Shown in pieces: positions 1-64,000 of a stretch of DNA of 64,000 nucleotides. Both the position numbers and the translations under genes were made by a program. The notes under the pieces are model-generated. The model was not told the DNA's origin. It did no database searches and saw only the letters and a list, made by a program, of their open reading frames with translations. Positions within the stretch are counted from its first letter, which is position 1. Each line of letters starts with the position of its first letter. The stretch is from a virus (taxonomy: Duplodnaviria > Heunggongvirae > Uroviricota > Caudoviricetes): IMG/VR virus record IMGVR_UViG_3300024507_000282, positions 40,861 to 104,860 of that record. One strand, given 5' to 3'.

Positions 1-1
1 T

Positions 2-616
2 TATGCCAACAATAATAACTGGGCTGTTGATAGTTACAACGGGTCATTCACTGTCCTAAGCGGACAACTGTTCCGTGTGACTAACAACCTAAATGAAAGT
101 GGCGGCGCAGTAAAGATGGCTGTAGATACTACAGGTAACTTGGCCACTACTGGATTTATACAAGCAGGTGCTTGGAGAGCTGGACAAGTCATCAAAGATA
201 CTATGTTGAACAACAGCGAGTTTACTGTTAATAATACTACAGTGGCTACTAGCACCAGCGACACAGATCTTCTTACCTACAGTTATACACCGACCAGCAA
301 TTCAAGTTACTTGATCATACACGTTCACGTGGCAGACTATAGAGCGGCATCAGATAGTGGTGGTGCTGGTACAGACAGTTATTTTTCTCGTATCAAAGTA
401 GATGGTTCTGAAATAGTCTACGCTCGTCAAATGACAAGAAGTAATGAAAGCGGTAGAACAGGTAATTTATTTCCGCTAACGGGTAGATATACAAATTCAA
501 GTACCACAGCAAAGACTATTACCGTTGGTGTTCGTAGAGACTCAGCGGACGATAGCATAACCGTTACAAATTCATCAACAGCACTAACACTTCGTATTAC
601 AGAGATCGCTCGATAA
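2..616 (+). CDS. tail-fibre-like structural protein, C-terminal part (5' end upstream of window)
   Basis: frame open from window position 2; Thr/Ser/Asn-rich beta-rich composition typical of fibre/receptor-binding proteins; no catalytic motif. Confidence 0.35.
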   Translation, partial: YANNNNWAVDSYNGSFTVLSGQLFRVTNNLNESGGAVKMAVDTTGNLATTGFIQAGAWRAGQVIKDTMLNNSEFTVNNTTVATSTSDTDLLTYSYTPTSNSSYLIIHVHVADYRAASDSGGAGTDSYFSRIKVDGSEIVYARQMTRSNESGRTGNLFPLTGRYTNSSTTAKTITVGVRRDSADDSITVTNSSTALTLRITEIAR

Positions 617-649
617 CTAAATAATAGCACTTAATTACTAAGGATTATT

Positions 650-1459
650 ATGAAGAAGTTATTATTATTGTTAGCGTTTGTTTCAACCCAAGTGTTTGCC
701 TGGGAACAACGTGCTCCACTACCAGTACAAGCCTGTCAAGTACACAGTCCTTACGGCTTTGCTCAAACACAACGACAAGTTGCTCCAATTTGCCGCGAAG
801 CATATCTAGTAGCATACGATGCTCCTGTTAAGATTCCTGCTTATGTAGCATACACATTACTTCCACAAAATGCTTTAGGATGCTTTCCACGTACGAACGC
901 ATTCGTTGCGGATCAGTCAGTTCCTGGGGGTGCTACTCCTAATGACTACGCAGGCACAGGCTACGACAAAGGACATGCCGCTCCCGATGGTGACCTAAGT
1001 TGGTCACAGATCGTGGAGTATGAGAGTTTCCTAATGACCAATATGTATCCACAACACGGCAGTTTAAATCGTGGAATTTGGAAACTACTGGAAACTTCAG
1101 TACGTGGGTGGGCGGTACAGCAGAATCGTCCGTTTACAATATACGTTGGAGCATTTTATGGCGCTGGTGACGGTGTAATTGGCAATGGCGTTATTGTTCC
1201 ACATGGCTACTACAAGATTGTTATTGATCAACAAACAGGTGCTATTGCTGGTTGGGCTTTCCCACACACTAAACCATATGTTAATCTTGGCAACGACTTG
1301 ACCAAGTTCCGTGTACCAGTAGCACAAATACAACAACAAGCAGGCGTTACATTCAAGTATCCTGCTAACGCAAAAGAACTACAACCTGGACAAGAATGGC
1401 CTGTGGACTACGGTGCGTTAACTAATGCTAAACGTGCTAAGTGCGGCAAAGCAGATTAA
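650..1459 (+). CDS. secreted DNA/RNA non-specific endonuclease (Serratia NUC family)
   Basis: signal peptide MKKLLLLLAFVSTQVFA; DRGH-type active-site block GYDKGHAAPDGD; AGGA SD 7 nt upstream. Confidence 0.7.
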   Translation: MKKLLLLLAFVSTQVFAWEQRAPLPVQACQVHSPYGFAQTQRQVAPICREAYLVAYDAPVKIPAYVAYTLLPQNALGCFPRTNAFVADQSVPGGATPNDYAGTGYDKGHAAPDGDLSWSQIVEYESFLMTNMYPQHGSLNRGIWKLLETSVRGWAVQQNRPFTIYVGAFYGAGDGVIGNGVIVPHGYYKIVIDQQTGAIAGWAFPHTKPYVNLGNDLTKFRVPVAQIQQQAGVTFKYPANAKELQPGQEWPVDYGALTNAKRAKCGKAD

Positions 1460-1821
1460 CTGTAAATTTGTCTATATTTGAGTAATGCTAGTTGGCGAGC
1501 TAAAAACAATCGCCAACGAACATTATCACTGATACCGTCTTCGTGTTCAATCTTGTTTAAATCCCTACGACGATAACTGGTGATAACATCATCAATTTCT
1601 AGGAAATCTCCGTCCCAATCAGAGACAAAGATTTTATGTGGATGTCCAACAAATATCTTAGGTTTTTGGATTTTCGGTAGATTTACACGGACCTGTGCGC
1701 TTCGTATCACAGTCGGGTGTTGGGCAACGGAGACTGAATGGGTCGGGTTTTTCAAGCTCGTATTTGCCAGGCTTAATGTCAAACTTGTTGTCAACGCAAT
1801 GAATACTACTAAGCGTTTCAT
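1456..1821 (-). CDS. hypothetical secreted protein
   Basis: minus ORF with GAGGA SD 6 nt upstream and signal-like N-terminus; competing + ORF 1580-1858 has no SD. Confidence 0.35.
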   Translation of the reverse strand: MKRLVVFIALTTSLTLSLANTSLKNPTHSVSVAQHPTVIRSAQVRVNLPKIQKPKIFVGHPHKIFVSDWDGDFLEIDDVITSYRRRDLNKIEHEDGISDNVRWRLFLARQLALLKYRQIYS

Positions 1822-1912
1822 AATTGGTCCTCATCAACATAGTAATCCACCTTTTTAAGTGCTATAATATAATAACGCCTAACCCAACAGAGAAGTTTAC
1901 ATAAATAAGACT

Positions 1913-3325
1913 ATGAGAGCCAAAGAATTCTTATCCAAACTTTTTGAATCAAAATCCAACGTTTACGTAATTGGAGACAGTATTGCCAATGGCATTGCTG
2001 GCGCCGGTGGCGTTAGCAAAGAATACACTAATCCTGGAAAAAACACTACATTTGTTCTACAAAATCTTGTAACGCCCTTTGTTAAAAGTGGCAAAGCAAA
2101 AGGTGCTATTGTTATTTTAAGTAGTGGAGCCGCTAACAGTGGTAAAGTAGAAACAGAAGACGGAACACAGATTCAATCGGAAAACTTTGGTCCAATTAGT
2201 CAACAGATTAAAGCGTTAAAAGATGCAGGAGCATCGGTAGCACTAGTTGGTGTTGCTGATGGCAAAACACCTTTGCAAAAGCCTACAAAGTTTACTAATG
2301 GTAAACAATGGACTGTAGATTACACAGGCGCAAATCAAAAACTATCCGGCATTGCCGCAGGCGCAGGAGCAAAGTTTTTAGGTTCACTAAACACCTTTGA
2401 TCCAAACATAGCCAAGGGCGATGGCATACACCCGTTTAACGGATACAGTAAACTATTTCAAGCAGGTTCTTCTATTGCCGCACCTGCTAGTAAAGATACA
2501 GCAGACAATAAAGAAAAAGATGCTACGGCAGTTCCATTTAGTGTAGAAGTTCCAGACGGCAAACGTGGCCCATTAATTGCAGATGCACAAAAGGCATTAG
2601 AAGCATTGGGCGTACCTTTACCTAAATATGGTGTTGATGGGATTCAAGGTAAAGAAACAACAGGTGCTATCAAAACCTTCCAAGAGAAGAATGGCTTAGA
2701 AGCAACAGGAATTGTTAATCAGCAAACTGCGGATAAAATGAACGCCATGCTCAAAGCCAAGCCTGAAGTATTGGCTACTTTAACAAAGAGTACTAACAAG
2801 GATGTTAAGTCATTAGACTATAGCAGAGGTGCTGAAGAAGTTGCAGCCTTAACTAGCACCGAGAGTACGCAAAAGGCAAGAGCAACAGCAGAAAAGTATC
2901 TAGGACGTCCAATGGACGACAAAGAATGGAATTACTTGTTACGTGCTACAACTGCTGAAGCAAGCAATAACAGTAAAGAACAAGCCTATGTTATGGGCGT
3001 TATCCTAAACAGAACACGCACAGGTAATTGGGGCGACAATGTTATCAGTGTGTTAAGAGCTCCAAATCAGTTCCAAGCAGTTACTGGTACAAGATTTGAT
3101 CCGGGCCCAAGTGCTAACTTTACACGTGGCCCAACTGATAGACAATTGGCTAACATTGTAGATGGCGCAATTAATATTCTTCCGCAAGTTCCAACAAATC
3201 TCAAATACTTTACAGCGGCTTCTAGTGCGGCCTACGGTGCAGGCACTAACATTGGATTTAGAGATAAGATGATAGCCGCTGGCGGCGAAAAGATAGGCGG
3301 CACAATATTTGCCGCTCAAGTATAA
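1913..3325 (+). CDS. peptidoglycan hydrolase: GDS(L)-like N-domain, PG_binding_1 domain, SleB-type cell-wall hydrolase C-domain; CTS-like N-terminus MRAKEF
   Basis: motifs VIGDSIANG; GVDGIQGKETTGAIKTFQEKNGL; NSKEQAYVMGVILNRTRTG...APNQFQ (Hydrolase_2/SleB); N-terminus shared with three other ORFs. Confidence 0.7.
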   Translation: MRAKEFLSKLFESKSNVYVIGDSIANGIAGAGGVSKEYTNPGKNTTFVLQNLVTPFVKSGKAKGAIVILSSGAANSGKVETEDGTQIQSENFGPISQQIKALKDAGASVALVGVADGKTPLQKPTKFTNGKQWTVDYTGANQKLSGIAAGAGAKFLGSLNTFDPNIAKGDGIHPFNGYSKLFQAGSSIAAPASKDTADNKEKDATAVPFSVEVPDGKRGPLIADAQKALEALGVPLPKYGVDGIQGKETTGAIKTFQEKNGLEATGIVNQQTADKMNAMLKAKPEVLATLTKSTNKDVKSLDYSRGAEEVAALTSTESTQKARATAEKYLGRPMDDKEWNYLLRATTAEASNNSKEQAYVMGVILNRTRTGNWGDNVISVLRAPNQFQAVTGTRFDPGPSANFTRGPTDRQLANIVDGAINILPQVPTNLKYFTAASSAAYGAGTNIGFRDKMIAAGGEKIGGTIFAAQV

Positions 3326-3355
3326 AAAAGGACTCCGAAGAGTCCTTTTTTATTT
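3324..3355. terminator. bidirectional intrinsic terminator between convergent genes
   Basis: GGACTCcgaaGAGTCC stem, A-tract 5' and T-tract 3'. Confidence 0.7.
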
Positions 3356-3390
3356 TCTATAATTTCCCTATGGGATTAATATAATAATTA

Positions 3391-3657
3391 TTATTTCTTT
3401 GCGCCAGTATTAACAAAAGCGTACATCTTTTCAGCGGCTTCTAAAACTTTCTCAAGTCCTGGAAACTCTGGCATATCTACTTTGCTAACAATCTGACCTG
3501 TCTTCTCATCACGAGTAGCAGTCATTTCCCAACCTTGAAACTTCACATGGAAGTCTTGGCTAACTAAGTCTTTAGCCATTGCTAGTATGTCAGTACGAAT
3601 TTCATAACCGTTTTTGTTGAATTTTACTTCTGGTAGTTTTGGTGTTAAATCACTCAT
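3391..3657 (-). CDS. hypothetical protein
   Basis: 88 aa ORF, AGGAGAAAATT-ATG initiation region. Confidence 0.5.
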   Translation of the reverse strand: MSDLTPKLPEVKFNKNGYEIRTDILAMAKDLVSQDFHVKFQGWEMTATRDEKTGQIVSKVDMPEFPGLEKVLEAAEKMYAFVNTGAKK

Positions 3658-3686
3658 AATTTTCTCCTGTGTGTGTTAATTAATGA

Positions 3687-3893
3687 TTACTTAGTGTAAA
3701 CAGCGGCTGATGCGTTCTTAACGAATGCTTCTGCGATTGCTAGAGTAGTTTTAACTTGACCCTTGGCAAACTCAGTCTGTGCATCAACTAGTTTGATAAG
3801 TTCTTTTTTGAATGAATCGTTAGTGATAAATGTATTAACGATTTGCTTTTTAGCGTTTTGAACGCCGTCGATGTAAAAGTCTGGTGTAAACAT
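3687..3893 (-). CDS. hypothetical protein
   Basis: 68 aa ORF, AAGGAGAAAATT-ATG leader nearly identical to that of 3391-3657. Confidence 0.5.
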   Translation of the reverse strand: MFTPDFYIDGVQNAKKQIVNTFITNDSFKKELIKLVDAQTEFAKGQVKTTLAIAEAFVKNASAAVYTK

Positions 3894-3966
3894 AATTTTC
3901 TCCTTGTGTGTGTATGTTACGATTAACTAGCACCTTGCTAGTAATCTATAGTATATATGCCTTCTG

Positions 3967-4539
3967 TTAAAAAAGCAACGGAAATCTGAATATTTGAGCA
4001 AATTTCCTTTGTGTTTTGCCTAGATGGTCTATCTTAGCAAAATTGTCTTCCATGTACTCTTTCCATAGACTAACTGGAGTAGGGTTTGGAATTTCTATTT
4101 CACCGTGGCTGTCACTGTATTCTGTTTTAACAAGAACATTGTGTTTTCTAGCCAGGCTTTTAATTTTGTCATTGATACCTAAACAGACCATACAGCCGTG
4201 TTTGATATTACGATTTTGACAGTATTCAATAGCACGAGCCATTAGAGCATCGCCCATACCTTGACCTTGACATTCTTTAAAAACACTAAAGGCTAGTTCT
4301 GCTGGATCGTCTTCTAGACTGATATGTGCTACAGCAACAACTTCTAAGTTATCGTTTTCAATAGCAAATATTTTATGCTTATCCGAATTTAATTCCCAAC
4401 GATTAACTAATTCATTAATTGTTATATTTGGAATATGAAATCCAAATCGTAGATATCTAGTTTCGTCGTCGAGACTTAACAAGTGAGTTCTATATCTATA
4501 GAACTCGTGAGTCGGCAGTTTATAGATAGTGTAAGACAT
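3967..4539 (-). CDS. GNAT family N-acetyltransferase
   Basis: acetyl-CoA motif A QGQGMGDALM and surrounding fold-typical pattern. Confidence 0.6.
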   Translation of the reverse strand: MSYTIYKLPTHEFYRYRTHLLSLDDETRYLRFGFHIPNITINELVNRWELNSDKHKIFAIENDNLEVVAVAHISLEDDPAELAFSVFKECQGQGMGDALMARAIEYCQNRNIKHGCMVCLGINDKIKSLARKHNVLVKTEYSDSHGEIEIPNPTPVSLWKEYMEDNFAKIDHLGKTQRKFAQIFRFPLLF

Positions 4540-4540
4540 T

Positions 4541-4652
4541 ATTAATCTCTGTAGATTGATTGTGCGGCTTTGTAATCACCCATTCTTGCGAAGTGTGCGG
4601 CTACTCGCGCTTTTTGAAACGACTTTAAAAAGTCAGCAATAAATTTGAACAT
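4541..4652 (-). CDS. small hypothetical protein (36 aa)
   Basis: GGAGA SD 5 nt before ATG; directly upstream of the GNAT gene on the same strand. Confidence 0.3.
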
Positions 4653-4700
4653 TTTGTATTCTCCGTGTATGTGTGTAGTAACTCATGGTTTCTACTGATA

Positions 4701-4708
4701 TATTTATA
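4701..4708 (-). promoter_or_regulatory. T4-type late promoter box TATAAATA for the minus-strand block
   Basis: TATTTATA on + strand = TATAAATA on - strand, upstream of the 4652-3391 gene block. Confidence 0.4.
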
Positions 4709-4743
4709 CAATATAACGCAGTGCCACATACTTCCGTTGACTC

Positions 4744-4772
4744 TTGCAATTCCAAAATCTTTAATGTATAAT
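4744..4772 (+). promoter_or_regulatory. sigma70-like promoter (TTGCAA-N17-TATAAT)
   Basis: hexamers with 17-nt spacer 30 nt upstream of ATG 4802. Confidence 0.5.
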
Positions 4773-4801
4773 AGGTAAATACATAACAGGAAACAGGGCT
4801 T

Positions 4802-5077
4802 ATGAAAAAACGTACACGTTCGATTTTAGAAGAACTTAGTAGTTTAGGCAATAGTAGAAATACAGAACTTCTAATAGAAAATAGAGGTCAAAATATCATT
4901 GACAGCGCAGTTAATCTACTAAGTTTAGTGCGCCAGCAGTTCAATGAGGAAGAAAGTGCAGAACTAGAACGCCGTTTCCTTAATGCTATACGCACAGGTG
5001 ACCCACGCAAATTCCGCCGTGGAGTACAGAAAATTCAAGAACAGCGCAGAGCCGCTAAAAATAATCCTGAAAACTAA
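4802..5077 (+). CDS. hypothetical protein
   Basis: 91 aa ORF, charged/helical. Confidence 0.5.
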   Translation: MKKRTRSILEELSSLGNSRNTELLIENRGQNIIDSAVNLLSLVRQQFNEEESAELERRFLNAIRTGDPRKFRRGVQKIQEQRRAAKNNPEN

Positions 5078-5165
5078 CCGATAGACACCGGTTTTTCTCC
5101 TTTTGGCTAAATAAAATTACAAAAGTCCTATAGAGTAATAGGCATATGACACGAGGAGAAAAATT

Positions 5166-5504
5166 ATGTCAGCAACAACACGTTATAATGGTAGCACAAA
5201 ATTTGTGCAAGGTACTGTATACTCAGTATATCAATTAAAAGCATTCGTTATCGATGCTGGTGCAACACTAGCAGATCAAGATGGCGACGGCGCAGGTGAA
5301 GTAGATCAAGCTCTTGAAGCAGTAGTTCGTGAAGTACAACCTTTAATGTACTATTCAGCAACAGACAAGATCCATGTTATCGTTGATGGTCACGCTGTAG
5401 ATGCAACAACACTACAAGCACGTATCCAAGCAATGGGTACTGTTAACGGTTACGACCTAAGCGGTGCAACTGTTACTTTAGCATCTAGTTTAACAATCGC
5501 TTAA
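5166..5504 (+). CDS. hypothetical protein
   Basis: GAGGAGAAAAATT-ATG; followed by a strong terminator. Confidence 0.55.
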   Translation: MSATTRYNGSTKFVQGTVYSVYQLKAFVIDAGATLADQDGDGAGEVDQALEAVVREVQPLMYYSATDKIHVIVDGHAVDATTLQARIQAMGTVNGYDLSGATVTLASSLTIA

Positions 5505-5532
5505 TAGCAAATAACCCAGGGATGGGAAGGAA

Positions 5533-5562
5533 GGGCCCTAGTTTATCTAGGGCTTTTTTTTG
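5533..5562 (+). terminator. intrinsic terminator
   Basis: CCCTAGtttatCTAGGG hairpin + T8. Confidence 0.7.
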
Positions 5563-5606
5563 ACTGGAAAATACATTAAATAATTGTTCATAGAGGCACA
5601 ATTAAA

Positions 5607-5936
5607 ATGAACGACTTCAACAACTTCAGAATAAAAACACTTAAACAAATTAAAATATGGGCATGGTTAGCGGCAGTACTACCCTTGGTATCTCTTGCAG
5701 GCATTTTCTTTATATGGGTATTTGGCGACAACACTCTCTTTGCCAGGGCTATGGTATTTGGTGAGACTAGTATGTTTGCCATAGCAGTGATATGGTGGTG
5801 GTGGGCAATATATGTTATCAACAAACTAGTACACCAGTGGGATAAAACTAGAGACAATGTTGGTGAAGTCTTGGTGGAACTTCGAGACATCAAAGACTTT
5901 GTCAAAGGTCGCAAATCGGTCAATACCGATAAATAA
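5607..5936 (+). CDS. membrane protein (2 TM)
   Basis: hydrophobic helices WAWLAAVLPLVSLAGIFFIWVF and FAIAVIWWWWAIYVI. Confidence 0.5.
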   Translation: MNDFNNFRIKTLKQIKIWAWLAAVLPLVSLAGIFFIWVFGDNTLFARAMVFGETSMFAIAVIWWWWAIYVINKLVHQWDKTRDNVGEVLVELRDIKDFVKGRKSVNTDK

Positions 5937-5987
5937 ATATAACAAAGGCACACAACTAGGCATGTATTTTTATTTTGGAGATAAAAC

Positions 5988-6230
5988 ATGGCTACAGCGC
6001 CTACAACAGAATTAGAAAAAACTAGTTTAGAAGCACACGTTGACCTTTGTGCTTTACGCTATGGACAACTTGAAGGTCGTTTAACTGCACTTGAAGAAAA
6101 AGTAGAGTCAGTGCATAACGATATCATCGAAGGTCAAAAGAGTTTAACCAAAGTTATTATTGGCACAGCCGGCACTATCATTGCAGGCGTTATTTCGTTA
6201 GTAGTAGCAATCTTATTAAAGATGGGTTGA
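5988..6230 (+). CDS. small tail-anchored membrane protein
   Basis: GGAG SD; C-terminal TM IIGTAGTIIAGVISLVVAILL. Confidence 0.5.
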   Translation: MATAPTTELEKTSLEAHVDLCALRYGQLEGRLTALEEKVESVHNDIIEGQKSLTKVIIGTAGTIIAGVISLVVAILLKMG

Positions 6231-6248
6231 ACCAACAGGATACATTAA

Positions 6249-6276
6249 AGCTCTAGTTTAACTAGGGCTTTTTTTG
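6249..6276 (+). terminator. intrinsic terminator (same family as 5533-5562)
   Basis: CTCTAGtttaaCTAGGG + T7; shares the CTAGGGCTTTTTTT 3' half with the previous terminator. Confidence 0.65.
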
Positions 6277-6294
6277 TGGCTGTTAAATACTCAC

Positions 6295-6720
6295 ATGAAA
6301 GAGTTTACCATACAGACGTTAGTAGATATTACTGAGACTGGACAGCGAAGAAAAGAGCCGGGCAAGGAAATAGACTATTTCCAAAATCAAAACTTTACAA
6401 TGTTGATTCAAACCATAGGTATGCGTGTAAACCCGCACTACATCAACAGTCCCAAACTTAGGGAAGATGATGTCAAGGACTATGGATTTGGATCTGCCTA
6501 CAAAGGCCAGCACAATATCTGGACATTTAAGTTTAGCATAGAGTATGCTGACGGATACAAAGATGCAGAAGGAAACAATGCAGGTCTGTTAATTGAAGAT
6601 TTAAACTTCATTCCAATGATTGTAGACTTGAACGAAACAGCAGACTTGGAACGTGCTCTGCTGGATACTAAATCTCCACAGCACAAGAACACAGTAATTT
6701 TTGCGTCGGACGACGAATAA
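6295..6720 (+). CDS. hypothetical protein
   Basis: ORF; first ATG taken at 6295 because the TTG at 6274 lies inside the terminator. Confidence 0.45.
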   Translation: MKEFTIQTLVDITETGQRRKEPGKEIDYFQNQNFTMLIQTIGMRVNPHYINSPKLREDDVKDYGFGSAYKGQHNIWTFKFSIEYADGYKDAEGNNAGLLIEDLNFIPMIVDLNETADLERALLDTKSPQHKNTVIFASDDE

Positions 6721-6727
6721 ATATAGT

Positions 6728-7456
6728 ATGAACGTCACAGAATTAACTGGTATTCCTAGTCCCGACTTTAGCATTAGTAATGCTGTGGTCTTCCACGACA
6801 TACTGAACCCTAAATTGTTCACTGAGTCGGGTATGATGCACGGGGAAGTACGCAGAGCGTTGATTGATATTGCTCGCCACTTTAAAGATTTCATAGGAGT
6901 TGAGTTAGACGTTAAAGATATCACAGTCAGCGGCAGTAACGCGGCATTCAGTTATACTCCACAGAGTGACTTGGATCTGCACATTGTTGTTGCTGTACCA
7001 GACAAGCCAGAATTCCGCGAACTGCTGGATGCCAAGAAAAATGTATATAATGCTAGACATGACATCAAAGTGCGAGGTATAGACGTAGAGCTATATGCCC
7101 AGGACGTAAACCAAGAGCACCACAGTTTGGGAATTTACAGCGTGTTAAGGAGTCGTTGGATTGAAAAACCCACACGACAAGATGTAGATATTAACACACA
7201 GGATGTTAAGGATAAGTACAAGAACTACAGAGATAGAATTATTGTAGTGTTAGGCGACAATGACATTGCCCTAGCAGAAGATATGTGGAAAGACATAAAA
7301 CGTATGCGACAGGCAGGTCTAGCCCGTGATGGAGAATTTGGCACAGAGAATTTAGTATTCAAAATGCTACGCAGTCAGGGATGGATCGAAAAACTCAATG
7401 ATCATATTAACACACTACAAGATCAAGAATTAAGTATAGAGCAGAGACAACTATGA
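6728..7456 (+). CDS. nucleotidyltransferase, Pol-beta superfamily
   Basis: hG[GS]x9-13Dh[DE]h signature: VSGSNAAFSYTPQSDLDLHIVVAV. Confidence 0.55.
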   Translation: MNVTELTGIPSPDFSISNAVVFHDILNPKLFTESGMMHGEVRRALIDIARHFKDFIGVELDVKDITVSGSNAAFSYTPQSDLDLHIVVAVPDKPEFRELLDAKKNVYNARHDIKVRGIDVELYAQDVNQEHHSLGIYSVLRSRWIEKPTRQDVDINTQDVKDKYKNYRDRIIVVLGDNDIALAEDMWKDIKRMRQAGLARDGEFGTENLVFKMLRSQGWIEKLNDHINTLQDQELSIEQRQL

Positions 7457-7716
7457 AAATATCAGACTTATTAGAAGCAGTACCCCCAGCACCAGGTGCC
7501 GCGCCCGCTCCAGGAGCCACAGCGCAAGGAGCCACACTGGATCCTAATAATCAAATGGTTGCTCAGGATCCTGCCGCACAGCAAAAACAAATGCAGTTAC
7601 AGATAGCACAGCATCAAAAAGAAGTGCAAGACAAGAAAAAAGAAATTACTGATCAAATCGCTGATTTAACAAAACAGATAACTGACCTTAAAAAGCAGAT
7701 GGCTGAATTAAAATGA
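7453..7716 (+). CDS. small coiled-coil protein with Ala/Pro-rich N-terminus
   Basis: ATGA start overlap with upstream gene; heptad-like C-terminus. Confidence 0.5.
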   Translation: MKISDLLEAVPPAPGAAPAPGATAQGATLDPNNQMVAQDPAAQQKQMQLQIAQHQKEVQDKKKEITDQIADLTKQITDLKKQMAELK

Positions 7717-7913
7717 AAATTAACGAATTTGTAAGAAAAATAGATGTATGGACCAGCAAGGAGGAACAAGAACTTCTTGAAACTATCACTGAGCCCAGCA
7801 TCTTAGCAGGATTTAATGAAAGAGAGCAATCCATAATCGAAAGTCTTATACGTAAGAGTCTGTTAATTAAAGTACAAGGTAAACATTCTTCTTACGTATA
7901 TCCAAATGTTTGA
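7713..7913 (+). CDS. hypothetical protein
   Basis: translationally coupled ORF. Confidence 0.45.
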   Translation: MKINEFVRKIDVWTSKEEQELLETITEPSILAGFNEREQSIIESLIRKSLLIKVQGKHSSYVYPNV

Positions 7914-8349
7914 TATTAAACAAGCCGCCGCAGATTTAGATTCCATGCTCTATGACATAGTTGTCAAGCAGGGCATCTTTGTAGCAGTAAACAAACGTCA
8001 GATACGATACAAGAAGTATATCATTGTAAAAGGTACAGACGATAATTGGAACGTAATTTTAGCAGACAAACGCAAAATTCACGTGGCCACAGTATTTTTA
8101 AAAGTAAGTGCTTTTGCTATATGCAAAATGCACGAAAAAGGCAAAAAACACAGCATCGATGATATTAAAAACAACGATGAGATTTTTAGAAAGAACTATA
8201 TAGATTCACAGTTTTACAGAAAAACAGCCCAGAACGCAAAGGACCCTGTGACTAGGGAAAGTGCTTACTGGAGATTTGAGTTAGTCAAGGATTATGCTAA
8301 GACAGCCAAGGCTCGAATCGACAACCTGTTCTACTCGTCGATTGTATAA
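7906..8349 (+). CDS. hypothetical protein
   Basis: 147 aa ORF, basic. Confidence 0.5.
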   Translation: MFDIKQAAADLDSMLYDIVVKQGIFVAVNKRQIRYKKYIIVKGTDDNWNVILADKRKIHVATVFLKVSAFAICKMHEKGKKHSIDDIKNNDEIFRKNYIDSQFYRKTAQNAKDPVTRESAYWRFELVKDYAKTAKARIDNLFYSSIV

Positions 8350-8352
8350 ATA
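8345..8352 (+). promoter_or_regulatory. T4-type late promoter box TATAAATA
   Basis: exact octamer overlapping the upstream stop codon, 30 nt before ATG 8383. Confidence 0.45.
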
Positions 8353-8382
8353 ATAAAACAACTTCACAGGAAGATTTTAACC

Positions 8383-9270
8383 ATGCGTATTACAGAACTT
8401 AACAAACCATTAACTGCCAAGGCGTTAAACGAAAGCGTAGCCCAGCAATTTGGACAGAAAATTGATTTAGAGAGTTTCACTCTTGAACAGTTAGAAGATG
8501 CACGTAACAAGTTACGTACAAAGATTAGTCAGTTTGAAGCCAGCGAGAGCTACAATGCTGTCTACGAAGACGAAACATATTCTAAGAACAAACTGTTCCT
8601 AGATGTGTTAAATCGTGCTATCGAAGAGCGTAGCAACGAAATGACTACTGACAGCGGCTATACTGAAATGGAAAGCATGGTATTAGAAAAAGTAGAGCAA
8701 GGTGTTATCGCATTTGAAGATCTTCCAGAAGAATTACAGAATAAAGTTAATAAGAACAAAGCCGTAGTACAAGTAGAATCTGTACTACGTGAAGGCGAAG
8801 AAGAAAAGGCCGAGTTAATCATGGCCGCTCGTGACATGGTTGACCGCGTTACAGGCTGGATGGAAGACACAGCAAATATGCAGGCCGAATCAATGTTAGA
8901 ATTAATTGACTCTATAAGAGACGAAATGGGCAGTGATACATCAATGGAGTTCGAGGGAGTTGTTAAACCAGCCCTTGCAACTATCTACACAGCATTAGAA
9001 AGTTCACGTCAGCAACTAACACAAGCAGTTGCTATCTTAACAGGCGAAGGTGAAGGAGCCGCTCCAACAATGGGCGCAGAGCCAGCACCAGAAGCAGGCG
9101 CAGAAGAACCAGAAGCAGGTGCTGAATCAGGCACAGTAGTTGGCGGTGAAGAAGAAGCAGGAGCGGCTGCTCCAGCGGCAGGTGGCGAAGAGCCCGCAGG
9201 TCGTGCTACTCGTGAATCAATCGAGTTTAGCCGTAAACTAGCAAGTTTACTAGCACCAAAAAAAAAGTAA
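8383..9270 (+). CDS. acidic protein with Ala/Glu/Gly/Pro low-complexity C-terminus (late gene; scaffold-like?)
   Basis: late box upstream; net acidic; tail EGEGAAPTMGAEPAPEAGAEEPEAGAE... Confidence 0.5.
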   Translation: MRITELNKPLTAKALNESVAQQFGQKIDLESFTLEQLEDARNKLRTKISQFEASESYNAVYEDETYSKNKLFLDVLNRAIEERSNEMTTDSGYTEMESMVLEKVEQGVIAFEDLPEELQNKVNKNKAVVQVESVLREGEEEKAELIMAARDMVDRVTGWMEDTANMQAESMLELIDSIRDEMGSDTSMEFEGVVKPALATIYTALESSRQQLTQAVAILTGEGEGAAPTMGAEPAPEAGAEEPEAGAESGTVVGGEEEAGAAAPAAGGEEPAGRATRESIEFSRKLASLLAPKKK

Positions 9271-9311
9271 TTGAGGCAACCGATCCAAACCTAATCCTAA
9301 TTCTTAGGAGT

Positions 9312-9599
9312 TTGATCGGTAAAGCCGATAGCAAAAACATTCCAGGCAATTTTAGATGGGACGAAATTAATCGTTTCATGACAAACATTGGCCAAGAAGA
9401 ATTCGACTACGACACATTTAAATTAACCTTCGATGCAGATCCTAATCTACAAAAATTAGTAGCACGATTTGATCAAAACGGCATTGAACTAAAGACTAAA
9501 AATCAAACACCACCACAAGGTCCAGTAGACGGCGACACAGGCAGTGACGCTGTTGCACAAATGGCAAAACACGCAACAAATACAGCAATGGCCTCTTGA
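9312..9599 (+). CDS. hypothetical protein (start uncertain)
   Basis: ORF with TTG start close to AGGAG; internal ATG alternatives. Confidence 0.4.
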   Translation: MIGKADSKNIPGNFRWDEINRFMTNIGQEEFDYDTFKLTFDADPNLQKLVARFDQNGIELKTKNQTPPQGPVDGDTGSDAVAQMAKHATNTAMAS

Positions 9600-9630
9600 C
9601 AGGCTGTAAACATAATGTTATAATTGCGTC

Positions 9631-10323
9631 ATGACTACGACATTATTACAGCCAAAATATACCTACACTAAACTTAATAGAGATGAATCCACTGGCAAGC
9701 GTTTATATGCTTGCCCAGATGGGTTTAAAGTTCCCAGTGTAACAACAATCCTAGATAAAACTAAACCAGCAGAAGCCCGTGAAGCACTGGCTAATTGGAA
9801 AAAGGCTGTTGGCGAACAAAAAGCACAACAGATTACCACCGAAGCCGCCAGTCGCGGAACTAGGATGCACACATACCTAGAAAACTACATTAAAGGTGAG
9901 CCACTAAAAGAAAGTGTGAGTAACCCTTATGCACAACAAAGCCTGGACATGGCTAAGATTGTTATTGCACAAGGATTCCCTAAAATTAAGGAAGTATGGG
10001 GCAGTGAAGTTCCTTTGTATTTCCCAGAATTATATGCAGGAACCACAGACTGTGTAGGCATACACGAAGGCGACGAAAGTATCCTAGACTTTAAGCAGAC
10101 TAACAAACCCAAGAAACTTGAGTGGATCGAGGATTACTTTTTACAGTTAACAGCCTACGCTCTAGCACACAACGAAATACACGGCACTAATATACGCAAG
10201 GGTGTTATTTTAATGTGTAGCAAAGACTACGAATATCAAGAGTTTATATTAGAACCTTCAGATTTTGACTACTGGACAAATCGCTGGTGTGACAGGGTGG
10301 CACAATATTATAGACTACCCTAA
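9631..10323 (+). CDS. PD-(D/E)XK nuclease (Cas4/RecB-like exonuclease fold)
   Basis: motifs GTTDCVGI...ILDFKQT and QLTAYAL (D, E-x-K, QxxxY); four Cys spread along the sequence (C28, C152, C207, C222), no Cas4-type C-terminal CxxC clustering apparent. Confidence 0.55.
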   Translation: MTTTLLQPKYTYTKLNRDESTGKRLYACPDGFKVPSVTTILDKTKPAEAREALANWKKAVGEQKAQQITTEAASRGTRMHTYLENYIKGEPLKESVSNPYAQQSLDMAKIVIAQGFPKIKEVWGSEVPLYFPELYAGTTDCVGIHEGDESILDFKQTNKPKKLEWIEDYFLQLTAYALAHNEIHGTNIRKGVILMCSKDYEYQEFILEPSDFDYWTNRWCDRVAQYYRLP

Positions 10324-10356
10324 ACACATAAATACAGTCATAACGGAGTGTAGATT

Positions 10357-11985
10357 ATGGCTGTAGTGCAAATATCAAAAATTCAGCATCGAAGAGGACG
10401 TAAAAATTCAGGTACTAGTTTACCGCAGTTAGCCAGCGGAGAAATTGGTTGGGCAATTGACACGCAAGAATTGTTCATAGGTAATGGTAGTGTTAGTGAA
10501 GGTGCTCCGTATGTGGGCAACACTAAAATTATTACAGAACACGACAACATTCTTGACCTAGCATTACAATATCAGTACAAGAGAAATGATGCCACAATCC
10601 AAACAGGTCCAAGCGCCGCGCAACCGATACAACGTACTGTTCAAGAACGTCTTGATGATGTAGTTTCTGTTAGAGCATTTGGTGCTGTGGGAAATGGTAC
10701 TACAGACGATACATTAGCCATTCAACGTGCTATTGATCAATTATATCTAAACGATGCTACCAAAGGATCTACAGCCAGCAGAATTAAATTAGTGTTTGAA
10801 GCAGGTATCTATAAAATTACTTCTCCACTACGTATTCCTCCTTATGCAAACTTACAAGGTGCTGGCAAAGATAAAACAGTGATTCGCCAGACAGGTGCAT
10901 TTGCAGTAGCATATACAGTTGGTAGCGACAGTACTCCAGGTGTCTATACAGACACATCTACTATGACCAGTTTAAATCAACCACAGTTAATAGGCATGTC
11001 CGACATGACCTTAGAAAATACTGTGGCAAATAAGCCTGGCTTAGAATTAATAGCCGCTAAAAATTCTACATTTAGTAATCTAAAGATTAAAGGTGTATGG
11101 GCATACCCAAGTACAGCCTTAAATGCAGACAGCGTTGGATTAAGATTAGTGGCAAAATCAGCCAGCGTATCTTGTACTGGTAATTTGTTTGACAATGTTG
11201 ACATTACAAACTTTGCTTATGGTATCGACAGTACATACGACATCGAATCTAATCATTTTACCAACAGTACATTCTATGAACTACGTAGAGGAATTAGATT
11301 TGGCCACAACGTAGATTCATTAGCCAGTGGACGTCAGTATGGTCCGCACGAAAACAAAGTTACACATTCACGTTTTTCTAGAATTACAGAAACTGGATAC
11401 GAAATTATTGCAGGTACAGGCAACGTATCTGAAAGCAATACCTATGTACAAGTTGGTAATGACGGCGGTACTGAAGAAACTGCAACCTATGAAGTAGTTA
11501 ATTTTGTTTCAGGCGGTAACGTTTCTACTAACGATTACTTTGAAAGAAGTATCGAATTAACTTCTAATCCAACATACTTGAATTCTATTCCTTATATTCC
11601 AGAAGTAAAAGGCATAGTAAAATCGGAACACAAATACAACAACGAAATTTATATCGACTCGGGTGCAACTGGTAGTCCGTTTATTAAACTGCCTGCTAAT
11701 ACCAGCACTTCTCACATCATTCATTATTTCTATACAAGCCCTGCACAGGCCGTTACAAGACAAGGAACTATTTTTGTTAATGTAGATAGAGAAAATGATC
11801 TAGTACACCTTACAGACGACTGTAGTACCATTGGTAATTCTTCAAACATTGAAGACCTAAGTTTTTCAGCAACTTTAGAAAACGCAGGAACATTTACCAA
11901 TGATCCAACTGTGTTTGTTAGATATACAAATACAGCAGTCTCTGAGGATGGTTATATTAACTATTGGTACGAAACAATTAGTTAA
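10357..11985 (+). CDS. tailspike/fibre protein with pectate-lyase-like beta-helix domain
   Basis: RAFGAVGNGTTDDTLAIQRAID signature of pectate_lyase_3/GH28-type beta-helix; conserved phage fibre N-terminus SGEIGWAIDT..LFIGNG. Confidence 0.6.
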   Translation: MAVVQISKIQHRRGRKNSGTSLPQLASGEIGWAIDTQELFIGNGSVSEGAPYVGNTKIITEHDNILDLALQYQYKRNDATIQTGPSAAQPIQRTVQERLDDVVSVRAFGAVGNGTTDDTLAIQRAIDQLYLNDATKGSTASRIKLVFEAGIYKITSPLRIPPYANLQGAGKDKTVIRQTGAFAVAYTVGSDSTPGVYTDTSTMTSLNQPQLIGMSDMTLENTVANKPGLELIAAKNSTFSNLKIKGVWAYPSTALNADSVGLRLVAKSASVSCTGNLFDNVDITNFAYGIDSTYDIESNHFTNSTFYELRRGIRFGHNVDSLASGRQYGPHENKVTHSRFSRITETGYEIIAGTGNVSESNTYVQVGNDGGTEETATYEVVNFVSGGNVSTNDYFERSIELTSNPTYLNSIPYIPEVKGIVKSEHKYNNEIYIDSGATGSPFIKLPANTSTSHIIHYFYTSPAQAVTRQGTIFVNVDRENDLVHLTDDCSTIGNSSNIEDLSFSATLENAGTFTNDPTVFVRYTNTAVSEDGYINYWYETIS

Positions 11986-11988
11986 TAC

Positions 11989-12414
11989 ATGGTTCTCAAA
12001 CGATTCGAAGATCGCCTAGCCGCCTGGAGAGGTCTCAGAGACCAATTAACCTCTGACACTGATCCAATTCAAACAGCCATAGACTTTTGGAACACAATTC
12101 CAAAATCTGTGCGTAACATCGATCCTTATGACCAAACAACATGGCCAGATCCATGGGAGATGATTGAGGAGAATGTCTATTGCGAGTACACCGCAACACT
12201 GGCAATTGGATATACATTAATGCTAACTGAAAAATTTAAAGATTGGCATTATGAGATTCAAGTTGGCCTTGACAAAGAACAGTCCAAGTTATATTATATG
12301 TTAATTGCGGGCGACCGTGTAATAGGACTAGACCAAGAAAAAAGTGTGCATATTAAAGACATTCCAAAGAACATACATATAGAAAAAACTCATGTATTGT
12401 CCGAACAGTTTTGA
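11989..12414 (+). CDS. hypothetical protein
   Basis: 141 aa ORF immediately after tailspike gene. Confidence 0.5.
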   Translation: MVLKRFEDRLAAWRGLRDQLTSDTDPIQTAIDFWNTIPKSVRNIDPYDQTTWPDPWEMIEENVYCEYTATLAIGYTLMLTEKFKDWHYEIQVGLDKEQSKLYYMLIAGDRVIGLDQEKSVHIKDIPKNIHIEKTHVLSEQF

Positions 12415-12451
12415 ACAGTACTAAATATCATACTTTGCAATCGAGGCGTAA

Positions 12452-14779
12452 ATGACAAATATAACAGTAATAAAAAGAAACGGTAACAGAGAGAAATTAA
12501 CGATTGAAAAGTGGCAGGCACAGGTAGCGAAAGTATGTGCTGGTATTGCAGACGTAAGTCAGTCGATGATTGAAATTAAAGCACAGCCTCATTTCTATGA
12601 TGGCATTACTACTCAAGAAATCGATGAAATTACACTACGAGCGATTGTAGATTTAATTGACGTTGAACATAATCCAGATGTAGGTCATGTAAATTATCAA
12701 TATGTAGCAGGCAAGCAACGCTTGAGTATGCTACGTAAGGATGTATATGGCGAATACGAGCCTCCTCGCCTCTACGAGATCGTAAAGAAAAATATTGAAG
12801 TCGGACTATACACACCAGAACTAATGAATTGGTATAGCGAAGATGATTGGAATAGAATGGATGATATGTTAGACCATTCTAAAGATGAAGAGTATAGTTA
12901 TGCGGCTATTGAGCAGTTAATAGAGAAGTATTTGGTACGCAATCGTGCGACAAAGGAAATTTATGAAACTCCACAGGTTAGATATATGGTGGCCGCGGCT
13001 ACAGTCTTCCATAAGGAAGAACCGAATAGTGCAAGAATGCGTTACATTAAAGAATACTATGCGGCAGCATCCGATGGTTTGTTTACTCTTGCTACACCTG
13101 TGTTGGCAGGGCTTGGCACTCCAACTAAGCAGTTTTCTAGTTGTGTTCTTATCCGCAGTGACGACGATCTGGATAGCATATTTGCTTCTGGAGAGATGAT
13201 GGCTAAGTACGCCAGTAAGAGAGCGGGGATTGGATTGGAAATCGGTCGACTACGCCCATTGGGCTCCCCGATCCGTGGTGGAGAAATCATGCACACTGGC
13301 ATGATCCCCTTCTTGAAGAAGTGGTTCGGTGATTTAAGGAGTTGCAGTCAAGGAGGCATTCGTAATGCAAGTGCTACTGTGTTTTATCCTATTTGGCATC
13401 ATCAGTTCGATGATCTTATTGTTCTCAAGAATAATCAAGGAACTGAGGAGACAAGAGTCCGCCACATGGACTACGGAGTCGTCCTCTCAGCGTTCTTTTG
13501 GCGCCGATTCAAGAACAAAGAAAACATAACATTCTTTGATCCTAATGAAGTACCAGATTTGTACGAAGCATTTTATCAGGATACTAAACTATTTGAAGAA
13601 TTATATGTCAAATATGAAAAGCAAAAAGATCTTCGCAAGAAAGTAATTTCAGCAGAAGAAGTTTTTAAAGGCGGTATTCTAAAAGAACGTACAGACACAG
13701 GACGTATCTATCTTGTGTTTGTAGACAACGTAATGAACCAAGGTCCATTTGATCCTGAGTATCATACAATCTATCAAAGTAATTTGTGCTGTGAAATACT
13801 ATTACCTACTAAGCCATTTAAGCGTCTCGATGACGATGCTGGTCGTATCGCTCTCTGTACTCTGGGCTCCATTAATTGGGGAGCATTCCGCAATCCTGAG
13901 GATATGCGTAGAGCTTGCCGCATCCTTCAGCGTAGTCTATGCAACATACTGGACTACCAAGACTTCCTAAGTATTCAAAGTAAACTAAGCAACGACGAAA
14001 TCCAACCATTGGGTATTGGCGTTACTAACTTAGCATACTGGCACGCCAAGCGTGGACTCAAGTATGGCGAAAAAGATGCACTACAAGATGTCAAGACATG
14101 GATGGAGCATCAAGCCTACTACCTAACAGAAGCCACAGTTGAATTGGCCAAAGAACGTGGACCTTGTCTGCATAGCGCACATACACGATACGGTCAGGGA
14201 GAGTTTCCTTGGGAGTTACGTGCTAAAGGTGTTAATGAACTAGCAGACTTTACTCCGGAACTTGATTGGGAAACTTTGCGTGGCGAGATGTTAGAACACG
14301 GAGTTAGAAATGCTACACTTATGGCCATTGCCCCTGTTGAAAGTTCTAGTGTTGTCATTAACAGCACTAATGGCATTGAAATGCCTATGTCGCTTATTTC
14401 AGTTAAGGAAAGCAAAGCAGGTTCCTTTGTACAAGTTGTCCCCGAGTATCATAAACTCAAGAACAAATATCAAATGATGTGGGAACAGAAAGACTGCGAT
14501 GGTTACTTAAAGACTGCGGCTGTACTTGCGGCCTATGTTGACCAGTCAATTAGTACAAACACATTCTACAATCCAGCACACTTTGCGGATCGTAAAGTGC
14601 CAACTACATTGATTGCTAAGAACTTGATGCAGGCACACTACTGGGGACTAAAAACTTTCTATTATAGCCTAATCAACAAGGCAGGTAGTAAAGCCAAAGA
14701 AGAAGAACTAGTACAAACTGTAGCACAGAATTATGTAGAAGTAGATTTAGAAGACGATTGTGAGGCATGTAAATTATAA
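12452..14779 (+). CDS. nrdA: ribonucleoside-diphosphate reductase class Ia alpha subunit
   Basis: ATP-cone N-terminus; active-site NLCCEI; C-terminal CEACKL redox pair; 775 aa. Confidence 0.9.
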   Translation: MTNITVIKRNGNREKLTIEKWQAQVAKVCAGIADVSQSMIEIKAQPHFYDGITTQEIDEITLRAIVDLIDVEHNPDVGHVNYQYVAGKQRLSMLRKDVYGEYEPPRLYEIVKKNIEVGLYTPELMNWYSEDDWNRMDDMLDHSKDEEYSYAAIEQLIEKYLVRNRATKEIYETPQVRYMVAAATVFHKEEPNSARMRYIKEYYAAASDGLFTLATPVLAGLGTPTKQFSSCVLIRSDDDLDSIFASGEMMAKYASKRAGIGLEIGRLRPLGSPIRGGEIMHTGMIPFLKKWFGDLRSCSQGGIRNASATVFYPIWHHQFDDLIVLKNNQGTEETRVRHMDYGVVLSAFFWRRFKNKENITFFDPNEVPDLYEAFYQDTKLFEELYVKYEKQKDLRKKVISAEEVFKGGILKERTDTGRIYLVFVDNVMNQGPFDPEYHTIYQSNLCCEILLPTKPFKRLDDDAGRIALCTLGSINWGAFRNPEDMRRACRILQRSLCNILDYQDFLSIQSKLSNDEIQPLGIGVTNLAYWHAKRGLKYGEKDALQDVKTWMEHQAYYLTEATVELAKERGPCLHSAHTRYGQGEFPWELRAKGVNELADFTPELDWETLRGEMLEHGVRNATLMAIAPVESSSVVINSTNGIEMPMSLISVKESKAGSFVQVVPEYHKLKNKYQMMWEQKDCDGYLKTAAVLAAYVDQSISTNTFYNPAHFADRKVPTTLIAKNLMQAHYWGLKTFYYSLINKAGSKAKEEELVQTVAQNYVEVDLEDDCEACKL

Positions 14780-14952
14780 TGGACGCTTACGACATACATC
14801 AAGAAATATTTAAAGCGTGGCAACAGTTGGCACACAAGGCCGATGCTACGAATATTAAGAAAAACTTTACTGAAGTTCCTGTGTACGTCGATGGCCGTCC
14901 AGTTAAACGTGTAACAATCGTAGACGGACAAATAACATTGGAAACAAAATGA
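14779..14952 (+). CDS. small ORF between nrdA and nrdB (57 aa)
   Basis: ATG overlaps nrdA stop (TAATG) and its stop overlaps nrdB start (ATGA): coupling on both sides. Confidence 0.35.
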   Translation: MDAYDIHQEIFKAWQQLAHKADATNIKKNFTEVPVYVDGRPVKRVTIVDGQITLETK

Positions 14953-16049
14953 GTAAAGCGCAATACAATTTAAACACAAAGACAGACTATCTTAATCGTA
15001 AGATGTTCTTGGACCCACAGGGTCCTGTTACTATTCAAAGATTTGAGGAAGTAAAGTATCCTAAAATTCAAAATTTCGAAACTACTGCTCGCGGCTTCTT
15101 TTGGGTACCTGAAGAAATTAGTTTAACTAAGGACGCACAGGACTTTAAAGATGCCAGCGATGCCGTAAAACATATCTTTACATCTAACTTGTTGCGTCAA
15201 ACAGCGTTAGATAGTTTACAAGGCCGTGGCCCAAGTCAAATCTTTACTCCGGTCGTAAGTCTGCCAGAACTAGAAGCACTGGTTTACAACTGGACATTCT
15301 TTGAAACAAATATTCATAGTCGTAGTTACAGTCATATCATCCGTAACATCTATAATGTGCCTAAAGAAGTATTCAATACTATCCACGACACTAAAGAGAT
15401 TGTAGACATGGCTAGTAGTGTAGGCAAGTATTATGACGACCTACACTTAATTAACTGCCGCAAAGAACTAGGCGAAGAAATTTCCGAAGTAGAACACGTC
15501 AAGTCAATTTGGTTAGCGTTGAACGCAAGTTATGCCTTAGAAGCATTCCGCTTTATGGTATCGTTTGCTACAAGTCTAGCAATGGTAGAAAATAAAATCT
15601 TTATTGGTAATGGCAACATTATCAGTTTAATTCTACAAGATGAATTACTACACAAAGGTTGGACTGCCTATTTGATCAATCAAGTAGTCAAAGAAGATCC
15701 TCGCTTTGCTCGAATCAAGACAGAGTGTGAAGCAGAAGTCTTGGCGCTATATATGGATGTAATACGTGAAGAAAAAGCATGGGCCGACTACTTGTTCCAA
15801 AAAGGACCAGTGATTGGATTAAACGCTAACATTCTTAAAGACTTTGTAGATTACACCGCATATAACGCACTCAAGGAGATTGGCATTAAGTACACTAACC
15901 CTGCACCTAAGACAACTCCTATTCCTTGGTTTAACAAGCACAGCGATACTAGTAAAAAACAAACTGCTCTACAAGAGAATGAAAGCACTAACTACGTTAT
16001 TGGCGTTATGAGCGATGCAATCGATTATGACGCATTACCAAATTTATAA
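14949..16049 (+). CDS. nrdB: ribonucleoside-diphosphate reductase class Ia beta subunit
   Basis: ferritin-like di-iron helices, 366 aa, adjacent to nrdA. Confidence 0.85.
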   Translation: MSKAQYNLNTKTDYLNRKMFLDPQGPVTIQRFEEVKYPKIQNFETTARGFFWVPEEISLTKDAQDFKDASDAVKHIFTSNLLRQTALDSLQGRGPSQIFTPVVSLPELEALVYNWTFFETNIHSRSYSHIIRNIYNVPKEVFNTIHDTKEIVDMASSVGKYYDDLHLINCRKELGEEISEVEHVKSIWLALNASYALEAFRFMVSFATSLAMVENKIFIGNGNIISLILQDELLHKGWTAYLINQVVKEDPRFARIKTECEAEVLALYMDVIREEKAWADYLFQKGPVIGLNANILKDFVDYTAYNALKEIGIKYTNPAPKTTPIPWFNKHSDTSKKQTALQENESTNYVIGVMSDAIDYDALPNL

Positions 16050-16058
16050 GAGAGAAGT

Positions 16059-16301
16059 ATGATTACAGTATATTCAAAACAAAACTGTCCGTTTTGTGAC
16101 AGAGCAAAAGCATTGTTAGAAAGCAAAGGTATTCCATTTAAAACAATTATGATGGAAGATGAACCAGATGCACGTGAGTTCCTTATGGATCAAGGCTTGC
16201 GTAGTGTTCCACAAATTTTTAAGGATGGCGTTCTCCTTCCTGGTGGCTATCAGGGCCTAGCAGGTAAAGACGAAGCATTTTTTGAAACATTAAAGGGATA
16301 A
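16059..16301 (+). CDS. glutaredoxin (NrdC-like)
   Basis: CPFCDRAK active site, 80 aa, directly after nrdAB. Confidence 0.8.
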   Translation: MITVYSKQNCPFCDRAKALLESKGIPFKTIMMEDEPDAREFLMDQGLRSVPQIFKDGVLLPGGYQGLAGKDEAFFETLKG

Positions 16302-16302
16302 T

Positions 16303-16596
16303 ATGTTAATTGACAAAGGCGTATCAGTAGGCGAAGTAATTACACTTAAACTAACTTCAGGAGAAGAATTAGTAGCCAAACTTACAGAGGAAACAGCAAC
16401 TTACTATAAGTTGAGTAAGCCAATGGTTATTGGTATGGGTGCAAAAGGACCAGGACTTATGCCGTATTTGTTTACAGTAAGTCCCGACAAAGAAGTTAAA
16501 CTACTTAAGACTACTGTAACTGTAGCAGAAGCAACAGACAAACAGTTTGCAGATCAGTTCATTCAAACAACAACTGGGATCACGTTAGCGTCTTAA
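16303..16596 (+). CDS. hypothetical protein
   Basis: 97 aa ORF coupled to glutaredoxin gene. Confidence 0.45.
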   Translation: MLIDKGVSVGEVITLKLTSGEELVAKLTEETATYYKLSKPMVIGMGAKGPGLMPYLFTVSPDKEVKLLKTTVTVAEATDKQFADQFIQTTTGITLAS

Positions 16597-18258
16597 TTAC
16601 GCTGAAAACGGTTGATCTAAACTACTAGGCAAGGCCGCTTCAGGCTTTGCCTTTATCAAATCCGCATACGTTTTAAAATATTTTGCTTCCTCTTCATCGG
16701 ATAATACAGCCGATGTTTTAATAGCAGTTTCAATACTCAACGGTGCTTCGCCGTATGTTTTATTTTCGTCAAATAACTTTTTAAGCAATTGCCACTGACG
16801 TGCTCTCTCATTAGTTTGAGCTTGAGTACGACTAGCACCTTTCCAAAAAACAGAATATTCTTGGAAGTTTGCGTTAAGTTTATCACGCTTATCTGAGTAA
16901 TACGTTTCTTCGGCTGTTCTAGTAGCAGGATCTGGTTTGTCTTTTACTACTTGTCTTCCTTTATCTCGTATAGCAACATATCCAGGGTACCAAGCATTAA
17001 GATTTTTTTCAAAATTATCTTTGGCAGTAATAGTCTCGAAGTAAGTCCTAATTTGTCTCCATTTTATTGCATAGGCTTCAACAAATGCCTCTGAAATTTT
17101 TTCATTAGGATCTTTGCCAAAGATTCCTGTTTTAGGTGTAGTTGTAGTAGTAGTTTCAGGTTCTTTAATTTTTGTTTCTTTAATCTCAGACTCTGGAGAC
17201 TTAGGCGGTTGTGCTGGATTGCTGGCAGCGGCCTGTGCAACAACTTTATTAATTTGTGCGGCACTAACTTGACTAGCATCAATCGTAGCGGCCCTGGCCG
17301 TGGCCATAATGCCACCTGCAGGTTGAGCCAATTGATTAGCAAATGCAAATGCCTTTAAATCTGCAACACCTGCACTAACAGCCGTATTGGCTTTAGTTTC
17401 GATTGCACCAAATGCCGCAGTAAGACCAGCACCCGCAGTAGTCATAGCAGTTTTTAAATTTGCTAGACTACTTAACTTACTGGCATTATCAGGATTAGCG
17501 GCAAATGTAGTATATGCCGGATTAGTAATAGGAGGACCACTGGGATTCTGTGGATCCGGGATAGTCTGCGGAGGTACACTATTAGCAAACGAAGTAATTG
17601 ATGCGCCTGCGCCGGTGGCAAGACTTGATACTTTATCTAAACCTGCCTTAGCAAAATTAGATGCGGTGTTTAATGCCGCAGGAAGTTTTGCACCAAAGTC
17701 TGCTCCTGCCTGTGCTACAGTTTTACTAACAGCCTCTGCCTGTGCTTTTAGAGCGGCAGGTCCATCTTGAAATATAGCCAATGCACCGCTGGCGGCTTTT
17801 AGTTGTTCTTCAGTTGGTGGTGCACCGGCTGCTAATGCTTTCTTAGTTGTTAGATCCATATTAGCCTGTGCTACTGCCATTAATTTAGGAAGTTGCGCCT
17901 GCGCCGCGGCCATCTTTGCGGCTACTGCGGCCTGTGCAGAAGCAAGTCCTTCGCTGACATCAGAAGGCAATGATCCAGCAACGTCGCCGATTTTATTAAT
18001 CGAAGCGGTAATACTTTTATTAATAGATCCATTTTTAATAGCATCTATAGTAGCATTTAAACTAGGACCATTAGAATCTGCCGGGGGAGTAAATGTGCCT
18101 GCATCTGCAGGAGGCTTAGGAAATGAACTGGCTATCTTCTTTGCCGCATCATTAACTATACTAGCCGCAGATTTGATTAATGTACCGGTTTGTTGACCAA
18201 ATCCATTAGTAGCAAAATCAAACCCATCTGGTGGGCTAGGTAAATTTAGTAAAGGCAT
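16597..18258 (-). CDS. Ala-rich low-complexity virion/tail-associated protein (function unknown)
   Basis: 553 aa, directly downstream of the PAAR gene on the same strand; long AxxA helical low-complexity stretches. Confidence 0.45.
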   Translation of the reverse strand: MPLLNLPSPPDGFDFATNGFGQQTGTLIKSAASIVNDAAKKIASSFPKPPADAGTFTPPADSNGPSLNATIDAIKNGSINKSITASINKIGDVAGSLPSDVSEGLASAQAAVAAKMAAAQAQLPKLMAVAQANMDLTTKKALAAGAPPTEEQLKAASGALAIFQDGPAALKAQAEAVSKTVAQAGADFGAKLPAALNTASNFAKAGLDKVSSLATGAGASITSFANSVPPQTIPDPQNPSGPPITNPAYTTFAANPDNASKLSSLANLKTAMTTAGAGLTAAFGAIETKANTAVSAGVADLKAFAFANQLAQPAGGIMATARAATIDASQVSAAQINKVVAQAAASNPAQPPKSPESEIKETKIKEPETTTTTTPKTGIFGKDPNEKISEAFVEAYAIKWRQIRTYFETITAKDNFEKNLNAWYPGYVAIRDKGRQVVKDKPDPATRTAEETYYSDKRDKLNANFQEYSVFWKGASRTQAQTNERARQWQLLKKLFDENKTYGEAPLSIETAIKTSAVLSDEEEAKYFKTYADLIKAKPEAALPSSLDQPFSA

Positions 18259-18260
18259 TG

Positions 18261-18584
18261 TTACGCTCCGTCATTAAACACATTAGAACTTCCGGTGATA
18301 GTTGTATATGTATCTCCGCCTTGTCCAAGGCCTGTATCTCCAATACGATGCACAGGCAAGTTTTCTGCAAACACAGTAGCAGATCCAGTAAGTGTTTGGC
18401 TAGTATGTCCGCAGGATTGTTCGCCAGGATCTCTAGTGGCTACTAGTTGTGCTAGGTTGTTTGTAAACACAGTACTGCATCCGGCAATGTGTGTGGTAGT
18501 ATAATCTACCGGTGGGCTAGGGGAGTGCAAAGGACATTTTCCTTCTCCCAAATCTGTTAATCTTGCTAGTGCTGGCATATTCAT
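18261..18584 (-). CDS. PAAR-repeat spike-tip protein (T4 gp5.4-like)
   Basis: 107 aa, Gly/Thr/His-rich with VHRIGD-type PAAR repeat and conserved Cys/His. Confidence 0.6.
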   Translation of the reverse strand: MNMPALARLTDLGEGKCPLHSPSPPVDYTTTHIAGCSTVFTNNLAQLVATRDPGEQSCGHTSQTLTGSATVFAENLPVHRIGDTGLGQGGDTYTTITGSSNVFNDGA

Positions 18585-18593
18585 ATTTATCGG

Positions 18594-18622
18594 TTGACAA
18601 CTACCAAAAATAATACTAAACT
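18594..18622 (+). promoter_or_regulatory. sigma70-like promoter (TTGACA-N17-TAAACT)
   Basis: consensus -35, 17-nt spacer, TAnnnT -10, 40 nt before iscA-like ATG. Confidence 0.4.
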
Positions 18623-18664
18623 ACGATAATTGTGCGATAAATATTACTACAACGGAGACACGAC

Positions 18665-18970
18665 ATGATTACAATAACAGAAACCGCTGAAAAAGAAATT
18701 CAAATGGTGCTGGATGAAAGCAAAGAAAAATACCTTAGAATTGCAATAGAAGGTGGAGGATGTTCGGGATTTAATTACGTGTTCGATTTTGCAAAAAACA
18801 AAGAAGAAGACGACTTTGAATTTGGTAGAATATTAATAGATTCAATGAGCATGAACTATTTGCAAGGAGCCAAAGTCGACTTTATCGATGACTTAATGGG
18901 CTCTAGTTTTAATATTGAAAATCCAAATGCACAAACAACTTGTGGATGTGGAAGTTCGTTTTCAGTTTAA
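18665..18970 (+). CDS. iscA: Fe-S cluster assembly protein IscA/HesB family
   Basis: C-terminal CGCGSSF signature, about 100 aa. Confidence 0.75.
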   Translation: MITITETAEKEIQMVLDESKEKYLRIAIEGGGCSGFNYVFDFAKNKEEDDFEFGRILIDSMSMNYLQGAKVDFIDDLMGSSFNIENPNAQTTCGCGSSFSV

Positions 18971-18979
18971 GGAGATTAA

Positions 18980-19369
18980 ATGGCTTATTCCGATAGAGTT
19001 ATAGATCACTACGAAAATCCTCGCAACGTAGGTAGTTTCCCTAAAGACGAGGAAGGCGTTGGCACAGGCATGGTGGGAGCACCTGCTTGCGGCGACGTGA
19101 TGAAGTTACAAATTAAAGTTAATAACGAGGGCATTATTGAGGATGCGAAATTCAAGACATACGGATGCGGAAGTGCTATTGCTAGTTCATCGTTGGTCAC
19201 CGAGTGGCTCAAAGGAAAAACGTTGGATCAAGCGGGAGAGATTAAGAACAGCGCGATTGCCGAAGAACTTGCACTTCCACCCGTTAAAATCCATTGTTCA
19301 ATTCTTGCGGAAGATGCTATCAAAGCCGCAGTAGCAGACTACAAGGCAAAAAATGATATCACTGTCTGA
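18980..19369 (+). CDS. iscU: Fe-S cluster scaffold IscU/NifU family
   Basis: [15 protein letters not shown] and [13 protein letters not shown] blocks; GGAG SD. Confidence 0.8.
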
Positions 19370-19673
19370 GAAAGCCGCAGAGCGAGTAAAGATTACACTA
19401 GACCGTAGGGGCAAAGGGCTAGGCATTCGATTAGGTGTTAAAACTACAGGCTGTAGTGGAATGGCTTATATGATTGAATTTGTTGACGAGCCCACAAAAG
19501 AAGATATGAGTTTTGTTAGTCACGGTGTACACGTATTTGTTGATCCAAAAAGTCTAGCATACCTGGACGGTGTACAAGTTGAATGGGTAAAGAAAGGTCT
19601 TAACGAAGGATTTGACTTTACCAATCCAAATGAACGTGACCGTTGTGGCTGTGGCGAGTCATTTCGAGTATAA
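19353..19673 (+). CDS. second IscA/HesB-family protein
   Basis: C-terminal CGCGESF signature. Confidence 0.7.
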
Positions 19674-19683
19674 ACCAAAACAC

Positions 19684-19712
19684 TTGACAGTTACCAAAAG
19701 TTGTTATATAAT
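19684..19712 (+). promoter_or_regulatory. perfect-consensus sigma70 promoter TTGACA-N17-TATAAT
   Basis: exact consensus hexamers with 17-nt spacer. Confidence 0.6.
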
Positions 19713-19749
19713 AATCCTATAGTAACAATATTTGGAGGTAACTTTGAGT

Positions 19750-20133
19750 ATGCACTTAGAAGGCCCGTGGCTTAGTACCACTGGCAAAAAGAAAGGCAAA
19801 CAAAAGTTTCGTTCTGCTGAACATGCCAAAAAGGCTAGAGAGTTAGACGAAAGTTGGAAGGCACTTCAAAAGAAGTGGGCCATCGAAGCCGAAGATAAAA
19901 AACGTAAGCGTGGACTAGCGGCACCGACGATGAATCCGGTAGTCAACAAGCCATTCGTTAGAGAAACACCAAAGATTGCTAGTTTACCATTTACTGGCGG
20001 TCCTTGTTTAAAAGCACCAGATAAAGTTTATACAGGCACAATGATCAAAGGCATCGGTACTATGCACAAGAGTAATGCAGTTCCAATTTTTAGTAATGAA
20101 GAAGCCGTAGAAATCTCCAAAATGAGAAGATAG
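19750..20133 (+). CDS. basic hypothetical protein
   Basis: ORF downstream of consensus promoter; ATG 19750 preferred over TTG 19732. Confidence 0.45.
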   Translation: MHLEGPWLSTTGKKKGKQKFRSAEHAKKARELDESWKALQKKWAIEAEDKKRKRGLAAPTMNPVVNKPFVRETPKIASLPFTGGPCLKAPDKVYTGTMIKGIGTMHKSNAVPIFSNEEAVEISKMRR

Positions 20134-20442
20134 GGCCTATTTAACTAGTGATTTTGGAATTATGAACTATATATTTGTACGTTTCGCAAAGAAACTAAGA
20201 TAGTTGGATTAAAGTATGTCACAAGCAGAAACAATCCTGCGAGTCTTGGCCAATTGGAAACCCGTGAGATTCGGGCGGTCAAGTTCGCCAAAGGCACACA
20301 AGTTATGAGATTGTGCGTCCAATGGAGACAACTACACGAACCCAGGGTTCTTTAATTGAGCCTCGTGAAGTTAACTCCCTTAATGTAATGTTGTTGCGGT
20401 GCAATATTATGCCCAAAATAACACTAAGTGAAAGGAGGACTT

Positions 20443-20997
20443 ATGGAAAAGTCATTTAGATTAGTATCCTATTTTTTAGGATTAGTTATGGTTGCCGTTT
20501 TGGTTCAAACTGTAACGACTACAAAGTTTCAGTCGTTGCGTGAACGAGGCGGGCTATACTCACAGGACGTAGTGTCTATCAAGACACGAGAGCGTCAATT
20601 AGATTGTTTGGCAATCAACATTTATCGCGAAGCAGGTTATGAGCCATTCGAAGGTAAGGTTGCTGTTGCCCAAGTAACAATGAACCGTGTTGCATCAGGC
20701 AAATTTGGACAAGATGTCTGCGGTGTCGTTTACCAAAAGAACGTAATTATGGAAAAAGTTGTGTGCCAATTTTCATGGGCATGTGACTCTGCGGCAAAAA
20801 CTAAACCTGTAAACAAGGAGGCTTATAATGAAAGTTACGAAGTTGCTAAGAAGGTTTTACTTGAGAATTTCAGATTGGACGTTCTCAAAGATGCTTTATA
20901 CTATCATGCCTCCTACGTCAACCCAAGATGGAATTTGGAAAAAATAGGCAAAATTGGACAACACATTTTTTATAAAGGCAAGGAAACCAAAATATGA
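20443..20997 (+). CDS. SleB-type cell-wall hydrolase with N-terminal signal-anchor (SAR-endolysin-like)
   Basis: AAAGGAGGA SD; TM FRLVSYFLGLVMVAVLV; SleB blocks LAINIYREAG, VAQVTMNRV, CQFSW. Confidence 0.65.
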   Translation: MEKSFRLVSYFLGLVMVAVLVQTVTTTKFQSLRERGGLYSQDVVSIKTRERQLDCLAINIYREAGYEPFEGKVAVAQVTMNRVASGKFGQDVCGVVYQKNVIMEKVVCQFSWACDSAAKTKPVNKEAYNESYEVAKKVLLENFRLDVLKDALYYHASYVNPRWNLEKIGKIGQHIFYKGKETKI

Positions 20998-21296
20998 TTA
21001 ATAATATTGATCAACTCAAAGAGTTTGTTACTACCAAAGTATCTCAAATTTCCGCAGAAACATTTGGTTGGTTAGCAGTCATTGTATTACACGCTAGTAC
21101 CATTCCAAGTTTGTTAGCAGTAATGAGTGGACTTACAGATAGACTACCAGCAGTTGATTTGGTACTGTTAGTTTGGTCCGGACTTGCGCTGTTGTTTGTC
21201 AAAGCCGCTGTCCAAAAGGATATGCTAAATGTAGTTACAATTGGCTTTGGTTTTATTGTTCAAGCCGTTTTAATGGCATTGATATTCTTTAAGTAA
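20994..21296 (+). CDS. small 3-TM membrane protein (holin candidate)
   Basis: ATGA overlap with hydrolase gene; 100 aa with three hydrophobic helices. Confidence 0.45.
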   Translation: MINNIDQLKEFVTTKVSQISAETFGWLAVIVLHASTIPSLLAVMSGLTDRLPAVDLVLLVWSGLALLFVKAAVQKDMLNVVTIGFGFIVQAVLMALIFFK

Positions 21297-21383
21297 TTCG
21301 ATTACCAAACCAGTTGACACCACCTTCGGGTGGTGTTATACTTTTAACTGTCGTAAATTGTTTCACACACAGAAAGGCACATT

Positions 21384-21848
21384 ATGAAAAAGGCACTTTT
21401 GGCAATATCTATGGTAAGTATTCTTTCTGCTTGTTCAAGCATGAAGGAAATTGAAGTCCGTAAAACTGCGGCACACCCAAGTTGGTATGCTGATTGCGAA
21501 CAACGAGGCAAAGAAGGCTGGTTTTGGGCACGTGAGGGTTATGTCTATTCTTGCGGTATGGGCGAAAGTCGTTACCAGCAAGCATCAGAAGCACAAGCAG
21601 ATGCCTTTGCATTAGACGGCTTTGCCAAACGCTTAGGTAGTCGAGTCAATTCTTTGACTAAAGTAGAAATTATCGACGAACGAAAGGCTACTCAGACCCG
21701 AGTAGAAACATCTACTGGTAACCAATTGATACAAGATCAATTAGAGTCTAAGAAACATCAGTACTCGTTAAACGGACAATATTACACTTATGTTCGTTTG
21801 AAAATGACTGAAGATACTTTCAATCGTCTTAAGGCAAAGGCTCAGTAA
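21384..21848 (+). CDS. lipoprotein
   Basis: signal peptide with lipobox LSAC. Confidence 0.55.
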   Translation: MKKALLAISMVSILSACSSMKEIEVRKTAAHPSWYADCEQRGKEGWFWAREGYVYSCGMGESRYQQASEAQADAFALDGFAKRLGSRVNSLTKVEIIDERKATQTRVETSTGNQLIQDQLESKKHQYSLNGQYYTYVRLKMTEDTFNRLKAKAQ

Positions 21849-22186
21849 TGACACACCCTTATACAGTTAAGAACTATCTGTGGTTAGCAATAATTGTAAT
21901 GTTTGTGATTATTGCTCTACTCTCGGGCTGTAGTTCTGCTCCTACTAAAACGGCACAGTTTTGTAACACATCAAAAACTATCGAAGTAGTCGATGGAGCC
22001 AATGTGTCTAGCAAAACTACTGTAAGATGCTCCGATGATTTTATTGAACGTCATGTTCCTGCAAGAATTGGCGTAGATCAAAATTGTCGTCCTGTAGTTA
22101 CACAATATGGAAGAAACTATGTTTGCGAAACACATCGTCAAGGTCATTACGTTTACATTTCTGACCCTGCTAATCTGTCAAACTAG
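21848..22186 (+). CDS. small membrane-anchored lipoprotein-like protein
   Basis: ATGA overlap; TM then LLSGC lipobox-like motif; Cys-rich. Confidence 0.45.
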   Translation: MTHPYTVKNYLWLAIIVMFVIIALLSGCSSAPTKTAQFCNTSKTIEVVDGANVSSKTTVRCSDDFIERHVPARIGVDQNCRPVVTQYGRNYVCETHRQGHYVYISDPANLSN

Positions 22187-22565
22187 TCAGGCTTCAGATC
22201 TCCGTGTTCCATTAAGTGCAACCGGAGGTGTGAGAAATGATTACGATTATCCTGGAAGTGCTGTTAGTGTTTTTGCCAACCTAATTAAAAGTTGGGATGG
22301 CGCATTGAGTAAAGAAGATAGACGTAGACACACAAATGCTGTTATACTAACATTAGAATCTGTACCAGATGGACAGGTTATGGAGTGGTATAACAACACA
22401 GAAGAATCGTGGGGTAAAATTAAACCGGTATTGTCTTGGCATGTTCAAGGCGGTGTATGCCGTAAATTAATTACTCTAGTTTATAAACAAGGCAAAAGTA
22501 GAGAATATGAAGAAGTTGGTTGCTATACATTAGATAGTCAGTTTTGGACTTTTGCTCGCCAATAA
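22107..22565 (+). CDS. secreted protein, overlaps previous gene out of frame
   Basis: signal peptide FTFLTLLICQTSQA; 80-nt overlap resembles overlapped spanin gene architecture. Confidence 0.45.
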   Translation: MEETMFAKHIVKVITFTFLTLLICQTSQASDLRVPLSATGGVRNDYDYPGSAVSVFANLIKSWDGALSKEDRRRHTNAVILTLESVPDGQVMEWYNNTEESWGKIKPVLSWHVQGGVCRKLITLVYKQGKSREYEEVGCYTLDSQFWTFARQ

Positions 22566-22575
22566 ATAATAGATT

Positions 22576-23943
22576 ATGCGATATCAAACTAGTGACAAAC
22601 TAATTGCTTGGCTAACATTGTTCAGCGGATTAACCATATCCGCTGTAGCCATTTATTACAGCGTAGCGGGCCTAATGGCCATTTTCTCTGCGGCTGTTAT
22701 TCCTATCATTGTTATGGGTGTAGCCCTAGAAGTTAGTAAGTTAGCCGCAACTGTTTGGCTAAAACAAAATTGGTCCAGGGCACCTAACTTTATTAGAGGT
22801 TATCTATTATCCGCTATTGCTATACTAATGCTTATTACCTCTATGGGTATTTTTGGTTTCTTATCCAAAGCACACAGTGACCAAAGTCTAGTAAGCGGCG
22901 ATGTTCAAAGTAAGATTGCTATCTATGATGAAAAGATCAAAACCGAAAAAGAAAATATTGAAGCAAACCGTAAAGCACTTAAACAGATGGATGAAGGAGT
23001 GGACCAAGTATTGGGTCGCTCAGCAGATGAAAAAGGTGCCGACAAGGCTGTGGCTTTGCGTAAGTCCCAGCAGAAAGAACGTGCTAGACTTCAAGCAGAA
23101 ATATCACAGTCGCAGAAGTCTATCGCGGAACTTAATGATGCCCGTGCGCCTATTGCCGCCGAGGTACGCAAGGTCGAAGCCGAAGTTGGTCCAATTAAGT
23201 ATATCGCATCGTTTGTCTATGGCGAGACAAATGAAACGATTTTAGAAAAAGCAGTTACCTGGGTAATCATTATTATTGTTATAGTATTTGACCCATTGGC
23301 TGTTATTTTGTTGCTGGCTAGCCAATATAGTTTCCAATGGTTTAGGAAACAAGAAGAGGAAGAACCTGAGCCAGCGCCAATTGTGCCAACTCCAATTGAT
23401 GCACAGAATGAACCTAAATACGAAGCAGACGATGGTCCATTAGTCGAAGAGCAAGTCGAACAGATTAAAGAAAGTGCTGATCCGCATCCAATTGGTTGGA
23501 TGTATCCTAAACACGCAGACATCCAAAACTATCAAGTAGAAGATGCCGACGATGAAGATGCTGAAATAGTAGAACATGCTAGATCTTATATTCCAGAAGA
23601 AGAAAAGGACATTGTTGAAGACATTGGACTAGAGCAATGGAATAAAATGATTGAAGAAGCAGAACGCGAACTTGAAAAAGAAAAAGAAGCCAAGCGCATT
23701 TGGAAGGAACAGAATCCAGATGACACTATTAAGCATCAGGAAAAATTAAAAGAATCTGGTGTAATTGAAGAGTTACCTTGGAAGGAAACTTTGGACGAGC
23801 GTCCTGGGGATTATATATCCGAAGTAACAGGAGACAGATACAAGCCCGATCTTACAGAAGTCATAGAACCTGACAGTTCAAAAAAAAAGACAACCTACAT
23901 AGTGAAGGAACAGAATCAACAAGTGACCAAGACCAAGGAGTAA
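22576..23943 (+). CDS. membrane protein: N-terminal TM bundle, coiled coil, internal TM, acidic tail
   Basis: hydropathy plus heptad repeats; tail EEEPEPAPIV..DADDEDAEIVE. Confidence 0.5.
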   Translation: MRYQTSDKLIAWLTLFSGLTISAVAIYYSVAGLMAIFSAAVIPIIVMGVALEVSKLAATVWLKQNWSRAPNFIRGYLLSAIAILMLITSMGIFGFLSKAHSDQSLVSGDVQSKIAIYDEKIKTEKENIEANRKALKQMDEGVDQVLGRSADEKGADKAVALRKSQQKERARLQAEISQSQKSIAELNDARAPIAAEVRKVEAEVGPIKYIASFVYGETNETILEKAVTWVIIIIVIVFDPLAVILLLASQYSFQWFRKQEEEEPEPAPIVPTPIDAQNEPKYEADDGPLVEEQVEQIKESADPHPIGWMYPKHADIQNYQVEDADDEDAEIVEHARSYIPEEEKDIVEDIGLEQWNKMIEEAERELEKEKEAKRIWKEQNPDDTIKHQEKLKESGVIEELPWKETLDERPGDYISEVTGDRYKPDLTEVIEPDSSKKKTTYIVKEQNQQVTKTKE

Positions 23944-23980
23944 CCTACGTCCAAAACGCTGAACAAGACACAGAGACATT

Positions 23981-24373
23981 ATGGCAGAGAATACAAAGAA
24001 GAAAATCAAAATCATAACCGCTCCGGATCGTATATACGATCAAAGTCAAACAATGCTAGTTATTACTCCTAGCGACACACTCAAAGACGCTGTACAGGAA
24101 TATGCTTTAGACTGTAGTGAACACTTAAACATATATCTGTACACAGGCGACGAAGACAACATAGCATGGTTACTCAGCGTAGCCAATTCCGTCGACACTA
24201 TTCTTATAGATATGGATAATAGTCCTGTAAGTATAAGCCAGTTCTTTGCTTACATTTTGAGTATTCCTACTACATACTATAGATGCACGAATATGCAAGC
24301 ACCTTGGGATTTAATAAATAAAAATCGTTTTTACGACTTTCCAAAATTAACAGAGGAAGATAATGAGGGATAA
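23981..24373 (+). CDS. hypothetical protein
   Basis: 130 aa ORF. Confidence 0.5.
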   Translation: MAENTKKKIKIITAPDRIYDQSQTMLVITPSDTLKDAVQEYALDCSEHLNIYLYTGDEDNIAWLLSVANSVDTILIDMDNSPVSISQFFAYILSIPTTYYRCTNMQAPWDLINKNRFYDFPKLTEEDNEG

Positions 24374-24596
24374 ACAACTACGTGGTAGTGGAGTTACTGT
24401 AAAAGACGGTGAACCCGTTGAAAGAGCTCTACGCCGTTTCAAAAAGAAAATACAGGATAGCGGATTATTGCAGGAACTAAGAGATCGCGAGTTCTATGAA
24501 AAGCCAACAACTGCTCGTAAGCGAGCAAAGTCTGCGGCTAAGAATCGTTGGCAAAAAGAACTGCGTAAACAACAACTACCTAAAAAAATGTATTAA
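24363..24596 (+). CDS. rpsU: ribosomal protein bS21 homologue
   Basis: ALRRFKKKIQDSGLLQELRDREFYEKPTTARKRAKSAA closely matches the bacterial S21 core. Confidence 0.8.
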   Translation: MRDKQLRGSGVTVKDGEPVERALRRFKKKIQDSGLLQELRDREFYEKPTTARKRAKSAAKNRWQKELRKQQLPKKMY

Positions 24597-24598
24597 AA

Positions 24599-24883
24599 AT
24601 GGACGAACAAAATAACGAAGTTATGGACATTCTGCAGGAAGAGTGTGCAGAAGTTATTCAAGCAGTAAGTAAAATTAGGCGTTTTGGCATAGACAATGCT
24701 AAACACGGAACAGAGCAGACCAATCGACAGCACCTAGAAGAAGAACTAGGGGATATGCTGGCTATGATTGATATACTAATGATCAACGAAGTAGTCAGTT
24801 GGGGCAAATTGCACGAAGCAAAAAGGGCAAAAGTCGAAAAGTTAAAAAAATGGTCTAAAATACCAAATTTAGATAAAATCTGA
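24599..24883 (+). CDS. mazG: MazG-like nucleotide pyrophosphohydrolase (small single-domain type)
   Basis: EExxE and EELGD metal-binding helices in a 94-aa four-helix protein. Confidence 0.6.
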   Translation: MDEQNNEVMDILQEECAEVIQAVSKIRRFGIDNAKHGTEQTNRQHLEEELGDMLAMIDILMINEVVSWGKLHEAKRAKVEKLKKWSKIPNLDKI

Positions 24884-24891
24884 TATAAATA
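24884..24891 (+). promoter_or_regulatory. T4-type late promoter box TATAAATA upstream of dnaK
   Basis: exact octamer 83 nt before dnaK ATG. Confidence 0.4.
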
Positions 24892-24924
24892 ATTTTGTAG
24901 AACGCCAATAGGGTTTTACGAAAC

Positions 24925-24973
24925 GGGCAGTTGCCCACAATTAAAATCTTGCTTAATTATAAGGAGAAATGTT
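24925..24973 (+). promoter_or_regulatory. conserved 5' leader (hairpin + AAAATCTTGCTTAATTATAAGGAGA) of dnaK
   Basis: GGGCAgttGCCC hairpin then a block near-identical to the hsp20 leader. Confidence 0.45.
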
Positions 24974-26839
24974 ATGAGCAAAGTCATCGGTATCGACTTG
25001 GGTACTACCAATTCATGCGTAGCAGTCATCGAGTCAGGAAATTCCAAAGTTATTGAAAACAGCGAAGGTGCAAGAACTACACCTAGTATTGTTGCCTATT
25101 CTACAGACGAAGTACTTGTAGGTGCTAGTGCTAAACGTCAAGCAGTAACAAATCCCAAAAACACAATCTATGCGGCCAAGCGTCTTATTGGACGTAAGTT
25201 CAAAGAACAGGCTGTACAAAAAGATATTGACCTAATGCCTTACGAAATCATGGAATCCAAGAATGGAGATGCATGGGTTCGCGCACAGGGTAAAGAATTA
25301 GCACCTCCGCAGATTAGTGCTGAAGTTCTGCGTAAGATGAAAAAGACAGCAGAGGATTATTTAGGTGAAAAAGTTACTCAAGCAGTTATCACAGTTCCCG
25401 CATACTTTAATGACAGCCAAAGACAGGCAACTAAGGATGCTGGAAAAATCGCAGGCTTGGAAGTATTGCGTATTATTAACGAGCCTACTGCGGCAGCTCT
25501 TGCTTATGGTGTTGATAAAAACGACAAAGCAGATCGCAAAGTTGCTGTTTATGACCTTGGTGGTGGTACTTTCGATGTATCGATCATTGAAATTGCCAAC
25601 GTGGATGGCGAAAAACAAATCGAAGTACTAAGCACTAACGGCGACACATTCTTAGGTGGTGAAGACTTTGACCAACGTATTATGGACTACTTGGTCGACG
25701 AGTTTAAGAAAGAGTCAGGCATGAACCTTAAGAAAGACATGTTGGCCTTACAACGTCTAAAAGAAGCCGCTGAAAAAGCCAAGATTGAGTTATCTAGCAG
25801 TGCCAGCACTGATGTTAACTTACCTTACATCACAGCAGACGCAAGTGGTCCTAAGCACATGAATGTTAAGATTACTCGTGCTAAGTTAGAAGCATTGGTA
25901 GAAGAACTAATCCAACGTAGTATCGAACCATGTAAGGTTGCTATGAAGGATGCAGGTGTTACTCCATCAGAAATTGACGAAGTTATTCTTGTTGGTGGGC
26001 AAACACGTATGCCCAAGGTACAAGAAGCAGTTGAAAAACTATTCGGTAAGGCTCCACGCAAAGACGTTAACCCAGACGAAGCAGTAGCAGTTGGTGCGGC
26101 TATTCAAGGTTCAGTACTAGCAGGTGATCGTACAGACGTTCTATTGTTAGACGTAACACCATTGTCACTAGGCATTGAAACTATGGGAGGTGTGTTTACT
26201 AAACTTGTACAAAAGAACACAACTATACCTACTAAGGCTAGCCAAGTGTTTAGCACAGCAGAAGATAATCAACCAGCAGTTGATATCAAAGTAGCACAAG
26301 GCGAGCGTGAACTATTCCAATACAACAAACTCCTGGGTGAGTTTAAGTTAGACGGTATTGCTCCAGCACGTCGTGGCACTCCACAGATTGAAGTTACATT
26401 TGACATCGATGCTAACGGCATTATGAAAATTAGTGCTAAAGATAAAAACACCGGCAAAGAAAATCAAATCACAATTAAGAGTGACAGTGGTCTAAGCAAA
26501 GAGCAGATCGAACAAATGGTTCGTGATGCAGAAGTTAATGCCGAATCAGATAAGAAGGCACGTGAACTTATCGATGCTAGGAACACAGCCGAGGCGTTGA
26601 TCAACAATGTTGAAAACGACATGAAAGAAACAACACTTTCAGACACAGATAAAACAAAGATCGAAGATGCTGTTAAAGCACTTCAAACAGAATTGACAGG
26701 TTCTGACAAAGACGCTATCGTACAAAAGACTAGCGAACTAGCAGTGGCCAGTCAAGCGATTGCACAGGCCAAACAGGACAAGCCATTTGAACCTGTTCAG
26801 GAAGATGCAATCAATGCCGAGTTTAAGGAAACAAACTAA
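24974..26839 (+). CDS. dnaK: molecular chaperone DnaK (Hsp70)
   Basis: [29 protein letters not shown] signatures; 621 aa. Confidence 0.9.
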
Positions 26840-26848
26840 ACTCGTTAT

Positions 26849-26905
26849 GTAGGGTGCCCGGGTGGGGCCCTACTAAAATTCTTGCTTAATTAAAGGAGAT
26901 ATAAA
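26849..26905 (+). promoter_or_regulatory. stable hairpin plus the same conserved leader, preceding hsp20
   Basis: GTAGGG..CCCTAC hairpin without T-tract, then AAAATTCTTGCTTAATTAAAGGAGA. Confidence 0.45.
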
Positions 26906-27352
26906 ATGACACAATTAACACGTTTTGACACAGCCGCTCTAAACAGAGCATTAATCGGTTTCGACAATCTATTCGATACTTTCGAAACACGCTTTGCACA
27001 TCAGATTTCGAACAACTATCCTCCATATAATATTGAAAAGTCTGGAGAAAACCAGTATAATATAGTTGTTGCTGTAGCAGGATTCGGTAAAGATGAAGTT
27101 GCAGTAGAAGTGGAAGGTGATCAATTAACTATTCGCGGCGAGAAGGCAATCAATGCTAACGAAGGCGAATACCAAGTTGAGTACTTACACAGAGGTCTTG
27201 CTTTCCGTGATTTCGAACGTAGATTTACTCTAGCAGAACACATGGAAATCAAGTCAGCAGAAATTAAGGATGGTGTGCTTACAATTCAAATCGAGCGCAT
27301 TGTTCCTGAAGCACTTCTGCCACGTAAGATTGAAGTGAAAGAAGTTAAGTAA
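26906..27352 (+). CDS. small heat-shock protein (Hsp20/IbpA family)
   Basis: alpha-crystallin domain; IbpA-like N-terminus. Confidence 0.85.
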   Translation: MTQLTRFDTAALNRALIGFDNLFDTFETRFAHQISNNYPPYNIEKSGENQYNIVVAVAGFGKDEVAVEVEGDQLTIRGEKAINANEGEYQVEYLHRGLAFRDFERRFTLAEHMEIKSAEIKDGVLTIQIERIVPEALLPRKIEVKEVK

Positions 27353-27354
27353 AA

Positions 27355-27378
27355 AATCGGGGGCTCCGGCCCCCACTA
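27355..27378. terminator. GC-rich hairpin (terminator-like)
   Basis: GGGGGCtccgGCCCCC after hsp20 stop; T-tract only on the opposite strand. Confidence 0.35.
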
Positions 27379-27407
27379 ATAAATACCATTAAGAATGGAG
27401 GGCCAAT

Positions 27408-27716
27408 ATGCCAACTGTAGACACCGAAATTAAAATTGACGAAAAGATTAAAATCGATATCACTGAACCTAAGCGTTACAAGGTATTGTTTTTAAATGAT
27501 AACAAAACTCCAATCGACTTTGTTATTGAATTACTAATGACTGTGTTTAAGCACTCCAGAGAAAATGCTGAACAGATTACATTAACTGTACACAATGAAG
27601 GTTCAGCAGTAGTAGGTGTTTATACCTACGAGATCGCCGAGCAGAAAGGTGTTGAGGCAACACACCTTGCACGTCAAGCAGGCTTCCCATTACAAATTAA
27701 AGTGGATTCCGAATGA
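27408..27716 (+). CDS. clpS: ClpS adaptor protein
   Basis: 102 aa; KVLFLNDNKTPIDFVIELLMTVF core typical of ClpS. Confidence 0.75.
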   Translation: MPTVDTEIKIDEKIKIDITEPKRYKVLFLNDNKTPIDFVIELLMTVFKHSRENAEQITLTVHNEGSAVVGVYTYEIAEQKGVEATHLARQAGFPLQIKVDSE

Positions 27717-28267
27717 GTCTAAAAGAACTTACACACGAGCAACATCGCAGAGCAGAAACAAGGCCTTTTGTTAAAGTCTTATTTTCAGGAAATGTAAATC
27801 CTAAACTATACGCAACATATCTAAAAAATCAACATCCAATGTATGAGATTTTAGAAGTCTGTGCTATGCCACATGGATTACTTTCCGGTCTACCAGAGAT
27901 ACGCAGAGCACCTGCAATTTTATCTGACTTCATAGAACTATGGGGCTCAGACAATCCTGAAGAACCAAAAATGTGTCCGGTAGTGGATGAATATATCAAA
28001 TATATTCTCAGCATCAAAGATGATCCTAAAAAGTTGATGGCACACATTTATGTACGTCACATGGGAGATTTATCAGGCGGTCAAATGATTGCTAAAAGAG
28101 TTCCAGGCAGTGGCAAATACTATCAGTTTGGAGACGAACCTGAAAAGATCAAAGAAGCAATTCGTGCAAAACTAGATGATAGTCTAGCAGATGAAGCAAG
28201 AGTATGTTTTGATTTTGCGGCAAAATTCTTTGATCAAATGATGGATATAGTTCCACACTATGAGTAA
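27713..28267 (+). CDS. heme oxygenase
   Basis: HemeO-family N-terminal helix; ATGA coupling to clpS and to the bilin reductase gene. Confidence 0.7.
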   Translation: MSLKELTHEQHRRAETRPFVKVLFSGNVNPKLYATYLKNQHPMYEILEVCAMPHGLLSGLPEIRRAPAILSDFIELWGSDNPEEPKMCPVVDEYIKYILSIKDDPKKLMAHIYVRHMGDLSGGQMIAKRVPGSGKYYQFGDEPEKIKEAIRAKLDDSLADEARVCFDFAAKFFDQMMDIVPHYE

Positions 28268-28940
28268 AGTATGGGACACGCTGATTGAAGTTCAGCATCT
28301 TTTAGAAAGCAGTTTTAATGAAACAGGAACAGAAATCTTTGAACCGGGCATGGATCGCTTTAATCAGCCTGGTTGGGTTAATCGTGTTTGGACCAGTGGG
28401 TCTTATCGCCGTGCTCACGTTGATGTTGTGGATGCTAGAGAAACCAAAGGACTCTGGATGATGCATTGTTGCATCTTCCCACACTTACACAATCCAGCAC
28501 CAATTTACGGCTTTGACGTTGTAGCAGGCAAGAATAAGATTACTGGCTGTTTTCATGATTACAGCAAAGCAGGAGATTCTAATCATCCTATGATGGAATG
28601 GTTTGCTGATTATGTTAAACGACTCGAATGGCGCAGAGAACGCCAACTACCAGAATGGGCTACCAACATATTCAGCCCTAGCATGGTAGCCGCAGGTAAT
28701 GTGCAGAGCGAAGAAGAACTAGCGCAGATTATAGAAATGGCTAAAGATACACTGGCACATTACTTAGAAACTGTAGCAGAAACTAATAATACTACTGAAA
28801 ATACCACAGAAGCGCAGAACTACTACGCAATCAATCAAAAATGTAACCCACATACTCCACGTGTAATGGCTAGTTTAGGCTTAGATGAAGAGGATGTTAG
28901 GGTATTCATACAGGAATGTTTGTTCCCAGAAATTCGCTAA
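28260..28940 (+). CDS. ferredoxin-dependent bilin reductase (PcyA/PebS/PcyX family)
   Basis: family-typical blocks WTSGSYRRAHVDVVD, MMHCCIFPH, GFDVV; sits downstream of heme oxygenase. Confidence 0.6.
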   Translation: MSKVWDTLIEVQHLLESSFNETGTEIFEPGMDRFNQPGWVNRVWTSGSYRRAHVDVVDARETKGLWMMHCCIFPHLHNPAPIYGFDVVAGKNKITGCFHDYSKAGDSNHPMMEWFADYVKRLEWRRERQLPEWATNIFSPSMVAAGNVQSEEELAQIIEMAKDTLAHYLETVAETNNTTENTTEAQNYYAINQKCNPHTPRVMASLGLDEEDVRVFIQECLFPEIR

Positions 28941-28963
28941 ATACAGAATAGACGGATTTTACC

Positions 28964-29872
28964 ATGAGAGCAAAAGAATTCATCACAGAAGCAACCAATG
29001 CCGCACAACAAGCCGCTATCGCTATTGCTAAAAAGAAAAAGCAAAATGTAAAAGAATTTGCGCCGGATAATAGTGGCGACGAAGAAGAAACATTACTCAA
29101 GTACGCTCGTATTTGGTACAATGGCGATGACGACATACAACAAAAAGTTGAAAAACTATTAAATCGTATGGGTTGGGAAATTGGCGAAATCGAATCAGAA
29201 GAAGGCGGCGCATTTGTTGTGCAGTCTGGCGATGAGCATGGTAAGAGTTATATTGGTTTTGCCCCAGAAGACTTAACTGAAGCCGCCATGGCGGAAGGTG
29301 TCGATATTGGCCGAGAGTGGATGAGCGACACTGAATTGGATCAGTATGTGCCAGATCGCTTACAACAACAATGGCGTGAATTGTTGGGTTACGATCGCCA
29401 TGGCAATCCAAGTGCATTGTGGGCAAACTTAACAGGCGGATATGAACCGGATGTTAATGATCGTCAACATCGTGCCCTAATGGTTAAAGTGGCTAACAAA
29501 TGGTTTGCGGCTAAGAAGATTCCTAATGTTAAATTCTTCAGTGTTAGAGATGCAGACGATGAATTAGAATGGTTAGTTCAAATTGGCCCAGAAGGTATGT
29601 CAGAAGATTGGCAGAAGGTTAATAAGAAAGACAAAACCGATGGCATGAGCAGTAAAGCCGTTAAAGCATATCGTAGAGAACATCCTGGTAGTAAATTAAA
29701 AACAGCAGTCACTACACCTCCTAGCAAATTAAAGAAAGGATCTAAGGCAAGTAAGCGTAGATCAAGTTTTTGTGCTAGAAGTGATGGCCAAAAGAAAATG
29801 CACAATATTGATTGCACTAAGACACCAGACAAGGCAATCTGCAAAGCACGTAAACGTTGGAACTGTGAATGA
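28964..29872 (+). CDS. hypothetical protein with CTS-like N-terminus MRAKEFITEA; basic Cys-containing C-terminus
   Basis: shared ATGAGAGCAAAAGAATT start; candidate packaged internal protein. Confidence 0.55.
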   Translation: MRAKEFITEATNAAQQAAIAIAKKKKQNVKEFAPDNSGDEEETLLKYARIWYNGDDDIQQKVEKLLNRMGWEIGEIESEEGGAFVVQSGDEHGKSYIGFAPEDLTEAAMAEGVDIGREWMSDTELDQYVPDRLQQQWRELLGYDRHGNPSALWANLTGGYEPDVNDRQHRALMVKVANKWFAAKKIPNVKFFSVRDADDELEWLVQIGPEGMSEDWQKVNKKDKTDGMSSKAVKAYRREHPGSKLKTAVTTPPSKLKKGSKASKRRSSFCARSDGQKKMHNIDCTKTPDKAICKARKRWNCE

Positions 29873-31422
29873 GAGCAAAAGAATTTATTTTATTTGAATC
29901 TGAAGGCGGCATGGCCCGCCGTGCAGAAGAAGCCGGCCGTGGCAAACGTGTAGCATTTAAAAATGCAGATGGAAATGTTATTCATATGATTGCATCTCAA
30001 GTGTTTCCACAAGACGTAGACAAGCGAGACAATTATCAAGAACTAGTTCCAGAGATTATGGACTATGTGAAGGCTAACAATGTAGCAGTATCTAACGCAC
30101 TAACACTTCCGCCAGTGGGCGGACTAAGCATACCTGAAAAAGCAGGTGCCGCATTAGTAATGATTTTTAAAGATGAAAAATCTAAAAAGAACATAGCATG
30201 GATCGCTCTTAAGCCTGCTAAGAAGCCAGGTGCTTATCCAATCTTCTTACAGACTAAACAGTTTTCAGACCTAACTGGTTATGTACAACTAAGCGGCAAA
30301 GCAGGAGAGGAAGATAAAATTTCTGGAGTACAACAACGTGCTCTAACTAATTTAAAACCTGTTGGAATTATTCCTACTAATACAACCATTGCTGTAGATG
30401 ATATTCCTACACAAGTGCAAGGTTCTATTCAAGAGCGTGATGATCTAGCAGATGCTATTAAACAACAGGTAGTACAACTATTGCAGGCTGTTGCTTCTGG
30501 TAGCAGTAATCCTGTCCCCGGCGCCGGCGACTATGCTAAGAGTTACGAAATTGATTTAGGTGAAACAGCCGCACCAATTTCATTAATTAAGAAAAAGTTC
30601 TTAAGTGGTGCATGGCAACAGGCCGAAGCCGGAATGGGTTTGAAGTTTGAAGAAGCCGTTGGTGTAGAATTTCCAAACGATCCTGCTGAAAAACTATACG
30701 ATAGTTATTTGAAGTTTTCAGGTGATGTGAAGATTCGTGTAAGTTCCAAAGACAAGCAAGGCGGCGCAAAGGCATCTGTATCTGGTGTGGTAGACGATAT
30801 AGCGGCATACCCGCAACGTTATGAAGGATTGTTTGATCCTAAAGTCAACCCAGGCTTCCAAGAGCTACTAGACATTGTAAACATTATTAAAGACCCTGAC
30901 ATGAGTTATGTGGCTAAAAGCGCACAATGGAAACGAAATGGTTCTATTGCTGGTGCATTAGAATTAGGTGTCAAAGTAGGCATCATCGATGGTACACAAG
31001 CAGAAAAAATTATGGAAATCATTGACAGCGATCAGCCGCATGTTGATGACGAAACACTAGGCGACTTAAAAGGATTGTTAGTTTATAAAGGCACAGACGA
31101 TTCGACAAGACCAGACTACAGAATTGGTTGGCATTTATTAGCCGCAGTAGCAACTGGCACAGCAAATAAAGTAAACAAGGACTACAAGACAGATGCTTTC
31201 TTCAAAGCAGTTCTGGAACGTTCCAATATGTTACAAGTCAAAACTTCATTACAACAGAAGCCTACTAAGGACGCTGAAGGTAAACCATCAAATGGAGCAT
31301 ACTTCTCCAATTTTGAAGTTATCTATCCTCCAGTATTCACGGGCACAATTAAATTGGATGCCAGCAGTAACTTCTACGCTACAAGAAGACCAGTTGGTAA
31401 AATGGGTTTCGCAATCCGTTAA
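29869..31422 (+). CDS. hypothetical protein (517 aa) with CTS-like N-terminus MRAKEFILFE
   Basis: same N-terminal module; ATGA coupling. Confidence 0.55.
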   Translation: MRAKEFILFESEGGMARRAEEAGRGKRVAFKNADGNVIHMIASQVFPQDVDKRDNYQELVPEIMDYVKANNVAVSNALTLPPVGGLSIPEKAGAALVMIFKDEKSKKNIAWIALKPAKKPGAYPIFLQTKQFSDLTGYVQLSGKAGEEDKISGVQQRALTNLKPVGIIPTNTTIAVDDIPTQVQGSIQERDDLADAIKQQVVQLLQAVASGSSNPVPGAGDYAKSYEIDLGETAAPISLIKKKFLSGAWQQAEAGMGLKFEEAVGVEFPNDPAEKLYDSYLKFSGDVKIRVSSKDKQGGAKASVSGVVDDIAAYPQRYEGLFDPKVNPGFQELLDIVNIIKDPDMSYVAKSAQWKRNGSIAGALELGVKVGIIDGTQAEKIMEIIDSDQPHVDDETLGDLKGLLVYKGTDDSTRPDYRIGWHLLAAVATGTANKVNKDYKTDAFFKAVLERSNMLQVKTSLQQKPTKDAEGKPSNGAYFSNFEVIYPPVFTGTIKLDASSNFYATRRPVGKMGFAIR

Positions 31423-31433
31423 GCCAAATCTAG

Positions 31434-31463
31434 TTGACAAATCTTACGAAGTTCATATATAAT
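31434..31463 (+). promoter_or_regulatory. sigma70-like promoter TTGACA-N18-TATAAT driving tRNA-Thr
   Basis: consensus hexamers 10 nt before the tRNA. Confidence 0.55.
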
Positions 31464-31472
31464 AAAAACATT

Positions 31473-31548
31473 GCCCCTTTAGCTCATCTGGTAGAGCAAC
31501 TGATTTGTAATCAGTAGGTGGTCTGTTCGAGTCGGACAAGGGGCACCA
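31473..31548 (+). tRNA. tRNA-Thr (anticodon TGT), CCA encoded
   Basis: manual cloverleaf: acceptor GCCCCTT/AAGGGGC, D GCTC/GAGC, AC stem ACTGA/TCAGT loop TTTGTAA, T-arm GTCTG-TTCGAGT-CGGAC. Confidence 0.8.
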
Positions 31549-31570
31549 TTTTTAACTTCAGGAGAAATTT

Positions 31571-32260
31571 ATGTTTGGTGCAAGTTACACAGGTACTGGA
31601 ATTTACCGTTCAGCCGCACAGATCAATGAAGCAATGGGTCGTGTCTATGGACACATGAGCCTAGCAGTTCTTGTGTCTATGATTGTTAGTTACTTTGTAG
31701 GTACTAGCCCAGAATTGTTACAATTCTTCTTTACAGGTGTAATGAAGTGGATTGTAATTTTTGCACCACTGGTTGCTATCTTTGGTGTTAGCATGGTACT
31801 ATCTAATAACCCTAGTAAACAAGTCGCCCAACTATGCTTACATGGTTTTGCGGCATTAATGGGTTTGAGCTTTGCTACAATTTTTGCTATCTTTACCATG
31901 GGCAGTATTGTTAGTGCGTTTATGGGTGCGGCGATCTTGTTTGGTACAATGAGCTTCTATGGATACTTTACAAAACGTAGTTTGGAAAGTCTTGGACAGT
32001 TTATGTTCATTGGATTGATTGCTATTGTTATTGCCAGTATTGTTAACATCTTTATTGGTAGTAGTGTAATGGCCATGGTTATCAGTGCATTAGCAATTAT
32101 TATCTTTCTAGGATTAACTGCTTACGATACACAGCAAATACGAGAAATGGTTTCAATCGACTCTGATCCTGCAACCGAAGTAACAGGTGCATTAACACTA
32201 TATATGGATTTTATTAATCTGTTCATTAATTTACTACAGTTGTTTGGTGATAGAAAATAA
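31571..32260 (+). CDS. Bax-inhibitor-1/YccA family membrane protein
   Basis: 7-TM profile and C-terminal LTLYMDFINLFINLLQLF block of BI-1/YccA family. Confidence 0.7.
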   Translation: MFGASYTGTGIYRSAAQINEAMGRVYGHMSLAVLVSMIVSYFVGTSPELLQFFFTGVMKWIVIFAPLVAIFGVSMVLSNNPSKQVAQLCLHGFAALMGLSFATIFAIFTMGSIVSAFMGAAILFGTMSFYGYFTKRSLESLGQFMFIGLIAIVIASIVNIFIGSSVMAMVISALAIIIFLGLTAYDTQQIREMVSIDSDPATEVTGALTLYMDFINLFINLLQLFGDRK

Positions 32261-32282
32261 TTAACTAGTATGTTAATTAATA

Positions 32283-32310
32283 AAAGGGCTCTTCGGAGCC
32301 CTTTTTTATT
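32283..32310 (+). terminator. intrinsic terminator
   Basis: GGGCTCttcgGAGCCC + T6. Confidence 0.75.
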
Positions 32311-32374
32311 ATGTGGTAATAGAATCTTTCTTGCTCTAGATTAAATAATAGTGAGATAGCCGGGAGCGAACCGA

Positions 32375-32914
32375 ATGAAAAAACTATTATCACTTATAGC
32401 ATTATTGCCTATGATTGTATCGGCAGCACCTTTAGGTGATTACACCTTTAAGAGTCCTGCCTTTAACGGCGTAGGTTACAGCAGTCATGTATTAACCATT
32501 GAGAATCAAGAGCGCACACGTCAGAAAGAACGTGCAGATAAACTACAGGCTGAAATTGACAAAGCAGCCGCAGATAAGAAAAACACCAACCTTGCTAAGT
32601 TTGTTAGTAACTTAGAATCACGTATCTATGCACAGATTAGTCAGAACGTAGCAACCGCTATGTTTGCCAATAACAACTGTACAGCAAGTAGCAACACAAA
32701 CTGTTCTGGCAACATTGACTTCCAGGGCAACTATATTAGTTGGGGCAGAGTTAGTAGTGCTAACGATGCTAACTGTTCAACAGCCTACGGATACTGCATT
32801 ATGTTAAAGATTGCAGATCCTACAGCCACTAACCCAAGTACAGCATCATGCACAGACACTGGAATGAGTTGTGTGTATGTTCCATTAAGTTCATTCCAAA
32901 TGCCGGGGAACTAA
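32375..32914 (+). CDS. secreted CsgF-like protein (curli accessory)
   Basis: signal peptide; mature N-terminus DYTFKSPAFNGVGYS resembles CsgF TMTFQFRNPNFGGNP; C-terminus Cys-rich. Confidence 0.45.
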   Translation: MKKLLSLIALLPMIVSAAPLGDYTFKSPAFNGVGYSSHVLTIENQERTRQKERADKLQAEIDKAAADKKNTNLAKFVSNLESRIYAQISQNVATAMFANNNCTASSNTNCSGNIDFQGNYISWGRVSSANDANCSTAYGYCIMLKIADPTATNPSTASCTDTGMSCVYVPLSSFQMPGN

Positions 32915-32917
32915 GAC

Positions 32918-34087
32918 ATGAAAAAGACAATACTATCCCTAGCAGTTTTAACTATGCTTTCAGGTTGTGCTGTTATGCAGACAACTGGAGTACTAGACAA
33001 GAGTCCTGAAGTTACAGGGCAAATGACTAATGTTAAGAAAGAATTTGATACAATACCTAGTCCAATCGCTGGAAGACCACTAAGCGTGGCCGTTTATAGT
33101 TTTACTGATAAAACAGGTCAACGTAGACCGCAGGCAAACATTGCCAGTTTATCAACAGCAGTGACACAGGGTGCAGAAACATTCTTAATACAGGCATTAC
33201 AAAATGTAGGACGCGGTCAATGGTTCGACGTTGTAGAACGTGTGGGCATTGATAACCTAACTAAAGAACGTTTAATTATTAGGCAAATGCGCGAAGCATA
33301 TGAAGGTAAAGATGCTAAACCATTGCTACCAATGCAATTCGCTGGAATTATTGTAGAAGGCGGAATAGTAGGCTACGATCAAAGCACTACCAGCGGTGGT
33401 GTAGGTCAACGTATATTTGGCATAGGCAAAAATACACAGTGGAGCACTGATACAGTAACAGTAAGTTTACGAGCAGTTAGCGTAAACACTGGTAAGGTAT
33501 TAGCCACAGTGACAGTACAAAAGACTATCTTAAGTTCAGCAGACAGCGTATCTGCATTAAAATTCTTTGACGCAGGCACTAAGGCATTTGAAGCAGAAGC
33601 AGGTTTAACTATCAATGAACCTGGCACTTACGCTACAAAGGCAACTATTGAAATGGCAGTCGTAGAGTTAATTAAGGAAGGACAACGTAAAGGTGTATGG
33701 GAGTTTAAACCAGAATCCGCACCAGCGGCCAAGGCACCTGTACCAGCACCAGCGGCCCAGCCGGTAATTAGCTCTGAGATTAAAGAAGAAGTTAAAGTAG
33801 AGGAGAAGAAAGATGTCGTGGTTCAATCACAAACCAAATCCGAAACCGAAACCAAGGCCGTACCCAGTACCGCCGCAAAAGAACTAGAGAAGTTACCTAC
33901 AGAAGCAATTCTAAAGGATGCTCAGTTTATATACAAGGAGCCAAACGAAAAGAGTCAAAGGACTTGGCAGTTTAAGCCAAATACACGAGTATTCATAACC
34001 GGGAGCGAAGGTGATTGGGTACAAGTGCAGGACGTAGAGAAGCGTAAAGGGTTTGTTAAAAAAGAAGTAGTTAACAAACAAAAATAA
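32918..34087 (+). CDS. csgG: CsgG-family secretion-channel lipoprotein (curli CsgG / holdfast HfaB family)
   Basis: lipobox LSGC; long colinear similarity to E. coli CsgG (AVYSFTDKTGQ, ERVGIDNLTKERLIIRQ, IIVEGGIVGYDQSTTSGGVGQRIFGIG, VSLRAVSVNTGKVLATV). Confidence 0.8.
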   Translation: MKKTILSLAVLTMLSGCAVMQTTGVLDKSPEVTGQMTNVKKEFDTIPSPIAGRPLSVAVYSFTDKTGQRRPQANIASLSTAVTQGAETFLIQALQNVGRGQWFDVVERVGIDNLTKERLIIRQMREAYEGKDAKPLLPMQFAGIIVEGGIVGYDQSTTSGGVGQRIFGIGKNTQWSTDTVTVSLRAVSVNTGKVLATVTVQKTILSSADSVSALKFFDAGTKAFEAEAGLTINEPGTYATKATIEMAVVELIKEGQRKGVWEFKPESAPAAKAPVPAPAAQPVISSEIKEEVKVEEKKDVVVQSQTKSETETKAVPSTAAKELEKLPTEAILKDAQFIYKEPNEKSQRTWQFKPNTRVFITGSEGDWVQVQDVEKRKGFVKKEVVNKQK

Positions 34088-34170
34088 GAAAGAGAGGTAG
34101 CACTTTAAATTTTTTAATGGTCTTAGACCAAGGAGCGAGTTAGGGAAGATAACCTAATTCTGTAAAAACG

Positions 34171-35145
34171 ATGCATAAGAGAATCACAGGCGCTGGTGGG
34201 TTGTCGAGAAAATTACTCACAATTCTGGTGTTGTCTGCAATGACAACATTGGGTTATGCGGCTGACAATAGCATTTACATTGATCAGTCCGGCGATAATA
34301 GTACTATTACTATGACTCAAGACGGAGCAGGAAACAAAGTAAAGGGTATATTATTAAATGGCACAGCAGGTGGAACAACTGATCCTGCTAAACTAACTGG
34401 TGCCGCACAGACTATCAACATTGAGCAAACAGGAGCAACTAACGTATTGGCGTTAGGTGTTAACTCAACACAAGGTGGTACTGTACAAGGTTATGCTAAT
34501 ATTGGTGTGAATTTAAATTACCAAGTAAGTGGTGGTGGAAACACAGGTTACATTAATATTAACAATAATGGTACAGGCACAGCCAGTGGTAACGTTGTTA
34601 GTTTTGTTCAAAGTGGCGGTAGTGCAACTACAACACTTAACATGACTGGTACAAGTAACCAATTAACTGTTGGAACTAGTGGTGGTGCTAACAACACATT
34701 TACAGGTACAATCAACGCTGATGAAACTGTAGCAACTGTTAGTCAAACAGGTGGCGGCGGCAACGCAACTACACTTAACATGACCGGAAACAAAGGTCAA
34801 GTTAGTCTAACAACTGTTGGTGCAACTAACACTACATCTGTAACACAGAGTGCATACGGTGTAACTGGTGCTCAAGCAATTATCAACATCACAGGTTCTG
34901 GTAATACTACAGACGTAACACAAACTGGTGCGTACGATCACTATGCTAGTATTACTGTAACAGGCGGTAGCAATGGCATTACACTTGCACAAACAGGTGG
35001 ATCTGCTACTGGACACAGCACAACGTTATCTGTAACAGGTAGTACTAATACTATTGGTATTACACAACAAGGATCAGTTAGCAATCTAACTAATCTTGCT
35101 ATATCAGGAAGTGGCAACACTTACACTATTTTACAGAAAAACTAA
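34171..35145 (+). CDS. secreted curlin-repeat protein (CsgA/CsgB/HfaA-like)
   Basis: signal peptide; repeated Q-x-G-x-x-N units (DQSGDNSTITMTQDGAGNKV, IEQTGATNV, VSQTGGGGNATT, VTQTGAYDH, ITQQGSVSN). Confidence 0.55.
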   Translation: MHKRITGAGGLSRKLLTILVLSAMTTLGYAADNSIYIDQSGDNSTITMTQDGAGNKVKGILLNGTAGGTTDPAKLTGAAQTINIEQTGATNVLALGVNSTQGGTVQGYANIGVNLNYQVSGGGNTGYININNNGTGTASGNVVSFVQSGGSATTTLNMTGTSNQLTVGTSGGANNTFTGTINADETVATVSQTGGGGNATTLNMTGNKGQVSLTTVGATNTTSVTQSAYGVTGAQAIINITGSGNTTDVTQTGAYDHYASITVTGGSNGITLAQTGGSATGHSTTLSVTGSTNTIGITQQGSVSNLTNLAISGSGNTYTILQKN

Positions 35146-35154
35146 GAGGGTTCC

Positions 35155-36261
35155 ATGAAATTATGGATGGTAGTATTATGCGTTCCGTTGCTGAGTACAT
35201 CGTTGGCCTACGCCGCGATAGGCAAAGTAACGGAACAAATCAATACACCCCCGACTATCCAGAGACAGAATTCGACACTAACGGCGTCGAAAGGGACTGG
35301 AGTGGAAATGAACGATGCGATCAAGACCCAGCAGGGCAAGGTGGGGATAACATTTGAGGACGATACTAAAGTCCAAGTCAATGAAAATTCTAAACTTGTA
35401 ATTGATGATTTCGTTTATGATCCAAAAAGTAAGGCGGGTAAACTAGGTGCTAAGATTGCTCTTGGCACAGTTCGTTATGCGTCTGGACAGATTGCTAAGA
35501 ATTCGCCTCAGAATGTGGCCCTTTCTACTCCTAGTGCTACTGTTGCTGTACGCGGTACTGACTTTACTGCCACTGTAGACGAGCTAGGCGAAAGTACAAT
35601 TATTCTTTTACCTAGTTGTCCTAATGATAGACCAACACGCTCAGTTAGAGATATTGAAACTAACTGTAAGACTGGCAGTATTGAAGTTAGCAATGATGTA
35701 GGTACTGTAATACTAAATCAACCCTTCCAAGTAACTAAAGTTCAAAGTAGAACACAACCTCCTACACCGCCTAAAGTATTAAATCTAAGTGAAATGGCCA
35801 TTGGCAATATGTTAATTGTCAGTCCTCCGCGCGAAGTCAAACAAGCACAACAAGAACAACAGAGAACATTTAATGCTTTAGACTTTGACTTTTTAAAAGA
35901 GAAAGGTTTGGAGAATTATTTAGATATGCAGGCCAATATGATTTATGAAGATAAGTTAGCCAAAAACTTTTTGTCTAATGATTTCCTTGCTAACTTATTC
36001 GACATTGTGGGAAACATACTGGATCAAAAGTTTTTAGATCCTGTAGATCCTGTGCTACCAGACTATAAAAAGTCCAGTGGCATTATAGCCTACAAAGATG
36101 ATATGAGTGTTGAACTCTGTCGCGACAACGGTGCTGACATACAATGTGTTAAAACACCACTCACACAAAACTCAACAATATTACAAACACAGGGCAATTT
36201 AGAATTTAAGAACAGAATAAATCAGGGAGGTAATACTATTATTACCTTGATACAAAAATGA
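35155..36261 (+). CDS. secreted FecR-domain-like protein
   Basis: signal peptide; VAVRGTDFTATV block typical of FecR/DUF4880 beta-domain. Confidence 0.4.
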   Translation: MKLWMVVLCVPLLSTSLAYAAIGKVTEQINTPPTIQRQNSTLTASKGTGVEMNDAIKTQQGKVGITFEDDTKVQVNENSKLVIDDFVYDPKSKAGKLGAKIALGTVRYASGQIAKNSPQNVALSTPSATVAVRGTDFTATVDELGESTIILLPSCPNDRPTRSVRDIETNCKTGSIEVSNDVGTVILNQPFQVTKVQSRTQPPTPPKVLNLSEMAIGNMLIVSPPREVKQAQQEQQRTFNALDFDFLKEKGLENYLDMQANMIYEDKLAKNFLSNDFLANLFDIVGNILDQKFLDPVDPVLPDYKKSSGIIAYKDDMSVELCRDNGADIQCVKTPLTQNSTILQTQGNLEFKNRINQGGNTIITLIQK

Positions 36262-38651
36262 TAAAACGTTTATTACAGTTCCTTGTGTTTTTAACTGTGT
36301 GCATTAGCGCACATAGTCAGGCTGTGACTTATAATGCTATTGCTACTGCTTATGTTACTACTACAATTAGTCAACAAGTAGTGTTTGATAGTAATATGCA
36401 ACAAGGCGGTACATTTACAATGAGTGTACTAGCACACAACGGCGGCGGCCGTGCAGGACAAAGTGATACGGCTAACGTAAAGATACAGTTCTATAACAGC
36501 AGTGGTGGATTAATCACTAGCGTAAACTCAACTAACTCTGCTAACTTACCAAACCCAAATGCTGTGTGTGGTAATCCTTGTATTGATACTGCGGTACCTT
36601 GGACTACAGTAACTATCAGTGCAACGCTTACTGCGGCACAAGCAAGCCAAGTAGCCTATGCCACAGTCAGTATGTACGGTATTGATGGAAGTTACTGGGC
36701 AGGTGATTATGGTCCTTGGTATCGTGCTCCTACATTCCAACTTAATGGCGGCGGCAACTTATTGTATAACCCGGAGTTTGGGCCTTATAATAATATAACA
36801 GCACAAGGTTGGGTATCAAATCCAGGGTTCGGTGCTTGTCAAGGTGCATGGGGCGGATCAAATGCCTGTATCGTTAACAGCGATGGAGTGCCTGGTTCGA
36901 GTACAGTTGGCTTAGTTGCTAACGCTAACGGTGGCGGCCCTAGTGCTACTGGTGGTACTACTAGTGGTACTGCTGGTGGATATAATAACACAATGTCAGT
37001 GACCAATGCTGGCACGGGCGCAACTGCCGGTGCGGCTCCTGCTCCGACTCCTACAGTAACAGGAACTAGTGTAACTTATACAACTAGAACTGTGGTTAAT
37101 GGTAATACAACTACTGTTTATCGCACACCTGTAACTACAACAACTTACAGCGACGGAACTAGCACAAGTACAAATGGTACTGAAGCAGTATATCAAACTA
37201 AGGTTGCGTCTAACGTAGTAACTACAAAAATTGTAAACGGTGTTCTGACAACAACTACAACACCAATTAATACAGTTACTACAACCGGCGTTAATGGCAG
37301 CACCATAGAAGCAAACGGCACAGCAACAACTACAACACAAAACATACAGCAGGGATTAAACTATAAAGTCTACAAATTCGATCCTTACACTTATAACTGC
37401 GGTTGGTTAGGTTGTATTAAAAACTGGTTAGGGCCATATCGTGTACCTGATATGCCACCTGGTGGACAGCCTGTTAGTATTGGTACAACTAGTAACGGAG
37501 TTTATGTTCCGACTAACGGCAGTTTTCCAAATATGGACACTGGTACCTTAGTTAGATTCAACGGAACGATTACTGCTCCGACGACACAAAATTATCCTGC
37601 AGGTACTGTATATAGATTATACTTCTATAGCAACAGCGATGACGGATTTGTTATGAGTGTAAACGGACAAACAGTTATCAACGATAGATCTACATTCCAA
37701 CTTCAGAGTATAGGTGGCTATACAGCGTCTGGCTGGATAGACATAGTAGCAGGACAGACTTATAATTTTGAAGCATGGTACTGGAACGACACCGGCGGCT
37801 ATGGACTACGTTTTCAATGGGACTACGGTGCAGGCCGTATGAACGTACCTAACTCTGCATTTACTACAGGGTGGATTACTGAAACAAATACAATTGACAC
37901 TAGTGGATTTGTTTATTCTAACAGCGCAGTAGTTGACGTGTCGGGTACAACAGTTTTATTAGGACCAGTAGTTGAAGGTGGAACAATTACACAAACAAAT
38001 GCGCCTGGTGATCAAGTTATAGGTAGCGGTGGCTCATACGTTCCTCCAGCAGATATAGATGTTAAACAAACTAGAATTAATACTTGGAACAACGGTACAC
38101 AAAACTACAATAACGAATTGTACATCACACAAACATACGGTACTAACAATAATGTAACTATTACACAAAGTGGTACTAAGAACAAAATCGAATTTACCTT
38201 AGAAGGAAACAACAATATTGTTAATAATACTCAAACTGGCAGTAACTACTTAAAGCAAGAAGTGCCTGGGTGGGGCAATAACATAACTACTAATCAGTCA
38301 AATGCTAGTGGTTCAAATTATGCTGAAACTAAAATACAAGGAAATGGTAATACTGTAAATCATACACAAACCGGTAATCACATATTGTTCAGTAAAGTTA
38401 CAGGCGATATTAATACTGTAAACACTACACAGTCTGGCGGTGCTGGCCATTTCGCTGATATTACACTAACAGGAAATAACAACTCAGCACTAGTGACACA
38501 AACAGGAAATACTGCTAACAGAGCAGTTATTGATGTAACTAACGCAGGTGGCCCAGCCAGTGTTGACCTGCAACAAACAGGCGGCAAATCATTTAGCATC
38601 ATTCAAAGTTGTACAAATCCAGCGGGTTGTAGCACAGTTGTTCGCCAATAA
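36258..38651 (+). CDS. large secreted Thr-rich protein with PA14-like domain and C-terminal curlin-like repeats
   Basis: signal peptide; PA14-like block YFYSNSDDGFVMSVNGQTVIND...AWYWNDTGGYGLRFQW; C-terminal TQTGN/TQSGG repeats. Confidence 0.55.
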   Translation: MIKRLLQFLVFLTVCISAHSQAVTYNAIATAYVTTTISQQVVFDSNMQQGGTFTMSVLAHNGGGRAGQSDTANVKIQFYNSSGGLITSVNSTNSANLPNPNAVCGNPCIDTAVPWTTVTISATLTAAQASQVAYATVSMYGIDGSYWAGDYGPWYRAPTFQLNGGGNLLYNPEFGPYNNITAQGWVSNPGFGACQGAWGGSNACIVNSDGVPGSSTVGLVANANGGGPSATGGTTSGTAGGYNNTMSVTNAGTGATAGAAPAPTPTVTGTSVTYTTRTVVNGNTTTVYRTPVTTTTYSDGTSTSTNGTEAVYQTKVASNVVTTKIVNGVLTTTTTPINTVTTTGVNGSTIEANGTATTTTQNIQQGLNYKVYKFDPYTYNCGWLGCIKNWLGPYRVPDMPPGGQPVSIGTTSNGVYVPTNGSFPNMDTGTLVRFNGTITAPTTQNYPAGTVYRLYFYSNSDDGFVMSVNGQTVINDRSTFQLQSIGGYTASGWIDIVAGQTYNFEAWYWNDTGGYGLRFQWDYGAGRMNVPNSAFTTGWITETNTIDTSGFVYSNSAVVDVSGTTVLLGPVVEGGTITQTNAPGDQVIGSGGSYVPPADIDVKQTRINTWNNGTQNYNNELYITQTYGTNNNVTITQSGTKNKIEFTLEGNNNIVNNTQTGSNYLKQEVPGWGNNITTNQSNASGSNYAETKIQGNGNTVNHTQTGNHILFSKVTGDINTVNTTQSGGAGHFADITLTGNNNSALVTQTGNTANRAVIDVTNAGGPASVDLQQTGGKSFSIIQSCTNPAGCSTVVRQ

Positions 38652-38809
38652 AATCTAACTAAATATTGGATGCTGAAAAACATCTTAATATTAGCAATTA
38701 TTACAACCTTAGCAGGCTGCGCCGGAATAGCATTTTGCGACAAAGACGGACGACCCAAGGGTTGCCACTCATGGGATCCTGCTACTCGAAACGGCGCGGC
38801 ACCAAGATC

Positions 38810-39346
38810 ATGAGAGCAAAAGAATTTATAAAAGAAGCAGAAGCAAGTGACGCCGATTTAAAAGCAAGATATGGTGACTTCGATCCTGAAGATAAAATAA
38901 TGCTTCCAACTACAAAATTAAGCAGAGAACCTGCAGCCACGCTTTGGACAGCATATGATGTAGTTAGAAATATTCTAGGTAGAGATAGAGTAACTGACGA
39001 TGATGACGAATTAGGTCCTGGAATGTATTATGTCTACCAGAGTAGCGGAGATCCAATGTTTAGGGATACAGGCGACGGCGTTGGCAGTATCAACTTACCA
39101 AATCTAGACAGCACCGCGGCACGAGACGTTGCTGTTGCGGCCCACGAAGCATATCACGCTTATGTACACGCTAAAAGTAAAGGCGGCTTTGCACACGCTA
39201 ATGAAAAGATTATTAACAACTTAGCAGAAAAATGGTTGCGTAAACATTTATCAGGACAAGCCTTACATACAGCATTAGAACAAATTATAGGCAGTAGAAT
39301 TAGTTACGGCCGCAACCACTTACCAAAGCCAGGATTTAAAAAATGA
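38810..39346 (+). CDS. hypothetical protein with CTS-like N-terminus MRAKEFIKEAE
   Basis: fourth ATGAGAGCAAAAGAATT start; upstream in-frame extension to 38666 judged non-coding. Confidence 0.5.
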   Translation: MRAKEFIKEAEASDADLKARYGDFDPEDKIMLPTTKLSREPAATLWTAYDVVRNILGRDRVTDDDDELGPGMYYVYQSSGDPMFRDTGDGVGSINLPNLDSTAARDVAVAAHEAYHAYVHAKSKGGFAHANEKIINNLAEKWLRKHLSGQALHTALEQIIGSRISYGRNHLPKPGFKK

Positions 39347-39675
39347 AAATACAATTCAAAAAAATACTAGTAAGTCCATGGACTGCTTTACTAACTCTAG
39401 CACTAGTTGTTGGTGTCAGAGTTGCAGATCCTACATTTGTTGAAAGCGTAAGACTACGTTATTTTGACACATTAATTACAAGTAAAGAAGTTACAGTTAA
39501 CAACATAGTTACTGTAAATATCGACGAAGCCACGTTAGACAAATATGGTCAGTGGCCCTTACCAAGAGCAGAATATGCTAAACTTGTGAAGGAACTATAC
39601 CAAAGAAATGCAGGACTTGTTGTACTTAATGTTCTTTGCCAGAGACAGATCGTACTGGTGGAGATGGTGCGCTAG
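39343..39675 (+). CDS. CHASE2 sensor domain, N-terminal fragment of adenylate cyclase gene (frame 1)
   Basis: signal/TM then CHASE2-like blocks; domain continues in a different frame from about 39636. Confidence 0.5.
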   Translation: MKIQFKKILVSPWTALLTLALVVGVRVADPTFVESVRLRYFDTLITSKEVTVNNIVTVNIDEATLDKYGQWPLPRAEYAKLVKELYQRNAGLVVLNVLCQRQIVLVEMVR

Positions 39676-41393
39676 GACAAACTCTAAAAGAGTTCCCTGT
39701 AGTACTAGGAAGTGCGCCAGCACAGAAAACAAAGAATACACCACGTGTTCCAGGATCGGCTGTACTAGGTCCAGAACATCTAGATCAAATTATTCAATAC
39801 CCGGGACTAATCGCCAACGTTCCTCAACTAGAACAAAATGCCGCAGGTGTTGGCATTACAGGAACACTTCCAGAAGTAGATGGTGTTAATCGCCGCATGC
39901 CGTTAATTGTTACTGTAGACGGCAAATTATATCCAGCATTGAGTTTAGAGACACTTAGAGTCGCCGCAGGAGACTCTACCTTCCAAGTAAAACTTTTTGA
40001 AGGCGGCGTTGAGAAAATGCGTATTCCAAAGTTTGGTCCTATTGCTACAGATAGTTTAGGAAGAATTTGGATCGATTGGAGCCAAGAAGCTCATAGCGTT
40101 AGTGCTGTTAAACTTCCAAAAGATTTAGGTGGCGCCGTCGTTATTGTAGGTCCTACTGCCGCTGGTATTAGTAATCCGTTACCGACAAGCAAAGGTGCTG
40201 TATTTCCTCACGAAGTGCAGGCCGCAGTAATTGGTACAATGGTTAACGGCATTGTTATTCAACGTCCCGACTATGCCGACGGGGTTGAAATTTTAGCATT
40301 AGTATCACTTGGCATATTATTAATTTTCTTATCGAGGTGGACTTATGTTGGCATTGGTGCTACTGTGGTTATTGTTGGTGCCATCGTTCCTGGTACTATC
40401 TACGCTTTCAATAATTGGCTCGTCTTGGGAGACGCGACTGCGATCGCGTTTGGCCTTATTATCGTTGCTCTTCATTGTTATGGCGTTAAGTTTATAAGCG
40501 AGTTTTTACAGAAACAGGCAATTAAGAAACAGTTCGCTGGATACTGTAGTAAGGAAGTAGTAGAAATGCTACAAAAAGATCCAGACCTAATCAAGCGTGG
40601 TGTGCGTAAAGACGTATCCGTTATGTTCAGTGACTTGCGTGGCTTTACACCCATTGGAGAACACTACGGTGATGATGTTGCTGGATTAGGCAAGTATATG
40701 AACGGTTACATGGATGCTATTAGTCAGCCTATCATGGACAACAAGGGTATGGTCATAAAGTATGTAGGTGACGCAAGTATGCACATACACGGTGCTCCGA
40801 TTGAAGATCCTAATCATGCCCGTACTATTGTTGCTGTTGGTTTACAGATGTTAGATGCTGTTGATGAGTATACTAAACTAATGGAAGCACAAGGCTTACC
40901 ACCAGCCGCAATGGGTTGGGGTTGTAACTCAGGTATTGGCTTTATTGGTGAGATGGGATCAACTGACAGACATAGTTACGACATCTTAGGTGACATGGTT
41001 TCAACCGCCGCTCGTTTAGAAGCACGTTGTAAGGCCTATGGCGTGTTATGTATCATCGGTGCTGAAACTTACAACCGTACTAAAGATGACTTCTTCTATC
41101 TAATGCTAGATAACTTACAACCTAAAGGCAAAACTGTAGCAGACTTAATCTATACAGCATTAAGAACCAAAGGTGAAGATTACAGTAAAGATAAAGTACA
41201 GCACGAGTTGATGCATGCCTTGTATAAACAAAAGAAGTTCGACGAAGCAGCCGCTATGTGTAAAAAACTAAAAGGCAACTTTGGTGGACAAATGGACAAG
41301 TACTACAAAATCTGGATTGAACGTTGCGAGTTTATGAAAGAACAGAACCTTCCAGATAATTGGAATGGTGAATTCATAGCACATGAAAAATAA
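39636..41393 (+). CDS. CHASE2-TM-class III adenylate/guanylate cyclase, C-terminal part (frame 0)
   Basis: CHASE2 continuation, TM helices, cyclase blocks VSVMFSDLRGFT, KYVGDASMH, GDMVSTAARLEA. Confidence 0.65.
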   Translation: MPETDRTGGDGALGQTLKEFPVVLGSAPAQKTKNTPRVPGSAVLGPEHLDQIIQYPGLIANVPQLEQNAAGVGITGTLPEVDGVNRRMPLIVTVDGKLYPALSLETLRVAAGDSTFQVKLFEGGVEKMRIPKFGPIATDSLGRIWIDWSQEAHSVSAVKLPKDLGGAVVIVGPTAAGISNPLPTSKGAVFPHEVQAAVIGTMVNGIVIQRPDYADGVEILALVSLGILLIFLSRWTYVGIGATVVIVGAIVPGTIYAFNNWLVLGDATAIAFGLIIVALHCYGVKFISEFLQKQAIKKQFAGYCSKEVVEMLQKDPDLIKRGVRKDVSVMFSDLRGFTPIGEHYGDDVAGLGKYMNGYMDAISQPIMDNKGMVIKYVGDASMHIHGAPIEDPNHARTIVAVGLQMLDAVDEYTKLMEAQGLPPAAMGWGCNSGIGFIGEMGSTDRHSYDILGDMVSTAARLEARCKAYGVLCIIGAETYNRTKDDFFYLMLDNLQPKGKTVADLIYTALRTKGEDYSKDKVQHELMHALYKQKKFDEAAAMCKKLKGNFGGQMDKYYKIWIERCEFMKEQNLPDNWNGEFIAHEK

Positions 41394-41414
41394 TTTGACA
41401 GAGATTATAGCAGA

Positions 41415-42164
41415 GTGTACAATAGACAGATGTGTAGAGTTATATCTATATTGGTATTTTTTGCCTTTTTACATCATGGGCAAACAAGCGCCGCCACTGC
41501 CAAACCTCTGTCTATCACCGCTCAGAGCTGGCTCGTGGCCGATGAATCCGGCAGAATTATTCAAAGCGAAAACATAGATCAACAGCGTAGTATTGCCAGC
41601 ATTACTAAACTAATGACGGCAATGGTTGTGTTAGATGCTAATCAAAACTTAGATGAACAAATCGGTAAGTATACCCGAGCCGAAACAATACAACTAGCAT
41701 TAGTACACAGCGACAACAAAGCGGCTGATCTACTGTGTCAATACTATCCTAATGGTAAGGATGCCTGTGTTAGAGCAATGAATACTAAAGCACATCTGTT
41801 AGGTATGCACGACACAAAGTATGTCGAACCTACAGGGCTTAGTGTGTTTAATGTAAGCACAGCCACTGATTTAATTAAACTAGTTCTAGCGGCAAAGAAC
41901 TACGCAGAGATTATTGAAGCATCACGCACACCGCAGGTTAAAATTAAGATAAAGAAAAAGTGGTTTATCTTTAATAATACTAATCCAATTATTGGCAAGC
42001 GTCATGAATTTATTGTCAGCAAAACTGGCTACATAAGAGCCAGTGGAGGTTGCATAGTAATGATGTTGGATACAGAAATAGGACGCAGAATTGTAGTAGT
42101 ACTAGGAAGTAAGAATACTAAGACACGTATTCCTGAAGCAGAGTTTATTGCTGTTAATTCCTAA
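41415..42164 (+). CDS. secreted D-alanyl-D-alanine carboxypeptidase/endopeptidase (peptidase S11, PBP5/7-like)
   Basis: signal peptide; SxxK active site SIASITKLMTAMVVLD; ATG 41433 is an alternative start. Confidence 0.65.
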   Translation: MYNRQMCRVISILVFFAFLHHGQTSAATAKPLSITAQSWLVADESGRIIQSENIDQQRSIASITKLMTAMVVLDANQNLDEQIGKYTRAETIQLALVHSDNKAADLLCQYYPNGKDACVRAMNTKAHLLGMHDTKYVEPTGLSVFNVSTATDLIKLVLAAKNYAEIIEASRTPQVKIKIKKKWFIFNNTNPIIGKRHEFIVSKTGYIRASGGCIVMMLDTEIGRRIVVVLGSKNTKTRIPEAEFIAVNS

Positions 42165-42858
42165 CCTGTGCAAGGTTAAAGAAGCGTAGTACCTTAATAT
42201 AGATCCAACCGATATCTAATTCAAACCAACGTTGACGGAAACTAGCATTGGCCCCATCGGCATGATGATTGTTATGTAGTTCCTCACCACCGATCCAAAT
42301 AGCCCAAGGCCATAAGTTACGGCTAGTGTCTTTGGTGTCAGTATTACGATATCCCCACCAATGTGCCAGTCCATTAATAACACCAGCGGCCCAGAATGGA
42401 ATCCATATCATTTGAATGCCCCACACAAGAATACCCCAAGGACCAAAGAACAATAAGTCTATGACTAACATTAAGAGAATTCCAAGGCGGCTGTGTAGGG
42501 TGTAAACATTACGCTCTAGCCAATCATCAGGAGTACCTACTCCTAACTTTTCAACCATTGCGGTATCTTTACTGGCAGAGTGATATAAACTCCAGCCTTT
42601 GAATAGCACAGTTTTAATACCGTAAACTTGTGGACTGTGCGGATCTAAATCTGTATCGCTGGCTTGATGATGTTTGCGATGTATTGCTACCCATTGCTTG
42701 GTAACCATACCTGTTGTAAGCCAAAGCCAAAAACGCATGAAGTGATTTACTGCTGGATGGAATGTTACTGCTCTGTGTGTTTGTCCTCTATGAAGATAAA
42801 GGGTAACACAGGCTATGGTGATTTGAACCATCACCAAGGTGGCTATAATTGTTGACAT
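42154..42858 (-). CDS. membrane acyl-lipid (delta-9 type) fatty-acid desaturase
   Basis: three His boxes HRGQTH, HRKHH, HNNHH in a multi-TM protein. Confidence 0.7.
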   Translation of the reverse strand: MSTIIATLVMVQITIACVTLYLHRGQTHRAVTFHPAVNHFMRFWLWLTTGMVTKQWVAIHRKHHQASDTDLDPHSPQVYGIKTVLFKGWSLYHSASKDTAMVEKLGVGTPDDWLERNVYTLHSRLGILLMLVIDLLFFGPWGILVWGIQMIWIPFWAAGVINGLAHWWGYRNTDTKDTSRNLWPWAIWIGGEELHNNHHADGANASFRQRWFELDIGWIYIKVLRFFNLAQVRN

Positions 42859-42860
42859 TA

Positions 42861-43295
42861 TTAACTCTCGCCAGCGGCCGCAGTCTTTTTATCGTCCGGG
42901 TCAACTTTCTTTGCGCCAATCTTGTCTGCTTCTTCCATTGCTTCGTGGAACTTCTTGTTAGCCTGTGCTTCTACAAGTGCAGTTTCCATAACACGATCCG
43001 ATTCAATCATCTTACCACGTAGGTGTAAGACTGTATTAACTTTTTGGTTAAGACGAATCAAGTCATTGTCTAGCATACGGATACGGTCGATAAGAGCAAT
43101 CAACACAGTATTAGCATCGCTGATAACTGGCTTAACTTCTTTTGTGGCCCATTCCCAAACGTATTTGATAATGAAACCCATACCAACCGCCATAACGATT
43201 GGAAACCCATACTTATTGACTAACTCTACGACATCCATTATATAATCATCCCTATTATTAAACCAACAACTAATCCAGTAATGCCAGCCTTCCAC
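42861..43295 (-). CDS. membrane-anchored coiled-coil protein
   Basis: N-terminal TM, charged helical remainder; directly upstream of desaturase on the same strand. Confidence 0.45.
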   Translation of the reverse strand: MEGWHYWISCWFNNRDDYIMDVVELVNKYGFPIVMAVGMGFIIKYVWEWATKEVKPVISDANTVLIALIDRIRMLDNDLIRLNQKVNTVLHLRGKMIESDRVMETALVEAQANKKFHEAMEEADKIGAKKVDPDDKKTAAAGES

Positions 43296-43379
43296 ATATC
43301 GCTGTCATACCAAATTGCTCTTGGCTGATCCATCCAATCTTTGATGTGTTGGGGTTGTGCATCATACCACAACTGCCAT

Positions 43380-43577
43380 TTATTCTTCTTGAACATTTAC
43401 TGGGTATCCTTTTACAAATTGCTCTACTGGGTGCATTTTAACCAGCATTGCCTTACCATTAACGTTGGTAATTCTAAAGCAATCGCCGTGCTTCCAACCT
43501 AACTTATCAATATCAAGTTCTTCATCGAATATGATACCGCTAGGATTTAAATCCCAACTGTAATCAACATACAGCAT
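43380..43577 (-). CDS. small hypothetical protein
   Basis: 65 aa ORF in minus-strand block. Confidence 0.35.
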   Translation of the reverse strand: MLYVDYSWDLNPSGIIFDEELDIDKLGWKHGDCFRITNVNGKAMLVKMHPVEQFVKGYPVNVQEE

Positions 43578-43758
43578 TTTCGACTCTTTCCTTAATCAAT
43601 ACATTGACTCTATTAGCACAGTTTCTAATATCGTCACTAAGGTTACCTCGGCCAACTTCTTGTTCAATTAGTCTGGCTATGTCATGCAACGTTATAATTG
43701 CATCTTGTAATTTTGTATTAGTCTCGTCTAGCATCGTTCTTACCATCTGCTCTAGCAA
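43564..43758 (-). CDS. small hypothetical protein
   Basis: 64 aa ORF overlapping neighbours. Confidence 0.35.
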   Translation of the reverse strand: MLEQMVRTMLDETNTKLQDAIITLHDIARLIEQEVGRGNLSDDIRNCANRVNVLIKERVENAVC

Positions 43759-43999
43759 TACGATCTACGTCAGGGCGTAAACCTAATGCGTTGGACACAA
43801 TAGTATCAATACGTACAACATCGTGGTTCATTGTTTTTACACGATTGTCTAACGCAGTAATAATACCGGCCATACCTTTGATACTTCCCAAAACACCTTG
43901 TAGTAGTAATTTGATTGTTAGGTAAACAAAGTATCCACCTGCCAATGCCGCCGCTACCGGCATACCCAAATCACCAATTATTTTGAATATATCACCCAT
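43718..43999 (-). CDS. small membrane protein
   Basis: Gly-zipper-like TM GDLGMPVAAALAGGYFVYLTI. Confidence 0.45.
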   Translation of the reverse strand: MGDIFKIIGDLGMPVAAALAGGYFVYLTIKLLLQGVLGSIKGMAGIITALDNRVKTMNHDVVRIDTIVSNALGLRPDVDRIARADGKNDARRD

Positions 44000-44051
44000 T
44001 TTACGCTCCGCTCTTTATACGTGTATTTATGTTAACTGAGTAGATAAGTAT

Positions 44052-44079
44052 TTGACAGGTTAAATAAATGTGTTATAAT
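44052..44079 (+). promoter_or_regulatory. sigma70-like promoter TTGACA-N16-TATAAT
   Basis: consensus hexamers 27 nt before ATG 44106. Confidence 0.55.
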
Positions 44080-44105
44080 AGTAGCACTTAATAAAGTAAG
44101 GAATC

Positions 44106-44393
44106 ATGTCACAAGCACACGTTCAGAAGTTCGAAGCATCTATGTTTGAGTATTGCTCGGACCATGCCGAAAGGGCATACAAGTTATTTGAAGATGGAGA
44201 AGTAGATGTTGGATTGGAAAGATTAGGCCATTTAGCAGATATACTCCAAATGTTAAAAAGTTCTAAAAGTTCAAACGGAACTATTAACATTAATACATTT
44301 GCACAAGAAGTAAAAGCATTAGATGAAATAGATAAAGATGCCGTATACACACACTTCCAAGAGAACGGCTTTGGACAATATATACCGGAGTGA
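44106..44393 (+). CDS. hypothetical protein
   Basis: 95 aa ORF downstream of promoter. Confidence 0.5.
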   Translation: MSQAHVQKFEASMFEYCSDHAERAYKLFEDGEVDVGLERLGHLADILQMLKSSKSSNGTININTFAQEVKALDEIDKDAVYTHFQENGFGQYIPE

Positions 44394-44395
44394 AA

Positions 44396-44953
44396 ATGAA
44401 AAAAATTGATGAGTTCAATGCGGAAGATAGAATTGATCTTAGATTACTGGAAAATTCTACTTTTTATTTGAATGGAGAGATAGATGAAGATACAGTAGGC
44501 GAAGCCATCAAATGGATTCTCTATGAAAATTTACAAGGCGAAGGTAGAACTTTGACCTTGTATATTAACAGCACGGGCGGAGATTTGTATCAGGCTCTAG
44601 CGTTAATTGATGTAATGCGTAGCAGTCCACATATTGTAAGAACTATTGGAATTGGTGCTGTCATGAGTGCGGCATTTTTAATTTTTGCCTGCGGTGATAA
44701 AAAGCATCGTTATGCGGCTAGTAATACTAGTTTTATGTGTCACCAATTTACATCCGGAATGGATGCTAAGTATCACGACCTAAAAGCAGAAATGAAAGAA
44801 ACCGAATTGTTAAATGAAAAGATGATAACAATTCTAACCGAAACAACAGGCTTGGTTAAAAGTAGAGTTAAAGCAAAACTACTACCAGCCAGCGATGTTT
44901 ACCTAACTGCACAAGAAGTGGTTGACTTTGGGGTAGCGGATCATATAGTATAG
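44396..44953 (+). CDS. clpP: ClpP-family serine peptidase (S14)
   Basis: ClpP-like blocks INSTGGDLYQALALIDVM, GAVMSAAF (Ser), FMCHQ (His); GGAG SD. Confidence 0.65.
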   Translation: MKKIDEFNAEDRIDLRLLENSTFYLNGEIDEDTVGEAIKWILYENLQGEGRTLTLYINSTGGDLYQALALIDVMRSSPHIVRTIGIGAVMSAAFLIFACGDKKHRYAASNTSFMCHQFTSGMDAKYHDLKAEMKETELLNEKMITILTETTGLVKSRVKAKLLPASDVYLTAQEVVDFGVADHIV

Positions 44954-45091
44954 TGATGTATAAGGTAAGATACTACATGACTGCTGGAACACTTTCATCG
45001 AGAACGTTTGCTACACTAAGTGAGGCAATAGAGTTTTCGGTGTACAAGGTCGGCTTCATGCAACTCTACGGAATAGATAAGATAGATTAAA

Positions 45092-45928
45092 ATGCGTAAT
45101 CATTATTGGACTTGTTCAAAATTTGCAGATTGGCTTCGTGGTACTACTAAACTAAAGTGTGGGACTAGCGAAGAGTGGGACGAGTGGGAATCTCGTGCTA
45201 AAGCCGCGTATCCTATCCGTTGGTGGTTAGCAGAAGAAGGATTGGATCATTTACAAACAGTTGTATTTTTTATTCCGGATAAACTACATGCTCTCAAATA
45301 TTACATTAACAACCGTTGGGTTACTAAAACTCATGCCCTTACCGCTCATCCTCGTGATATCAAGCCCGGTGATTGGCACGATGTTGGTAATCGTTTTTTA
45401 CCTTGTCTCTTTAATGAACTTCAAGATTTTGTCGAGGTTGAACTAGCCTGGTGGCACATAGCATGGAGTGACAAGAGTGAAAGAGAAAAATACAAAGCAC
45501 CGTTTTGGGCTACTGGTTGGTTCAGATGGCGCACTTGGCGTTGTCCTCAAGCCGGACTTGACAACCTTGAATGGCAACGTAATCTACGTTGGAAAGAAGA
45601 CGAAGTTGGACCAGACAGTAAGAACCTTGGCGAACTTACTCCGCAGGCAGTCAAAGCGCAGGAAATCTTAGACTTGTACACATGGTGGACACAGGTATAT
45701 CGTAATCGTCCAGAGCCGATGGAAGCAAGTGGCTGGACTGCTTACTGTGAAGCCGCACGTTTAGCCAACGGTGGCAAATTAAGTTTCAGTAATGACAAGA
45801 CTCCTGAACTTAGAAAGATGAGCGATAAAGCACACAAGTTACTTCGTAAAATCGAAGCAGACTATGAAAAAGAAGATGAGGCTATGATGATTCGCCTAAT
45901 CAAAGTGAGGCACGGATTATGGACATAA
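45092..45928 (+). CDS. Trp-rich hypothetical protein
   Basis: 278 aa ORF. Confidence 0.5.
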   Translation: MRNHYWTCSKFADWLRGTTKLKCGTSEEWDEWESRAKAAYPIRWWLAEEGLDHLQTVVFFIPDKLHALKYYINNRWVTKTHALTAHPRDIKPGDWHDVGNRFLPCLFNELQDFVEVELAWWHIAWSDKSEREKYKAPFWATGWFRWRTWRCPQAGLDNLEWQRNLRWKEDEVGPDSKNLGELTPQAVKAQEILDLYTWWTQVYRNRPEPMEASGWTAYCEAARLANGGKLSFSNDKTPELRKMSDKAHKLLRKIEADYEKEDEAMMIRLIKVRHGLWT

Positions 45929-46086
45929 GTTATAAGTGTCCTGTCTGTGAAAGTGAGAAACAATATAGCAACAAGTACGATGCGTATTTTTGCGAGTTGT
46001 GTAATAAGTGGCTAGAAGAACCGTGCAAGGATCCAGAGTGTCAATTCTGTACTACACGGCCAGAAAAGCCCAGCCAAGTTGGCTAA
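45919..46086 (+). CDS. small Cys-rich zinc-ribbon-like protein (55 aa)
   Basis: overlaps upstream stop; CPVC..CELC..CKDPECQFC pattern. Confidence 0.35.
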   Translation: MDISYKCPVCESEKQYSNKYDAYFCELCNKWLEEPCKDPECQFCTTRPEKPSQVG

Positions 46087-46118
46087 AAGTAATAAACATA
46101 ATAACAAGGAGAAACATT

Positions 46119-46319
46119 ATGGCAACAAACAGATTTCAAGATTTTTCAAAACTAATCGAAGCCGCAGAAGGTGACTTTGAAAAGTTCTATGACAAGGGTG
46201 TTAATGCCGCAGGTACTCGTGTTCGCAAGCACTTACAAGAGTTAGCCAAACTATGTAAAGAAGTTCGTAACGATGTAACCGCAGTAAAGAACGAACGTAA
46301 AGAATCCGCAGGTAAGTAA
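46119..46319 (+). CDS. small basic protein (possible DNA-binding)
   Basis: AAGGAGAAACATT-ATG; the longer ORF from 46008 overlaps the previous gene and lacks an SD. Confidence 0.5.
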   Translation: MATNRFQDFSKLIEAAEGDFEKFYDKGVNAAGTRVRKHLQELAKLCKEVRNDVTAVKNERKESAGK

Positions 46320-46702
46320 TGGATAAAAAAGAAATCAAACGCGATGTAGCAACATTCGCTCATATGCTCAAGGAGTTAATGAACGATCCTACACCAGATG
46401 TACTAGTAACATTGGATCGCGACATTCAGCATTTCATCTATGGCAGAACCGCAGTATTAGTAAAACATAATGAAGGCAAGCCAATTGGTACAGTAGCAGA
46501 TATTGCCGCAGTAGTTGGGGCGGCCTTTGCTGATGTACTAAAAGAATTTACTAGAGGTCGTGTTAGTGATGCAGAATTAGATACAATAGTCCAAACTGCA
46601 AGAGCCAACTTACTCAGTGGATTTGAAGCAAGAGCTCCTAAGCCTGAAGTAAATACAGAAGCACCGGCAGAAGAGCCAGCAAAAGAGGAAGTAGCACAAT
46701 GA
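46319..46702 (+). CDS. hypothetical protein
   Basis: ATGG overlap coupling; 127 aa. Confidence 0.5.
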   Translation: MDKKEIKRDVATFAHMLKELMNDPTPDVLVTLDRDIQHFIYGRTAVLVKHNEGKPIGTVADIAAVVGAAFADVLKEFTRGRVSDAELDTIVQTARANLLSGFEARAPKPEVNTEAPAEEPAKEEVAQ

Positions 46703-46908
46703 TTCCAGCATACAGTGAAGAAGTAAAGATTCATGTACATGAAAAAGATCCAAATCTTCTTCCGCTGGAGCAACAGGTTCGACAACTTCAAGAGCAGGTT
46801 CGACTGTTACAGGAAAGCGTTGAGTATATAAATCGAGAACGCAGTCGTTTAAAAAGCGAACTTGATATAATTAGAAATGCAATGAATAGGAGTAGCAATG
46901 GATCGTGA
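46699..46908 (+). CDS. small coiled-coil protein
   Basis: ATGA overlap; leucine-heptad sequence. Confidence 0.45.
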   Translation: MIPAYSEEVKIHVHEKDPNLLPLEQQVRQLQEQVRLLQESVEYINRERSRLKSELDIIRNAMNRSSNGS

Positions 46909-47083
46909 AAAAATTCAACACCACATTAAGCATTTACAAAAGAAGCACGACGAATTGGATCGTTTAATTCAAGAAGAGTTTAATAGATACCAAGACGACA
47001 AAGCAGTAAGTAATCTTAAAAAAGAAAAATTACATCTTAAAGATGAAATTGAAAAATTTAAGAAGGACTTAGATTTATTATGA
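46898..47083 (+). CDS. small coiled-coil protein
   Basis: overlapping coupled ORF, Lys/Glu-rich. Confidence 0.45.
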   Translation: MDREKIQHHIKHLQKKHDELDRLIQEEFNRYQDDKAVSNLKKEKLHLKDEIEKFKKDLDLL

Positions 47084-47175
47084 CGTTGCTGTTCTGGTTA
47101 ATTATCGCCGCAGTGGTCGGTTGGGTCATTTGGTGGATCATGGACTGGCACGATAAATTTCCAGATGGCGAATAA
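47080..47175 (+). CDS. tiny membrane peptide (31 aa)
   Basis: ATGA overlap with previous stop; single TM helix. Confidence 0.3.
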   Translation: MTLLFWLIIAAVVGWVIWWIMDWHDKFPDGE

Positions 47176-47177
47176 CA

Positions 47178-47756
47178 ATGCAGTACAATGAATTTTTAGA
47201 TTGGGTAGATATTGACAAGTTTTCAGATGCTTGTAATAACATCTGTCATCAGACAGTATTAAATGAATCCACAAATCGAATGATGAAAGAAAAATTCATT
47301 ATTGCGGCAATGCAATTATCTAATCATAAAAAGAACATCGAGTGGACTGACGTTCGCGATTACGATATAAAATTTACCGATTGGACCAATGGCGACGTAG
47401 AAGTTAAAACTGGCAACGAACCTTTGTTCTACGCAAAGTCAGGAACTCCTAAAAAGACAATCAGTCTTAAATTAAAAAATGTTTACGAAAGTAAGAATCA
47501 AAGAACTACACTAGACAAAGTTTTTAATCATTTAATGATAGTCCAAATTAAAGGAACATTCGCTGTTGCCTTTGTAGATTACGCAACAGTTAAGGCTAAT
47601 CTAAAACAATTAACAGACGGCTTCTTAGTCAAACTAACACACGACCAAATAAATATTGTGTACAAAAAAGATATGAGAAATGAACCGACATCTTGGACAA
47701 TTGACTTAGATCCAAAACCTTGGATATTTGGCACATTAGCAAAGGCAGGCGTTTAA
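47178..47756 (+). CDS. hypothetical protein
   Basis: 192 aa ORF. Confidence 0.5.
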   Translation: MQYNEFLDWVDIDKFSDACNNICHQTVLNESTNRMMKEKFIIAAMQLSNHKKNIEWTDVRDYDIKFTDWTNGDVEVKTGNEPLFYAKSGTPKKTISLKLKNVYESKNQRTTLDKVFNHLMIVQIKGTFAVAFVDYATVKANLKQLTDGFLVKLTHDQINIVYKKDMRNEPTSWTIDLDPKPWIFGTLAKAGV

Positions 47757-47761
47757 AGAAT

Positions 47762-48118
47762 TGTTGTAATCCCTTCAAAGCGAAGGACTTCTGGACGCGG
47801 GTTCGACTCCCGCCAGGTCCACCATAAGGACATAAATTTACTTTGGTATTCATTGTAAATTTACTTTGGTATTGTGTTTTTATGATGGGCCTGCCATGGT
47901 TTCGACAGGGGTAGATAGTAGAGACGGCAACACGGTAGGCGATGACCGTAAATCAAGCAAAACTAGTAAATGCAAACGCATCTACATTTGAGTACTTCAC
48001 TGTTGAAGGCTTCACAGCCGACAATGGTCTAGTAGCAGCCTAAGAAACTGCAACTCCGGGGTAGGACTTACCTTGTAACCCAAACAACCAAAGGGCCTTC
48101 GGGCCCTTTTTTATTTTA
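47762..48118 (+). ncRNA. ssrA: two-piece (circularly permuted) tmRNA gene: acceptor piece first, coding piece second
   Basis: 47791-47824 T-arm GCGGG-TTCGACT-CCCGC + CAGGTCC-A-CCA; 47887 GGGCCTG pairs with it giving G3:U70; UUUCGACAGGGG tmRNA-like 5' element; tag ORF 47972-48043 ANASTFEYFTVEGFTADNGLVAA; terminator at end. Confidence 0.6.
48092..48117 (+). terminator. intrinsic terminator
   Basis: GGGCCttcgGGCCC + T6. Confidence 0.75.
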
Positions 48119-48127
48119 CCAAACACA

Positions 48128-48156
48128 TTGACAGATGCCCTGTCCGAGCCTATAAT
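48128..48156 (+). promoter_or_regulatory. perfect-consensus sigma70 promoter TTGACA-N17-TATAAT
   Basis: exact hexamers 37 nt before ATG 48193. Confidence 0.6.
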
Positions 48157-48192
48157 ACACAGTATCGCAGTTTTATTTCATAGAAAGATCAC

Positions 48193-49272
48193 ATGACCTA
48201 TTTCCTAAAGCAAGGTAGCACTTACCGAGTATCCAAAAAAGAAGCACTTGATATTCAAGAGAAGTTGCCGGCTGGTAACTATGTCGTTAAAAAGGACGAG
48301 ATGTCTGGGCAGTTGTTTCTTGAAACAATTGACAAGTTCGAAATCAAAGGCAAGATTTACGGCGATACAAACAAACGTGCCGACCGTATTCTTTATGCGT
48401 TTGAGGATCGTCCCAGTACTACTGGCGTAATGCTTACTGGTGAAAAAGGTTCTGGCAAAACACTATTGGCTAAGATGCTTTCTGTCAAGGGATATGACAA
48501 AGGTATTCCTACTATTGTAATCAATGCTCCTTGGTGTGGAGACCAATTCAATGCGTTCATTCAAAGTATTGAACAACCTGTAATTGTAGTGTTTGATGAA
48601 TTTGAAAAAGTCTATGATGAACACGAGCAAGAACAGATGCTGACTCTGCTGGACGGTGTGTACCCAACCAAAAAGTTGTTTGTGCTTACTTGTAACGACA
48701 AATGGCGTGTTAATAGCCATATGCGTAATCGTCCTGGTCGTGTTTATTACAGCCTTGAGTATAAGGGCTTGGATGCAGACTTCATTCGTGAATACTGCAT
48801 GGACAATCTTCAAAACAAAGAACACATTGAAAAGATTGTAGGTATTGCTGGTACGTTTGACCAATTCAACTTTGACATGCTGAAGGCATTGGTTGAAGAA
48901 ATGAATCGTTTCGACGAAACTCCGCAGGAAGCAATGACTATGCTGAATGCCAAACCAGAATACGGTTCGACTTCTCGTTATGCAATCAAGTTGGTTATCA
49001 ATGGCGAAGAAGTCAAAGAAAACAATTTTGAAGACAAGGAATGGGAAGGCAATCCTCTTAACAAGAATGTCAACATTTCTTACAAGGTTATTGAACGTGA
49101 CGAAGAAACTGGTGACGAAGATTGGGATTGGCAGGGTATCCGATTCACTCCGGACGAGTTGAAGAAGATTGATGACAATGGTACCAAGTACGTGTTCACT
49201 AACAAGGAAGGTGCAAGCCTTATCCTTACCAAAGTTAAAGAGAAGACTTACTCTTACTGGGACGCTTTTTAA
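48193..49272 (+). CDS. AAA+ family ATPase
   Basis: Walker A GEKGSGKT, Walker B VVFDEFEK, sensor-1-like LTCND. Confidence 0.6.
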   Translation: MTYFLKQGSTYRVSKKEALDIQEKLPAGNYVVKKDEMSGQLFLETIDKFEIKGKIYGDTNKRADRILYAFEDRPSTTGVMLTGEKGSGKTLLAKMLSVKGYDKGIPTIVINAPWCGDQFNAFIQSIEQPVIVVFDEFEKVYDEHEQEQMLTLLDGVYPTKKLFVLTCNDKWRVNSHMRNRPGRVYYSLEYKGLDADFIREYCMDNLQNKEHIEKIVGIAGTFDQFNFDMLKALVEEMNRFDETPQEAMTMLNAKPEYGSTSRYAIKLVINGEEVKENNFEDKEWEGNPLNKNVNISYKVIERDEETGDEDWDWQGIRFTPDELKKIDDNGTKYVFTNKEGASLILTKVKEKTYSYWDAF

Positions 49273-49367
49273 GCGCAAGGGTGTTGTAGAAATACAACAC
49301 CTTTTTTACGATTGACATTTCTTACTAGATCGCTTATACTAAAAGCCTAGTAAGAAAGGAGCCCAAA

Positions 49368-49559
49368 ATGTCCGAAGTTAGAGTTAGCACCCTGTACAAA
49401 GTCACCGTAACTGAGTACGAAGCAGGATGGGGACAGCGTCCTTGCCCAGAAGAAACCAAATTCTTCACTACCCGCGAAGAGGCCGAAACCTACGCAGAAG
49501 CCTGTAATCAAGGCACTTATGAGATCTATTGGAGAGCCCGCATAGATCAAATTGGTTAA
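49368..49559 (+). CDS. small hypothetical protein
   Basis: AAGGAG SD; 63 aa. Confidence 0.45.
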   Translation: MSEVRVSTLYKVTVTEYEAGWGQRPCPEETKFFTTREEAETYAEACNQGTYEIYWRARIDQIG

Positions 49560-49598
49560 TCTTGTGTCGATGGGTTCATATTTTGGACTCATCGACAG

Positions 49599-49627
49599 TT
49601 GACAGACCACAGTTCATTTGCTATAAT
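49599..49627 (+). promoter_or_regulatory. perfect-consensus sigma70 promoter TTGACA-N17-TATAAT
   Basis: exact hexamers; shows that the listed ORF start at 49599 is not the real start. Confidence 0.6.
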
Positions 49628-49667
49628 ATACACATACAGTAAACAACTAGGCGCAGAAAGGCTAAAG

Positions 49668-51830
49668 ATGATTATTAACAATGCTCCGCAAAACGAAGCA
49701 ATTTTGAGTAATGTAAGTGAAGTGGGCGAGTTCCGTATTCGCAACTCTGCTAAGGCATTTAACATTTTGAGTTCAGGCTTGTATGCTAACAAGATCCGTG
49801 CTATCATCCGTGAACTGAGTTGTAACGCAGTAGATAGCCATACTGCCGCAGGCAAACAAGATACTCCTTTTGATGTACACTTGCCCAACCAATTGGAACC
49901 TTGGTTTAGTATTCGTGACTATGGTACTGGTTTGAGCCACGAACAAGTTACAAACATCTATACCACATACTTTGAAAGTACTAAGACCAACAGCAACGAT
50001 TTTATCGGCGCATTAGGTTTGGGTTCTAAGAGTCCTTTTAGTTATACAGATAACTTCACGGTAACCGCAATCAAAGACGGCGTTAAAGGTGTTTACTCTG
50101 CTTTTATTAACGAAGCAGGTGTGCCTAGTATTGCCAAGATGGGTGAAGAACAAACCAGCGAACCCGACGGTGTCGAAGTTAAATTCTCAGTCAGTGACCG
50201 TTGGGACTTTAGTAAGTTCCAAGAAGAAGCACGATATGTCTACACTTATTTTGCTCTGCGCCCAGTTATCAGCGGTGTCAGCGACTTCCGTTTCCGTGAT
50301 GTAGAATATGATGCTAAGGATATCATTCCAGGCGTTCACTCATACACAGACGGACACCGTCGTGCTGTAGCCATCATGGGCAATATTGCCTATCCTATAG
50401 ATGTTCCTAACACAGAACAGGCTATGGGCGAATTGCGCCTGTTGTTGAACTGTGGTTTGGAAATGCACTTTGCTATTGGCGAATTAGACTTCCAAGCAAG
50501 CCGTGAAGGTTTGTCATACATTCCTCAGACTGTAGATGCCATCAAGCGCAAGTTAGAGGCAGTAAATGCTCAGTTGGCTGTTCACGTAGCCAAAGAAGCA
50601 GATGCTATTCCTAACCTGTGGGATCGTGCTATCTTCTTGACTAAGAAGTATCATAATGGTTTGTGGCAAGCGGCGGTTAAGAAGTATGTAGCAGACACTA
50701 ACCTGTCTACATTCGATGACAGCCGTTACGGCGGTACTAAGACTTTCAAAATGGGTGTTGAAGATCTTGCTAAGAAATACAACATCGTTATCAGAGGTTT
50801 TAACTATGCCAAGCACACTAAGGCATATCCTAACCGTAAGGCTGACACACAATACAGTGATAACAAGAACGCTCAAGGGCATTACGATATGTTTGCCTAC
50901 TGGGGCATTACTGTAGAGGACCGTGTACAGTTTATCGTTAATGATACCAATATCGGTGCCCTTGAACGTGCCAAGTTCCACTATCGTGAAACTAAGCCAG
51001 ACAATAGTGCTACAGTCTTTGTCTTAGATAAATTAAACAAAGACAAAGTCATGAACACTAAGGCGTTCTTTAAGGCTATTGCTAATCCTCCAGAGGATCG
51101 TATTGTAAAAGCCAGTTCGTTGTCGAAGAAAGAACGTCAAGTTGGTTTGGCAAAGAACGTTACAATCTTGTGTTTGCAAGAACGTGGCACAGGTGGCTAC
51201 TATCGTGAACGCGAAATGGTTTGGCGTGATGCTGGTAAGGCTGACAGTTTTGATGATGCTACTACTTACTACTACTTGCCTTTGAGCGGTTTTGAAGTTC
51301 AAAGTAAGTATGGTATGAGCAACGTCAAAGAGTTTTACAACGATTTGAAAGACTGTGGTTTAACTGGTTTGAAGACTACAATCTACGGTGTGCGTAAAGG
51401 CGACATTGAGTTTATTAAGACTCAAAAGAATTGGGTCAACATTGAAGAGCACATTGTTAGTGTTTTGAGCAAGCCAATTGATAATAAACTTGTTATGAGT
51501 TTGGTATTGCAGGCTGTTGACAATTTCAACCTGTTGCAGTATAATGAAAGCATCATGTTTAATGTTACTAACAAAAATAGTCCGTATGTTGAATTGGTAA
51601 AACAGTTCAAGGGCTATGAAAAGATTAAGTACAGTGAACAAAGTTTGAAGCGTTTGTGCAATCGTTATGCTCCTGGTGTAACCTTTAGTCCAGAAGCTCA
51701 AGTGCAGAAGTTTACTGATGAATGTGCAACCATTAGTAAGCGTTATCCGTTGTTGGCATACTTGCGTAGTGCGCCAAATCATGAAGTTGCTGAGTACGTT
51801 AATTTGATTGACACACAGAAAGGTGTTTAA
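49668..51830 (+). CDS. rIIA: rIIA-like membrane-integrity protector (GHKL ATPase fold)
   Basis: Bergerat N box IRELSCNAVD, G1 IRDYGTGLS, G2 GALGLGSKS; about 720 aa; N-terminus recalled as similar to T4 rIIA. Confidence 0.6.
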   Translation: MIINNAPQNEAILSNVSEVGEFRIRNSAKAFNILSSGLYANKIRAIIRELSCNAVDSHTAAGKQDTPFDVHLPNQLEPWFSIRDYGTGLSHEQVTNIYTTYFESTKTNSNDFIGALGLGSKSPFSYTDNFTVTAIKDGVKGVYSAFINEAGVPSIAKMGEEQTSEPDGVEVKFSVSDRWDFSKFQEEARYVYTYFALRPVISGVSDFRFRDVEYDAKDIIPGVHSYTDGHRRAVAIMGNIAYPIDVPNTEQAMGELRLLLNCGLEMHFAIGELDFQASREGLSYIPQTVDAIKRKLEAVNAQLAVHVAKEADAIPNLWDRAIFLTKKYHNGLWQAAVKKYVADTNLSTFDDSRYGGTKTFKMGVEDLAKKYNIVIRGFNYAKHTKAYPNRKADTQYSDNKNAQGHYDMFAYWGITVEDRVQFIVNDTNIGALERAKFHYRETKPDNSATVFVLDKLNKDKVMNTKAFFKAIANPPEDRIVKASSLSKKERQVGLAKNVTILCLQERGTGGYYREREMVWRDAGKADSFDDATTYYYLPLSGFEVQSKYGMSNVKEFYNDLKDCGLTGLKTTIYGVRKGDIEFIKTQKNWVNIEEHIVSVLSKPIDNKLVMSLVLQAVDNFNLLQYNESIMFNVTNKNSPYVELVKQFKGYEKIKYSEQSLKRLCNRYAPGVTFSPEAQVQKFTDECATISKRYPLLAYLRSAPNHEVAEYVNLIDTQKGV

Positions 51831-51831
51831 A

Positions 51832-52629
51832 ATGTTTCCATATTTGATTCAAGGCAAAAATATTGTTGTTGTAATTAACAACAATCCACATACAATTACT
51901 TCTACTCATATTGCCTATGAGAAAGTCAAAGAAGCAATTAAGACAGGTGACTGGGACACAGTACAGGAAGTAATTGAGCCAAAGAAAATTGTGCTCGAAT
52001 ATGGTGCTGGTAACATCGCTATCCAAGGAGACAAGTTCTACTGGAAGGGACAAGAGTTCCACAACACATTGGCAGATAGAATTATTTCTATGTACCAAGA
52101 TGGTTTCCCAATTGAGCCTATGGTTCAGTTTATGGAGAACTTGATGAGCAACCCAAGTCATCGTGCTGTTACAGAACTGTACAAGTTTTTGGAAAAGGGT
52201 AATTTGCCAATTACCAATGACGGTCACTTCTTGGCATACAAGAAAGTTCGTAAGGACTATAAGGATTGCCACAGTGGTACAATGGATAACTCTGTTGGAC
52301 AGATTGTTGAAATGGAGCGCAACCAAGTTGACGACAAGGCCGAAAACACTTGTAGTTCTGGTCTGCACTTCTGCTCACGTGAGTACTTGGACCACTTTGG
52401 TGGTGAACGTACAGTGATCCTTAAGATCAATCCACGTGATGTTGTAAGCATTCCTACTGACTACAATGCGTCTAAGGGTCGTGCTTGCCGCTACGAAGTT
52501 ATTGGTGAATTGGGCGTACATCCAGACGATGCTTTCAAAGCACCTGTCCAGGATGAAGCCTACACACAAGAGCAGTTGGATGCCGCTGTTAAGGCCGCAG
52601 TCGATGCCGCTCTTAAGGTAACACAATGA
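51832..52629 (+). CDS. rIIB: rIIB-like protein
   Basis: follows rIIA; NPSHRAVTELYKFL and CHSG..NSVGQIVEM..CSSGLHFCS blocks recalled as rIIB-conserved. Confidence 0.55.
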   Translation: MFPYLIQGKNIVVVINNNPHTITSTHIAYEKVKEAIKTGDWDTVQEVIEPKKIVLEYGAGNIAIQGDKFYWKGQEFHNTLADRIISMYQDGFPIEPMVQFMENLMSNPSHRAVTELYKFLEKGNLPITNDGHFLAYKKVRKDYKDCHSGTMDNSVGQIVEMERNQVDDKAENTCSSGLHFCSREYLDHFGGERTVILKINPRDVVSIPTDYNASKGRACRYEVIGELGVHPDDAFKAPVQDEAYTQEQLDAAVKAAVDAALKVTQ

Positions 52630-52802
52630 TTAGACTTTGGCTAGTCTTTGCAATCCTTGCCGTCCTGATCCATTTAGGTATTACTACCTGGAGGAAAATG
52701 GAGGGCAAGGAGCGTTGGTCATTGACAAAGTCATTGGCCTATAGTATAATTGTTTCACTGTTAGCACTAATGGTGATGACAGCAATCGTAATTTTATTTT
52801 AA
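52626..52802 (+). CDS. small 2-TM membrane protein (58 aa)
   Basis: ATGA overlap with rIIB stop. Confidence 0.35.
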   Translation: MIRLWLVFAILAVLIHLGITTWRKMEGKERWSLTKSLAYSIIVSLLALMVMTAIVILF

Positions 52803-52811
52803 GGAAAAACA

Positions 52812-53612
52812 ATGAAGCGTATTTTAACTCTCTCTATTCTTGCCGCCGCAGTTTTGGCAACGGGTTGTACTCGTATCGAAACTGGTGAAGTTGGTCTCCG
52901 TGTCGGTTTTGACAAGCAGGTCAAGAATGAGGAATTGCTTCCTGGTTCGTTTAACCAAACTATTATCGGCGATGTACTTACATTCCCAACTAAGGAAATT
53001 AGTGTCAAAGTTGAAGACATGACTCCATTGGCTAAAGATAATAGCACAATGAAGGACTTTGATGCGTTGGTTACTTATAATATCAATCAAGCACAAGTGG
53101 CCGAGATTTATAATACAAAAAATAAATCATTCCACGCTAGTCATAATGGCGATGTTTACTTGATGTATAATTACATCTTTAATGCTTCACGTAATGCTAT
53201 CTACAAAGCCGCACGTAAGTATGAAGCATTGGAAATGGGTGATGCACGTCAAGCAATGGAAACTGAAATCAAAGAACAAGTTACTCGTACACTGGCTGAA
53301 GAAAAGTTGGATGGTACTATTGTAATTGGACAAGTTCTTATTCGTAACATTGTGCCTGCAGACTCTGTTGTAGCCAGCGCCAACGAATTGGTCAAAGCCA
53401 AGAACGAGTACAAGACCGAAGAAGTCAAAGTTGCTACTGCTAAGAAACGTAACGAATCGATGCAGGCCAATCCGATGGCAATTCCATTGTTGAAGGCGGA
53501 GGCAGAAGCAGAAGCCATGCGTAAGTTGCCCGATGCTATTGCCAACTTCAAAGGTCAAACTTTGGTTATCAACGGTGTTGTAACTCCTACTGTTACTACC
53601 AACGGTAAGTAA
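52812..53612 (+). CDS. SPFH/band-7 (HflK/C, prohibitin-like) lipoprotein
   Basis: lipobox LATGC; SPFH-typical N-terminal block; Ala/Glu-rich coiled-coil C-terminus. Confidence 0.65.
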   Translation: MKRILTLSILAAAVLATGCTRIETGEVGLRVGFDKQVKNEELLPGSFNQTIIGDVLTFPTKEISVKVEDMTPLAKDNSTMKDFDALVTYNINQAQVAEIYNTKNKSFHASHNGDVYLMYNYIFNASRNAIYKAARKYEALEMGDARQAMETEIKEQVTRTLAEEKLDGTIVIGQVLIRNIVPADSVVASANELVKAKNEYKTEEVKVATAKKRNESMQANPMAIPLLKAEAEAEAMRKLPDAIANFKGQTLVINGVVTPTVTTNGK

Positions 53613-53613
53613 T

Positions 53614-53823
53614 ATGTTAAAACGTTTACTTTGGCAACGCAGTGGCGGACATTACCTCTTTTGGCTGTCCGCCATTTATCTAGTAGTTGGCTTTGCTAAC
53701 ATTGCCTACAAATTTACAGAAGCAGAATACATCCAAATGGTTTGGATTCTTTGCTTAATGATTCCGCTGGTAGTTAAACCCGTAGCACGTTGGCTCAACA
53801 TGACTACAATTTGGGAACGATAA
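53614..53823 (+). CDS. small 2-TM membrane protein
   Basis: ATGT coupling; 69 aa hydrophobic. Confidence 0.4.
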   Translation: MLKRLLWQRSGGHYLFWLSAIYLVVGFANIAYKFTEAEYIQMVWILCLMIPLVVKPVARWLNMTTIWER

Positions 53824-53824
53824 T

Positions 53825-53898
53825 GCGCTTGAAGCTCAATGGATAGGCAGGGACTTCTAAACTCCCGATAGCAGGTTCGATTCCTGTCTAGCGCACCA
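53825..53898 (+). tRNA. isolated tRNA whose anticodon loop TTCTAAA gives anticodon CUA (amber-suppressor-like); identity uncertain
   Basis: acceptor GCGCTTG/CTAGCGC (one U.U), 3-bp D stem, AC stem GGGAC/CTCCC with C.C closing pair, T-arm GCAGG-TTCGATT-CCTGT, CCA encoded. Confidence 0.5.
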
Positions 53899-53919
53899 TT
53901 TTTAAGAAAGAGAAGTAGT

Positions 53920-54168
53920 ATGGATATGGATCAGGCGGCAGTATTTTTAGCCGGATCAGTTTTAACAGTTTTAGGATTCTTGATAATCCTAGGCGGTATT
54001 CTTATCGCTAATAACTTAGTTGCCAAATATTGGAAGTCGTGGGGTTGGTCATGGATGCCACATTGGGCACATGAACCACAACGGTTTATGACACAAGAAG
54101 AATCTGAAAAGATTCCGCCATATATGAAAGACAATCATGGCAAAGAAGAAACAAGCAAAACAGTTTAA
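53920..54168 (+). CDS. small membrane protein
   Basis: N-terminal TM then Trp-rich segment. Confidence 0.45.
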   Translation: MDMDQAAVFLAGSVLTVLGFLIILGGILIANNLVAKYWKSWGWSWMPHWAHEPQRFMTQEESEKIPPYMKDNHGKEETSKTV

Positions 54169-54361
54169 CTACGCAGTAGGACATTACTGGGAAGGCGAAA
54201 CCGGCTCGGTAGGAACTTATGCTTACGGTAATGACATCTTCTACGGTACTATGGAACAGGCACAGAGCTTCTTGAAGTATGTTCAGGAAGAGAACAAGAA
54301 GAAAAAAGTGGCTGATCGCAGAGATTGGAGAATTTTTCAACTGATCGAAGTGCCGATATAA
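54137..54361 (+). CDS. small hypothetical protein
   Basis: 74 aa ORF overlapping previous by 32 nt. Confidence 0.35.
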   Translation: MAKKKQAKQFNYAVGHYWEGETGSVGTYAYGNDIFYGTMEQAQSFLKYVQEENKKKKVADRRDWRIFQLIEVPI

Positions 54362-54364
54362 ATA
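54357..54364 (+). promoter_or_regulatory. T4-type late promoter box TATAAATA
   Basis: exact octamer overlapping upstream stop, 77 nt before ATG 54441. Confidence 0.45.
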
Positions 54365-54440
54365 AATTTGTAGGGTGGTCCTACACTAACACTCTTTAAT
54401 AACTAGGCGTTTAGAGTGTACGCCGTAAAAAGGAAGAACC

Positions 54441-55199
54441 ATGATGTATAATCAAAAACTAGTAGCCTCTATCAAATCAAAAGGCAAAGTGCTCCGTGAA
54501 TTCAAGGACACAGTCTATATTCCGTTCGCTAGCGAATATAGTATCTTACTCAAAAATCTTAATACAACTCGTGCTGTCGTAAATGTGTTTATCGACGGAG
54601 AGAATGTCGTCCCTGGCGGATTGGTCATTGACCCGGGTCGGACTGTCGACTTAGAGCGTTGGATTAAAAACGGCAATCTCTCCGAAGGTAACAAGTTTAA
54701 GTTTATCGAACGCACAAGTGCAATTGAAGATGGTCCACGTGGTATCAAACTAGAAGACGGGTTAATCCGTGTTGAATATCAATTTGAAATTCCACGCCCT
54801 ATTCTAAACATTCCTACTTGGAGCTCAACTACTCTTACTAGGGGTATTAGTGGTAGTACAGGAGATTGGGCAAGCCCGATGGGTGCTACTTACTCTACCA
54901 ATGCCAGTCTTAACAGTATGAATGTAACAGCAAGTGCCGCAAGTTTTAAAAATGAAACCGGCATTACTGTTCCAGGTAGCAAGTCCACTCAGTCATTCCA
55001 ACATGTCACAGTTGGCGCACTAGAATCTACAGTACACAATATTGTGCTGAGACTAGTAGGCGACTTGGGAGATAACAAACCTGTTGAAAAGGCAGTGACA
55101 GTTAAAGCCAAACCAAAATGCGTAACTTGCGGCAAGCAGAATAAAGCTCACGCTAAGTTCTGTTCAGAATGCGGTACTGCATTAGAAATATTTGCGTAA
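54441..55199 (+). CDS. late protein with C-terminal zinc ribbon (structural candidate)
   Basis: AAAAGGAAG SD; late box upstream; CVTCGKQNKAHAKFCSECG at C-terminus. Confidence 0.5.
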   Translation: MMYNQKLVASIKSKGKVLREFKDTVYIPFASEYSILLKNLNTTRAVVNVFIDGENVVPGGLVIDPGRTVDLERWIKNGNLSEGNKFKFIERTSAIEDGPRGIKLEDGLIRVEYQFEIPRPILNIPTWSSTTLTRGISGSTGDWASPMGATYSTNASLNSMNVTASAASFKNETGITVPGSKSTQSFQHVTVGALESTVHNIVLRLVGDLGDNKPVEKAVTVKAKPKCVTCGKQNKAHAKFCSECGTALEIFA

Positions 55200-55280
55200 A
55201 TAAAAACACGGGGGGTGAAAGTCCCCCTTTAACTAAAGGAAACGAAAATGAAATAGATTGAATATGCTTGTAAGGACCTA

Positions 55281-55820
55281 GTGTTCCATTTTAACAAAAA
55301 ACACTTAGAAGATCAGACCATACCTATGTGGGTCTTAAAATTTCATGGGGAGACATTATATGTCAATCACGTAGACTGTACAGTTGCTTGGAGCACCAAG
55401 GAAACACCAGACAACAGTCATACAAAAGGTAGCATTAAAGTCAAGAACGTACTATTACGTGTCGACGATGAAAACAATGCTCAAATCTCCGAACTCACGT
55501 TAATAGATAAATTTAGACTACGTAACCAAAAGTTAGGTATTACTAGAATTATGTTTAGACCTCATAGCGAAATGCACAAAGCATTGTTGGCTAACGAATA
55601 CAAGCACGGTCCTATGAAATACATTCAAGGTAGATGTACTAGTACATTTATTATTTGTGATCTTTTGGATAGGAAACAAGTAACGTTCGCCCAACTCAAG
55701 TATGATGATTGGAGAGAAGTTAAACCAAACGAGTCGTACTACACACAATACGATGACACTAAAGGATCCAATTTACATGTCGACTATGGACACCCAAGTA
55801 CACCGTTTGAATATAGTTGA
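55281..55820 (+). CDS. hypothetical protein (GTG start; start uncertain)
   Basis: 179 aa ORF; ATG 55326 possible alternative. Confidence 0.4.
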   Translation: MFHFNKKHLEDQTIPMWVLKFHGETLYVNHVDCTVAWSTKETPDNSHTKGSIKVKNVLLRVDDENNAQISELTLIDKFRLRNQKLGITRIMFRPHSEMHKALLANEYKHGPMKYIQGRCTSTFIICDLLDRKQVTFAQLKYDDWREVKPNESYYTQYDDTKGSNLHVDYGHPSTPFEYS

Positions 55821-55955
55821 TTTGGCACTAAAATATATTGACTACTGATTTACACTTATATATACTATACAAAGTGATTTAGTATAATCGCTTTTAATTG
55901 CCGTACGGAAGGTATGTAAATTTGCCGTACGGTTTACACATAAGGAAAATTTAAA

Positions 55956-56516
55956 ATGAAAAAATTTGTTATTGCAACTCTGTTTGCCGCTGTTGCCGGT
56001 GTCGCTTCTGCGGCAGGTAACGTAGTTGGATTGGAATATAAATTCGAAGATCCACGTGGCACAGGAGCCAACCAACAAGGTTATGAGTTTACTATCGGTA
56101 CACAAGCCGCATCAAATGTTGGTGTTGACCTAAAAGGTGAAAACATGTACACAAATGGTAACGGTGCAAACTCTAGTAAACTAGAAGTTGGTGTTACTCC
56201 AACAGTTGGTATTACAGACAAACTAAGCGGATATGTTCGCGGTGCAGTCGGTGAGAAATGGCAAGTTGGTAATCGTTTCGATTACTACTCTGTTGAACCA
56301 GGTGTTAAGATTGCAGTTAATGATCGTTTTGGTCTAAGAGCTGGTTATCGTTATCGTACTGGTTTCTCCAGTGGCGACAACTACATGACACGCACTTGGA
56401 GAATTGGTGCTGACTACGGTGTTACTAAAAATGGTACAGCCTTTCTTGGATTTGATCGCCAGGAAGGTGATATCAACAGTAACGTAGTAAGTGTTGGTTA
56501 CAAGTACGGTTTCTAA
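55956..56516 (+). CDS. outer-membrane beta-barrel protein (OmpA/OmpW-like)
   Basis: signal peptide; alternating beta pattern; C-terminal YKYGF aromatic terminus. Confidence 0.6.
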   Translation: MKKFVIATLFAAVAGVASAAGNVVGLEYKFEDPRGTGANQQGYEFTIGTQAASNVGVDLKGENMYTNGNGANSSKLEVGVTPTVGITDKLSGYVRGAVGEKWQVGNRFDYYSVEPGVKIAVNDRFGLRAGYRYRTGFSSGDNYMTRTWRIGADYGVTKNGTAFLGFDRQEGDINSNVVSVGYKYGF

Positions 56517-56532
56517 TCAAACCAAAATTAAT

Positions 56533-56558
56533 AAAGGGCCTTCGGGCCCTTTTGTTAT
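56533..56558 (+). terminator. intrinsic terminator
   Basis: GGGCCttcgGGCCC + TTTTGTT. Confidence 0.7.
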
Positions 56559-56604
56559 TGAAAAAACCTATAAGCGTTATTAAAATAATTATTGGAAAAA
56601 CCTA

Positions 56605-56634
56605 TTGATTTTGCATTTTAATAGGATATATAAT
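56605..56634 (+). promoter_or_regulatory. sigma70-like promoter TTGATT-N18-TATAAT
   Basis: hexamers 56 nt before ahpC ATG. Confidence 0.45.
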
Positions 56635-56689
56635 ATACACATACAACGAAGAGTTGTTATAGTTTTCAAACACACACAAGGAGAAACAA

Positions 56690-57229
56690 ATGAAAACAGT
56701 TGGACATAAATTAGAAAAATTCGCAATTACTGGTGTTAAGCCAGGACAACCAGAAGATGCTTTCTTTGACATTACAGATGAAAGTTTTGCTGGCAAGTGG
56801 AAAGTAATCGTTTACTACCCAAAGGACTTCACATTCGTTTGCCCTACAGAGATTGTAGCCTACGATAAACTAGCAGGTGACTTTGCTGACCGTGACGCAG
56901 TATTGCTAACAGGTAGCACAGATAACGAGTTTTGTAAAATCGCATGGCAAAAAGCACACCCAGACTTACAGAAAATTACACATACACAATTTGCAGACAC
57001 ACAGCGTGGCGAGTTGTCATTGATTGAGCAGTTGGGTGTATTTTATGCTCCAGCAGGTGCGGCTCTACGTGCTACATTTATTGTTGACCCAGAGAACGTT
57101 ATCCAGCACGTTACTGTCAACAACTTGAACGTTGGTCGTAGCCCAGAAGAAACTTTACGTATTCTTGATGCGCTACAAACTGGTGAGTTGTGCGCTTGTA
57201 ACCGTACAGTAGGCGGCGAAACTCTTTGA
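56690..57229 (+). CDS. ahpC: peroxiredoxin (AhpC/TSA family)
   Basis: AAGGAGAAACAA-ATG; peroxidatic Cys in FTFVCPTEI; C-terminal Cys pair LCACN. Confidence 0.8.
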   Translation: MKTVGHKLEKFAITGVKPGQPEDAFFDITDESFAGKWKVIVYYPKDFTFVCPTEIVAYDKLAGDFADRDAVLLTGSTDNEFCKIAWQKAHPDLQKITHTQFADTQRGELSLIEQLGVFYAPAGAALRATFIVDPENVIQHVTVNNLNVGRSPEETLRILDALQTGELCACNRTVGGETL

Positions 57230-57240
57230 TAGGATCAATT

Positions 57241-57663
57241 ATGCTTGATTGTTTAATCCTAGGCGATAGCCTAGCAGTAGGAGTAGGACAAGTTCGTACA
57301 GAATGTGTTACTCGTGCTAAGAGTGGCATTAACAGTTATGACTATGTTAATCGTCATGTGTTACACACTCAGGGCACTACACAGGCAAAAAATGTAATCA
57401 TTAGTCTAGGGTCAAACGATACAGCAAAAATAAACACAGTGGAGGAACTAGACAGTCTAAGACAACTAGTAGACGCCACTCGTGTTTATTGGATTGTACC
57501 TAATATCAAGGACGATAAGAGACGGGCAGTTCTTGCAGTAGCAGAAAAATACAAGGACTTTGTAATAGATGCTAGAAAGCACGAAACTAGCCCGGATCAC
57601 GTACACCCAACTTACAAAGGCTATAAAAGCATAGCCAAAGCAACTAAAGGAGACACACTATGA
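57241..57663 (+). CDS. GDSL/SGNH-like hydrolase-fold protein
   Basis: block I LILGDSLAVGVG; AGGA SD before ATG 57241. Confidence 0.45.
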   Translation: MLDCLILGDSLAVGVGQVRTECVTRAKSGINSYDYVNRHVLHTQGTTQAKNVIISLGSNDTAKINTVEELDSLRQLVDATRVYWIVPNIKDDKRRAVLAVAEKYKDFVIDARKHETSPDHVHPTYKGYKSIAKATKGDTL

Positions 57664-58178
57664 CACAATGGGTTGATCAATTAAAAGAAGGTTTACCAGA
57701 ATACGCCAAGGACACAAAACTAAATCTGGATGCAGTAATCAAGCGTAGTACACTATCAGATGTTGTAGAAGCAGAAGGTTGTGCATTGGCCGCGGCTATG
57801 AGCACCGGCAATGGAAAATTGATTAGTTTCATCATGAGCAACATCACAGACGAAAAAGAACGTGATGCCGCGATGACCGCTGGTTCAATTATGGCACAGA
57901 ACAACGTTTGGTATCCATATGTTGAGATGGCAGACGATGAGCAACTAAAGGGCTTGCCAGCACAGTTACGCATGAACGCTATCGCAAGCCATGGCGGAAC
58001 TACCAAGGCTCGCTTTGAAGCATACAGTCTTGCCGCAAGTATTGTTGGCAAGTGTCATTTCTGTGTTAAGGCGCACTACGAAACATTGAAGAAGGAAGGC
58101 TACACCGTAGAACAACTTCGTGACATCGGACGTATTGCCGCAGTGATCAATAGTCTAGCAAAAGTACTAAACGGTTAA
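57660..58178 (+). CDS. ahpD: AhpD-family alkylhydroperoxidase (carboxymuconolactone decarboxylase fold)
   Basis: AhpD core motif KCHFCVKAH; ATGA coupling. Confidence 0.7.
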   Translation: MTQWVDQLKEGLPEYAKDTKLNLDAVIKRSTLSDVVEAEGCALAAAMSTGNGKLISFIMSNITDEKERDAAMTAGSIMAQNNVWYPYVEMADDEQLKGLPAQLRMNAIASHGGTTKARFEAYSLAASIVGKCHFCVKAHYETLKKEGYTVEQLRDIGRIAAVINSLAKVLNG

Positions 58179-58235
58179 TACAAAAGTGTGGCGGTTTTCA
58201 AAATGTTGCAAAATCGCCACATTTCAACATAGGTA

Positions 58236-58264
58236 TTGACAAGTTTTATAAATACTCATATAAT
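58236..58264 (+). promoter_or_regulatory. perfect-consensus sigma70 promoter TTGACA-N17-TATAAT
   Basis: exact hexamers. Confidence 0.55.
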
Positions 58265-58328
58265 ACAAATATTGTAAAGCAATCACTTTCCACAAAACAT
58301 TAGGTTGTCCAAAAAAGACAAAAAGATG

Positions 58329-58357
58329 TTGACAAAGATGTTGAAAGGCATTACAAT
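58329..58357 (+). promoter_or_regulatory. sigma70-like promoter TTGACA-N17-TACAAT
   Basis: second tandem promoter 90 nt downstream. Confidence 0.5.
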
Positions 58358-58415
58358 ACAAAGACAGTAGCAATTCCGCTACAACTTTTAAGAAGGTAAG
58401 AAAAAGAGAAACAAA

Positions 58416-58577
58416 ATGCAAACGATTAGTTTACATAGACAAACGATATCTAAACAAGCCAAAGCGCCGGCATGTATGTCCGCCTATTGGTCACAGTTTA
58501 GTAATGTCGGGCTAGGTCTAGGTAATGATCGTACACCTGAGATTATCGTAGGGTTCTTGGAGGATCGTGTAAGTTAA
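58416..58577 (+). CDS. small ORF (53 aa)
   Basis: ATG after tandem promoters, weak SD. Confidence 0.3.
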   Translation: MQTISLHRQTISKQAKAPACMSAYWSQFSNVGLGLGNDRTPEIIVGFLEDRVS

Positions 58578-58603
58578 CAGTAACATACACAATAACTTTT
58601 AAG

Positions 58604-58640
58604 AACCCTGGACTAAAAACCCAGGGTTTTTTGTTTTGTA
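58604..58640 (+). terminator. intrinsic terminator
   Basis: CCCTGGactaaaaaCCCAGGG + T-rich run. Confidence 0.65.
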
Positions 58641-59021
58641 AGATTTGGAAATGAAAATGAATTTTGAAGATTTTAGAAAACAGAAAAGTGCCAAAGTGCT
58701 AAGTGAGCATGAACTGGACGACGATGCTTTTGAAAAACTCATCGAAGAAAAGTTTAATCGTGCTCGTGCTTATCACACAGCACTTTACAAGAGAGAAGTT
58801 GAGCTCGTAGAGCAAGACTAATCTCAAACGTGTTATAGGGAACGCGACCCTGCCTGCACGTAAAACATGGGCTTAATGTGGGCGGCCTACCGGATGGTAA
58901 GTTCTAGGCGATAACTAGAATGTGTAAAAAGGTAGCGTATTAAAGCATACTGCCGAACAATCAAATGGCAGTAGCCGATGAGTAGTATGCTTTAATACAC
59001 ACTTTCGAAAGAGAGTGTTAT

Positions 59022-59096
59022 GTATCCCTAGTGTTAATGGCAGCACGACAGTCTCCAAAACTGCTAGTCGGGGTTCGAGTCCCTGGGGGTACGCCA
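59022..59096 (+). tRNA. tRNA-Trp (CCA)
   Basis: acceptor GTATCCC/GGGGTAC, D GTGT/GCAC, AC loop CTCCAAA, T-arm GTCGG-GGTTCGAGT-CCCTG region, CCA encoded. Confidence 0.75.
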
Positions 59097-59101
59097 ATAA
59101 T

Positions 59102-59179
59102 GCAACGGTGGCAGAGAGGCCCAATGCAACGGATTGCAAATCCGTAAAACCGTCAGTTCAAATCTGACCCGTTGCTCCA
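59102..59179 (+). tRNA. tRNA-Cys (GCA)
   Basis: acceptor GCAACGG/CCGTTGC, AC stem ACGGA/TCCGT loop TTGCAAA, T-arm GTCAG-TTCAAAT-CTGAC. Confidence 0.7.
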
Positions 59180-59187
59180 GGTTATAT

Positions 59188-59277
59188 CCCCCGTTAGCTC
59201 ATGGAGAGCAGGTCGGCTTATAACCGATTAATCTAGATAAGGTCCAGGATGAGGTTCGATTCCTCAACGGGGGACCA
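59188..59277 (+). tRNA. 90-nt tRNA with long variable region; anticodon loop CTTATAA (UAU, Ile2-like?)
   Basis: acceptor CCCCCGT/ACGGGGG, AC stem GTCGG/CCGAT, T-arm TGAGG-TTCGATT-CCTCA; D and variable arms atypical. Confidence 0.45.
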
Positions 59278-59290
59278 TAAGGAGAATATT

Positions 59291-59353
59291 ATGGCAGTAC
59301 TTGTAGTGTTAGTTATAATGTTCGTGTTGTATCAAGTTTTGAAAAAATATTAA
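59291..59353 (+). CDS. 20-aa hydrophobic micro-ORF inside tRNA array
   Basis: strong GGAG SD 6 nt upstream; MAVLVVLVIMFVLYQVLKKY. Confidence 0.25.
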   Translation: MAVLVVLVIMFVLYQVLKKY

Positions 59354-59448
59354 AAGGAGAGTAGCATGAAACGTGCTAAACGTTAGTGTCACTCTAGATC
59401 TCCCGTATGGTCTAGGGTTGGCACGTAAAATCAAATCAATACGTACAA

Positions 59449-59524
59449 CCCTGTTTAGCGTCAATGGTAGCGCACTTGACTCTTAATCAATGAGGTGTGA
59501 GTTCGAATCTCACAGCAGGGACCA
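59449..59524 (+). tRNA. tRNA-Lys (CTT)
   Basis: acceptor CCCTGTT/AGCAGGG (G.U), D GCGT/GCGC, AC loop CTCTTAA, T-arm GTGAG-TTCGAAT-CTCAC. Confidence 0.6.
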
Positions 59525-59527
59525 TAT

Positions 59528-59602
59528 GGGGGTATAACTTAATGGTTAAAGTAGCGGGCTTTTAACCCGTAAATCAGAGTTCGATTCTCTGTGCCCCTAC
59601 CA
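59528..59602 (+). tRNA. tRNA-Lys (TTT)
   Basis: acceptor GGGGGTA/TGCCCCT (two G.U), D ACTT/AAGT, AC GCGGG/CCCGT loop CTTTTAA, T-arm CAGAG-TTCGATT-CTCTG. Confidence 0.7.
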
Positions 59603-59784
59603 TATGAAAGCATTCTTAACTGGTCGCATAGCGTCAGTAGTAAGGACGGGCCACCATCTTATGACGAAAAAGGCATAAGAGTGCTTCCATATGGTAGTGT
59701 ATAAAAACAAACTAACCACAGCCAGGAACTATAGACTCTGGGTGCATAGCGCATTGTCGTTAGTTTCTTTTTGTATAGTATTAT

Positions 59785-59858
59785 TCCTGGATAGTTAAAT
59801 GGTATAACAATCGGCTGATAACCGGTCATTCTGAGTTCAATTCTCGGTCCAGGAACCA
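59785..59858 (+). tRNA. tRNA-Ile (GAT)
   Basis: acceptor TCCTGGA/TCCAGGA, D GTTA/TAAC, AC ATCGG/CCGGT loop CTGATAA, T-arm CTGAG-TTCAATT-CTCGG. Confidence 0.7.
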
Positions 59859-59864
59859 ATTTAC

Positions 59865-59939
59865 ATAGCGTTCGACTTCTGGGGAGGTCATCACCCTTTC
59901 AAGGTGACTAGGCGGGTTCGATCCCCGTACGCTATACCA
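59865..59939 (+). tRNA. tRNA-Glu (TTC)
   Basis: acceptor ATAGCGT/ACGCTAT, D GACT/GGTC, AC TCACC/GGTGA loop CTTTCAA, T-arm GCGGG-TTCGATC-CCCGT. Confidence 0.75.
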
Positions 59940-60024
59940 GAGCAAATAGAGATCTTGTGGGTTCATCCATGTTCTCTCAATGTTTGTTAGTTTCAATGGG
60001 TGGTATAGAAACTAACACCAATTT

Positions 60025-60099
60025 GGGGGCAGTAGTGGGCTACGGTCTTCCCTTGCAAGGAAGATGTCTAGAAGGATTCGATTTCCTCGGCCTCCACCA
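60025..60099 (+). tRNA. tRNA-Ala (TGC) with G3:U70
   Basis: acceptor GGGGGCA/GGCCTCC gives G3.U70; AC CTTCC/GGAAG loop CTTGCAA; T-loop TTCGATT; D-arm poorly formed. Confidence 0.55.
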
Positions 60100-60101
60100 A
60101 A

Positions 60102-60179
60102 TTTGCGACAATGGTGGGTTAACCGGCCTTGCCGGGGCATTCTAGATTACCGCGAAGGTTCGAGTCCTTCGGTCGCAAT
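60102..60179 (+). tRNA. tRNA-like element (T-arm and acceptor pairing but no clean anticodon arm); possible pseudo-tRNA, no CCA
   Basis: T-arm GAAGG-TTCGAGT-CCTTC; TGCGAC(A) pairs with GGTCGCA; middle region does not fold canonically. Confidence 0.3.
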
Positions 60180-60188
60180 TATTTTTAT

Positions 60189-60266
60189 CTCTGCGTAATG
60201 TCAATCTGGTAGACGGCCTGATCTGGAGTCAGGAGGCTGTACGTTCGAATCGTACCGTGGAGACCA
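60189..60266 (+). tRNA. tRNA, anticodon loop TCTGGAG (UGG, Pro-like; C33)
   Basis: acceptor CTCTGCG/CGTGGAG (two G.U), AC CCTGA/TCAGG, T-arm GTACG-TTCGAAT-CGTAC. Confidence 0.55.
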
Positions 60267-60271
60267 ATTTT

Positions 60272-60346
60272 GCCCTTGTATCCTTAGTGGTAGAGGTCCT
60301 GTTTTGTAAGCAGGGTGTGGTGGTTCGATTCCATCCTGGGGCACCA
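60272..60346 (+). tRNA. tRNA, anticodon loop TTTGTAA (UGU, Thr-like)
   Basis: acceptor GCCCTTG/CTGGGGC (one U.U), AC CCTGT/GCAGG, T-arm GGTGG-TTCGATT-CCATC. Confidence 0.6.
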
Positions 60347-60572
60347 AGTTTTGTAAGTGTCAGCAAGAGAATGTCACGCTATTGTAGGTAAGTTCGAACT
60401 ACCTTAATAGTAAAAGGGGACGGGTTCAACTCCCGGGGGATCGGAAGATCCCTGCAGATTGGTTGCTAACTGGACTAGTATCCCAAGTGACGTACCGAGT
60501 CCCAGCCGGCTTTATATACATGGGTGAATGGTTGCTATAACGATGGGGCAACTACTTACAAATTCAATCTGT
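60347..60572 (+). ncRNA. 226-bp tRNA-free spacer with two tRNA top-half-like minihelices and hairpins (candidate small stable RNAs)
   Basis: CTATT..GGTAAGTTCGAACTACC..AATAG minihelix; ACGGGTTCAACTCCCG T-arm-like element; GGGATCggaaGATCCC and GTTGC..GCAAC hairpins; no ORF. Confidence 0.3.
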
Positions 60573-60646
60573 TGGCCTATGGTGTAATGGTAACACAACT
60601 GACTTTGACTCAGTCGTTCCAGGTTCGAGTCCTGGTAGGCCTGCCA
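60573..60646 (+). tRNA. tRNA-Gln (TTG)
   Basis: acceptor TGGCCTA/TAGGCCT, D GTGT/ACAC, AC ACTGA/TCAGT loop CTTTGAC, T-arm CCAGG-TTCGAGT-CCTGG. Confidence 0.7.
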
Positions 60647-60653
60647 ATTTTAA

Positions 60654-60730
60654 CGGTCCTTAACTCAATGGATTAGAGTGCCAGTCTTCGAAACTGGAGG
60701 TTGGGAGTTCGAGTCTCTCAGGGCCGGCCA
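60654..60730 (+). tRNA. tRNA-Arg (TCG)
   Basis: acceptor CGGTCCT/AGGGCCG, D ACTC/GAGT, AC CCAGT/ACTGG loop CTTCGAA, T-arm GGGAG-TTCGAGT-CTCTC. Confidence 0.65.
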
Positions 60731-60732
60731 AT

Positions 60733-60807
60733 GGTGTTGCTAGTGTAGTGGTCCGCACGGCTGTCTGTGAAACAGTAAGGCAGGGTTCGATTCCCGGCTT
60801 CACCCCA
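60733..60807 (+). tRNA. tRNA-His (GTG), acceptor with two U.U mismatches
   Basis: D GTGT/GCAC, AC GCTGT/ACAGT loop CTGTGAA, T-arm CAGGG-TTCGATT-CCCGG, CCCCA 3' end; acceptor register ambiguous. Confidence 0.5.
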
Positions 60808-60813
60808 AATATC

Positions 60814-60889
60814 GCCGCTTTAGCAAATGTGGTCATTGCACCGGTTTGAAGCACCGAGGAACTTGGTTCGATCCCAAGGGGCGGCACCA
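60814..60889 (+). tRNA. tRNA-Phe (GAA)
   Basis: acceptor GCCGCTT/GGGCGGC (two G.U), D GCAA/TTGC, AC loop TTGAAGC, T-arm CTTGG-TTCGATC-CCAAG. Confidence 0.7.
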
Positions 60890-60896
60890 TAATTAT

Positions 60897-60973
60897 GCCC
60901 TTGTACGCTAATTGGTAATGCGAATGGATTTAAAATCCGTTGTGTGTAGGTTCGAATCCAACCAAGGGTACCA
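60897..60973 (+). tRNA. tRNA with anticodon UAA (Leu codon UUA) but short type-I variable arm
   Basis: acceptor GCCCTTG/CAAGGGT (G1.U72), AC ATGGA/TCCGT loop TTTAAAA, T-arm GTAGG-TTCGAAT-CCAAC, discriminator A. Confidence 0.55.
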
Positions 60974-60974
60974 T

Positions 60975-61046
60975 GCCTCTGCTGATGGAGCAGTGCCAGG
61001 TCTTCTAAACCAGGTTATAGTAGTTCGAATCTACTCAGAGGCGCCA
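60975..61046 (+). tRNA. tRNA-Arg (TCT), short (72 nt)
   Basis: acceptor GCCTCTG/CAGAGGC, AC CAGGT/ACCAG (one A.A) loop CTTCTAA, T-arm AGTAG-TTCGAAT-CTACT. Confidence 0.55.
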
Positions 61047-61048
61047 AG

Positions 61049-61122
61049 GCTCTTGTAGGTAAATGGTATACCAGTGTCTTGGTACGACACAATCGAAAGT
61101 TCGATTCTTTCCTTGAGCACCA
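61049..61122 (+). tRNA. tRNA-Thr (GGT), acceptor with two U.U mismatches
   Basis: acceptor GCTCTTG/CTTGAGC, D GGTA/TACC, AC GTGTC/GACAC loop TTGGTAC, T-arm GAAAG-TTCGATT-CTTTC. Confidence 0.65.
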
Positions 61123-61127
61123 GATAT

Positions 61128-61205
61128 ACCCCTGTGGACAAATTGGTAAAGTCGTCTCTCTCAAAAGGAGAAGTTCTCTCCGTTCGAATCGGAGCAGGGG
61201 TACCA
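61128..61205 (+). tRNA. tRNA with anticodon CAA (Leu codon UUG), short variable arm
   Basis: acceptor ACCCCTG/CAGGGGT, AC TCTCT/GGAGA loop CTCAAAA, T-arm CTCCG-TTCGAAT-CGGAG. Confidence 0.5.
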
Positions 61206-61251
61206 CATTTGTAGCAGATTCTATCTACAACGAATTATACAAGTAAAACAA

Positions 61252-61341
61252 CGAAGCGTGGCAGAGTCCGGTTTATTGCACCTGTCTTGAAAACAGACGA
61301 TCCGAAAGGGTCCGTGAGTTCGAATCTCACCGCTTCGGCCA
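61252..61341 (+). tRNA. tRNA-Ser (TGA), type II
   Basis: acceptor CGAAGCG/CGCTTCG, AC loop CTTGAAA, variable arm GATCCgaaaGGGTC, T-arm GTGAG-TTCGAAT-CTCAC. Confidence 0.65.
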
Positions 61342-61348
61342 AAAGGTG

Positions 61349-61377
61349 TTGACTTGTTTAACAGTTGATCGTATAAT
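61349..61377 (+). promoter_or_regulatory. sigma70-like promoter TTGACT-N17-TATAAT inside tRNA array
   Basis: consensus hexamers 9 nt before tRNA-Ser(GCT). Confidence 0.55.
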
Positions 61378-61385
61378 ACAAATAT

Positions 61386-61480
61386 AGTGAGTTGGCCGAG
61401 CTGGTCGAAGGCACCTTCCTGCTAAGAAGGCATTCCTGCAAAAACGGGGATCAAGGGTTCGAATCCCTTACTCACTGCCA
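61386..61480 (+). tRNA. tRNA-Ser (GCT), type II
   Basis: acceptor AGTGAGT/ACTCACT, AC CCTTC/GAAGG loop CTGCTAA, long variable arm, T-arm AAGGG-TTCGAAT-CCCTT. Confidence 0.65.
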
Positions 61481-61487
61481 AAATGTC

Positions 61488-61516
61488 TTGACTAGTTTCT
61501 AAAGTTCATATACAAT
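61488..61516 (+). promoter_or_regulatory. sigma70-like promoter TTGACT-N17-TACAAT inside tRNA array
   Basis: hexamers about 50 nt before tRNA-Tyr. Confidence 0.5.
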
Positions 61517-61567
61517 AGAGACTAGTTAAGAAATTAACCTAGTTCTTTAAAAATTTCAAGCAGATAT

Positions 61568-61653
61568 GGATGTGTAGGAAAATTGGTAACCCCAGTGGAC
61601 TGTAAATCCGCCGCCTTACGGCACTGCTGGTTCGACTCCAGCCGCATCCACCA
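61568..61653 (+). tRNA. tRNA-Tyr (GTA), type II
   Basis: acceptor GGATGTG/CGCATCC, AC GTGGA/TCCGC loop CTGTAAA, variable hairpin GCCttacGGC, T-arm GCTGG-TTCGACT-CCAGC. Confidence 0.7.
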
Positions 61654-62793
61654 TTAAGAAATAGCATTGACGGGTATCGTCTATGGACGCATAGACTTAT
61701 GAAGGATAAGGCCATCTTACCCTTCTGAGAAAACCGTGAACAATGGCTTATGAGGAGAATCGAACTCCACTCAGAAATACGTTTCATCCCATAGGGTGTA
61801 ATGTTATTTTTTAATGGTAAAAATTTAAGGGTAGTTTATTATCCTGTTGGCGGTTCGCCGTTGACGAAGAATAAGTTGAGTGATCAACCCAAAGGAGGTA
61901 AGCCTACGCAACTCCGCCAGTAATGGTTCATGTAAACAAGCCTGCTCACTACCGCGAGGTAGCGTTCACTGAGAAGACCGGTGGATGTAACAATGAAGCA
62001 AGTGTTAGGGAAAGAATGTGTATCGACTGGCCCGCAAGGGAACCAGGGTGCATGAAAAGTAACGGGTGGTGCTGACTTCCTAACAAAACCAACTTGCGAA
62101 TTGGTATGAGAAAGGGTAGTGTATTTGTCCAAGGGGTCGCTCCTAAGGGCTTGTATGCAATATTAATGGTTAGTGGACTGTTTTGATGCAGGACATTGAT
62201 CGTGAAATATCACTGAGTAGTCCGCGAGACAAAAGGTATGTGGTGAGTTGTATTCAGTAATCCAAAAGGTTATTGAGCAACAGAGGCAGCTCATCGCGGT
62301 AGGTTTGATATAGCGTAATGGTAACGCAATTGCCTCTTAAGCAATGGACTGTTGGTTCGATCCCAACTATCGATTATAAAATGCAAAGACTGCCTCGGTC
62401 ATATGTGAAAAGCATCTAATACTCGAGCCGCAAGGTAATCGAGTCAGACGTAGCTCGCAAGGTGAAATCTGTTTATGCTGGAAGTTTCGTAAGTGGTTAG
62501 CGCCGCTGAATGGCTCGCAAGGTCAACGGAGTAGATAGCGTAGAATAGCATATGGCGACAAGACTACTGCCTGTCTTTAAAAACGGCGATGCTGATAGTG
62601 GACATAGGTACAGTAATGGCTTATGTGGATGTCTAGAGAAGGTTGGCTCGCAAGGCTGACTATAATGCTAGAGGCACTATTGGCTAACGTATAATCTCAG
62701 CGTTAGCACTATTCTAAAACACATTAGCTCGAACCGAATAACGGCATTATAAATGCTTCTGGTAGTTGGTTAGTGTGTTTCAGAATAGAATTT
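61654..62793 (+). ncRNA. 1.1-kb ORF-poor spacer in the tRNA array carrying a repeated GCYCGCAAGG motif (5 copies) and many hairpins; candidate structured RNA(s)
   Basis: no + strand ORF over 60 aa; motif at 62029, 62425, 62451, 62511, 62643; one pseudo-tRNA inside. Confidence 0.35.
62297..62366 (+). pseudogene. tRNA-like pseudogene (D-arm, CTT anticodon arm, T-arm present; acceptor stem unpaired)
   Basis: D GCG/CGC, AC ATTGC/GCAAT loop CTCTTAA, T-arm GTTGG-TTCGATC-CCAAC; no 7-bp acceptor helix, no CCA. Confidence 0.35.
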
Positions 62794-62870
62794 GCACCGT
62801 TAGCTCAGTTGGTCAGAGCGCCGGCCTGTCACGTCGGAGGCCAGGGGTTCAAGTCCCCTACGGTGCGCCA
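62794..62870 (+). tRNA. tRNA-Asp (GTC)
   Basis: acceptor GCACCGT/ACGGTGC, D GCTC/GAGC, AC CCGGC/GTCGG loop CTGTCAC, T-arm AGGGG-TTCAAGT-CCCCT. Confidence 0.8.
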
Positions 62871-62884
62871 AGATAACTATTAAT

Positions 62885-63688
62885 ATGAAAACACTTTTAA
62901 TTTTAGGAGATTGCCAAAGTAATGGCAATAATTGTTTGGCTGGTGACATAGTCAACGACGATGCTCCGAGGACTTGGAGTCTACGTTTCCATAATGATTT
63001 TAGAAGTGTTTTTAAATGGTATCTAAAACATAGAAAAGAAAACAATGTTACAACACCTATGCCCAATGGCAATATGGAAAATGTTGTTTGGCATTATCTA
63101 TGGGAAGAAGAACAAAAAGCCGCATGGCCTAATTTCTTAAATGTTTCCAATGTAGTTAATATATCTATTAACGGTGGACATTTTATAGGTCATCACAAAA
63201 GATTAAAACAGTACCTAGCAGAGAATCCTAAACCGGATCATGTATTAGTTACAGATTACACGTTTAGTCATATAGCACACAGTTTCAAATATAACAATCA
63301 ACGATATGTATTTGAACGTGAAAATTATGTAGACGGAGAATGGAATCCAGATAGATATCCAATTGAAGTTCATAAAAAGCGATTAAACGGTATTGCTTTT
63401 CAAAAAAGTCAAAGCAAAGATTGGCATATTCGTAGACATAGAAATGGTTACAATATGTTAATTAAGTTTTTAGATTCTCAAAATATTAAATGGACGACTG
63501 TTAGGTTTGGAGATCCTAATCCTGACAACTCAGAAATTTTTAAAGAGTTTATGCACACTGGTATAGATTGTACTGAATACGGAAAACAGTATATGAGTGC
63601 TAATGGTGAGAATGCAAAAATTAAATTGTCTGTGCAAGAAAAAATTGCAACGACAATTCAGGAATACTTAAATAGTATTGTCAGTTAA
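62885..63688 (+). CDS. AT-rich hypothetical protein embedded in tRNA array (possible Cys-variant GDSL/SGNH-like fold)
   Basis: 267 aa ORF; N-terminal LILGDCQSNGNN resembles SGNH block I with Cys in place of Ser; lower GC than surroundings. Confidence 0.45.
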   Translation: MKTLLILGDCQSNGNNCLAGDIVNDDAPRTWSLRFHNDFRSVFKWYLKHRKENNVTTPMPNGNMENVVWHYLWEEEQKAAWPNFLNVSNVVNISINGGHFIGHHKRLKQYLAENPKPDHVLVTDYTFSHIAHSFKYNNQRYVFERENYVDGEWNPDRYPIEVHKKRLNGIAFQKSQSKDWHIRRHRNGYNMLIKFLDSQNIKWTTVRFGDPNPDNSEIFKEFMHTGIDCTEYGKQYMSANGENAKIKLSVQEKIATTIQEYLNSIVS

Positions 63689-63689
63689 T

Positions 63690-63773
63690 GCCCTGGTGGT
63701 GGAATGGTAGACACGCTGGTCTTAGAAGCCAGTGGCGAGAGCCGTGAGAGTTCGAGTCTCTCCTGGGGCACCA
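63690..63773 (+). tRNA. tRNA-Leu (TAG), type II
   Basis: acceptor GCCCTGG/CTGGGGC, AC CTGGT/GCCAG loop CTTAGAA, variable hairpin GGCgagaGCC, T-arm GAGAG-TTCGAGT-CTCTC. Confidence 0.7.
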
Positions 63774-63779
63774 AAATAT

Positions 63780-63855
63780 GCGGGTGAAGTGTTTGTGGTT
63801 ACACGTCAGTCTTCCAAACTGAAATAGACGAGTTCAACTCTCGCCTCCCGCTCCA
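63780..63855 (+). tRNA. tRNA-Gly (TCC)
   Basis: acceptor GCGGGTG/CTCCCGC (one U.U), D GTGT/ACAC, AC TCAGT/ACTGA loop CTTCCAA, T-loop TTCAACT. Confidence 0.7.
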
Positions 63856-63860
63856 TCATT

Positions 63861-63937
<77 letters not shown>

Positions 63938-63947
63938 ATGTTAGTTT

Positions 63948-64000
63948 GCCTGGTTAGCTCAGTGGTAGAGCGTCTCGTTTACACCGAGAGGGTCGGCAGT
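63948..64000 (+). tRNA. tRNA-Val (TAC), 3' end beyond window
   Basis: acceptor GCCTGGT, D GCTC-AGTGGTA-GAGC, AC TCTCG/CGAGA loop TTTACAC. Confidence 0.6.

Follow-up and report, generated by a model that had tools for sequence, protein, structure and literature searches.

A short N-terminal leader on otherwise unrelated proteins of a PA5oct-related jumbo phage is probably a T4-type capsid-targeting sequence

The capsid-targeting sequence (CTS) of phage T4 is a propeptide of 10–20 residues, and the T4 protease cleaves after Glu (PMC5694885). For the CTS of the internal proteins IPI, IPII and IPIII, the papers PMC3012670, PMC5694885 and PMC12373910 cite Mullaney & Black 1996, and for the hyperplastic ip loci they cite Repoila et al. 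1994. The internal proteins of T-even phages are alike in the leader only (PMC3012670; PMC12373910), and those of T4 are injected to inhibit the restriction systems of the host (PMC12373910). As read from AF158101, IPII and IPIII start with MKTYQEFIAE↓A, IPI with MKTFKEFTST..ITE↓A and gp61.1 with MKTFKEFIKE (the arrow marks the cut, which is a predicted one for the phage studied here).

The sequence ATGAGAGC(A/C)AAAGAATT occurs exactly four times in the 64 kb stretch of uncultured phage DNA that was analysed here (the window), each time at a gene start (1913, 28964, 29869 and 38810). Similarly, a search for the 17-mer ATGAGAGCAAAAGAATT allowing up to two mismatches returned four sites in the window, all on the plus strand, where 0.06 were expected by chance, and none of 100 shuffled sequences contained four sites. 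The copies at 28964, 29869 and 38810 are exact, and that at 1913 has one mismatch (GCC for GCA). This search and the translations bear out a preliminary description of the window, which had reported MRAKEF(I/L) at the four starts, 17 nucleotides identical in three of the genes and differing by one base in the fourth, and an I/L-x-E site after each motif. The leaders and the proteins that carry them are as follows.

1913–1948, plus strand: leader 1, MRAKEFLSKLFE↓S, predicted cut after Glu12 (L-F-E↓S)
1913–3325, plus strand: cargo 1, 470-aa peptidoglycan hydrolase with an SGNH/GDSL esterase (~aa 14–190), PG_binding_1 and a SleB-like Hydrolase_2
28964–28990, plus strand: leader 2, MRAKEFITE↓A, predicted cut I-T-E↓A
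28964–29872, plus strand: cargo 2, 302-aa protein with a C-terminal DUF6321 module (aa 222–299; basic, 4 Cys)
29869–29898, plus strand: leader 3, MRAKEFILFE↓S, predicted cut L-F-E↓S
29869–31422, plus strand: cargo 3, 517-aa protein with no recognised fold, carrier of leader 3
38810–38836, plus strand: leader 4, MRAKEFIKE↓A, predicted cut I-K-E↓A, at the true start of a gene listed from 38666
38810–39346, plus strand: cargo 4, 178-aa putative minimal zinc metallopeptidase (HEAxH at 39143–39157)

Similarity among the four proteins is limited to MRAKEF(I/L) and the (I/L)-x-E site that follows, a shared tag of 9–12 residues on otherwise unrelated carriers. Alignment of ±80 nt around the four starts revealed no likeness 5′ of the ATG or more than ~20 nt 3′ of it, indicating that the leader is the sole common part of the four genes. 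The predicted sites (ITE↓A, IKE↓A, LFE↓S and LFE↓S) all consist of (L/I)-x-Glu followed by a small residue, with the Glu displaced 1–3 residues downstream in the leaders at 1913 and 29869. A relaxed leader pattern matched these four gene starts and no others in the window, and the 10 kb beyond each window end contained no further leaders and no head genes. On inspection, the leaders hold R, K, E and E within their 9–12 residues and have no hydrophobic stretch, a composition that is not that of a Sec/Tat signal peptide. AlphaFold models of two carriers have pLDDT values below 50 over residues 1–10 and 1–11, and leader residues 1–10 thus appear disordered in the models.

The likeness to the T4 CTS that the preliminary description had proposed is supported: MRAKEFI(T/K)E↓A corresponds to MKTYQEFIAE↓A minus one residue. 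Both leaders comprise about ten residues, with Met, a basic residue, two or three variable positions, E-F-I, one variable position and Glu, and Ala or Ser is often next after the Glu. In both systems the carriers have no other similarity and their genes lie in variable, cassette-like arrays. When the leader DNA was compared by blastn with 50,697 phage records, the matches fell mainly in T-even phages; one site was examined, at the start of gp61.1, and its leader resembles the CTS. We consider it probable that MRAKEF(I/L)xE is the local form of a T4-type CTS, which would target proteins to the prohead, be cleaved after Glu and leave the cargo to be ejected with the DNA. Under this scheme, a short disordered N-terminal propeptide would anchor unrelated proteins to the scaffolding core while the prohead assembles, a T4-type (Peptidase_S77) prohead protease would cleave behind the Glu of (I/L/V)-x-E and so release the tag, and the mature protein would remain in the filled head until its ejection with the DNA at the next infection. 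The predicted cargo in the window would be the three-domain peptidoglycan hydrolase, the DUF6321-tailed protein, the 517-aa protein and the small HExxH protein. We infer packaging and cleavage of the MRAKEF proteins, and with them core binding, residence in the head, ejection and roles of the cargo in the host.

The carrier at 1913 had been described as a hydrolase with SGNH-like, PG-binding and SleB-like domains, and this assignment stands. PG_binding_1 (aa 218–276) and the SleB-like Hydrolase_2 (aa 354–437) were matched directly, and the N-terminal SGNH/GDSL domain was found in homologs (PF13472/PF00657) and is marked by a GDS block directly after the leader. Orthologs keep MRA(K/R)EF..(I/L)(F/L)E↓(S/A) immediately before this block, and the protein is without a signal peptide. 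The hydrolase would presumably act after its ejection. Whether a peptidoglycan hydrolase resides inside a myovirus head is a testable question raised by this analysis; we know of no precedent for a head-packaged peptidoglycan hydrolase among T4-type myoviruses. The window also encodes a second Hydrolase_2 protein, of the lysis type with a membrane anchor, at 20428–20997.

The ATG of leader 3 overlaps the stop codon of the preceding gene (ATGA). In an alignment of 45 members of the 517-aa family, M1, R2, E10, S11, G13 and G14 are invariant, and among the 120 homologs listed nearly all start with MRxx(E/D)Φ..E↓S.GG. Neither the 517-aa protein nor a common leader-bearing family of 124 aa had a tblastn match in cultured phages, and most cargo had no PHROG match. 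For cargo 4, the preliminary description had preferred 38810 to the listed start at 38666; the 178-aa public gene calls and the homologs, which start at the leader Met, agree with it, and the alternative upstream start at 38666 is a TTG. Across 38 homologs of this protein, E9 and A10 of the leader are invariant, as are HEAxH and an NEK further downstream. It has a weak Zn_peptidase_2 match. Its AF2 model has a pLDDT of 76, with residues 1–10 below 50, and Foldseek gave no significant match, the top-ranked entries being zincins, including ArdC. Cargo 4 is a putative minimal zinc metallopeptidase.

The window is collinear with the jumbo phage PA5oct over more than 40 kb, and it encodes homologs of the PA5oct RII proteins.

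49599–52629, plus strand: RIIA and RIIB homologs (E 2e-80 and 2e-79 to PA5oct RIIA and RIIB)

Judged from its genes, the phage belongs to a T4-related lineage; megablast of 12 kb against the 50,697 phage records gave tRNA-sized matches only and no close cultured relative. Public contigs with exact copies of the window proteins include ena:ERZ27251710:k141_120816 (248 kb) and reach 330 kb. The TerL and S77 protease of leader-bearing contigs are nearest to those of PA5oct and Phosso (48–55% identity), and the S77 protease is present in the leader-bearing relatives L142, L141 and L073 and in PA5oct. The lineage thereby has a homolog of the T4 prohead protease, which in T4 cuts after Glu. Neither the window nor the 10 kb on either side of it contained an S77 protease, scaffold or capsid gene, and the protease of this genome is therefore deduced from its relatives. 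ORF 44390–44953, whose PA5oct match is annotated 'head maturation protease', was rejected as the prohead protease, being ClpP (PF00574) with no similarity to T4 gp21. In L142, the head module comprises a T4-like portal, a 75-aa core protein, an S77 protease (PF03420, E 1e-24), a scaffold and a gp23-like capsid protein, and directly after it lie in tandem genes that start with MKIKDILAE, MRAHEFIIE, MRAIEFIIE, MRIAEFITE, MRFLEFINE and MRAKEFINE.

Similar leaders occur on PA5oct proteins detected by mass spectrometry. PA5oct gp333, encoded between portal and protease, starts with MKINDIITE↓G, and its homolog in L073 starts with MRAKELLCE; the virion proteins gp246 and gp247 start with MKIKDILVE↓S and MFLKDVKITE↓S. 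The mass-spectrometry list also names RNR, thymidylate synthase and other obviously non-structural enzymes, and a protein's presence on it is weak evidence that it is packaged. The window has a block homologous to PA5oct virion proteins and three weaker leader candidates.

7453–7716, plus strand: candidate divergent leader gene, MKISDLLE↓A, 87 aa, weak and found by pattern only, inside the block
7713–7913, plus strand: weak candidate leader gene, MKINEFVRK, 66 aa, pattern only, with Lys instead of Glu at position 9
8383–9270, plus strand: homolog of PA5oct virion protein gp247 (E 1.4e-8), start MRITELNKPLTAKALNE↓S

The start of the 7453 candidate is comparable to that of gp246, and the 7713 candidate fails the relaxed leader pattern. 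The start at 8383, where gp247 itself has MFLKDVKITE↓S, could be a longer propeptide.

These placements bear on the possibility that the leader, as a propeptide or assembly tag that can be removed, serves a destination other than the capsid interior, such as the tail, baseplate or neck, or that it is a zymogen-type inhibitory N-terminus which prevents enzymes like the hydrolase or the HExxH protein from acting before late infection. Many relatives do carry small leader genes between neck/tail genes and TerL, the PA5oct proteins with similar leaders are labelled just 'structural' with no location given, and the leader of cargo 1 adjoins the catalytic GDS block, where an N-terminal extension could affect activity. 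However, this leader type is also found on the small protein between portal and S77 protease, which is the position of T4 gp67; the L142 array follows the head module directly; the match is specifically to the T4 capsid-targeting sequence; and the cargo is too diverse for tail parts. We regard another destination or a zymogen function as unlikely.

In related phages from the environment, hundreds of different proteins carry the tag. When 130 MRAKEF proteins from one IMG/VR scan were trimmed of 10 residues, they fell into at least 34 unrelated clusters. For three of the four window carriers (hydrolase, 178-aa and 517-aa proteins), nearly all full-length homologs retain M(R/K)xx(E/D)Φ..(I/L/V)xE↓(A/S/G), down to 35–40% identity, with variable intervening residues and a length that differs by 1–3 residues. 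The GCA spelling of the leader was found at no fewer than 117 IMG/VR loci, and the search left positions 7 and 9 free. Among the matches listed for this spelling, position 7 is I, L, V or M in 104 of 117 (89%), position 9 is Glu in 100 of 117 (85%) and there is no conservation past position 9; the residue after the cut varies among them (Q, D, E, S, A, T or G), where T4 has mostly Ala. A single leader dialect per genome was considered and rejected, as MRAxEF, MRFxEFK and MKIxEI types occur together on single contigs. Some carriers have recognisable domains: a leader-bearing protein of L077 combines GNAT with ART-PolyVal and one of L031 has Amidoligase_2, a content that fits injected effectors, and many carriers end in a DUF6321 module. 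A 20-mer scan of 185,579 bacterial and archaeal genomes gave 9 matches, and since these lie mostly inside housekeeping genes or short chance ORFs, they offer no clue to the host. The string MRAKEF did not occur in the literature searched. The metagenome sources indicate that the tagged PA5oct-related phages are mostly aquatic.

Leader genes form tandem arrays in four relatives (L051, L083, L133 and L142), with up to 7–8 of them within 12 kb. The 302-aa gene is missing in L089 and L100, where the indel ends exactly at the two leaders, and in relatives different cargo genes occupy equivalent sites beside an Endonuclease_NS gene. As the tag is short and shared, tagged genes appear to behave as cassettes that phages acquire, lose and exchange, with the breaks falling at the tag. 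The indel and the varied cargo beside the Endonuclease_NS gene would also be expected if the tag were merely a recombination handle that moves accessory genes between phages and encodes a functionless peptide. This seems very unlikely, because 17–20 nt is very short for homologous exchange, because it is the peptide pattern and not DNA identity that is maintained between phages, and because a DNA handle needs no in-frame Met, no hydrophobic position 7 and no Glu at position 9. Such a handle is better seen as a side effect of a capsid-targeting tag, as in the T-even ip loci (PMC3012670).

Selection on the nucleic acid was weighed in the same data. The leader could be a translation-initiation enhancer of short-leader late mRNAs or a promoter/5′UTR cassette, with the peptide incidental: its 17 nt are identical in three window genes, synonymous sites included, the sequence is A-rich, and in this phage group TAAATA often stands 4–7 nt 5′ of the ATG, so that many mRNAs may have very short leaders. 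However, the synonymous GCT spelling is as frequent as GCA (at least 120 loci), with the leader at an ORF start in 102 of 122 among the matches listed, and other codon variants also occur; for GCA, nearly all of the matches listed have only a short open frame upstream. Orthologs likewise differ in nucleotides and retain the peptide pattern. The equal frequency of synonymous spellings, together with the unconstrained conservation of positions 7 and 9 by amino-acid class, indicates selection at the peptide level. A T4-type TAAATA late promoter specific to leader genes was dropped as a candidate feature, since the motif precedes 16% of leader genes vs 14% of other ORFs. With no sequence in common upstream of the ATG, the repeated promoter/5′UTR cassette that the preliminary description had named as one possible refutation of its reading is excluded. 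By these comparisons the signal lies in the peptide and not in a DNA or promoter cassette, and an RNA or DNA element of any kind is highly improbable.

That the leader is a degradation or chaperone signal for phage Clp/DnaK, for example through processing that exposes Phe6 as a ClpS N-degron, has a negligible probability: the window does encode ClpS (27408–27716), ClpP (44390–44953), DnaK and Hsp20, and an exposed Phe is a ClpS substrate under the N-end rule, but there is no sign of a cut before Phe6, the conserved (I/L/V)-x-E has no N-degron role, leader genes group with head genes and not with Clp genes, and T4, with the closest leader, has to our knowledge no ClpS.

A capsid-targeting function would have consequences beyond the four genes. 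We suggest tentatively, and would not yet call it probable, that the tag marks a very large, unrecognised set of injected proteins of abundant PA5oct-related jumbo phages and doubles as a junction for shuffling effector genes. If so, the set would span hundreds of families, at up to 8 per 12 kb. Among its members would be an esterase/lytic peptidoglycan hydrolase packaged in the head, a mini-zincin, ART and GNAT enzymes and a recurrent DUF6321 tail, and the anti-host and anti-defence arsenal of giant phages without cultures could then be recognised straight from sequence by a pattern of nine residues. The T4 internal proteins were found via their shared packaging tag, and the same logic appears to fit a large, almost uncultured group of jumbo phages. 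Since the tag stands on hundreds of proteins, it can be used to list probable injected proteins: M(R/K)xx(E/D)Φ..(I/L/V)xE selects candidates in metagenomes, most of them without a known family, as a list for anti-defence and host-takeover screens. The leader might also serve to load PA5oct-type heads with foreign proteins.

Among known systems, head and ejection proteins of phiKZ, 201phi2-1 and SPN3US have propeptides that are removed after Glu by a gp21-related protease, with the motif A/S/G-x-E and propeptides often longer than 100 residues (PMC5694885). These are giant phages with many ejection proteins, and the cut after Glu is also the one predicted for the window phage. They differ in lineage and have no short shared tag. 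The leaders studied here have I, L or V, and not A, S or G, two positions before the predicted cut, and the lineage markers are of the PA5oct/T4 type. The proposed role of the hydrolase has a parallel in T7 gp16. This internal core protein carries a lytic transglycosylase domain, is stored in the head and is ejected at infection. Both would be murein-cutting enzymes kept in the head and then ejected; in contrast, gp16 belongs to a podovirus, has no cleavable tag, is part of a structured core that forms an ejection channel and has no homology to the hydrolase.

Compared with the T4 CTS, the consensus in the window lacks one residue and opens with MRA rather than MKT. The window phage is an uncultured PA5oct relative and not a Tequatrovirus, and packaging is inferred here from its sequence. 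Where T4 carries small restriction inhibitors, the cargo of such leaders consists mostly of larger proteins of enzymatic type (hydrolase, HExxH protein, GNAT plus ART, amidoligase), and the DUF6321 module at the end of many carriers is a further difference from the T4 internal proteins. A further comparison is with T4 Alt, an ADP-ribosyltransferase packaged in the head, and with the 'polyvalent protein' effectors of phages, giant fusions reportedly described by Iyer et al. in 2017. Like these, the tagged proteins would include enzymes delivered with the DNA, the L077 and L031 proteins being candidates by their domains. The leader of Alt is different (MELITELFDE), and whereas polyvalent proteins are giant fusions, the candidate effectors here are separate genes, each with its own tag.

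The 17-mer ATGAGAGCAAAAGAATT matched four positions in the 64-kb window (≤2 mismatches), all on the + strand and all at gene starts, compared with 0.06 expected by chance, and none of 100 shuffles reached four. The leaders encoded at these sites are as follows, with an arrow marking the predicted cut after Glu.

1913, + strand: start of the hydrolase gene (470 aa), GCC replacing GCA; MRAKEFLSKLFE↓S
28964, + strand: start of the 302-aa protein gene; MRAKEFITE↓A
29869, + strand: start of the 517-aa protein gene; MRAKEFILFE↓S
38810, + strand: start of the 178-aa protein gene; MRAKEFIKE↓A

The preliminary description had reported this common 17-nt start, with one base differing in one gene, and an I/L-x-E site after each motif; both observations held, the leaders ending in ITE↓A, IKE↓A or LFE↓S. 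Its choice of 38810 over the listed TTG start at 38666 was also correct, as public gene calls give 178 aa and homologs of this protein begin at the leader Met. Alignment of 80 nt on each side revealed no similarity among the four genes 5′ of the ATG or past ~20 nt 3′ of it. A relaxed pattern found no further clear leaders in the window. Three weak candidates are also present.

7453: weak candidate leader, MKISDLLE↓A
7713: weak candidate leader, MKINEFVRK
8383: weak candidate leader, MRITEL...ALNE↓S; product homologous to gp247 of the Pseudomonas jumbo phage PA5oct

In IMG/VR, the exact 17-mer occurs at no fewer than 117 loci, and nearly all of the matches listed coincide with the beginning of an ORF, after which the sequences are unrelated. 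The synonymous spelling ATGAGAGCTAAAGAATT occurs at at least 120 loci (apparent ORF starts in 102 of the 122 matches listed), and other codon variants are present in the flanks. Among the matches listed, the 117 distinct leaders in the GCA spelling carry I, L, V or M at position 7 in 104 cases and Glu at position 9 in 100, identities not required by the 17-mer search, with no conservation past position 9. Without their first ten residues, 130 tagged proteins among the matches listed fall into at least 34 clusters, including one large cluster of 117–138 aa proteins frequently encoded near TerL. Searches of 5.8 billion proteins for homologs of the hydrolase and the 178-aa and 517-aa proteins showed that the leader pattern M(R/K)xx(E/D)Φ..(I/L/V)xE↓(A/S/G) is kept in nearly all full-length homologs, down to 35–40% identity, with variable inner residues and lengths that differ by 1–3 residues; the 178-aa family has an invariant E9 and A10. 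AlphaFold models have pLDDT <50 at residues 1–10 and 1–11 and confident folds thereafter. A 20-mer version of the leader gave nine matches in 596 Gb of cellular genomes, mostly gene-internal or by chance. These comparisons indicate a tag that is widespread, portable and under selection as a peptide.

The leaders also delimit cassettes. In two related contigs (L089, L100), the 517-aa gene comes straight after the bilin-reductase gene; in the window an additional gene (302 aa), bounded by two leader copies, lies between them, and the indel therefore ends at leaders. Arrays of 4–8 leader genes occur in L051, L083, L133, L134 and L142. A single leader type per genome was rejected, with several types found on one contig.

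The cargo is diverse. The 1913 product has the three domains described previously (SGNH esterase, PG_binding_1 and SleB-like hydrolase) and lacks a signal peptide; a separate Hydrolase_2 at 20428 is membrane-anchored, adjoins genes of lipoprotein type and appears to be the lysis enzyme. The 28964 product (gene 28964–29872) ends in DUF6321 (aa 222–299), and 14 of the 19 DUF6321 carriers among the loci bear the leader. DUF6321, of which no mention was found in the literature searched, is a basic, four-Cys module with a C-terminal ...CKAR(K/R)RWNC (carriers include L029, L051, L101, L131, L191, L195 and L213); the following gene is often leader-bearing, its ATG overlapping the DUF6321 stop codon. 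Because HEAxH and NEK motifs are invariant in the 38810 product, it may tentatively be suggested to be a putative mini-zincin. No known fold was found for the 517-aa protein. Cargo in relatives includes GNAT plus ART-PolyVal and Amidoligase_2.

Leader-bearing contigs are syntenic with a PA5oct stretch running from neck, sheath and tube genes to TerL and UvsX. On L142, a gp20-like portal is followed by a 75-aa protein, a 314-aa protein, a Peptidase_S77 protease (PF03420, E 1e-24; 54–55% identical to the PA5oct and Phosso proteases), a scaffold-like protein and a gp23-like capsid protein. Six tandem leader genes lie ~1.7 kb beyond these head genes, with the following starts.

MKIKDILAE
MRAHEFIIE
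MRAIEFIIE
MRIAEFITE
MRFLEFINE
MRAKEFINE

PA5oct gp333 (73 aa), encoded between portal and protease, starts MKINDIITE↓G, and its homolog in L073 starts MRAKELLCE. Mass spectrometry identified gp333, gp246 (MKIKDILVE↓S) and gp247 (MFLKDVKITE↓S) as virion proteins, in a list that also has enzymes such as RNR. gp282 was likewise detected, and its homologs (L133, 4296–4904; L174; L183; L207; L222) start MKNFQQYLTE↓S, MKNFKDYLAE↓S, MRAFAEYLTE↓S or MKMKSFTEFLTE↓S; judged from these starts, they represent a second, T4-like (MKTF..) leader flavour on a conserved protein near neck genes.

Comparative evidence supports the preliminary reading that the leader would be a T4-type capsid-targeting sequence (CTS), here of a PA5oct-related phage. 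Less probably, the tag would direct proteins to some part of the virion outside the head interior. The only point in favour of a Clp or N-degron signal is that the window encodes ClpS and ClpP, and a pure recombination handle leaves the peptide-level conservation unexplained. A promoter or 5′UTR element, the scenario named earlier as fatal to the CTS reading, or a translation element is contradicted by the lack of common sequence 5′ of the four ATGs, the wide occurrence of both synonymous spellings, the conservation of positions 7 and 9 by amino-acid class, the leader pattern kept in hydrolase homologs and an upstream TAAATA that is not specific to tagged genes. This TAAATA (window 1899–1904, 5′ of the 1913 start) ends 4–7 nt, mostly 5, before the ATG in ~14–16% of ORFs across ~240 IMG/VR loci; with this spacing there is hardly any 5′ leader and no room for a Shine-Dalgarno sequence, and the element may be a T4-type late promoter yielding near-leaderless mRNAs.

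The window has a G+C content of 40.7% and 27 tRNA or tmRNA calls, including ~24 tRNAs arrayed at 59022–63937, a suppressor-type tRNA with anticodon CTA at 53825–53898 (ARAGORN call, tRNA-Pyl) and a permuted tmRNA-like call at 47732–48134. Megablast of 12 kb against 50,697 phage records found no close cultured phage at the DNA level; identical proteins occur in many samples, on contigs up to 248–330 kb. RIIA and RIIB (49599–52629) match their counterparts in PA5oct, one of the T4-related jumbo phages, at E 2e-80, and PA5oct 150–175 kb is collinear with the window in its series of virion proteins, exonuclease, RNR, bS21, Hsp20 and ClpS. The last three belong to a proteostasis/pigment set (24363–28940 and 44390–44953) together with heme oxygenase, a ferredoxin-dependent bilin reductase, ClpP and a DnaK whose identity to DnaK from records listing proteobacterial hosts is 68%. 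In PA5oct, the homolog of the window ClpP (44390–44953) is annotated 'head maturation protease', probably a mislabel because gp331 is a true S77 protease of that phage. At 46008–46319 the window encodes a histone H1-like Hc1 protein (PF07432, E 2e-20), a chlamydial-type nucleoid condenser.

At 32375–38651 lies a curli-like secretion block. Its members are a CsgF-like protein (32375), a CsgG that carries an SH3 domain (32918), a FecR-like protein (35155) and, at 34171 and 36258, two proteins whose curlin repeats are weak; leader genes and the gene for a Bax1-I membrane protein (31571) flank the block. In the CHASE2 adenylate/guanylate-cyclase gene (39343–41393), deletion of 1 nt (break ~39636/39637) gives two overlapping ORFs where a second assembly of this phage (L121 19475–21526), otherwise identical over 2051 nt, has a single 683-aa gene; an assembly error, strain variation or a frameshift site could account for the split. 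Adjoining the cyclase gene are further envelope-remodelling genes, for a D-Ala-D-Ala carboxypeptidase of the Peptidase_S11 family and a fatty-acid desaturase (41415–42164 and 42154–42858 (−)). The first window ORF (2–616) is the C-terminus of a 2131-aa ORF with no Pfam match (L122 3572–9967) that lies directly upstream of the window start and ends just before a secreted Endonuclease_NS gene (window 650–1459).

The proposed resemblance to T4 was confirmed. In the T4 genome sequence, the N-termini are MKTYQEFIAE↓A for IPII and IPIII, MKTFKEFTSTTTPVSTITE↓A for IPI and MKTFKEFIKE for gp61.1; the window leader has the same pattern minus one residue. Low-stringency blastn of the leader DNA against the 50,697 phage records mostly matched T-even phages, and the one site inspected is the gp61.1 start, encoding a CTS-like leader. 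In T4, the CTS is a propeptide of 10–20 residues securing incorporation into the prohead, and the protease cleaves after Glu (PMC5694885). T-even internal proteins, injected inhibitors of GmrSD-type restriction, share only this leader (PMC3012670; PMC12373910). The T4-type CTS itself is already known, and what is new here is the lineage, consensus, scale and enzymatic cargo.

Follow-up and report, generated by a model that had tools for sequence, protein, structure and literature searches.

The window (as we call the whole 64,000-nt stretch of DNA from a giant uncultured phage analysed here) contains a compact unit of three genes that encode an ErpA-like A-type carrier, the Fe-S scaffold IscU and an IscA-type carrier. 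The trio is real and, judging from its sequence, probably functional, and we regard as likely the explanation that accounts best for its presence, namely that it constitutes a phage operon that would add a scaffold and both carriers to the ISC machinery of the host. The phenomenon that it exemplifies well is already known, as reports of such genes in viruses date back to about 2015-2017.

Identity of the three proteins

The genes lie on the + strand at positions 18665-18970 (ORF1, 101 aa), 18980-19369 (iscU, 129 aa) and 19353-19673 (ORF3, iscA, 106 aa). The initial annotation had described them as an A-type carrier, IscU and another A-type carrier, and had suggested that this be checked with the profiles PF01521 and PF01592. 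All three proteins match, with scores above the curated cutoffs of Pfam and NCBIfam: IscU matches PF01592 with E=2e-52 (177 bits vs the cutoff of 22) and TIGR01999 with 225.6 bits (cutoff 192.4), and ORF1 and ORF3 match PF01521 with E=2.5e-17 and E=6.9e-20, respectively. The loss of conserved Cys ligands, which the same annotation had named as the observation that would overturn its reading, is seen upon alignment in none of the three.

The phage IscU aligns with its counterpart from E. coli (2l4x, 3lvl) without gaps over residues 1-126 (E=5e-68), and its identity to bacterial IscU proteins amounts to 78-84% (78% in the case of Acinetobacter). The cluster ligands C37, D39, C63, H105 and C106 (E. 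coli numbering) are all present, and are invariant across 84 viral homologs. Residues 99-103 form the LPPVK motif, which is bound by HscA, and the residues that we take to contact IscS in the IscS-IscU structure 3LVL (Y3, Y11, V40, K59, G64 and K103) are all retained in the alignment to E. coli IscU. Throughout the 84 viral and 77 cellular homologs these key residues are constant, with the single exception of K59N in one viral sequence. The putative function of the phage protein is that of a cluster-assembling scaffold fed by IscS.

ORF3 exceeds the cutoff of the IscA model TIGR02011 (160.8 vs 150.6 bits), while the stricter cutoff of NF007049 is not reached (158 vs 181). It is ~67% identical to E. 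coli IscA (1r94, 1s98; E=5e-43), and its residues C34, C98 and C100 line up with C35, C99 and C101 of that protein; the three Cys residues are invariant in 66 viral IscA sequences. ORF1 passes the threshold of the ErpA model NF010147 by a margin of 0.5 bit (117.5 vs 117), and its scores for the IscA and SufA models are lower (76.5 and 78 bits). Its residues C33, C93 and C95 are intact and invariant in 120 ErpA-like homologs. The solved structures nearest to ORF1 are HI1723 and AQ_1857. Cellular ErpA proteins (E. coli yadR, H. influenzae HI1723) share with ORF1 the fold family, the three-Cys motif and ~45% identity, but they comprise ~114 aa as compared to 101 aa in ORF1, which lacks their N-terminal extension and exhibits small loop deletions. 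The best 120 homologs of ORF1 are 64-99% identical to it and nearly all of them are 101 aa long; several come from contigs of 300-381 kb. In the search of phage records no cellular homolog of ORF1 exceeded ~45% identity, as opposed to more than 100 metagenomic homologs at 64% or above. We therefore class ORF1 as ErpA-like (ATC-I), and as a member of a 101-aa lineage found mostly on long phage-like contigs. In view of the marginal ErpA score and the missing N-terminal extension, the role of a terminal carrier is ascribed to it here in a putative sense.

The initial annotation had regarded the A-type carrier as duplicated. However, A-type carriers fall into two functionally distinct classes, ATC-I and ATC-II (Vinella et al. 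2009, PMC2682760), and since ORF1 and ORF3 are 31% identical to each other and belong to separate curated subfamilies, ErpA-like (ATC-I) and IscA (ATC-II), they do not represent a duplication. To read two PF01521 genes as a duplication is a habit that this trio corrects. The ATC-I genes of Proteobacteria are typically located away from the genes of Fe-S biogenesis, and ATC-II genes typically beside the scaffold gene (Vinella 2009, PMC2682760). ORF3, which follows iscU immediately and shares nucleotides with it, agrees with the latter pattern, whereas ORF1 departs from the former (a typical, not a strict one), as it resides next to iscU. In viral relatives the ErpA-like gene also adjoins iscU, iscA or iscS. 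The joining of a scaffold, an ATC-II and an ATC-I carrier in one unit is rare in bacteria (Vinella 2009, PMC2682760).

Organization of the locus

ORF1 sits 10 nt upstream of iscU, and the last 17 nt of iscU are shared with the beginning of iscA. On the + strand we find the Shine-Dalgarno sequence GGAG (18654-18657) 7 nt ahead of the ORF1 start codon, and AGGAG (18970-18974), which would serve iscU and overlaps the stop codon of ORF1. The promoter that the initial annotation had assigned to the trio is present at 18594-18622 (+ strand) and is of the sigma70 type, with TTGACA as the -35 element, a 17-nt spacer and TAAACT as the -10 element, agreeing with the consensus at 10 of 12 positions. The pattern TTGACA-N17-TAnnnT occurs 15 times across the 64-kb window, compared to 1.38 occurrences expected (an ~11-fold excess); 14 of the 15 copies are on the + strand and several immediately precede the starts of ORFs. 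A local scan of 2.8 kb for promoter-like sites revealed no excess over chance (3 vs 6.2 expected). We infer that 18594-18622 acts as the promoter of the trio. On the 3' side, the motif scan revealed a perfect consensus promoter, TTGACA-N17-TATAAT (19684-19712, + strand), from which transcription of the following unit starts and which delimits the trio; a terminator-like site was sought between 19673 and 19732 and none was found. The promoter region (18585-18664) contains no match to CCNNANNNNNNNTANGG, which we take to be the motif of an IscR type-2-like site, albeit perhaps not that of the host in question, and the frequency of this motif in the entire window (109 vs 114 expected) is at the level of chance.

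Phage context and probable host

The conclusion of the initial annotation that a phage carries these Fe-S assembly genes, a scaffold and two A-type carriers, agrees well with their surroundings. The window encodes such markers of phages as rIIA/rIIB, a tail spike, PAAR and an endolysin, plus 27 tRNAs, and PAAR, RNR, a cell-wall hydrolase and rIIA/B form the neighbourhood of the trio. Proteins identical to those of the trio are found on ~40 contigs from independent samples, each time in phage context, and these contigs reach 330 kb (330,125 bp); the carrier of the trio is a phage whose genome measures no less than 330 kb. The GC3 of the three genes resembles that of the phage. Comparison with phage relatives yields dN/dS values of 0.04-0.19 (0.05-0.19 for ORF1), to be read with the proviso that dS is saturated or not computable in most pairs, the sole clean estimate being that for IscA vs the relative L168 (dS 0.95). 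Such values indicate that the trio is under strong purifying selection, and its genes appear to be old, maintained residents rather than recent passengers.

These data bear on the suggestion that the trio stems from the host and is located on a contig that was wrongly assembled or classified, or else that it represents a recent non-functional capture. The high identity of its IscU to bacterial proteins could be taken as an argument for such an origin, and many "phage" records with isc genes, e.g. that of Acinetobacter phage MD-2021a, are indeed contigs of bacterial chromosomes with the full isc operon (we used these mislabelled contigs solely as a source of reference proteins). Nonetheless, the recurrence of the exact proteins in a constant phage context, the neighbouring genes, the phage-like GC3, dN/dS far below 1, the lack, in the search of phage records, of cellular homologs of the ErpA-like gene above ~45% identity, and the overlap of iscU with iscA, encountered in none of the 77 cellular loci, all speak against it, and we consider this explanation effectively refuted.

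Megablast of the region 18400-19900 against 50,697 phage records gave no match, and the phage is therefore absent from that collection. More distant searches, with the RNR genes as DNA and rIIA as protein, retrieved remote relatives only, the Xanthomonas phages X1, XbC2 and XacN1 (29.5% identity between rIIA proteins in the case of XacN1). The window contains a GOLLD RNA as well as a tmRNA that fits the model for Betaproteobacteria, and the best cellular matches of IscA are mostly from Burkholderiales, mainly Comamonadaceae, with some from Methylophilaceae. Together they suggest a betaproteobacterial, possibly freshwater host, and the iron-limited marine host proposed in the initial annotation finds no support here. 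The client enzymes proposed there fare no better: class Ia RNR and fatty-acid desaturase possess di-iron centres and no Fe-S clusters, and the dependence of bilin reductase on Fe-S is solely indirect, via ferredoxin. No Fe-S client enzyme has been identified in the window.

Missing partners and the proposed role of the trio

The trio is far from a complete ISC system (iscRSUA-hscBA-fdx), at least within the window and ~10 kb on each side, which form a part of the genome (at least 330 kb). A tblastn search of the window with IscR, IscS, HscB, HscA and Fdx of Acinetobacter yielded only a cross-hit to the phage DnaK, Pfam scans of ~45 window ORFs detected no IscS, HscB, HscA, Fdx or IscR, and the 10-kb flanks contain no Fe-S related gene. 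The search for a cognate cysteine desulfurase, recommended in the initial annotation, was hence negative in the window and in 10 kb on either side of it. When the IscS of a related phage (L172) was used as a protein query, the matches were dominated by betaproteobacterial IscS (76-82% identity), and none of those listed was on the 330,125-bp contig. A desulfurase or chaperones of the phage itself may be encoded in other parts of its genome, which is the case in some relatives. The phage DnaK shares 68% identity with bacterial DnaK and 40% with HscA; that it stands in for HscA is an unsupported speculation, and no J-domain/HscB gene was detected in the window. The notion of a "private" Fe-S supply is overstated, given that neither a sulfur donor nor chaperones or ferredoxin were found in the 64 kb and the 10-kb flanks. 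Since IscS, HscBA, ferredoxin and IscR were not found, the module most likely plugs into the ISC machinery of the host.

We propose the following scenario. The sigma70 RNA polymerase of the host would probably transcribe the three genes as one compact operon, with translation of iscA coupled to that of iscU. The phage IscU would most likely dock on host IscS, with HscBA and ferredoxin also provided by the host. The scaffold of E. coli hands its clusters over to ATC-II (IscA/SufA), from where they reach ATC-I (ErpA) and finally the apo-proteins (Vinella 2009, PMC2682760); if the flow in the infected cell has the same direction, the phage would therefore encode all steps downstream of sulfur mobilisation. 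The capacity of scaffold and carriers could thereby be raised, free of the control exerted on the host isc operon, and, provided that the trio is expressed at a suitable time, iron- and Fe-S-dependent processes of the host and the phage (respiration, isoprenoid synthesis, ferredoxin) might be sustained in infection, including the maintenance of ferredoxin on which heme oxygenase and bilin reductase of the phage would draw. A benefit to the fitness of the phage is likewise presumed.

An alternative is that the phage IscU mainly competes for host IscS, whereby sulfur would be diverted to Fe-S clusters and the sulfur metabolism of the host redirected, at the expense of tRNA thiolation (TusA/ThiI), molybdopterin and thiamine. 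The partners of IscS bind to one shared surface, and the conservation of the IscS-contact residues in IscU, despite the lack of a desulfurase in the visible region, is what competition would predict. However, the co-inheritance of two carriers with IscU implies that productive delivery of clusters matters, and the possession of IscS by some relatives would remove the need to compete. We consider competition for IscS improbable as the main role of the trio.

In another alternative, the trio would chiefly counter oxidative or iron stress by protection and repair: with free iron and reactive oxygen raised by the infection and by the breakdown of heme, IscU and the A-type carriers would buffer iron and rebuild oxidised clusters, serving damage control instead of extra biosynthesis. 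The window encodes a peroxiredoxin (AhpC), a CMD-domain protein (PF02627, the family that contains AhpD), glutaredoxin, DnaK, Hsp20, ClpS, ClpP and heme oxygenase, in a syntenic relative (L168/L169) a gene of Fe/Mn superoxide dismutase is located between the ErpA-like gene and iscU, and trafficking centred on ErpA is critical when iron is limited (Fisher 2024). On the other hand, the full set of IscU ligands and the LPPVK motif point to de novo assembly, the sequence offers no feature that would tell repair from supply, and the two explanations overlap to the extent that both can hold. We regard stress repair as a rather unlikely principal function, though less so than competition for IscS, and retain the operon that supplements the host machinery as our preferred explanation.

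Fe-S clusters underlie respiration, isoprenoid synthesis and ferredoxin-dependent reactions, and a virus equipped with a scaffold and both classes of carriers can sustain or redirect such processes while the gene expression of the host is being shut down. What makes the present case useful is the closeness of the three proteins to those of E. coli, which permits direct tests by complementation.

Viral relatives and evolution of the module

Relatives of IscU were found on at least 598 IMG/VR contigs, of which the best 80 loci were compared. None of these 80 contains canonical IscS, IscR, HscB or Fdx, the sole related matches being two weak SufS-like ones and one DnaK-like cross-hit. Among 80 bacterial loci, 50 exhibit the full order iscR-S-U-A-hscB-A-fdx, and most of the others are versions truncated at the end. 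The overlap between iscU and iscA, which 51 of the 55 viral loci exhibit vs 0 of 77 cellular ones, is a virus-specific arrangement. Some relatives are more elaborate: L172 adds a bona fide IscS, and L009/L073 possess SufC, a SufD-like protein and a SufS homolog, in which the catalytic Cys is replaced by Asn.

It is tempting to regard the trio as the smallest version of an Fe-S biogenesis island built of modules, which a clade of giant phages (probably infecting Betaproteobacteria) would pass on by inheritance rather than acquire from hosts again and again. The core of such an island would comprise iscU overlapping iscA and the phage-specific 101-aa ErpA-type carrier, and relatives would add IscS, Suf genes or superoxide dismutase. 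We put this forward as a tentative possibility; our NJ trees are crude, involve sequences pre-selected by similarity to those of the window, and are suggestive only. If it were true, some giant phages would approach an autonomous Fe-S assembly line outside the control of IscR, which might be fed with iron from the phage heme oxygenase and might serve the ferredoxin-dependent enzymes of the phage. The natural variants within this phage family (with or without IscS, with the Cys-less SufS or with superoxide dismutase) could help to dissect which steps of Fe-S assembly limit viral replication.

Relation to known systems

Compared to the ISC operon of bacteria such as E. coli, Acinetobacter and Burkholderiales, the phage unit has homologous iscU and iscA in the same order and orientation, but in the window and its 10-kb flanks it lacks IscR, IscS, HscB, HscA and Fdx, which the bacterial operon includes. 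Moreover, the 17-nt overlap of the phage genes contrasts with distances of 4-95 nt in nearly all cellular loci, and the phage unit, unlike the bacterial operon, has an ErpA-type gene attached and a sigma70-type promoter of its own. The ErpA-type gene adjoins iscU-iscA in the phage, whereas cellular ATC-I genes are typically unlinked (Vinella 2009, PMC2682760). As an IscU with carriers on a true viral genome, devoid of the rest of the host operon, the trio belongs with the viral Fe-S auxiliary metabolic genes, and isc genes without the remainder of the host operon are a pattern common to the 80 IMG/VR loci.

According to the parts of the study of Nishimura et al. 2017 (mSphere, PMC5332604) considered here, uncultured T4-like and other tailed phages encode IscU in 6 genomes and A-type carriers in 14; the viral IscU proteins cluster with gammaproteobacterial homologs, and their genes co-occur with those of glutaredoxin and ClpP, as they do in our window. 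Those genomes are marine and span 10-211 kb, in contrast to the present one of at least 330 kb, with its betaproteobacterial and possibly freshwater signals, and in the same parts of the study ErpA-type and IscA-type carriers are not distinguished and a three-gene operon is not described. Phage C48C1 (Kyanoviridae, OQ984149), known from a cultured or complete record, encodes a NifU-like Fe-S assembly protein that is 76% identical to the IscU of the window; it has IscU alone, with no A-type carrier detected in its record, compared to two in the window phage. Transcripts of the HesB/IscA/SufA family have been found in the viral fraction of a lake.

Identity of the three genes

The three genes of the trio lie consecutively on the plus strand and have the carrier-IscU-carrier order proposed in the initial annotation. 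ORF1 (18665-18970, 101 aa) matches the Fe-S_biosyn profile (PF01521, E=2.5e-17), ORF2 (iscU, 18980-19369, 129 aa) matches NifU_N (PF01592, E=2e-52), and ORF3 (iscA, 19353-19673, 106 aa), which starts 17 nt 5' of the iscU stop codon, again matches PF01521 (E=6.9e-20). Ribosome-binding sites precede ORF1 (GGAG) and iscU (AGGAG). In NCBIfam, ORF2 scores above the cutoff of the IscU equivalog (225.6 vs 192.4) and ORF3 above that of the IscA equivalog (160.8 vs 150.6; ErpA model, 71.7), while the top score of ORF1 is for the ErpA equivalog (117.5 bits, cutoff 117; IscA model, 76.5). The alignment of ORF2 with E. coli IscU is free of gaps over residues 1-126 (E=5e-68) and reveals that C37, D39, C63, H105, C106 and the LPPVK motif are retained. 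ORF3 aligns with E. coli IscA (E=5e-43), the best alignments of ORF1 are with H. influenzae HI1723 and Aquifex AQ_1857, and both carriers keep the Cys-Xn-Cys-X-Cys motif. The cluster ligands are therefore intact in all three proteins.

Two classes of A-type carriers

The two carriers had been regarded as a duplication. However, ORF1 and ORF3 share only 31% identity and belong to separate curated subfamilies, ErpA and IscA. They match the two-class division of Vinella et al. 2009 (PMC2682760), in which ATC-II proteins (IscA, SufA) receive clusters from the scaffold and ATC-I proteins (ErpA) pass them on to apo-targets, the aerobic route running from IscU or SufBCD via IscA/SufA to ErpA. According to the same study, proteobacterial ATC-I genes are typically unlinked to Fe-S biogenesis genes, so the phage layout, with the ErpA-type gene directly adjoining iscU-iscA, is unlike the usual cellular one. 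When ORF1 was queried against 5.8 billion proteins, the best 120 matches (64-99% identity) were nearly all 101 aa long and several were located on contigs of 300-381 kb, whereas bacterial ErpA proteins in the phage-record search were only about 45% identical. On these grounds ORF1 appears to represent a short ErpA-like lineage living mainly in giant phages.

The phage that carries the trio

The trio is adjoined by genes for a PAAR protein and a cell-wall hydrolase, and the window encodes rIIA, rIIB, class Ia RNR, a tail-spike-like protein and an endolysin, as well as 27 tRNA genes and a two-piece tmRNA. Contigs from independent samples, about 40 in number and up to 330,125 bp long, encode identical trio proteins, and the GC3 values of the three genes (0.27, 0.43 and 0.30) fall inside the range found for the sampled window ORFs (0.24-0.41) or very close to it. 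The possibility that the trio is a contaminant rather than phage DNA is effectively excluded. Among deposited phages, the best match of rIIA is the 385-kb Xanthomonas phage XacN1 (29.5% identity), and megablast found no near DNA match to the region 18400-19900 among 50,697 phage records. The source is thus an uncultured giant phage.

Missing partners and variants of the module

A cognate cysteine desulfurase, which the initial annotation suggested should be sought, was found neither in the window nor in 10 kb on each side. The same holds for HscB, HscA, ferredoxin and IscR: tblastn against the window, Pfam scans of about 45 of its ORFs and the two 10-kb flanks revealed none of them, the sole tblastn cross-hit in the window being a phage DnaK with 68% identity to bacterial DnaK and 40% to HscA.

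Among relatives the Fe-S module is variable. In the syntenic pair L168/L169 (L168, 5001-6558; ErpA-like protein 78% and IscA 92% identical), a Fe/Mn superoxide dismutase gene separates the ErpA-like gene from iscU. Contig L170 (4254-6091) has iscA on the opposite strand, followed by iscU, the ErpA-like gene and APS kinase, with sulfotransferase genes around. Contig L172 (3071-5306) carries iscA, iscS, iscU and the ErpA-like gene, and its IscS is a bona fide one, with the PLP lysine and a catalytic loop reading SSGSACTS. In L009 (3308-6694; from a 245-kb contig, IscA 91% identical) and L073, sufC, sufD-like and sufS-like genes lie directly 5' of iscU-iscA, a cluster that by its gene content is a hybrid of SUF and ISC. 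On both contigs the SufS homolog keeps the PLP lysine and has GHLNA instead of GHHCA, so that asparagine takes the place of the cysteine that forms the persulfide. A few further IMG/VR contigs combine IscS, IscU and IscA without IscR, HscBA and Fdx.

Distribution and evolution

A scan of IMG/VR with the phage IscU returned at least 598 viral contigs with relatives, the best 80 of which were classified by tblastn with reference proteins. An IscU-IscA arrangement was found in 51 of these 80 loci and IscU alone in 12, while about 14 include an ErpA-like gene in varied orders. None of the 80 gave a canonical IscS, IscR, HscB or Fdx in tblastn; apart from two weak hits resembling SufS and one cross-hit resembling DnaK, no related matches appeared. 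Among bacterial loci, 50 of 80 display the full iscR-iscS-iscU-iscA-hscB-hscA-fdx order, and most others are cut by locus ends. The iscU-iscA overlap, mostly of 17 or 29 nt, is present in 51/55 viral loci and in 0/77 bacterial ones, which argues that the pair moves among phages as a unit, without fresh capture from a host each time; the overlap could also serve as a simple marker of viral copies. In crude neighbour-joining trees, 65 of the 66 sequences in the clade of the window's IscU are viral, and its IscA falls into an all-viral clade of 17 beside Burkholderiales; these groupings are only suggestive because the sample is biased. Across 84 viral IscU (one K59N), 66 viral IscA and 120 ErpA-like proteins, the residues that bind clusters or contact partners all show essentially no variation, and comparisons with relatives give a dN/dS of 0.04-0.19, dS being saturated in most cases.

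The putative host

The iron-limited marine host envisaged in the initial annotation is unsupported; several features point instead, short of proof, to a betaproteobacterium, possibly from freshwater. The permuted tmRNA (47671-48134, plus strand; tag peptide by ARAGORN, ANASTFEYFTVEGFTADNGLVAA) scores 138 bits with the Rfam tmRNA_permuted model and 129 bits with the Betaproteobacteria tmRNA model, which hints at such a host. A GOLLD RNA (RF02032) at 62240-62703 (plus strand) scores 207 bits, above the gathering score of 150; this family was first described from lake metagenomes and Lactobacillales. The nearest cellular IscA genes (63-69% identical) are mostly from Burkholderiales, chiefly Comamonadaceae (Acidovorax, Variovorax, Limnohabitans, Rhodoferax), and some from Methylophilaceae, although E. 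coli IscA is about as similar to the phage protein as the betaproteobacterial ones are. For the IscS of a related phage, the nearest homologs are betaproteobacterial.

A tRNA-Lys(CTT) gene (62303-62376) is embedded in the GOLLD RNA, within an array of about 24 tRNA genes (59022-64000, plus strand). Outside the array, at 31473-31548 and 53825-53898, lie tRNA-Thr and a tRNA with a CTA anticodon, which could be an amber suppressor.

Promoters

The promoter ascribed to the trio, TTGACA-N17-TAAACT, is present at 18594-18622. Promoter-like sites are no more frequent than expected by chance in a local 2.8-kb scan (3 vs 6.2 expected). Across the whole window, TTGACA-N17-TAnnnT occurs 15 times against 1.38 expected, 14 times on the plus strand, so the site belongs to a real, over-represented motif class. 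Examples are at 9596, 12269, 18594, 19684, 21314, 48128, 49312, 52722 and 58236; several sites are immediately 5' of ORF starts, and the unit after the trio begins at a perfect TTGACA-N17-TATAAT (19684-19712). Host-type sigma70 promoters appear to control the auxiliary-gene region of the window.

Between the RNR-glutaredoxin block and the trio, the minus strand (16597-18584) encodes a 553-aa low-complexity protein and the PAAR protein. In L168 a PAAR gene (4683-4991, plus strand; about 36% identity over 73 aligned residues) is co-oriented with the ErpA-like gene and abuts it. Local rearrangement may have led to the separate promoter of the trio in the window.

Proposed mechanism

The identity of the trio, its intact sites, the selection acting on it and its distribution are established by the data presented here. 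As the most likely mechanism, we propose that the phage would express the scaffold and both carrier classes from the sigma70-type promoter, and that, by analogy with E. coli as regards partners and direction of flow, its IscU would dock on host IscS and be served by host HscBA and ferredoxin. Clusters would then move from IscU via the coupled IscA and next the ErpA-type carrier to apo-proteins, giving assembly and delivery capacity uncoupled from the host isc operon. A role in stress repair and iron buffering seems unlikely to us, and redirection of the sulfur flux of IscS would be more improbable still.

For the proposed supply of clusters, the surrounding genes form a plausible context: glutaredoxin beside RNR, a fatty-acid desaturase, heme oxygenase and a ferredoxin-dependent bilin reductase, together with AhpC, a CMD-domain protein of the family to which AhpD belongs, DnaK, Hsp20, ClpS and ClpP. 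The clients named initially were wrong in detail, since neither class Ia RNR nor the desaturase is an Fe-S enzyme, both being di-iron enzymes; nonetheless, several of the context enzymes take electrons from [2Fe-2S] ferredoxins.

Relation to known viral Fe-S genes

Phage-borne Fe-S assembly genes are already known. The study of Nishimura et al. 2017 (PMC5332604) describes 16 marine environmental viral genomes with such genes (A-type carrier in 14/16, IscU in 6/16), accompanied by Grx, ClpP and Fe-S enzymes, with viral IscU clustering with gammaproteobacterial homologs, and cites prior virome finds of sufA and iscU. Later papers reported viral iscA-like or Fe-S cluster genes from other settings, transcripts of the HesB/IscA/SufA family are abundant in viral-fraction metatranscriptomes from Lake Baikal, and the complete phage record C48C1 has IscU alone, whereas the phage studied here has IscU and two carriers. 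The present case makes modest additions: the explicit combination, in a single operon, of IscU with ATC-I and ATC-II carriers, an ErpA-like lineage of 101 aa on contigs of giant-phage size, the overlap of iscU and iscA as a signature of viral copies, the giant-phage, betaproteobacterial and possibly freshwater setting, and relatives that add IscS, SufCD with a Cys-less SufS, or SOD.

Other genes in the window

The genes for DnaK, Hsp20, ClpS, heme oxygenase and the bilin reductase make up a proteostasis and pigment block at 24974-28940, and a ClpP gene follows at a distance (44390-44953; all plus strand). DnaJ, GrpE and HscB were not seen in the window. At 31571-36261 (plus strand), a Bax-inhibitor-1 family membrane protein is followed by curli secretion components resembling CsgF and CsgG, a protein with a weak curlin repeat and a FecR-domain protein. 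Two overlapping plus-strand ORFs share a CHASE2 sensor domain: 39343-39675 encodes its N-terminal part, and 39636-41393 its C-terminal part together with an adenylate/guanylate cyclase domain. A frameshift, an error in sequencing or a programmed shift could account for the split. At 56690-58178 (plus strand), a small GDSL-like ORF lies between the genes for a peroxiredoxin (AhpC-TSA) and a CMD-domain protein of PF02627, the family to which AhpD belongs; the two proteins look like a pair for peroxide defence in a phage. A protein with a histone H1-like Hc1 domain (PF07432, E=1.6e-20) is encoded at 46008-46319 (plus strand).
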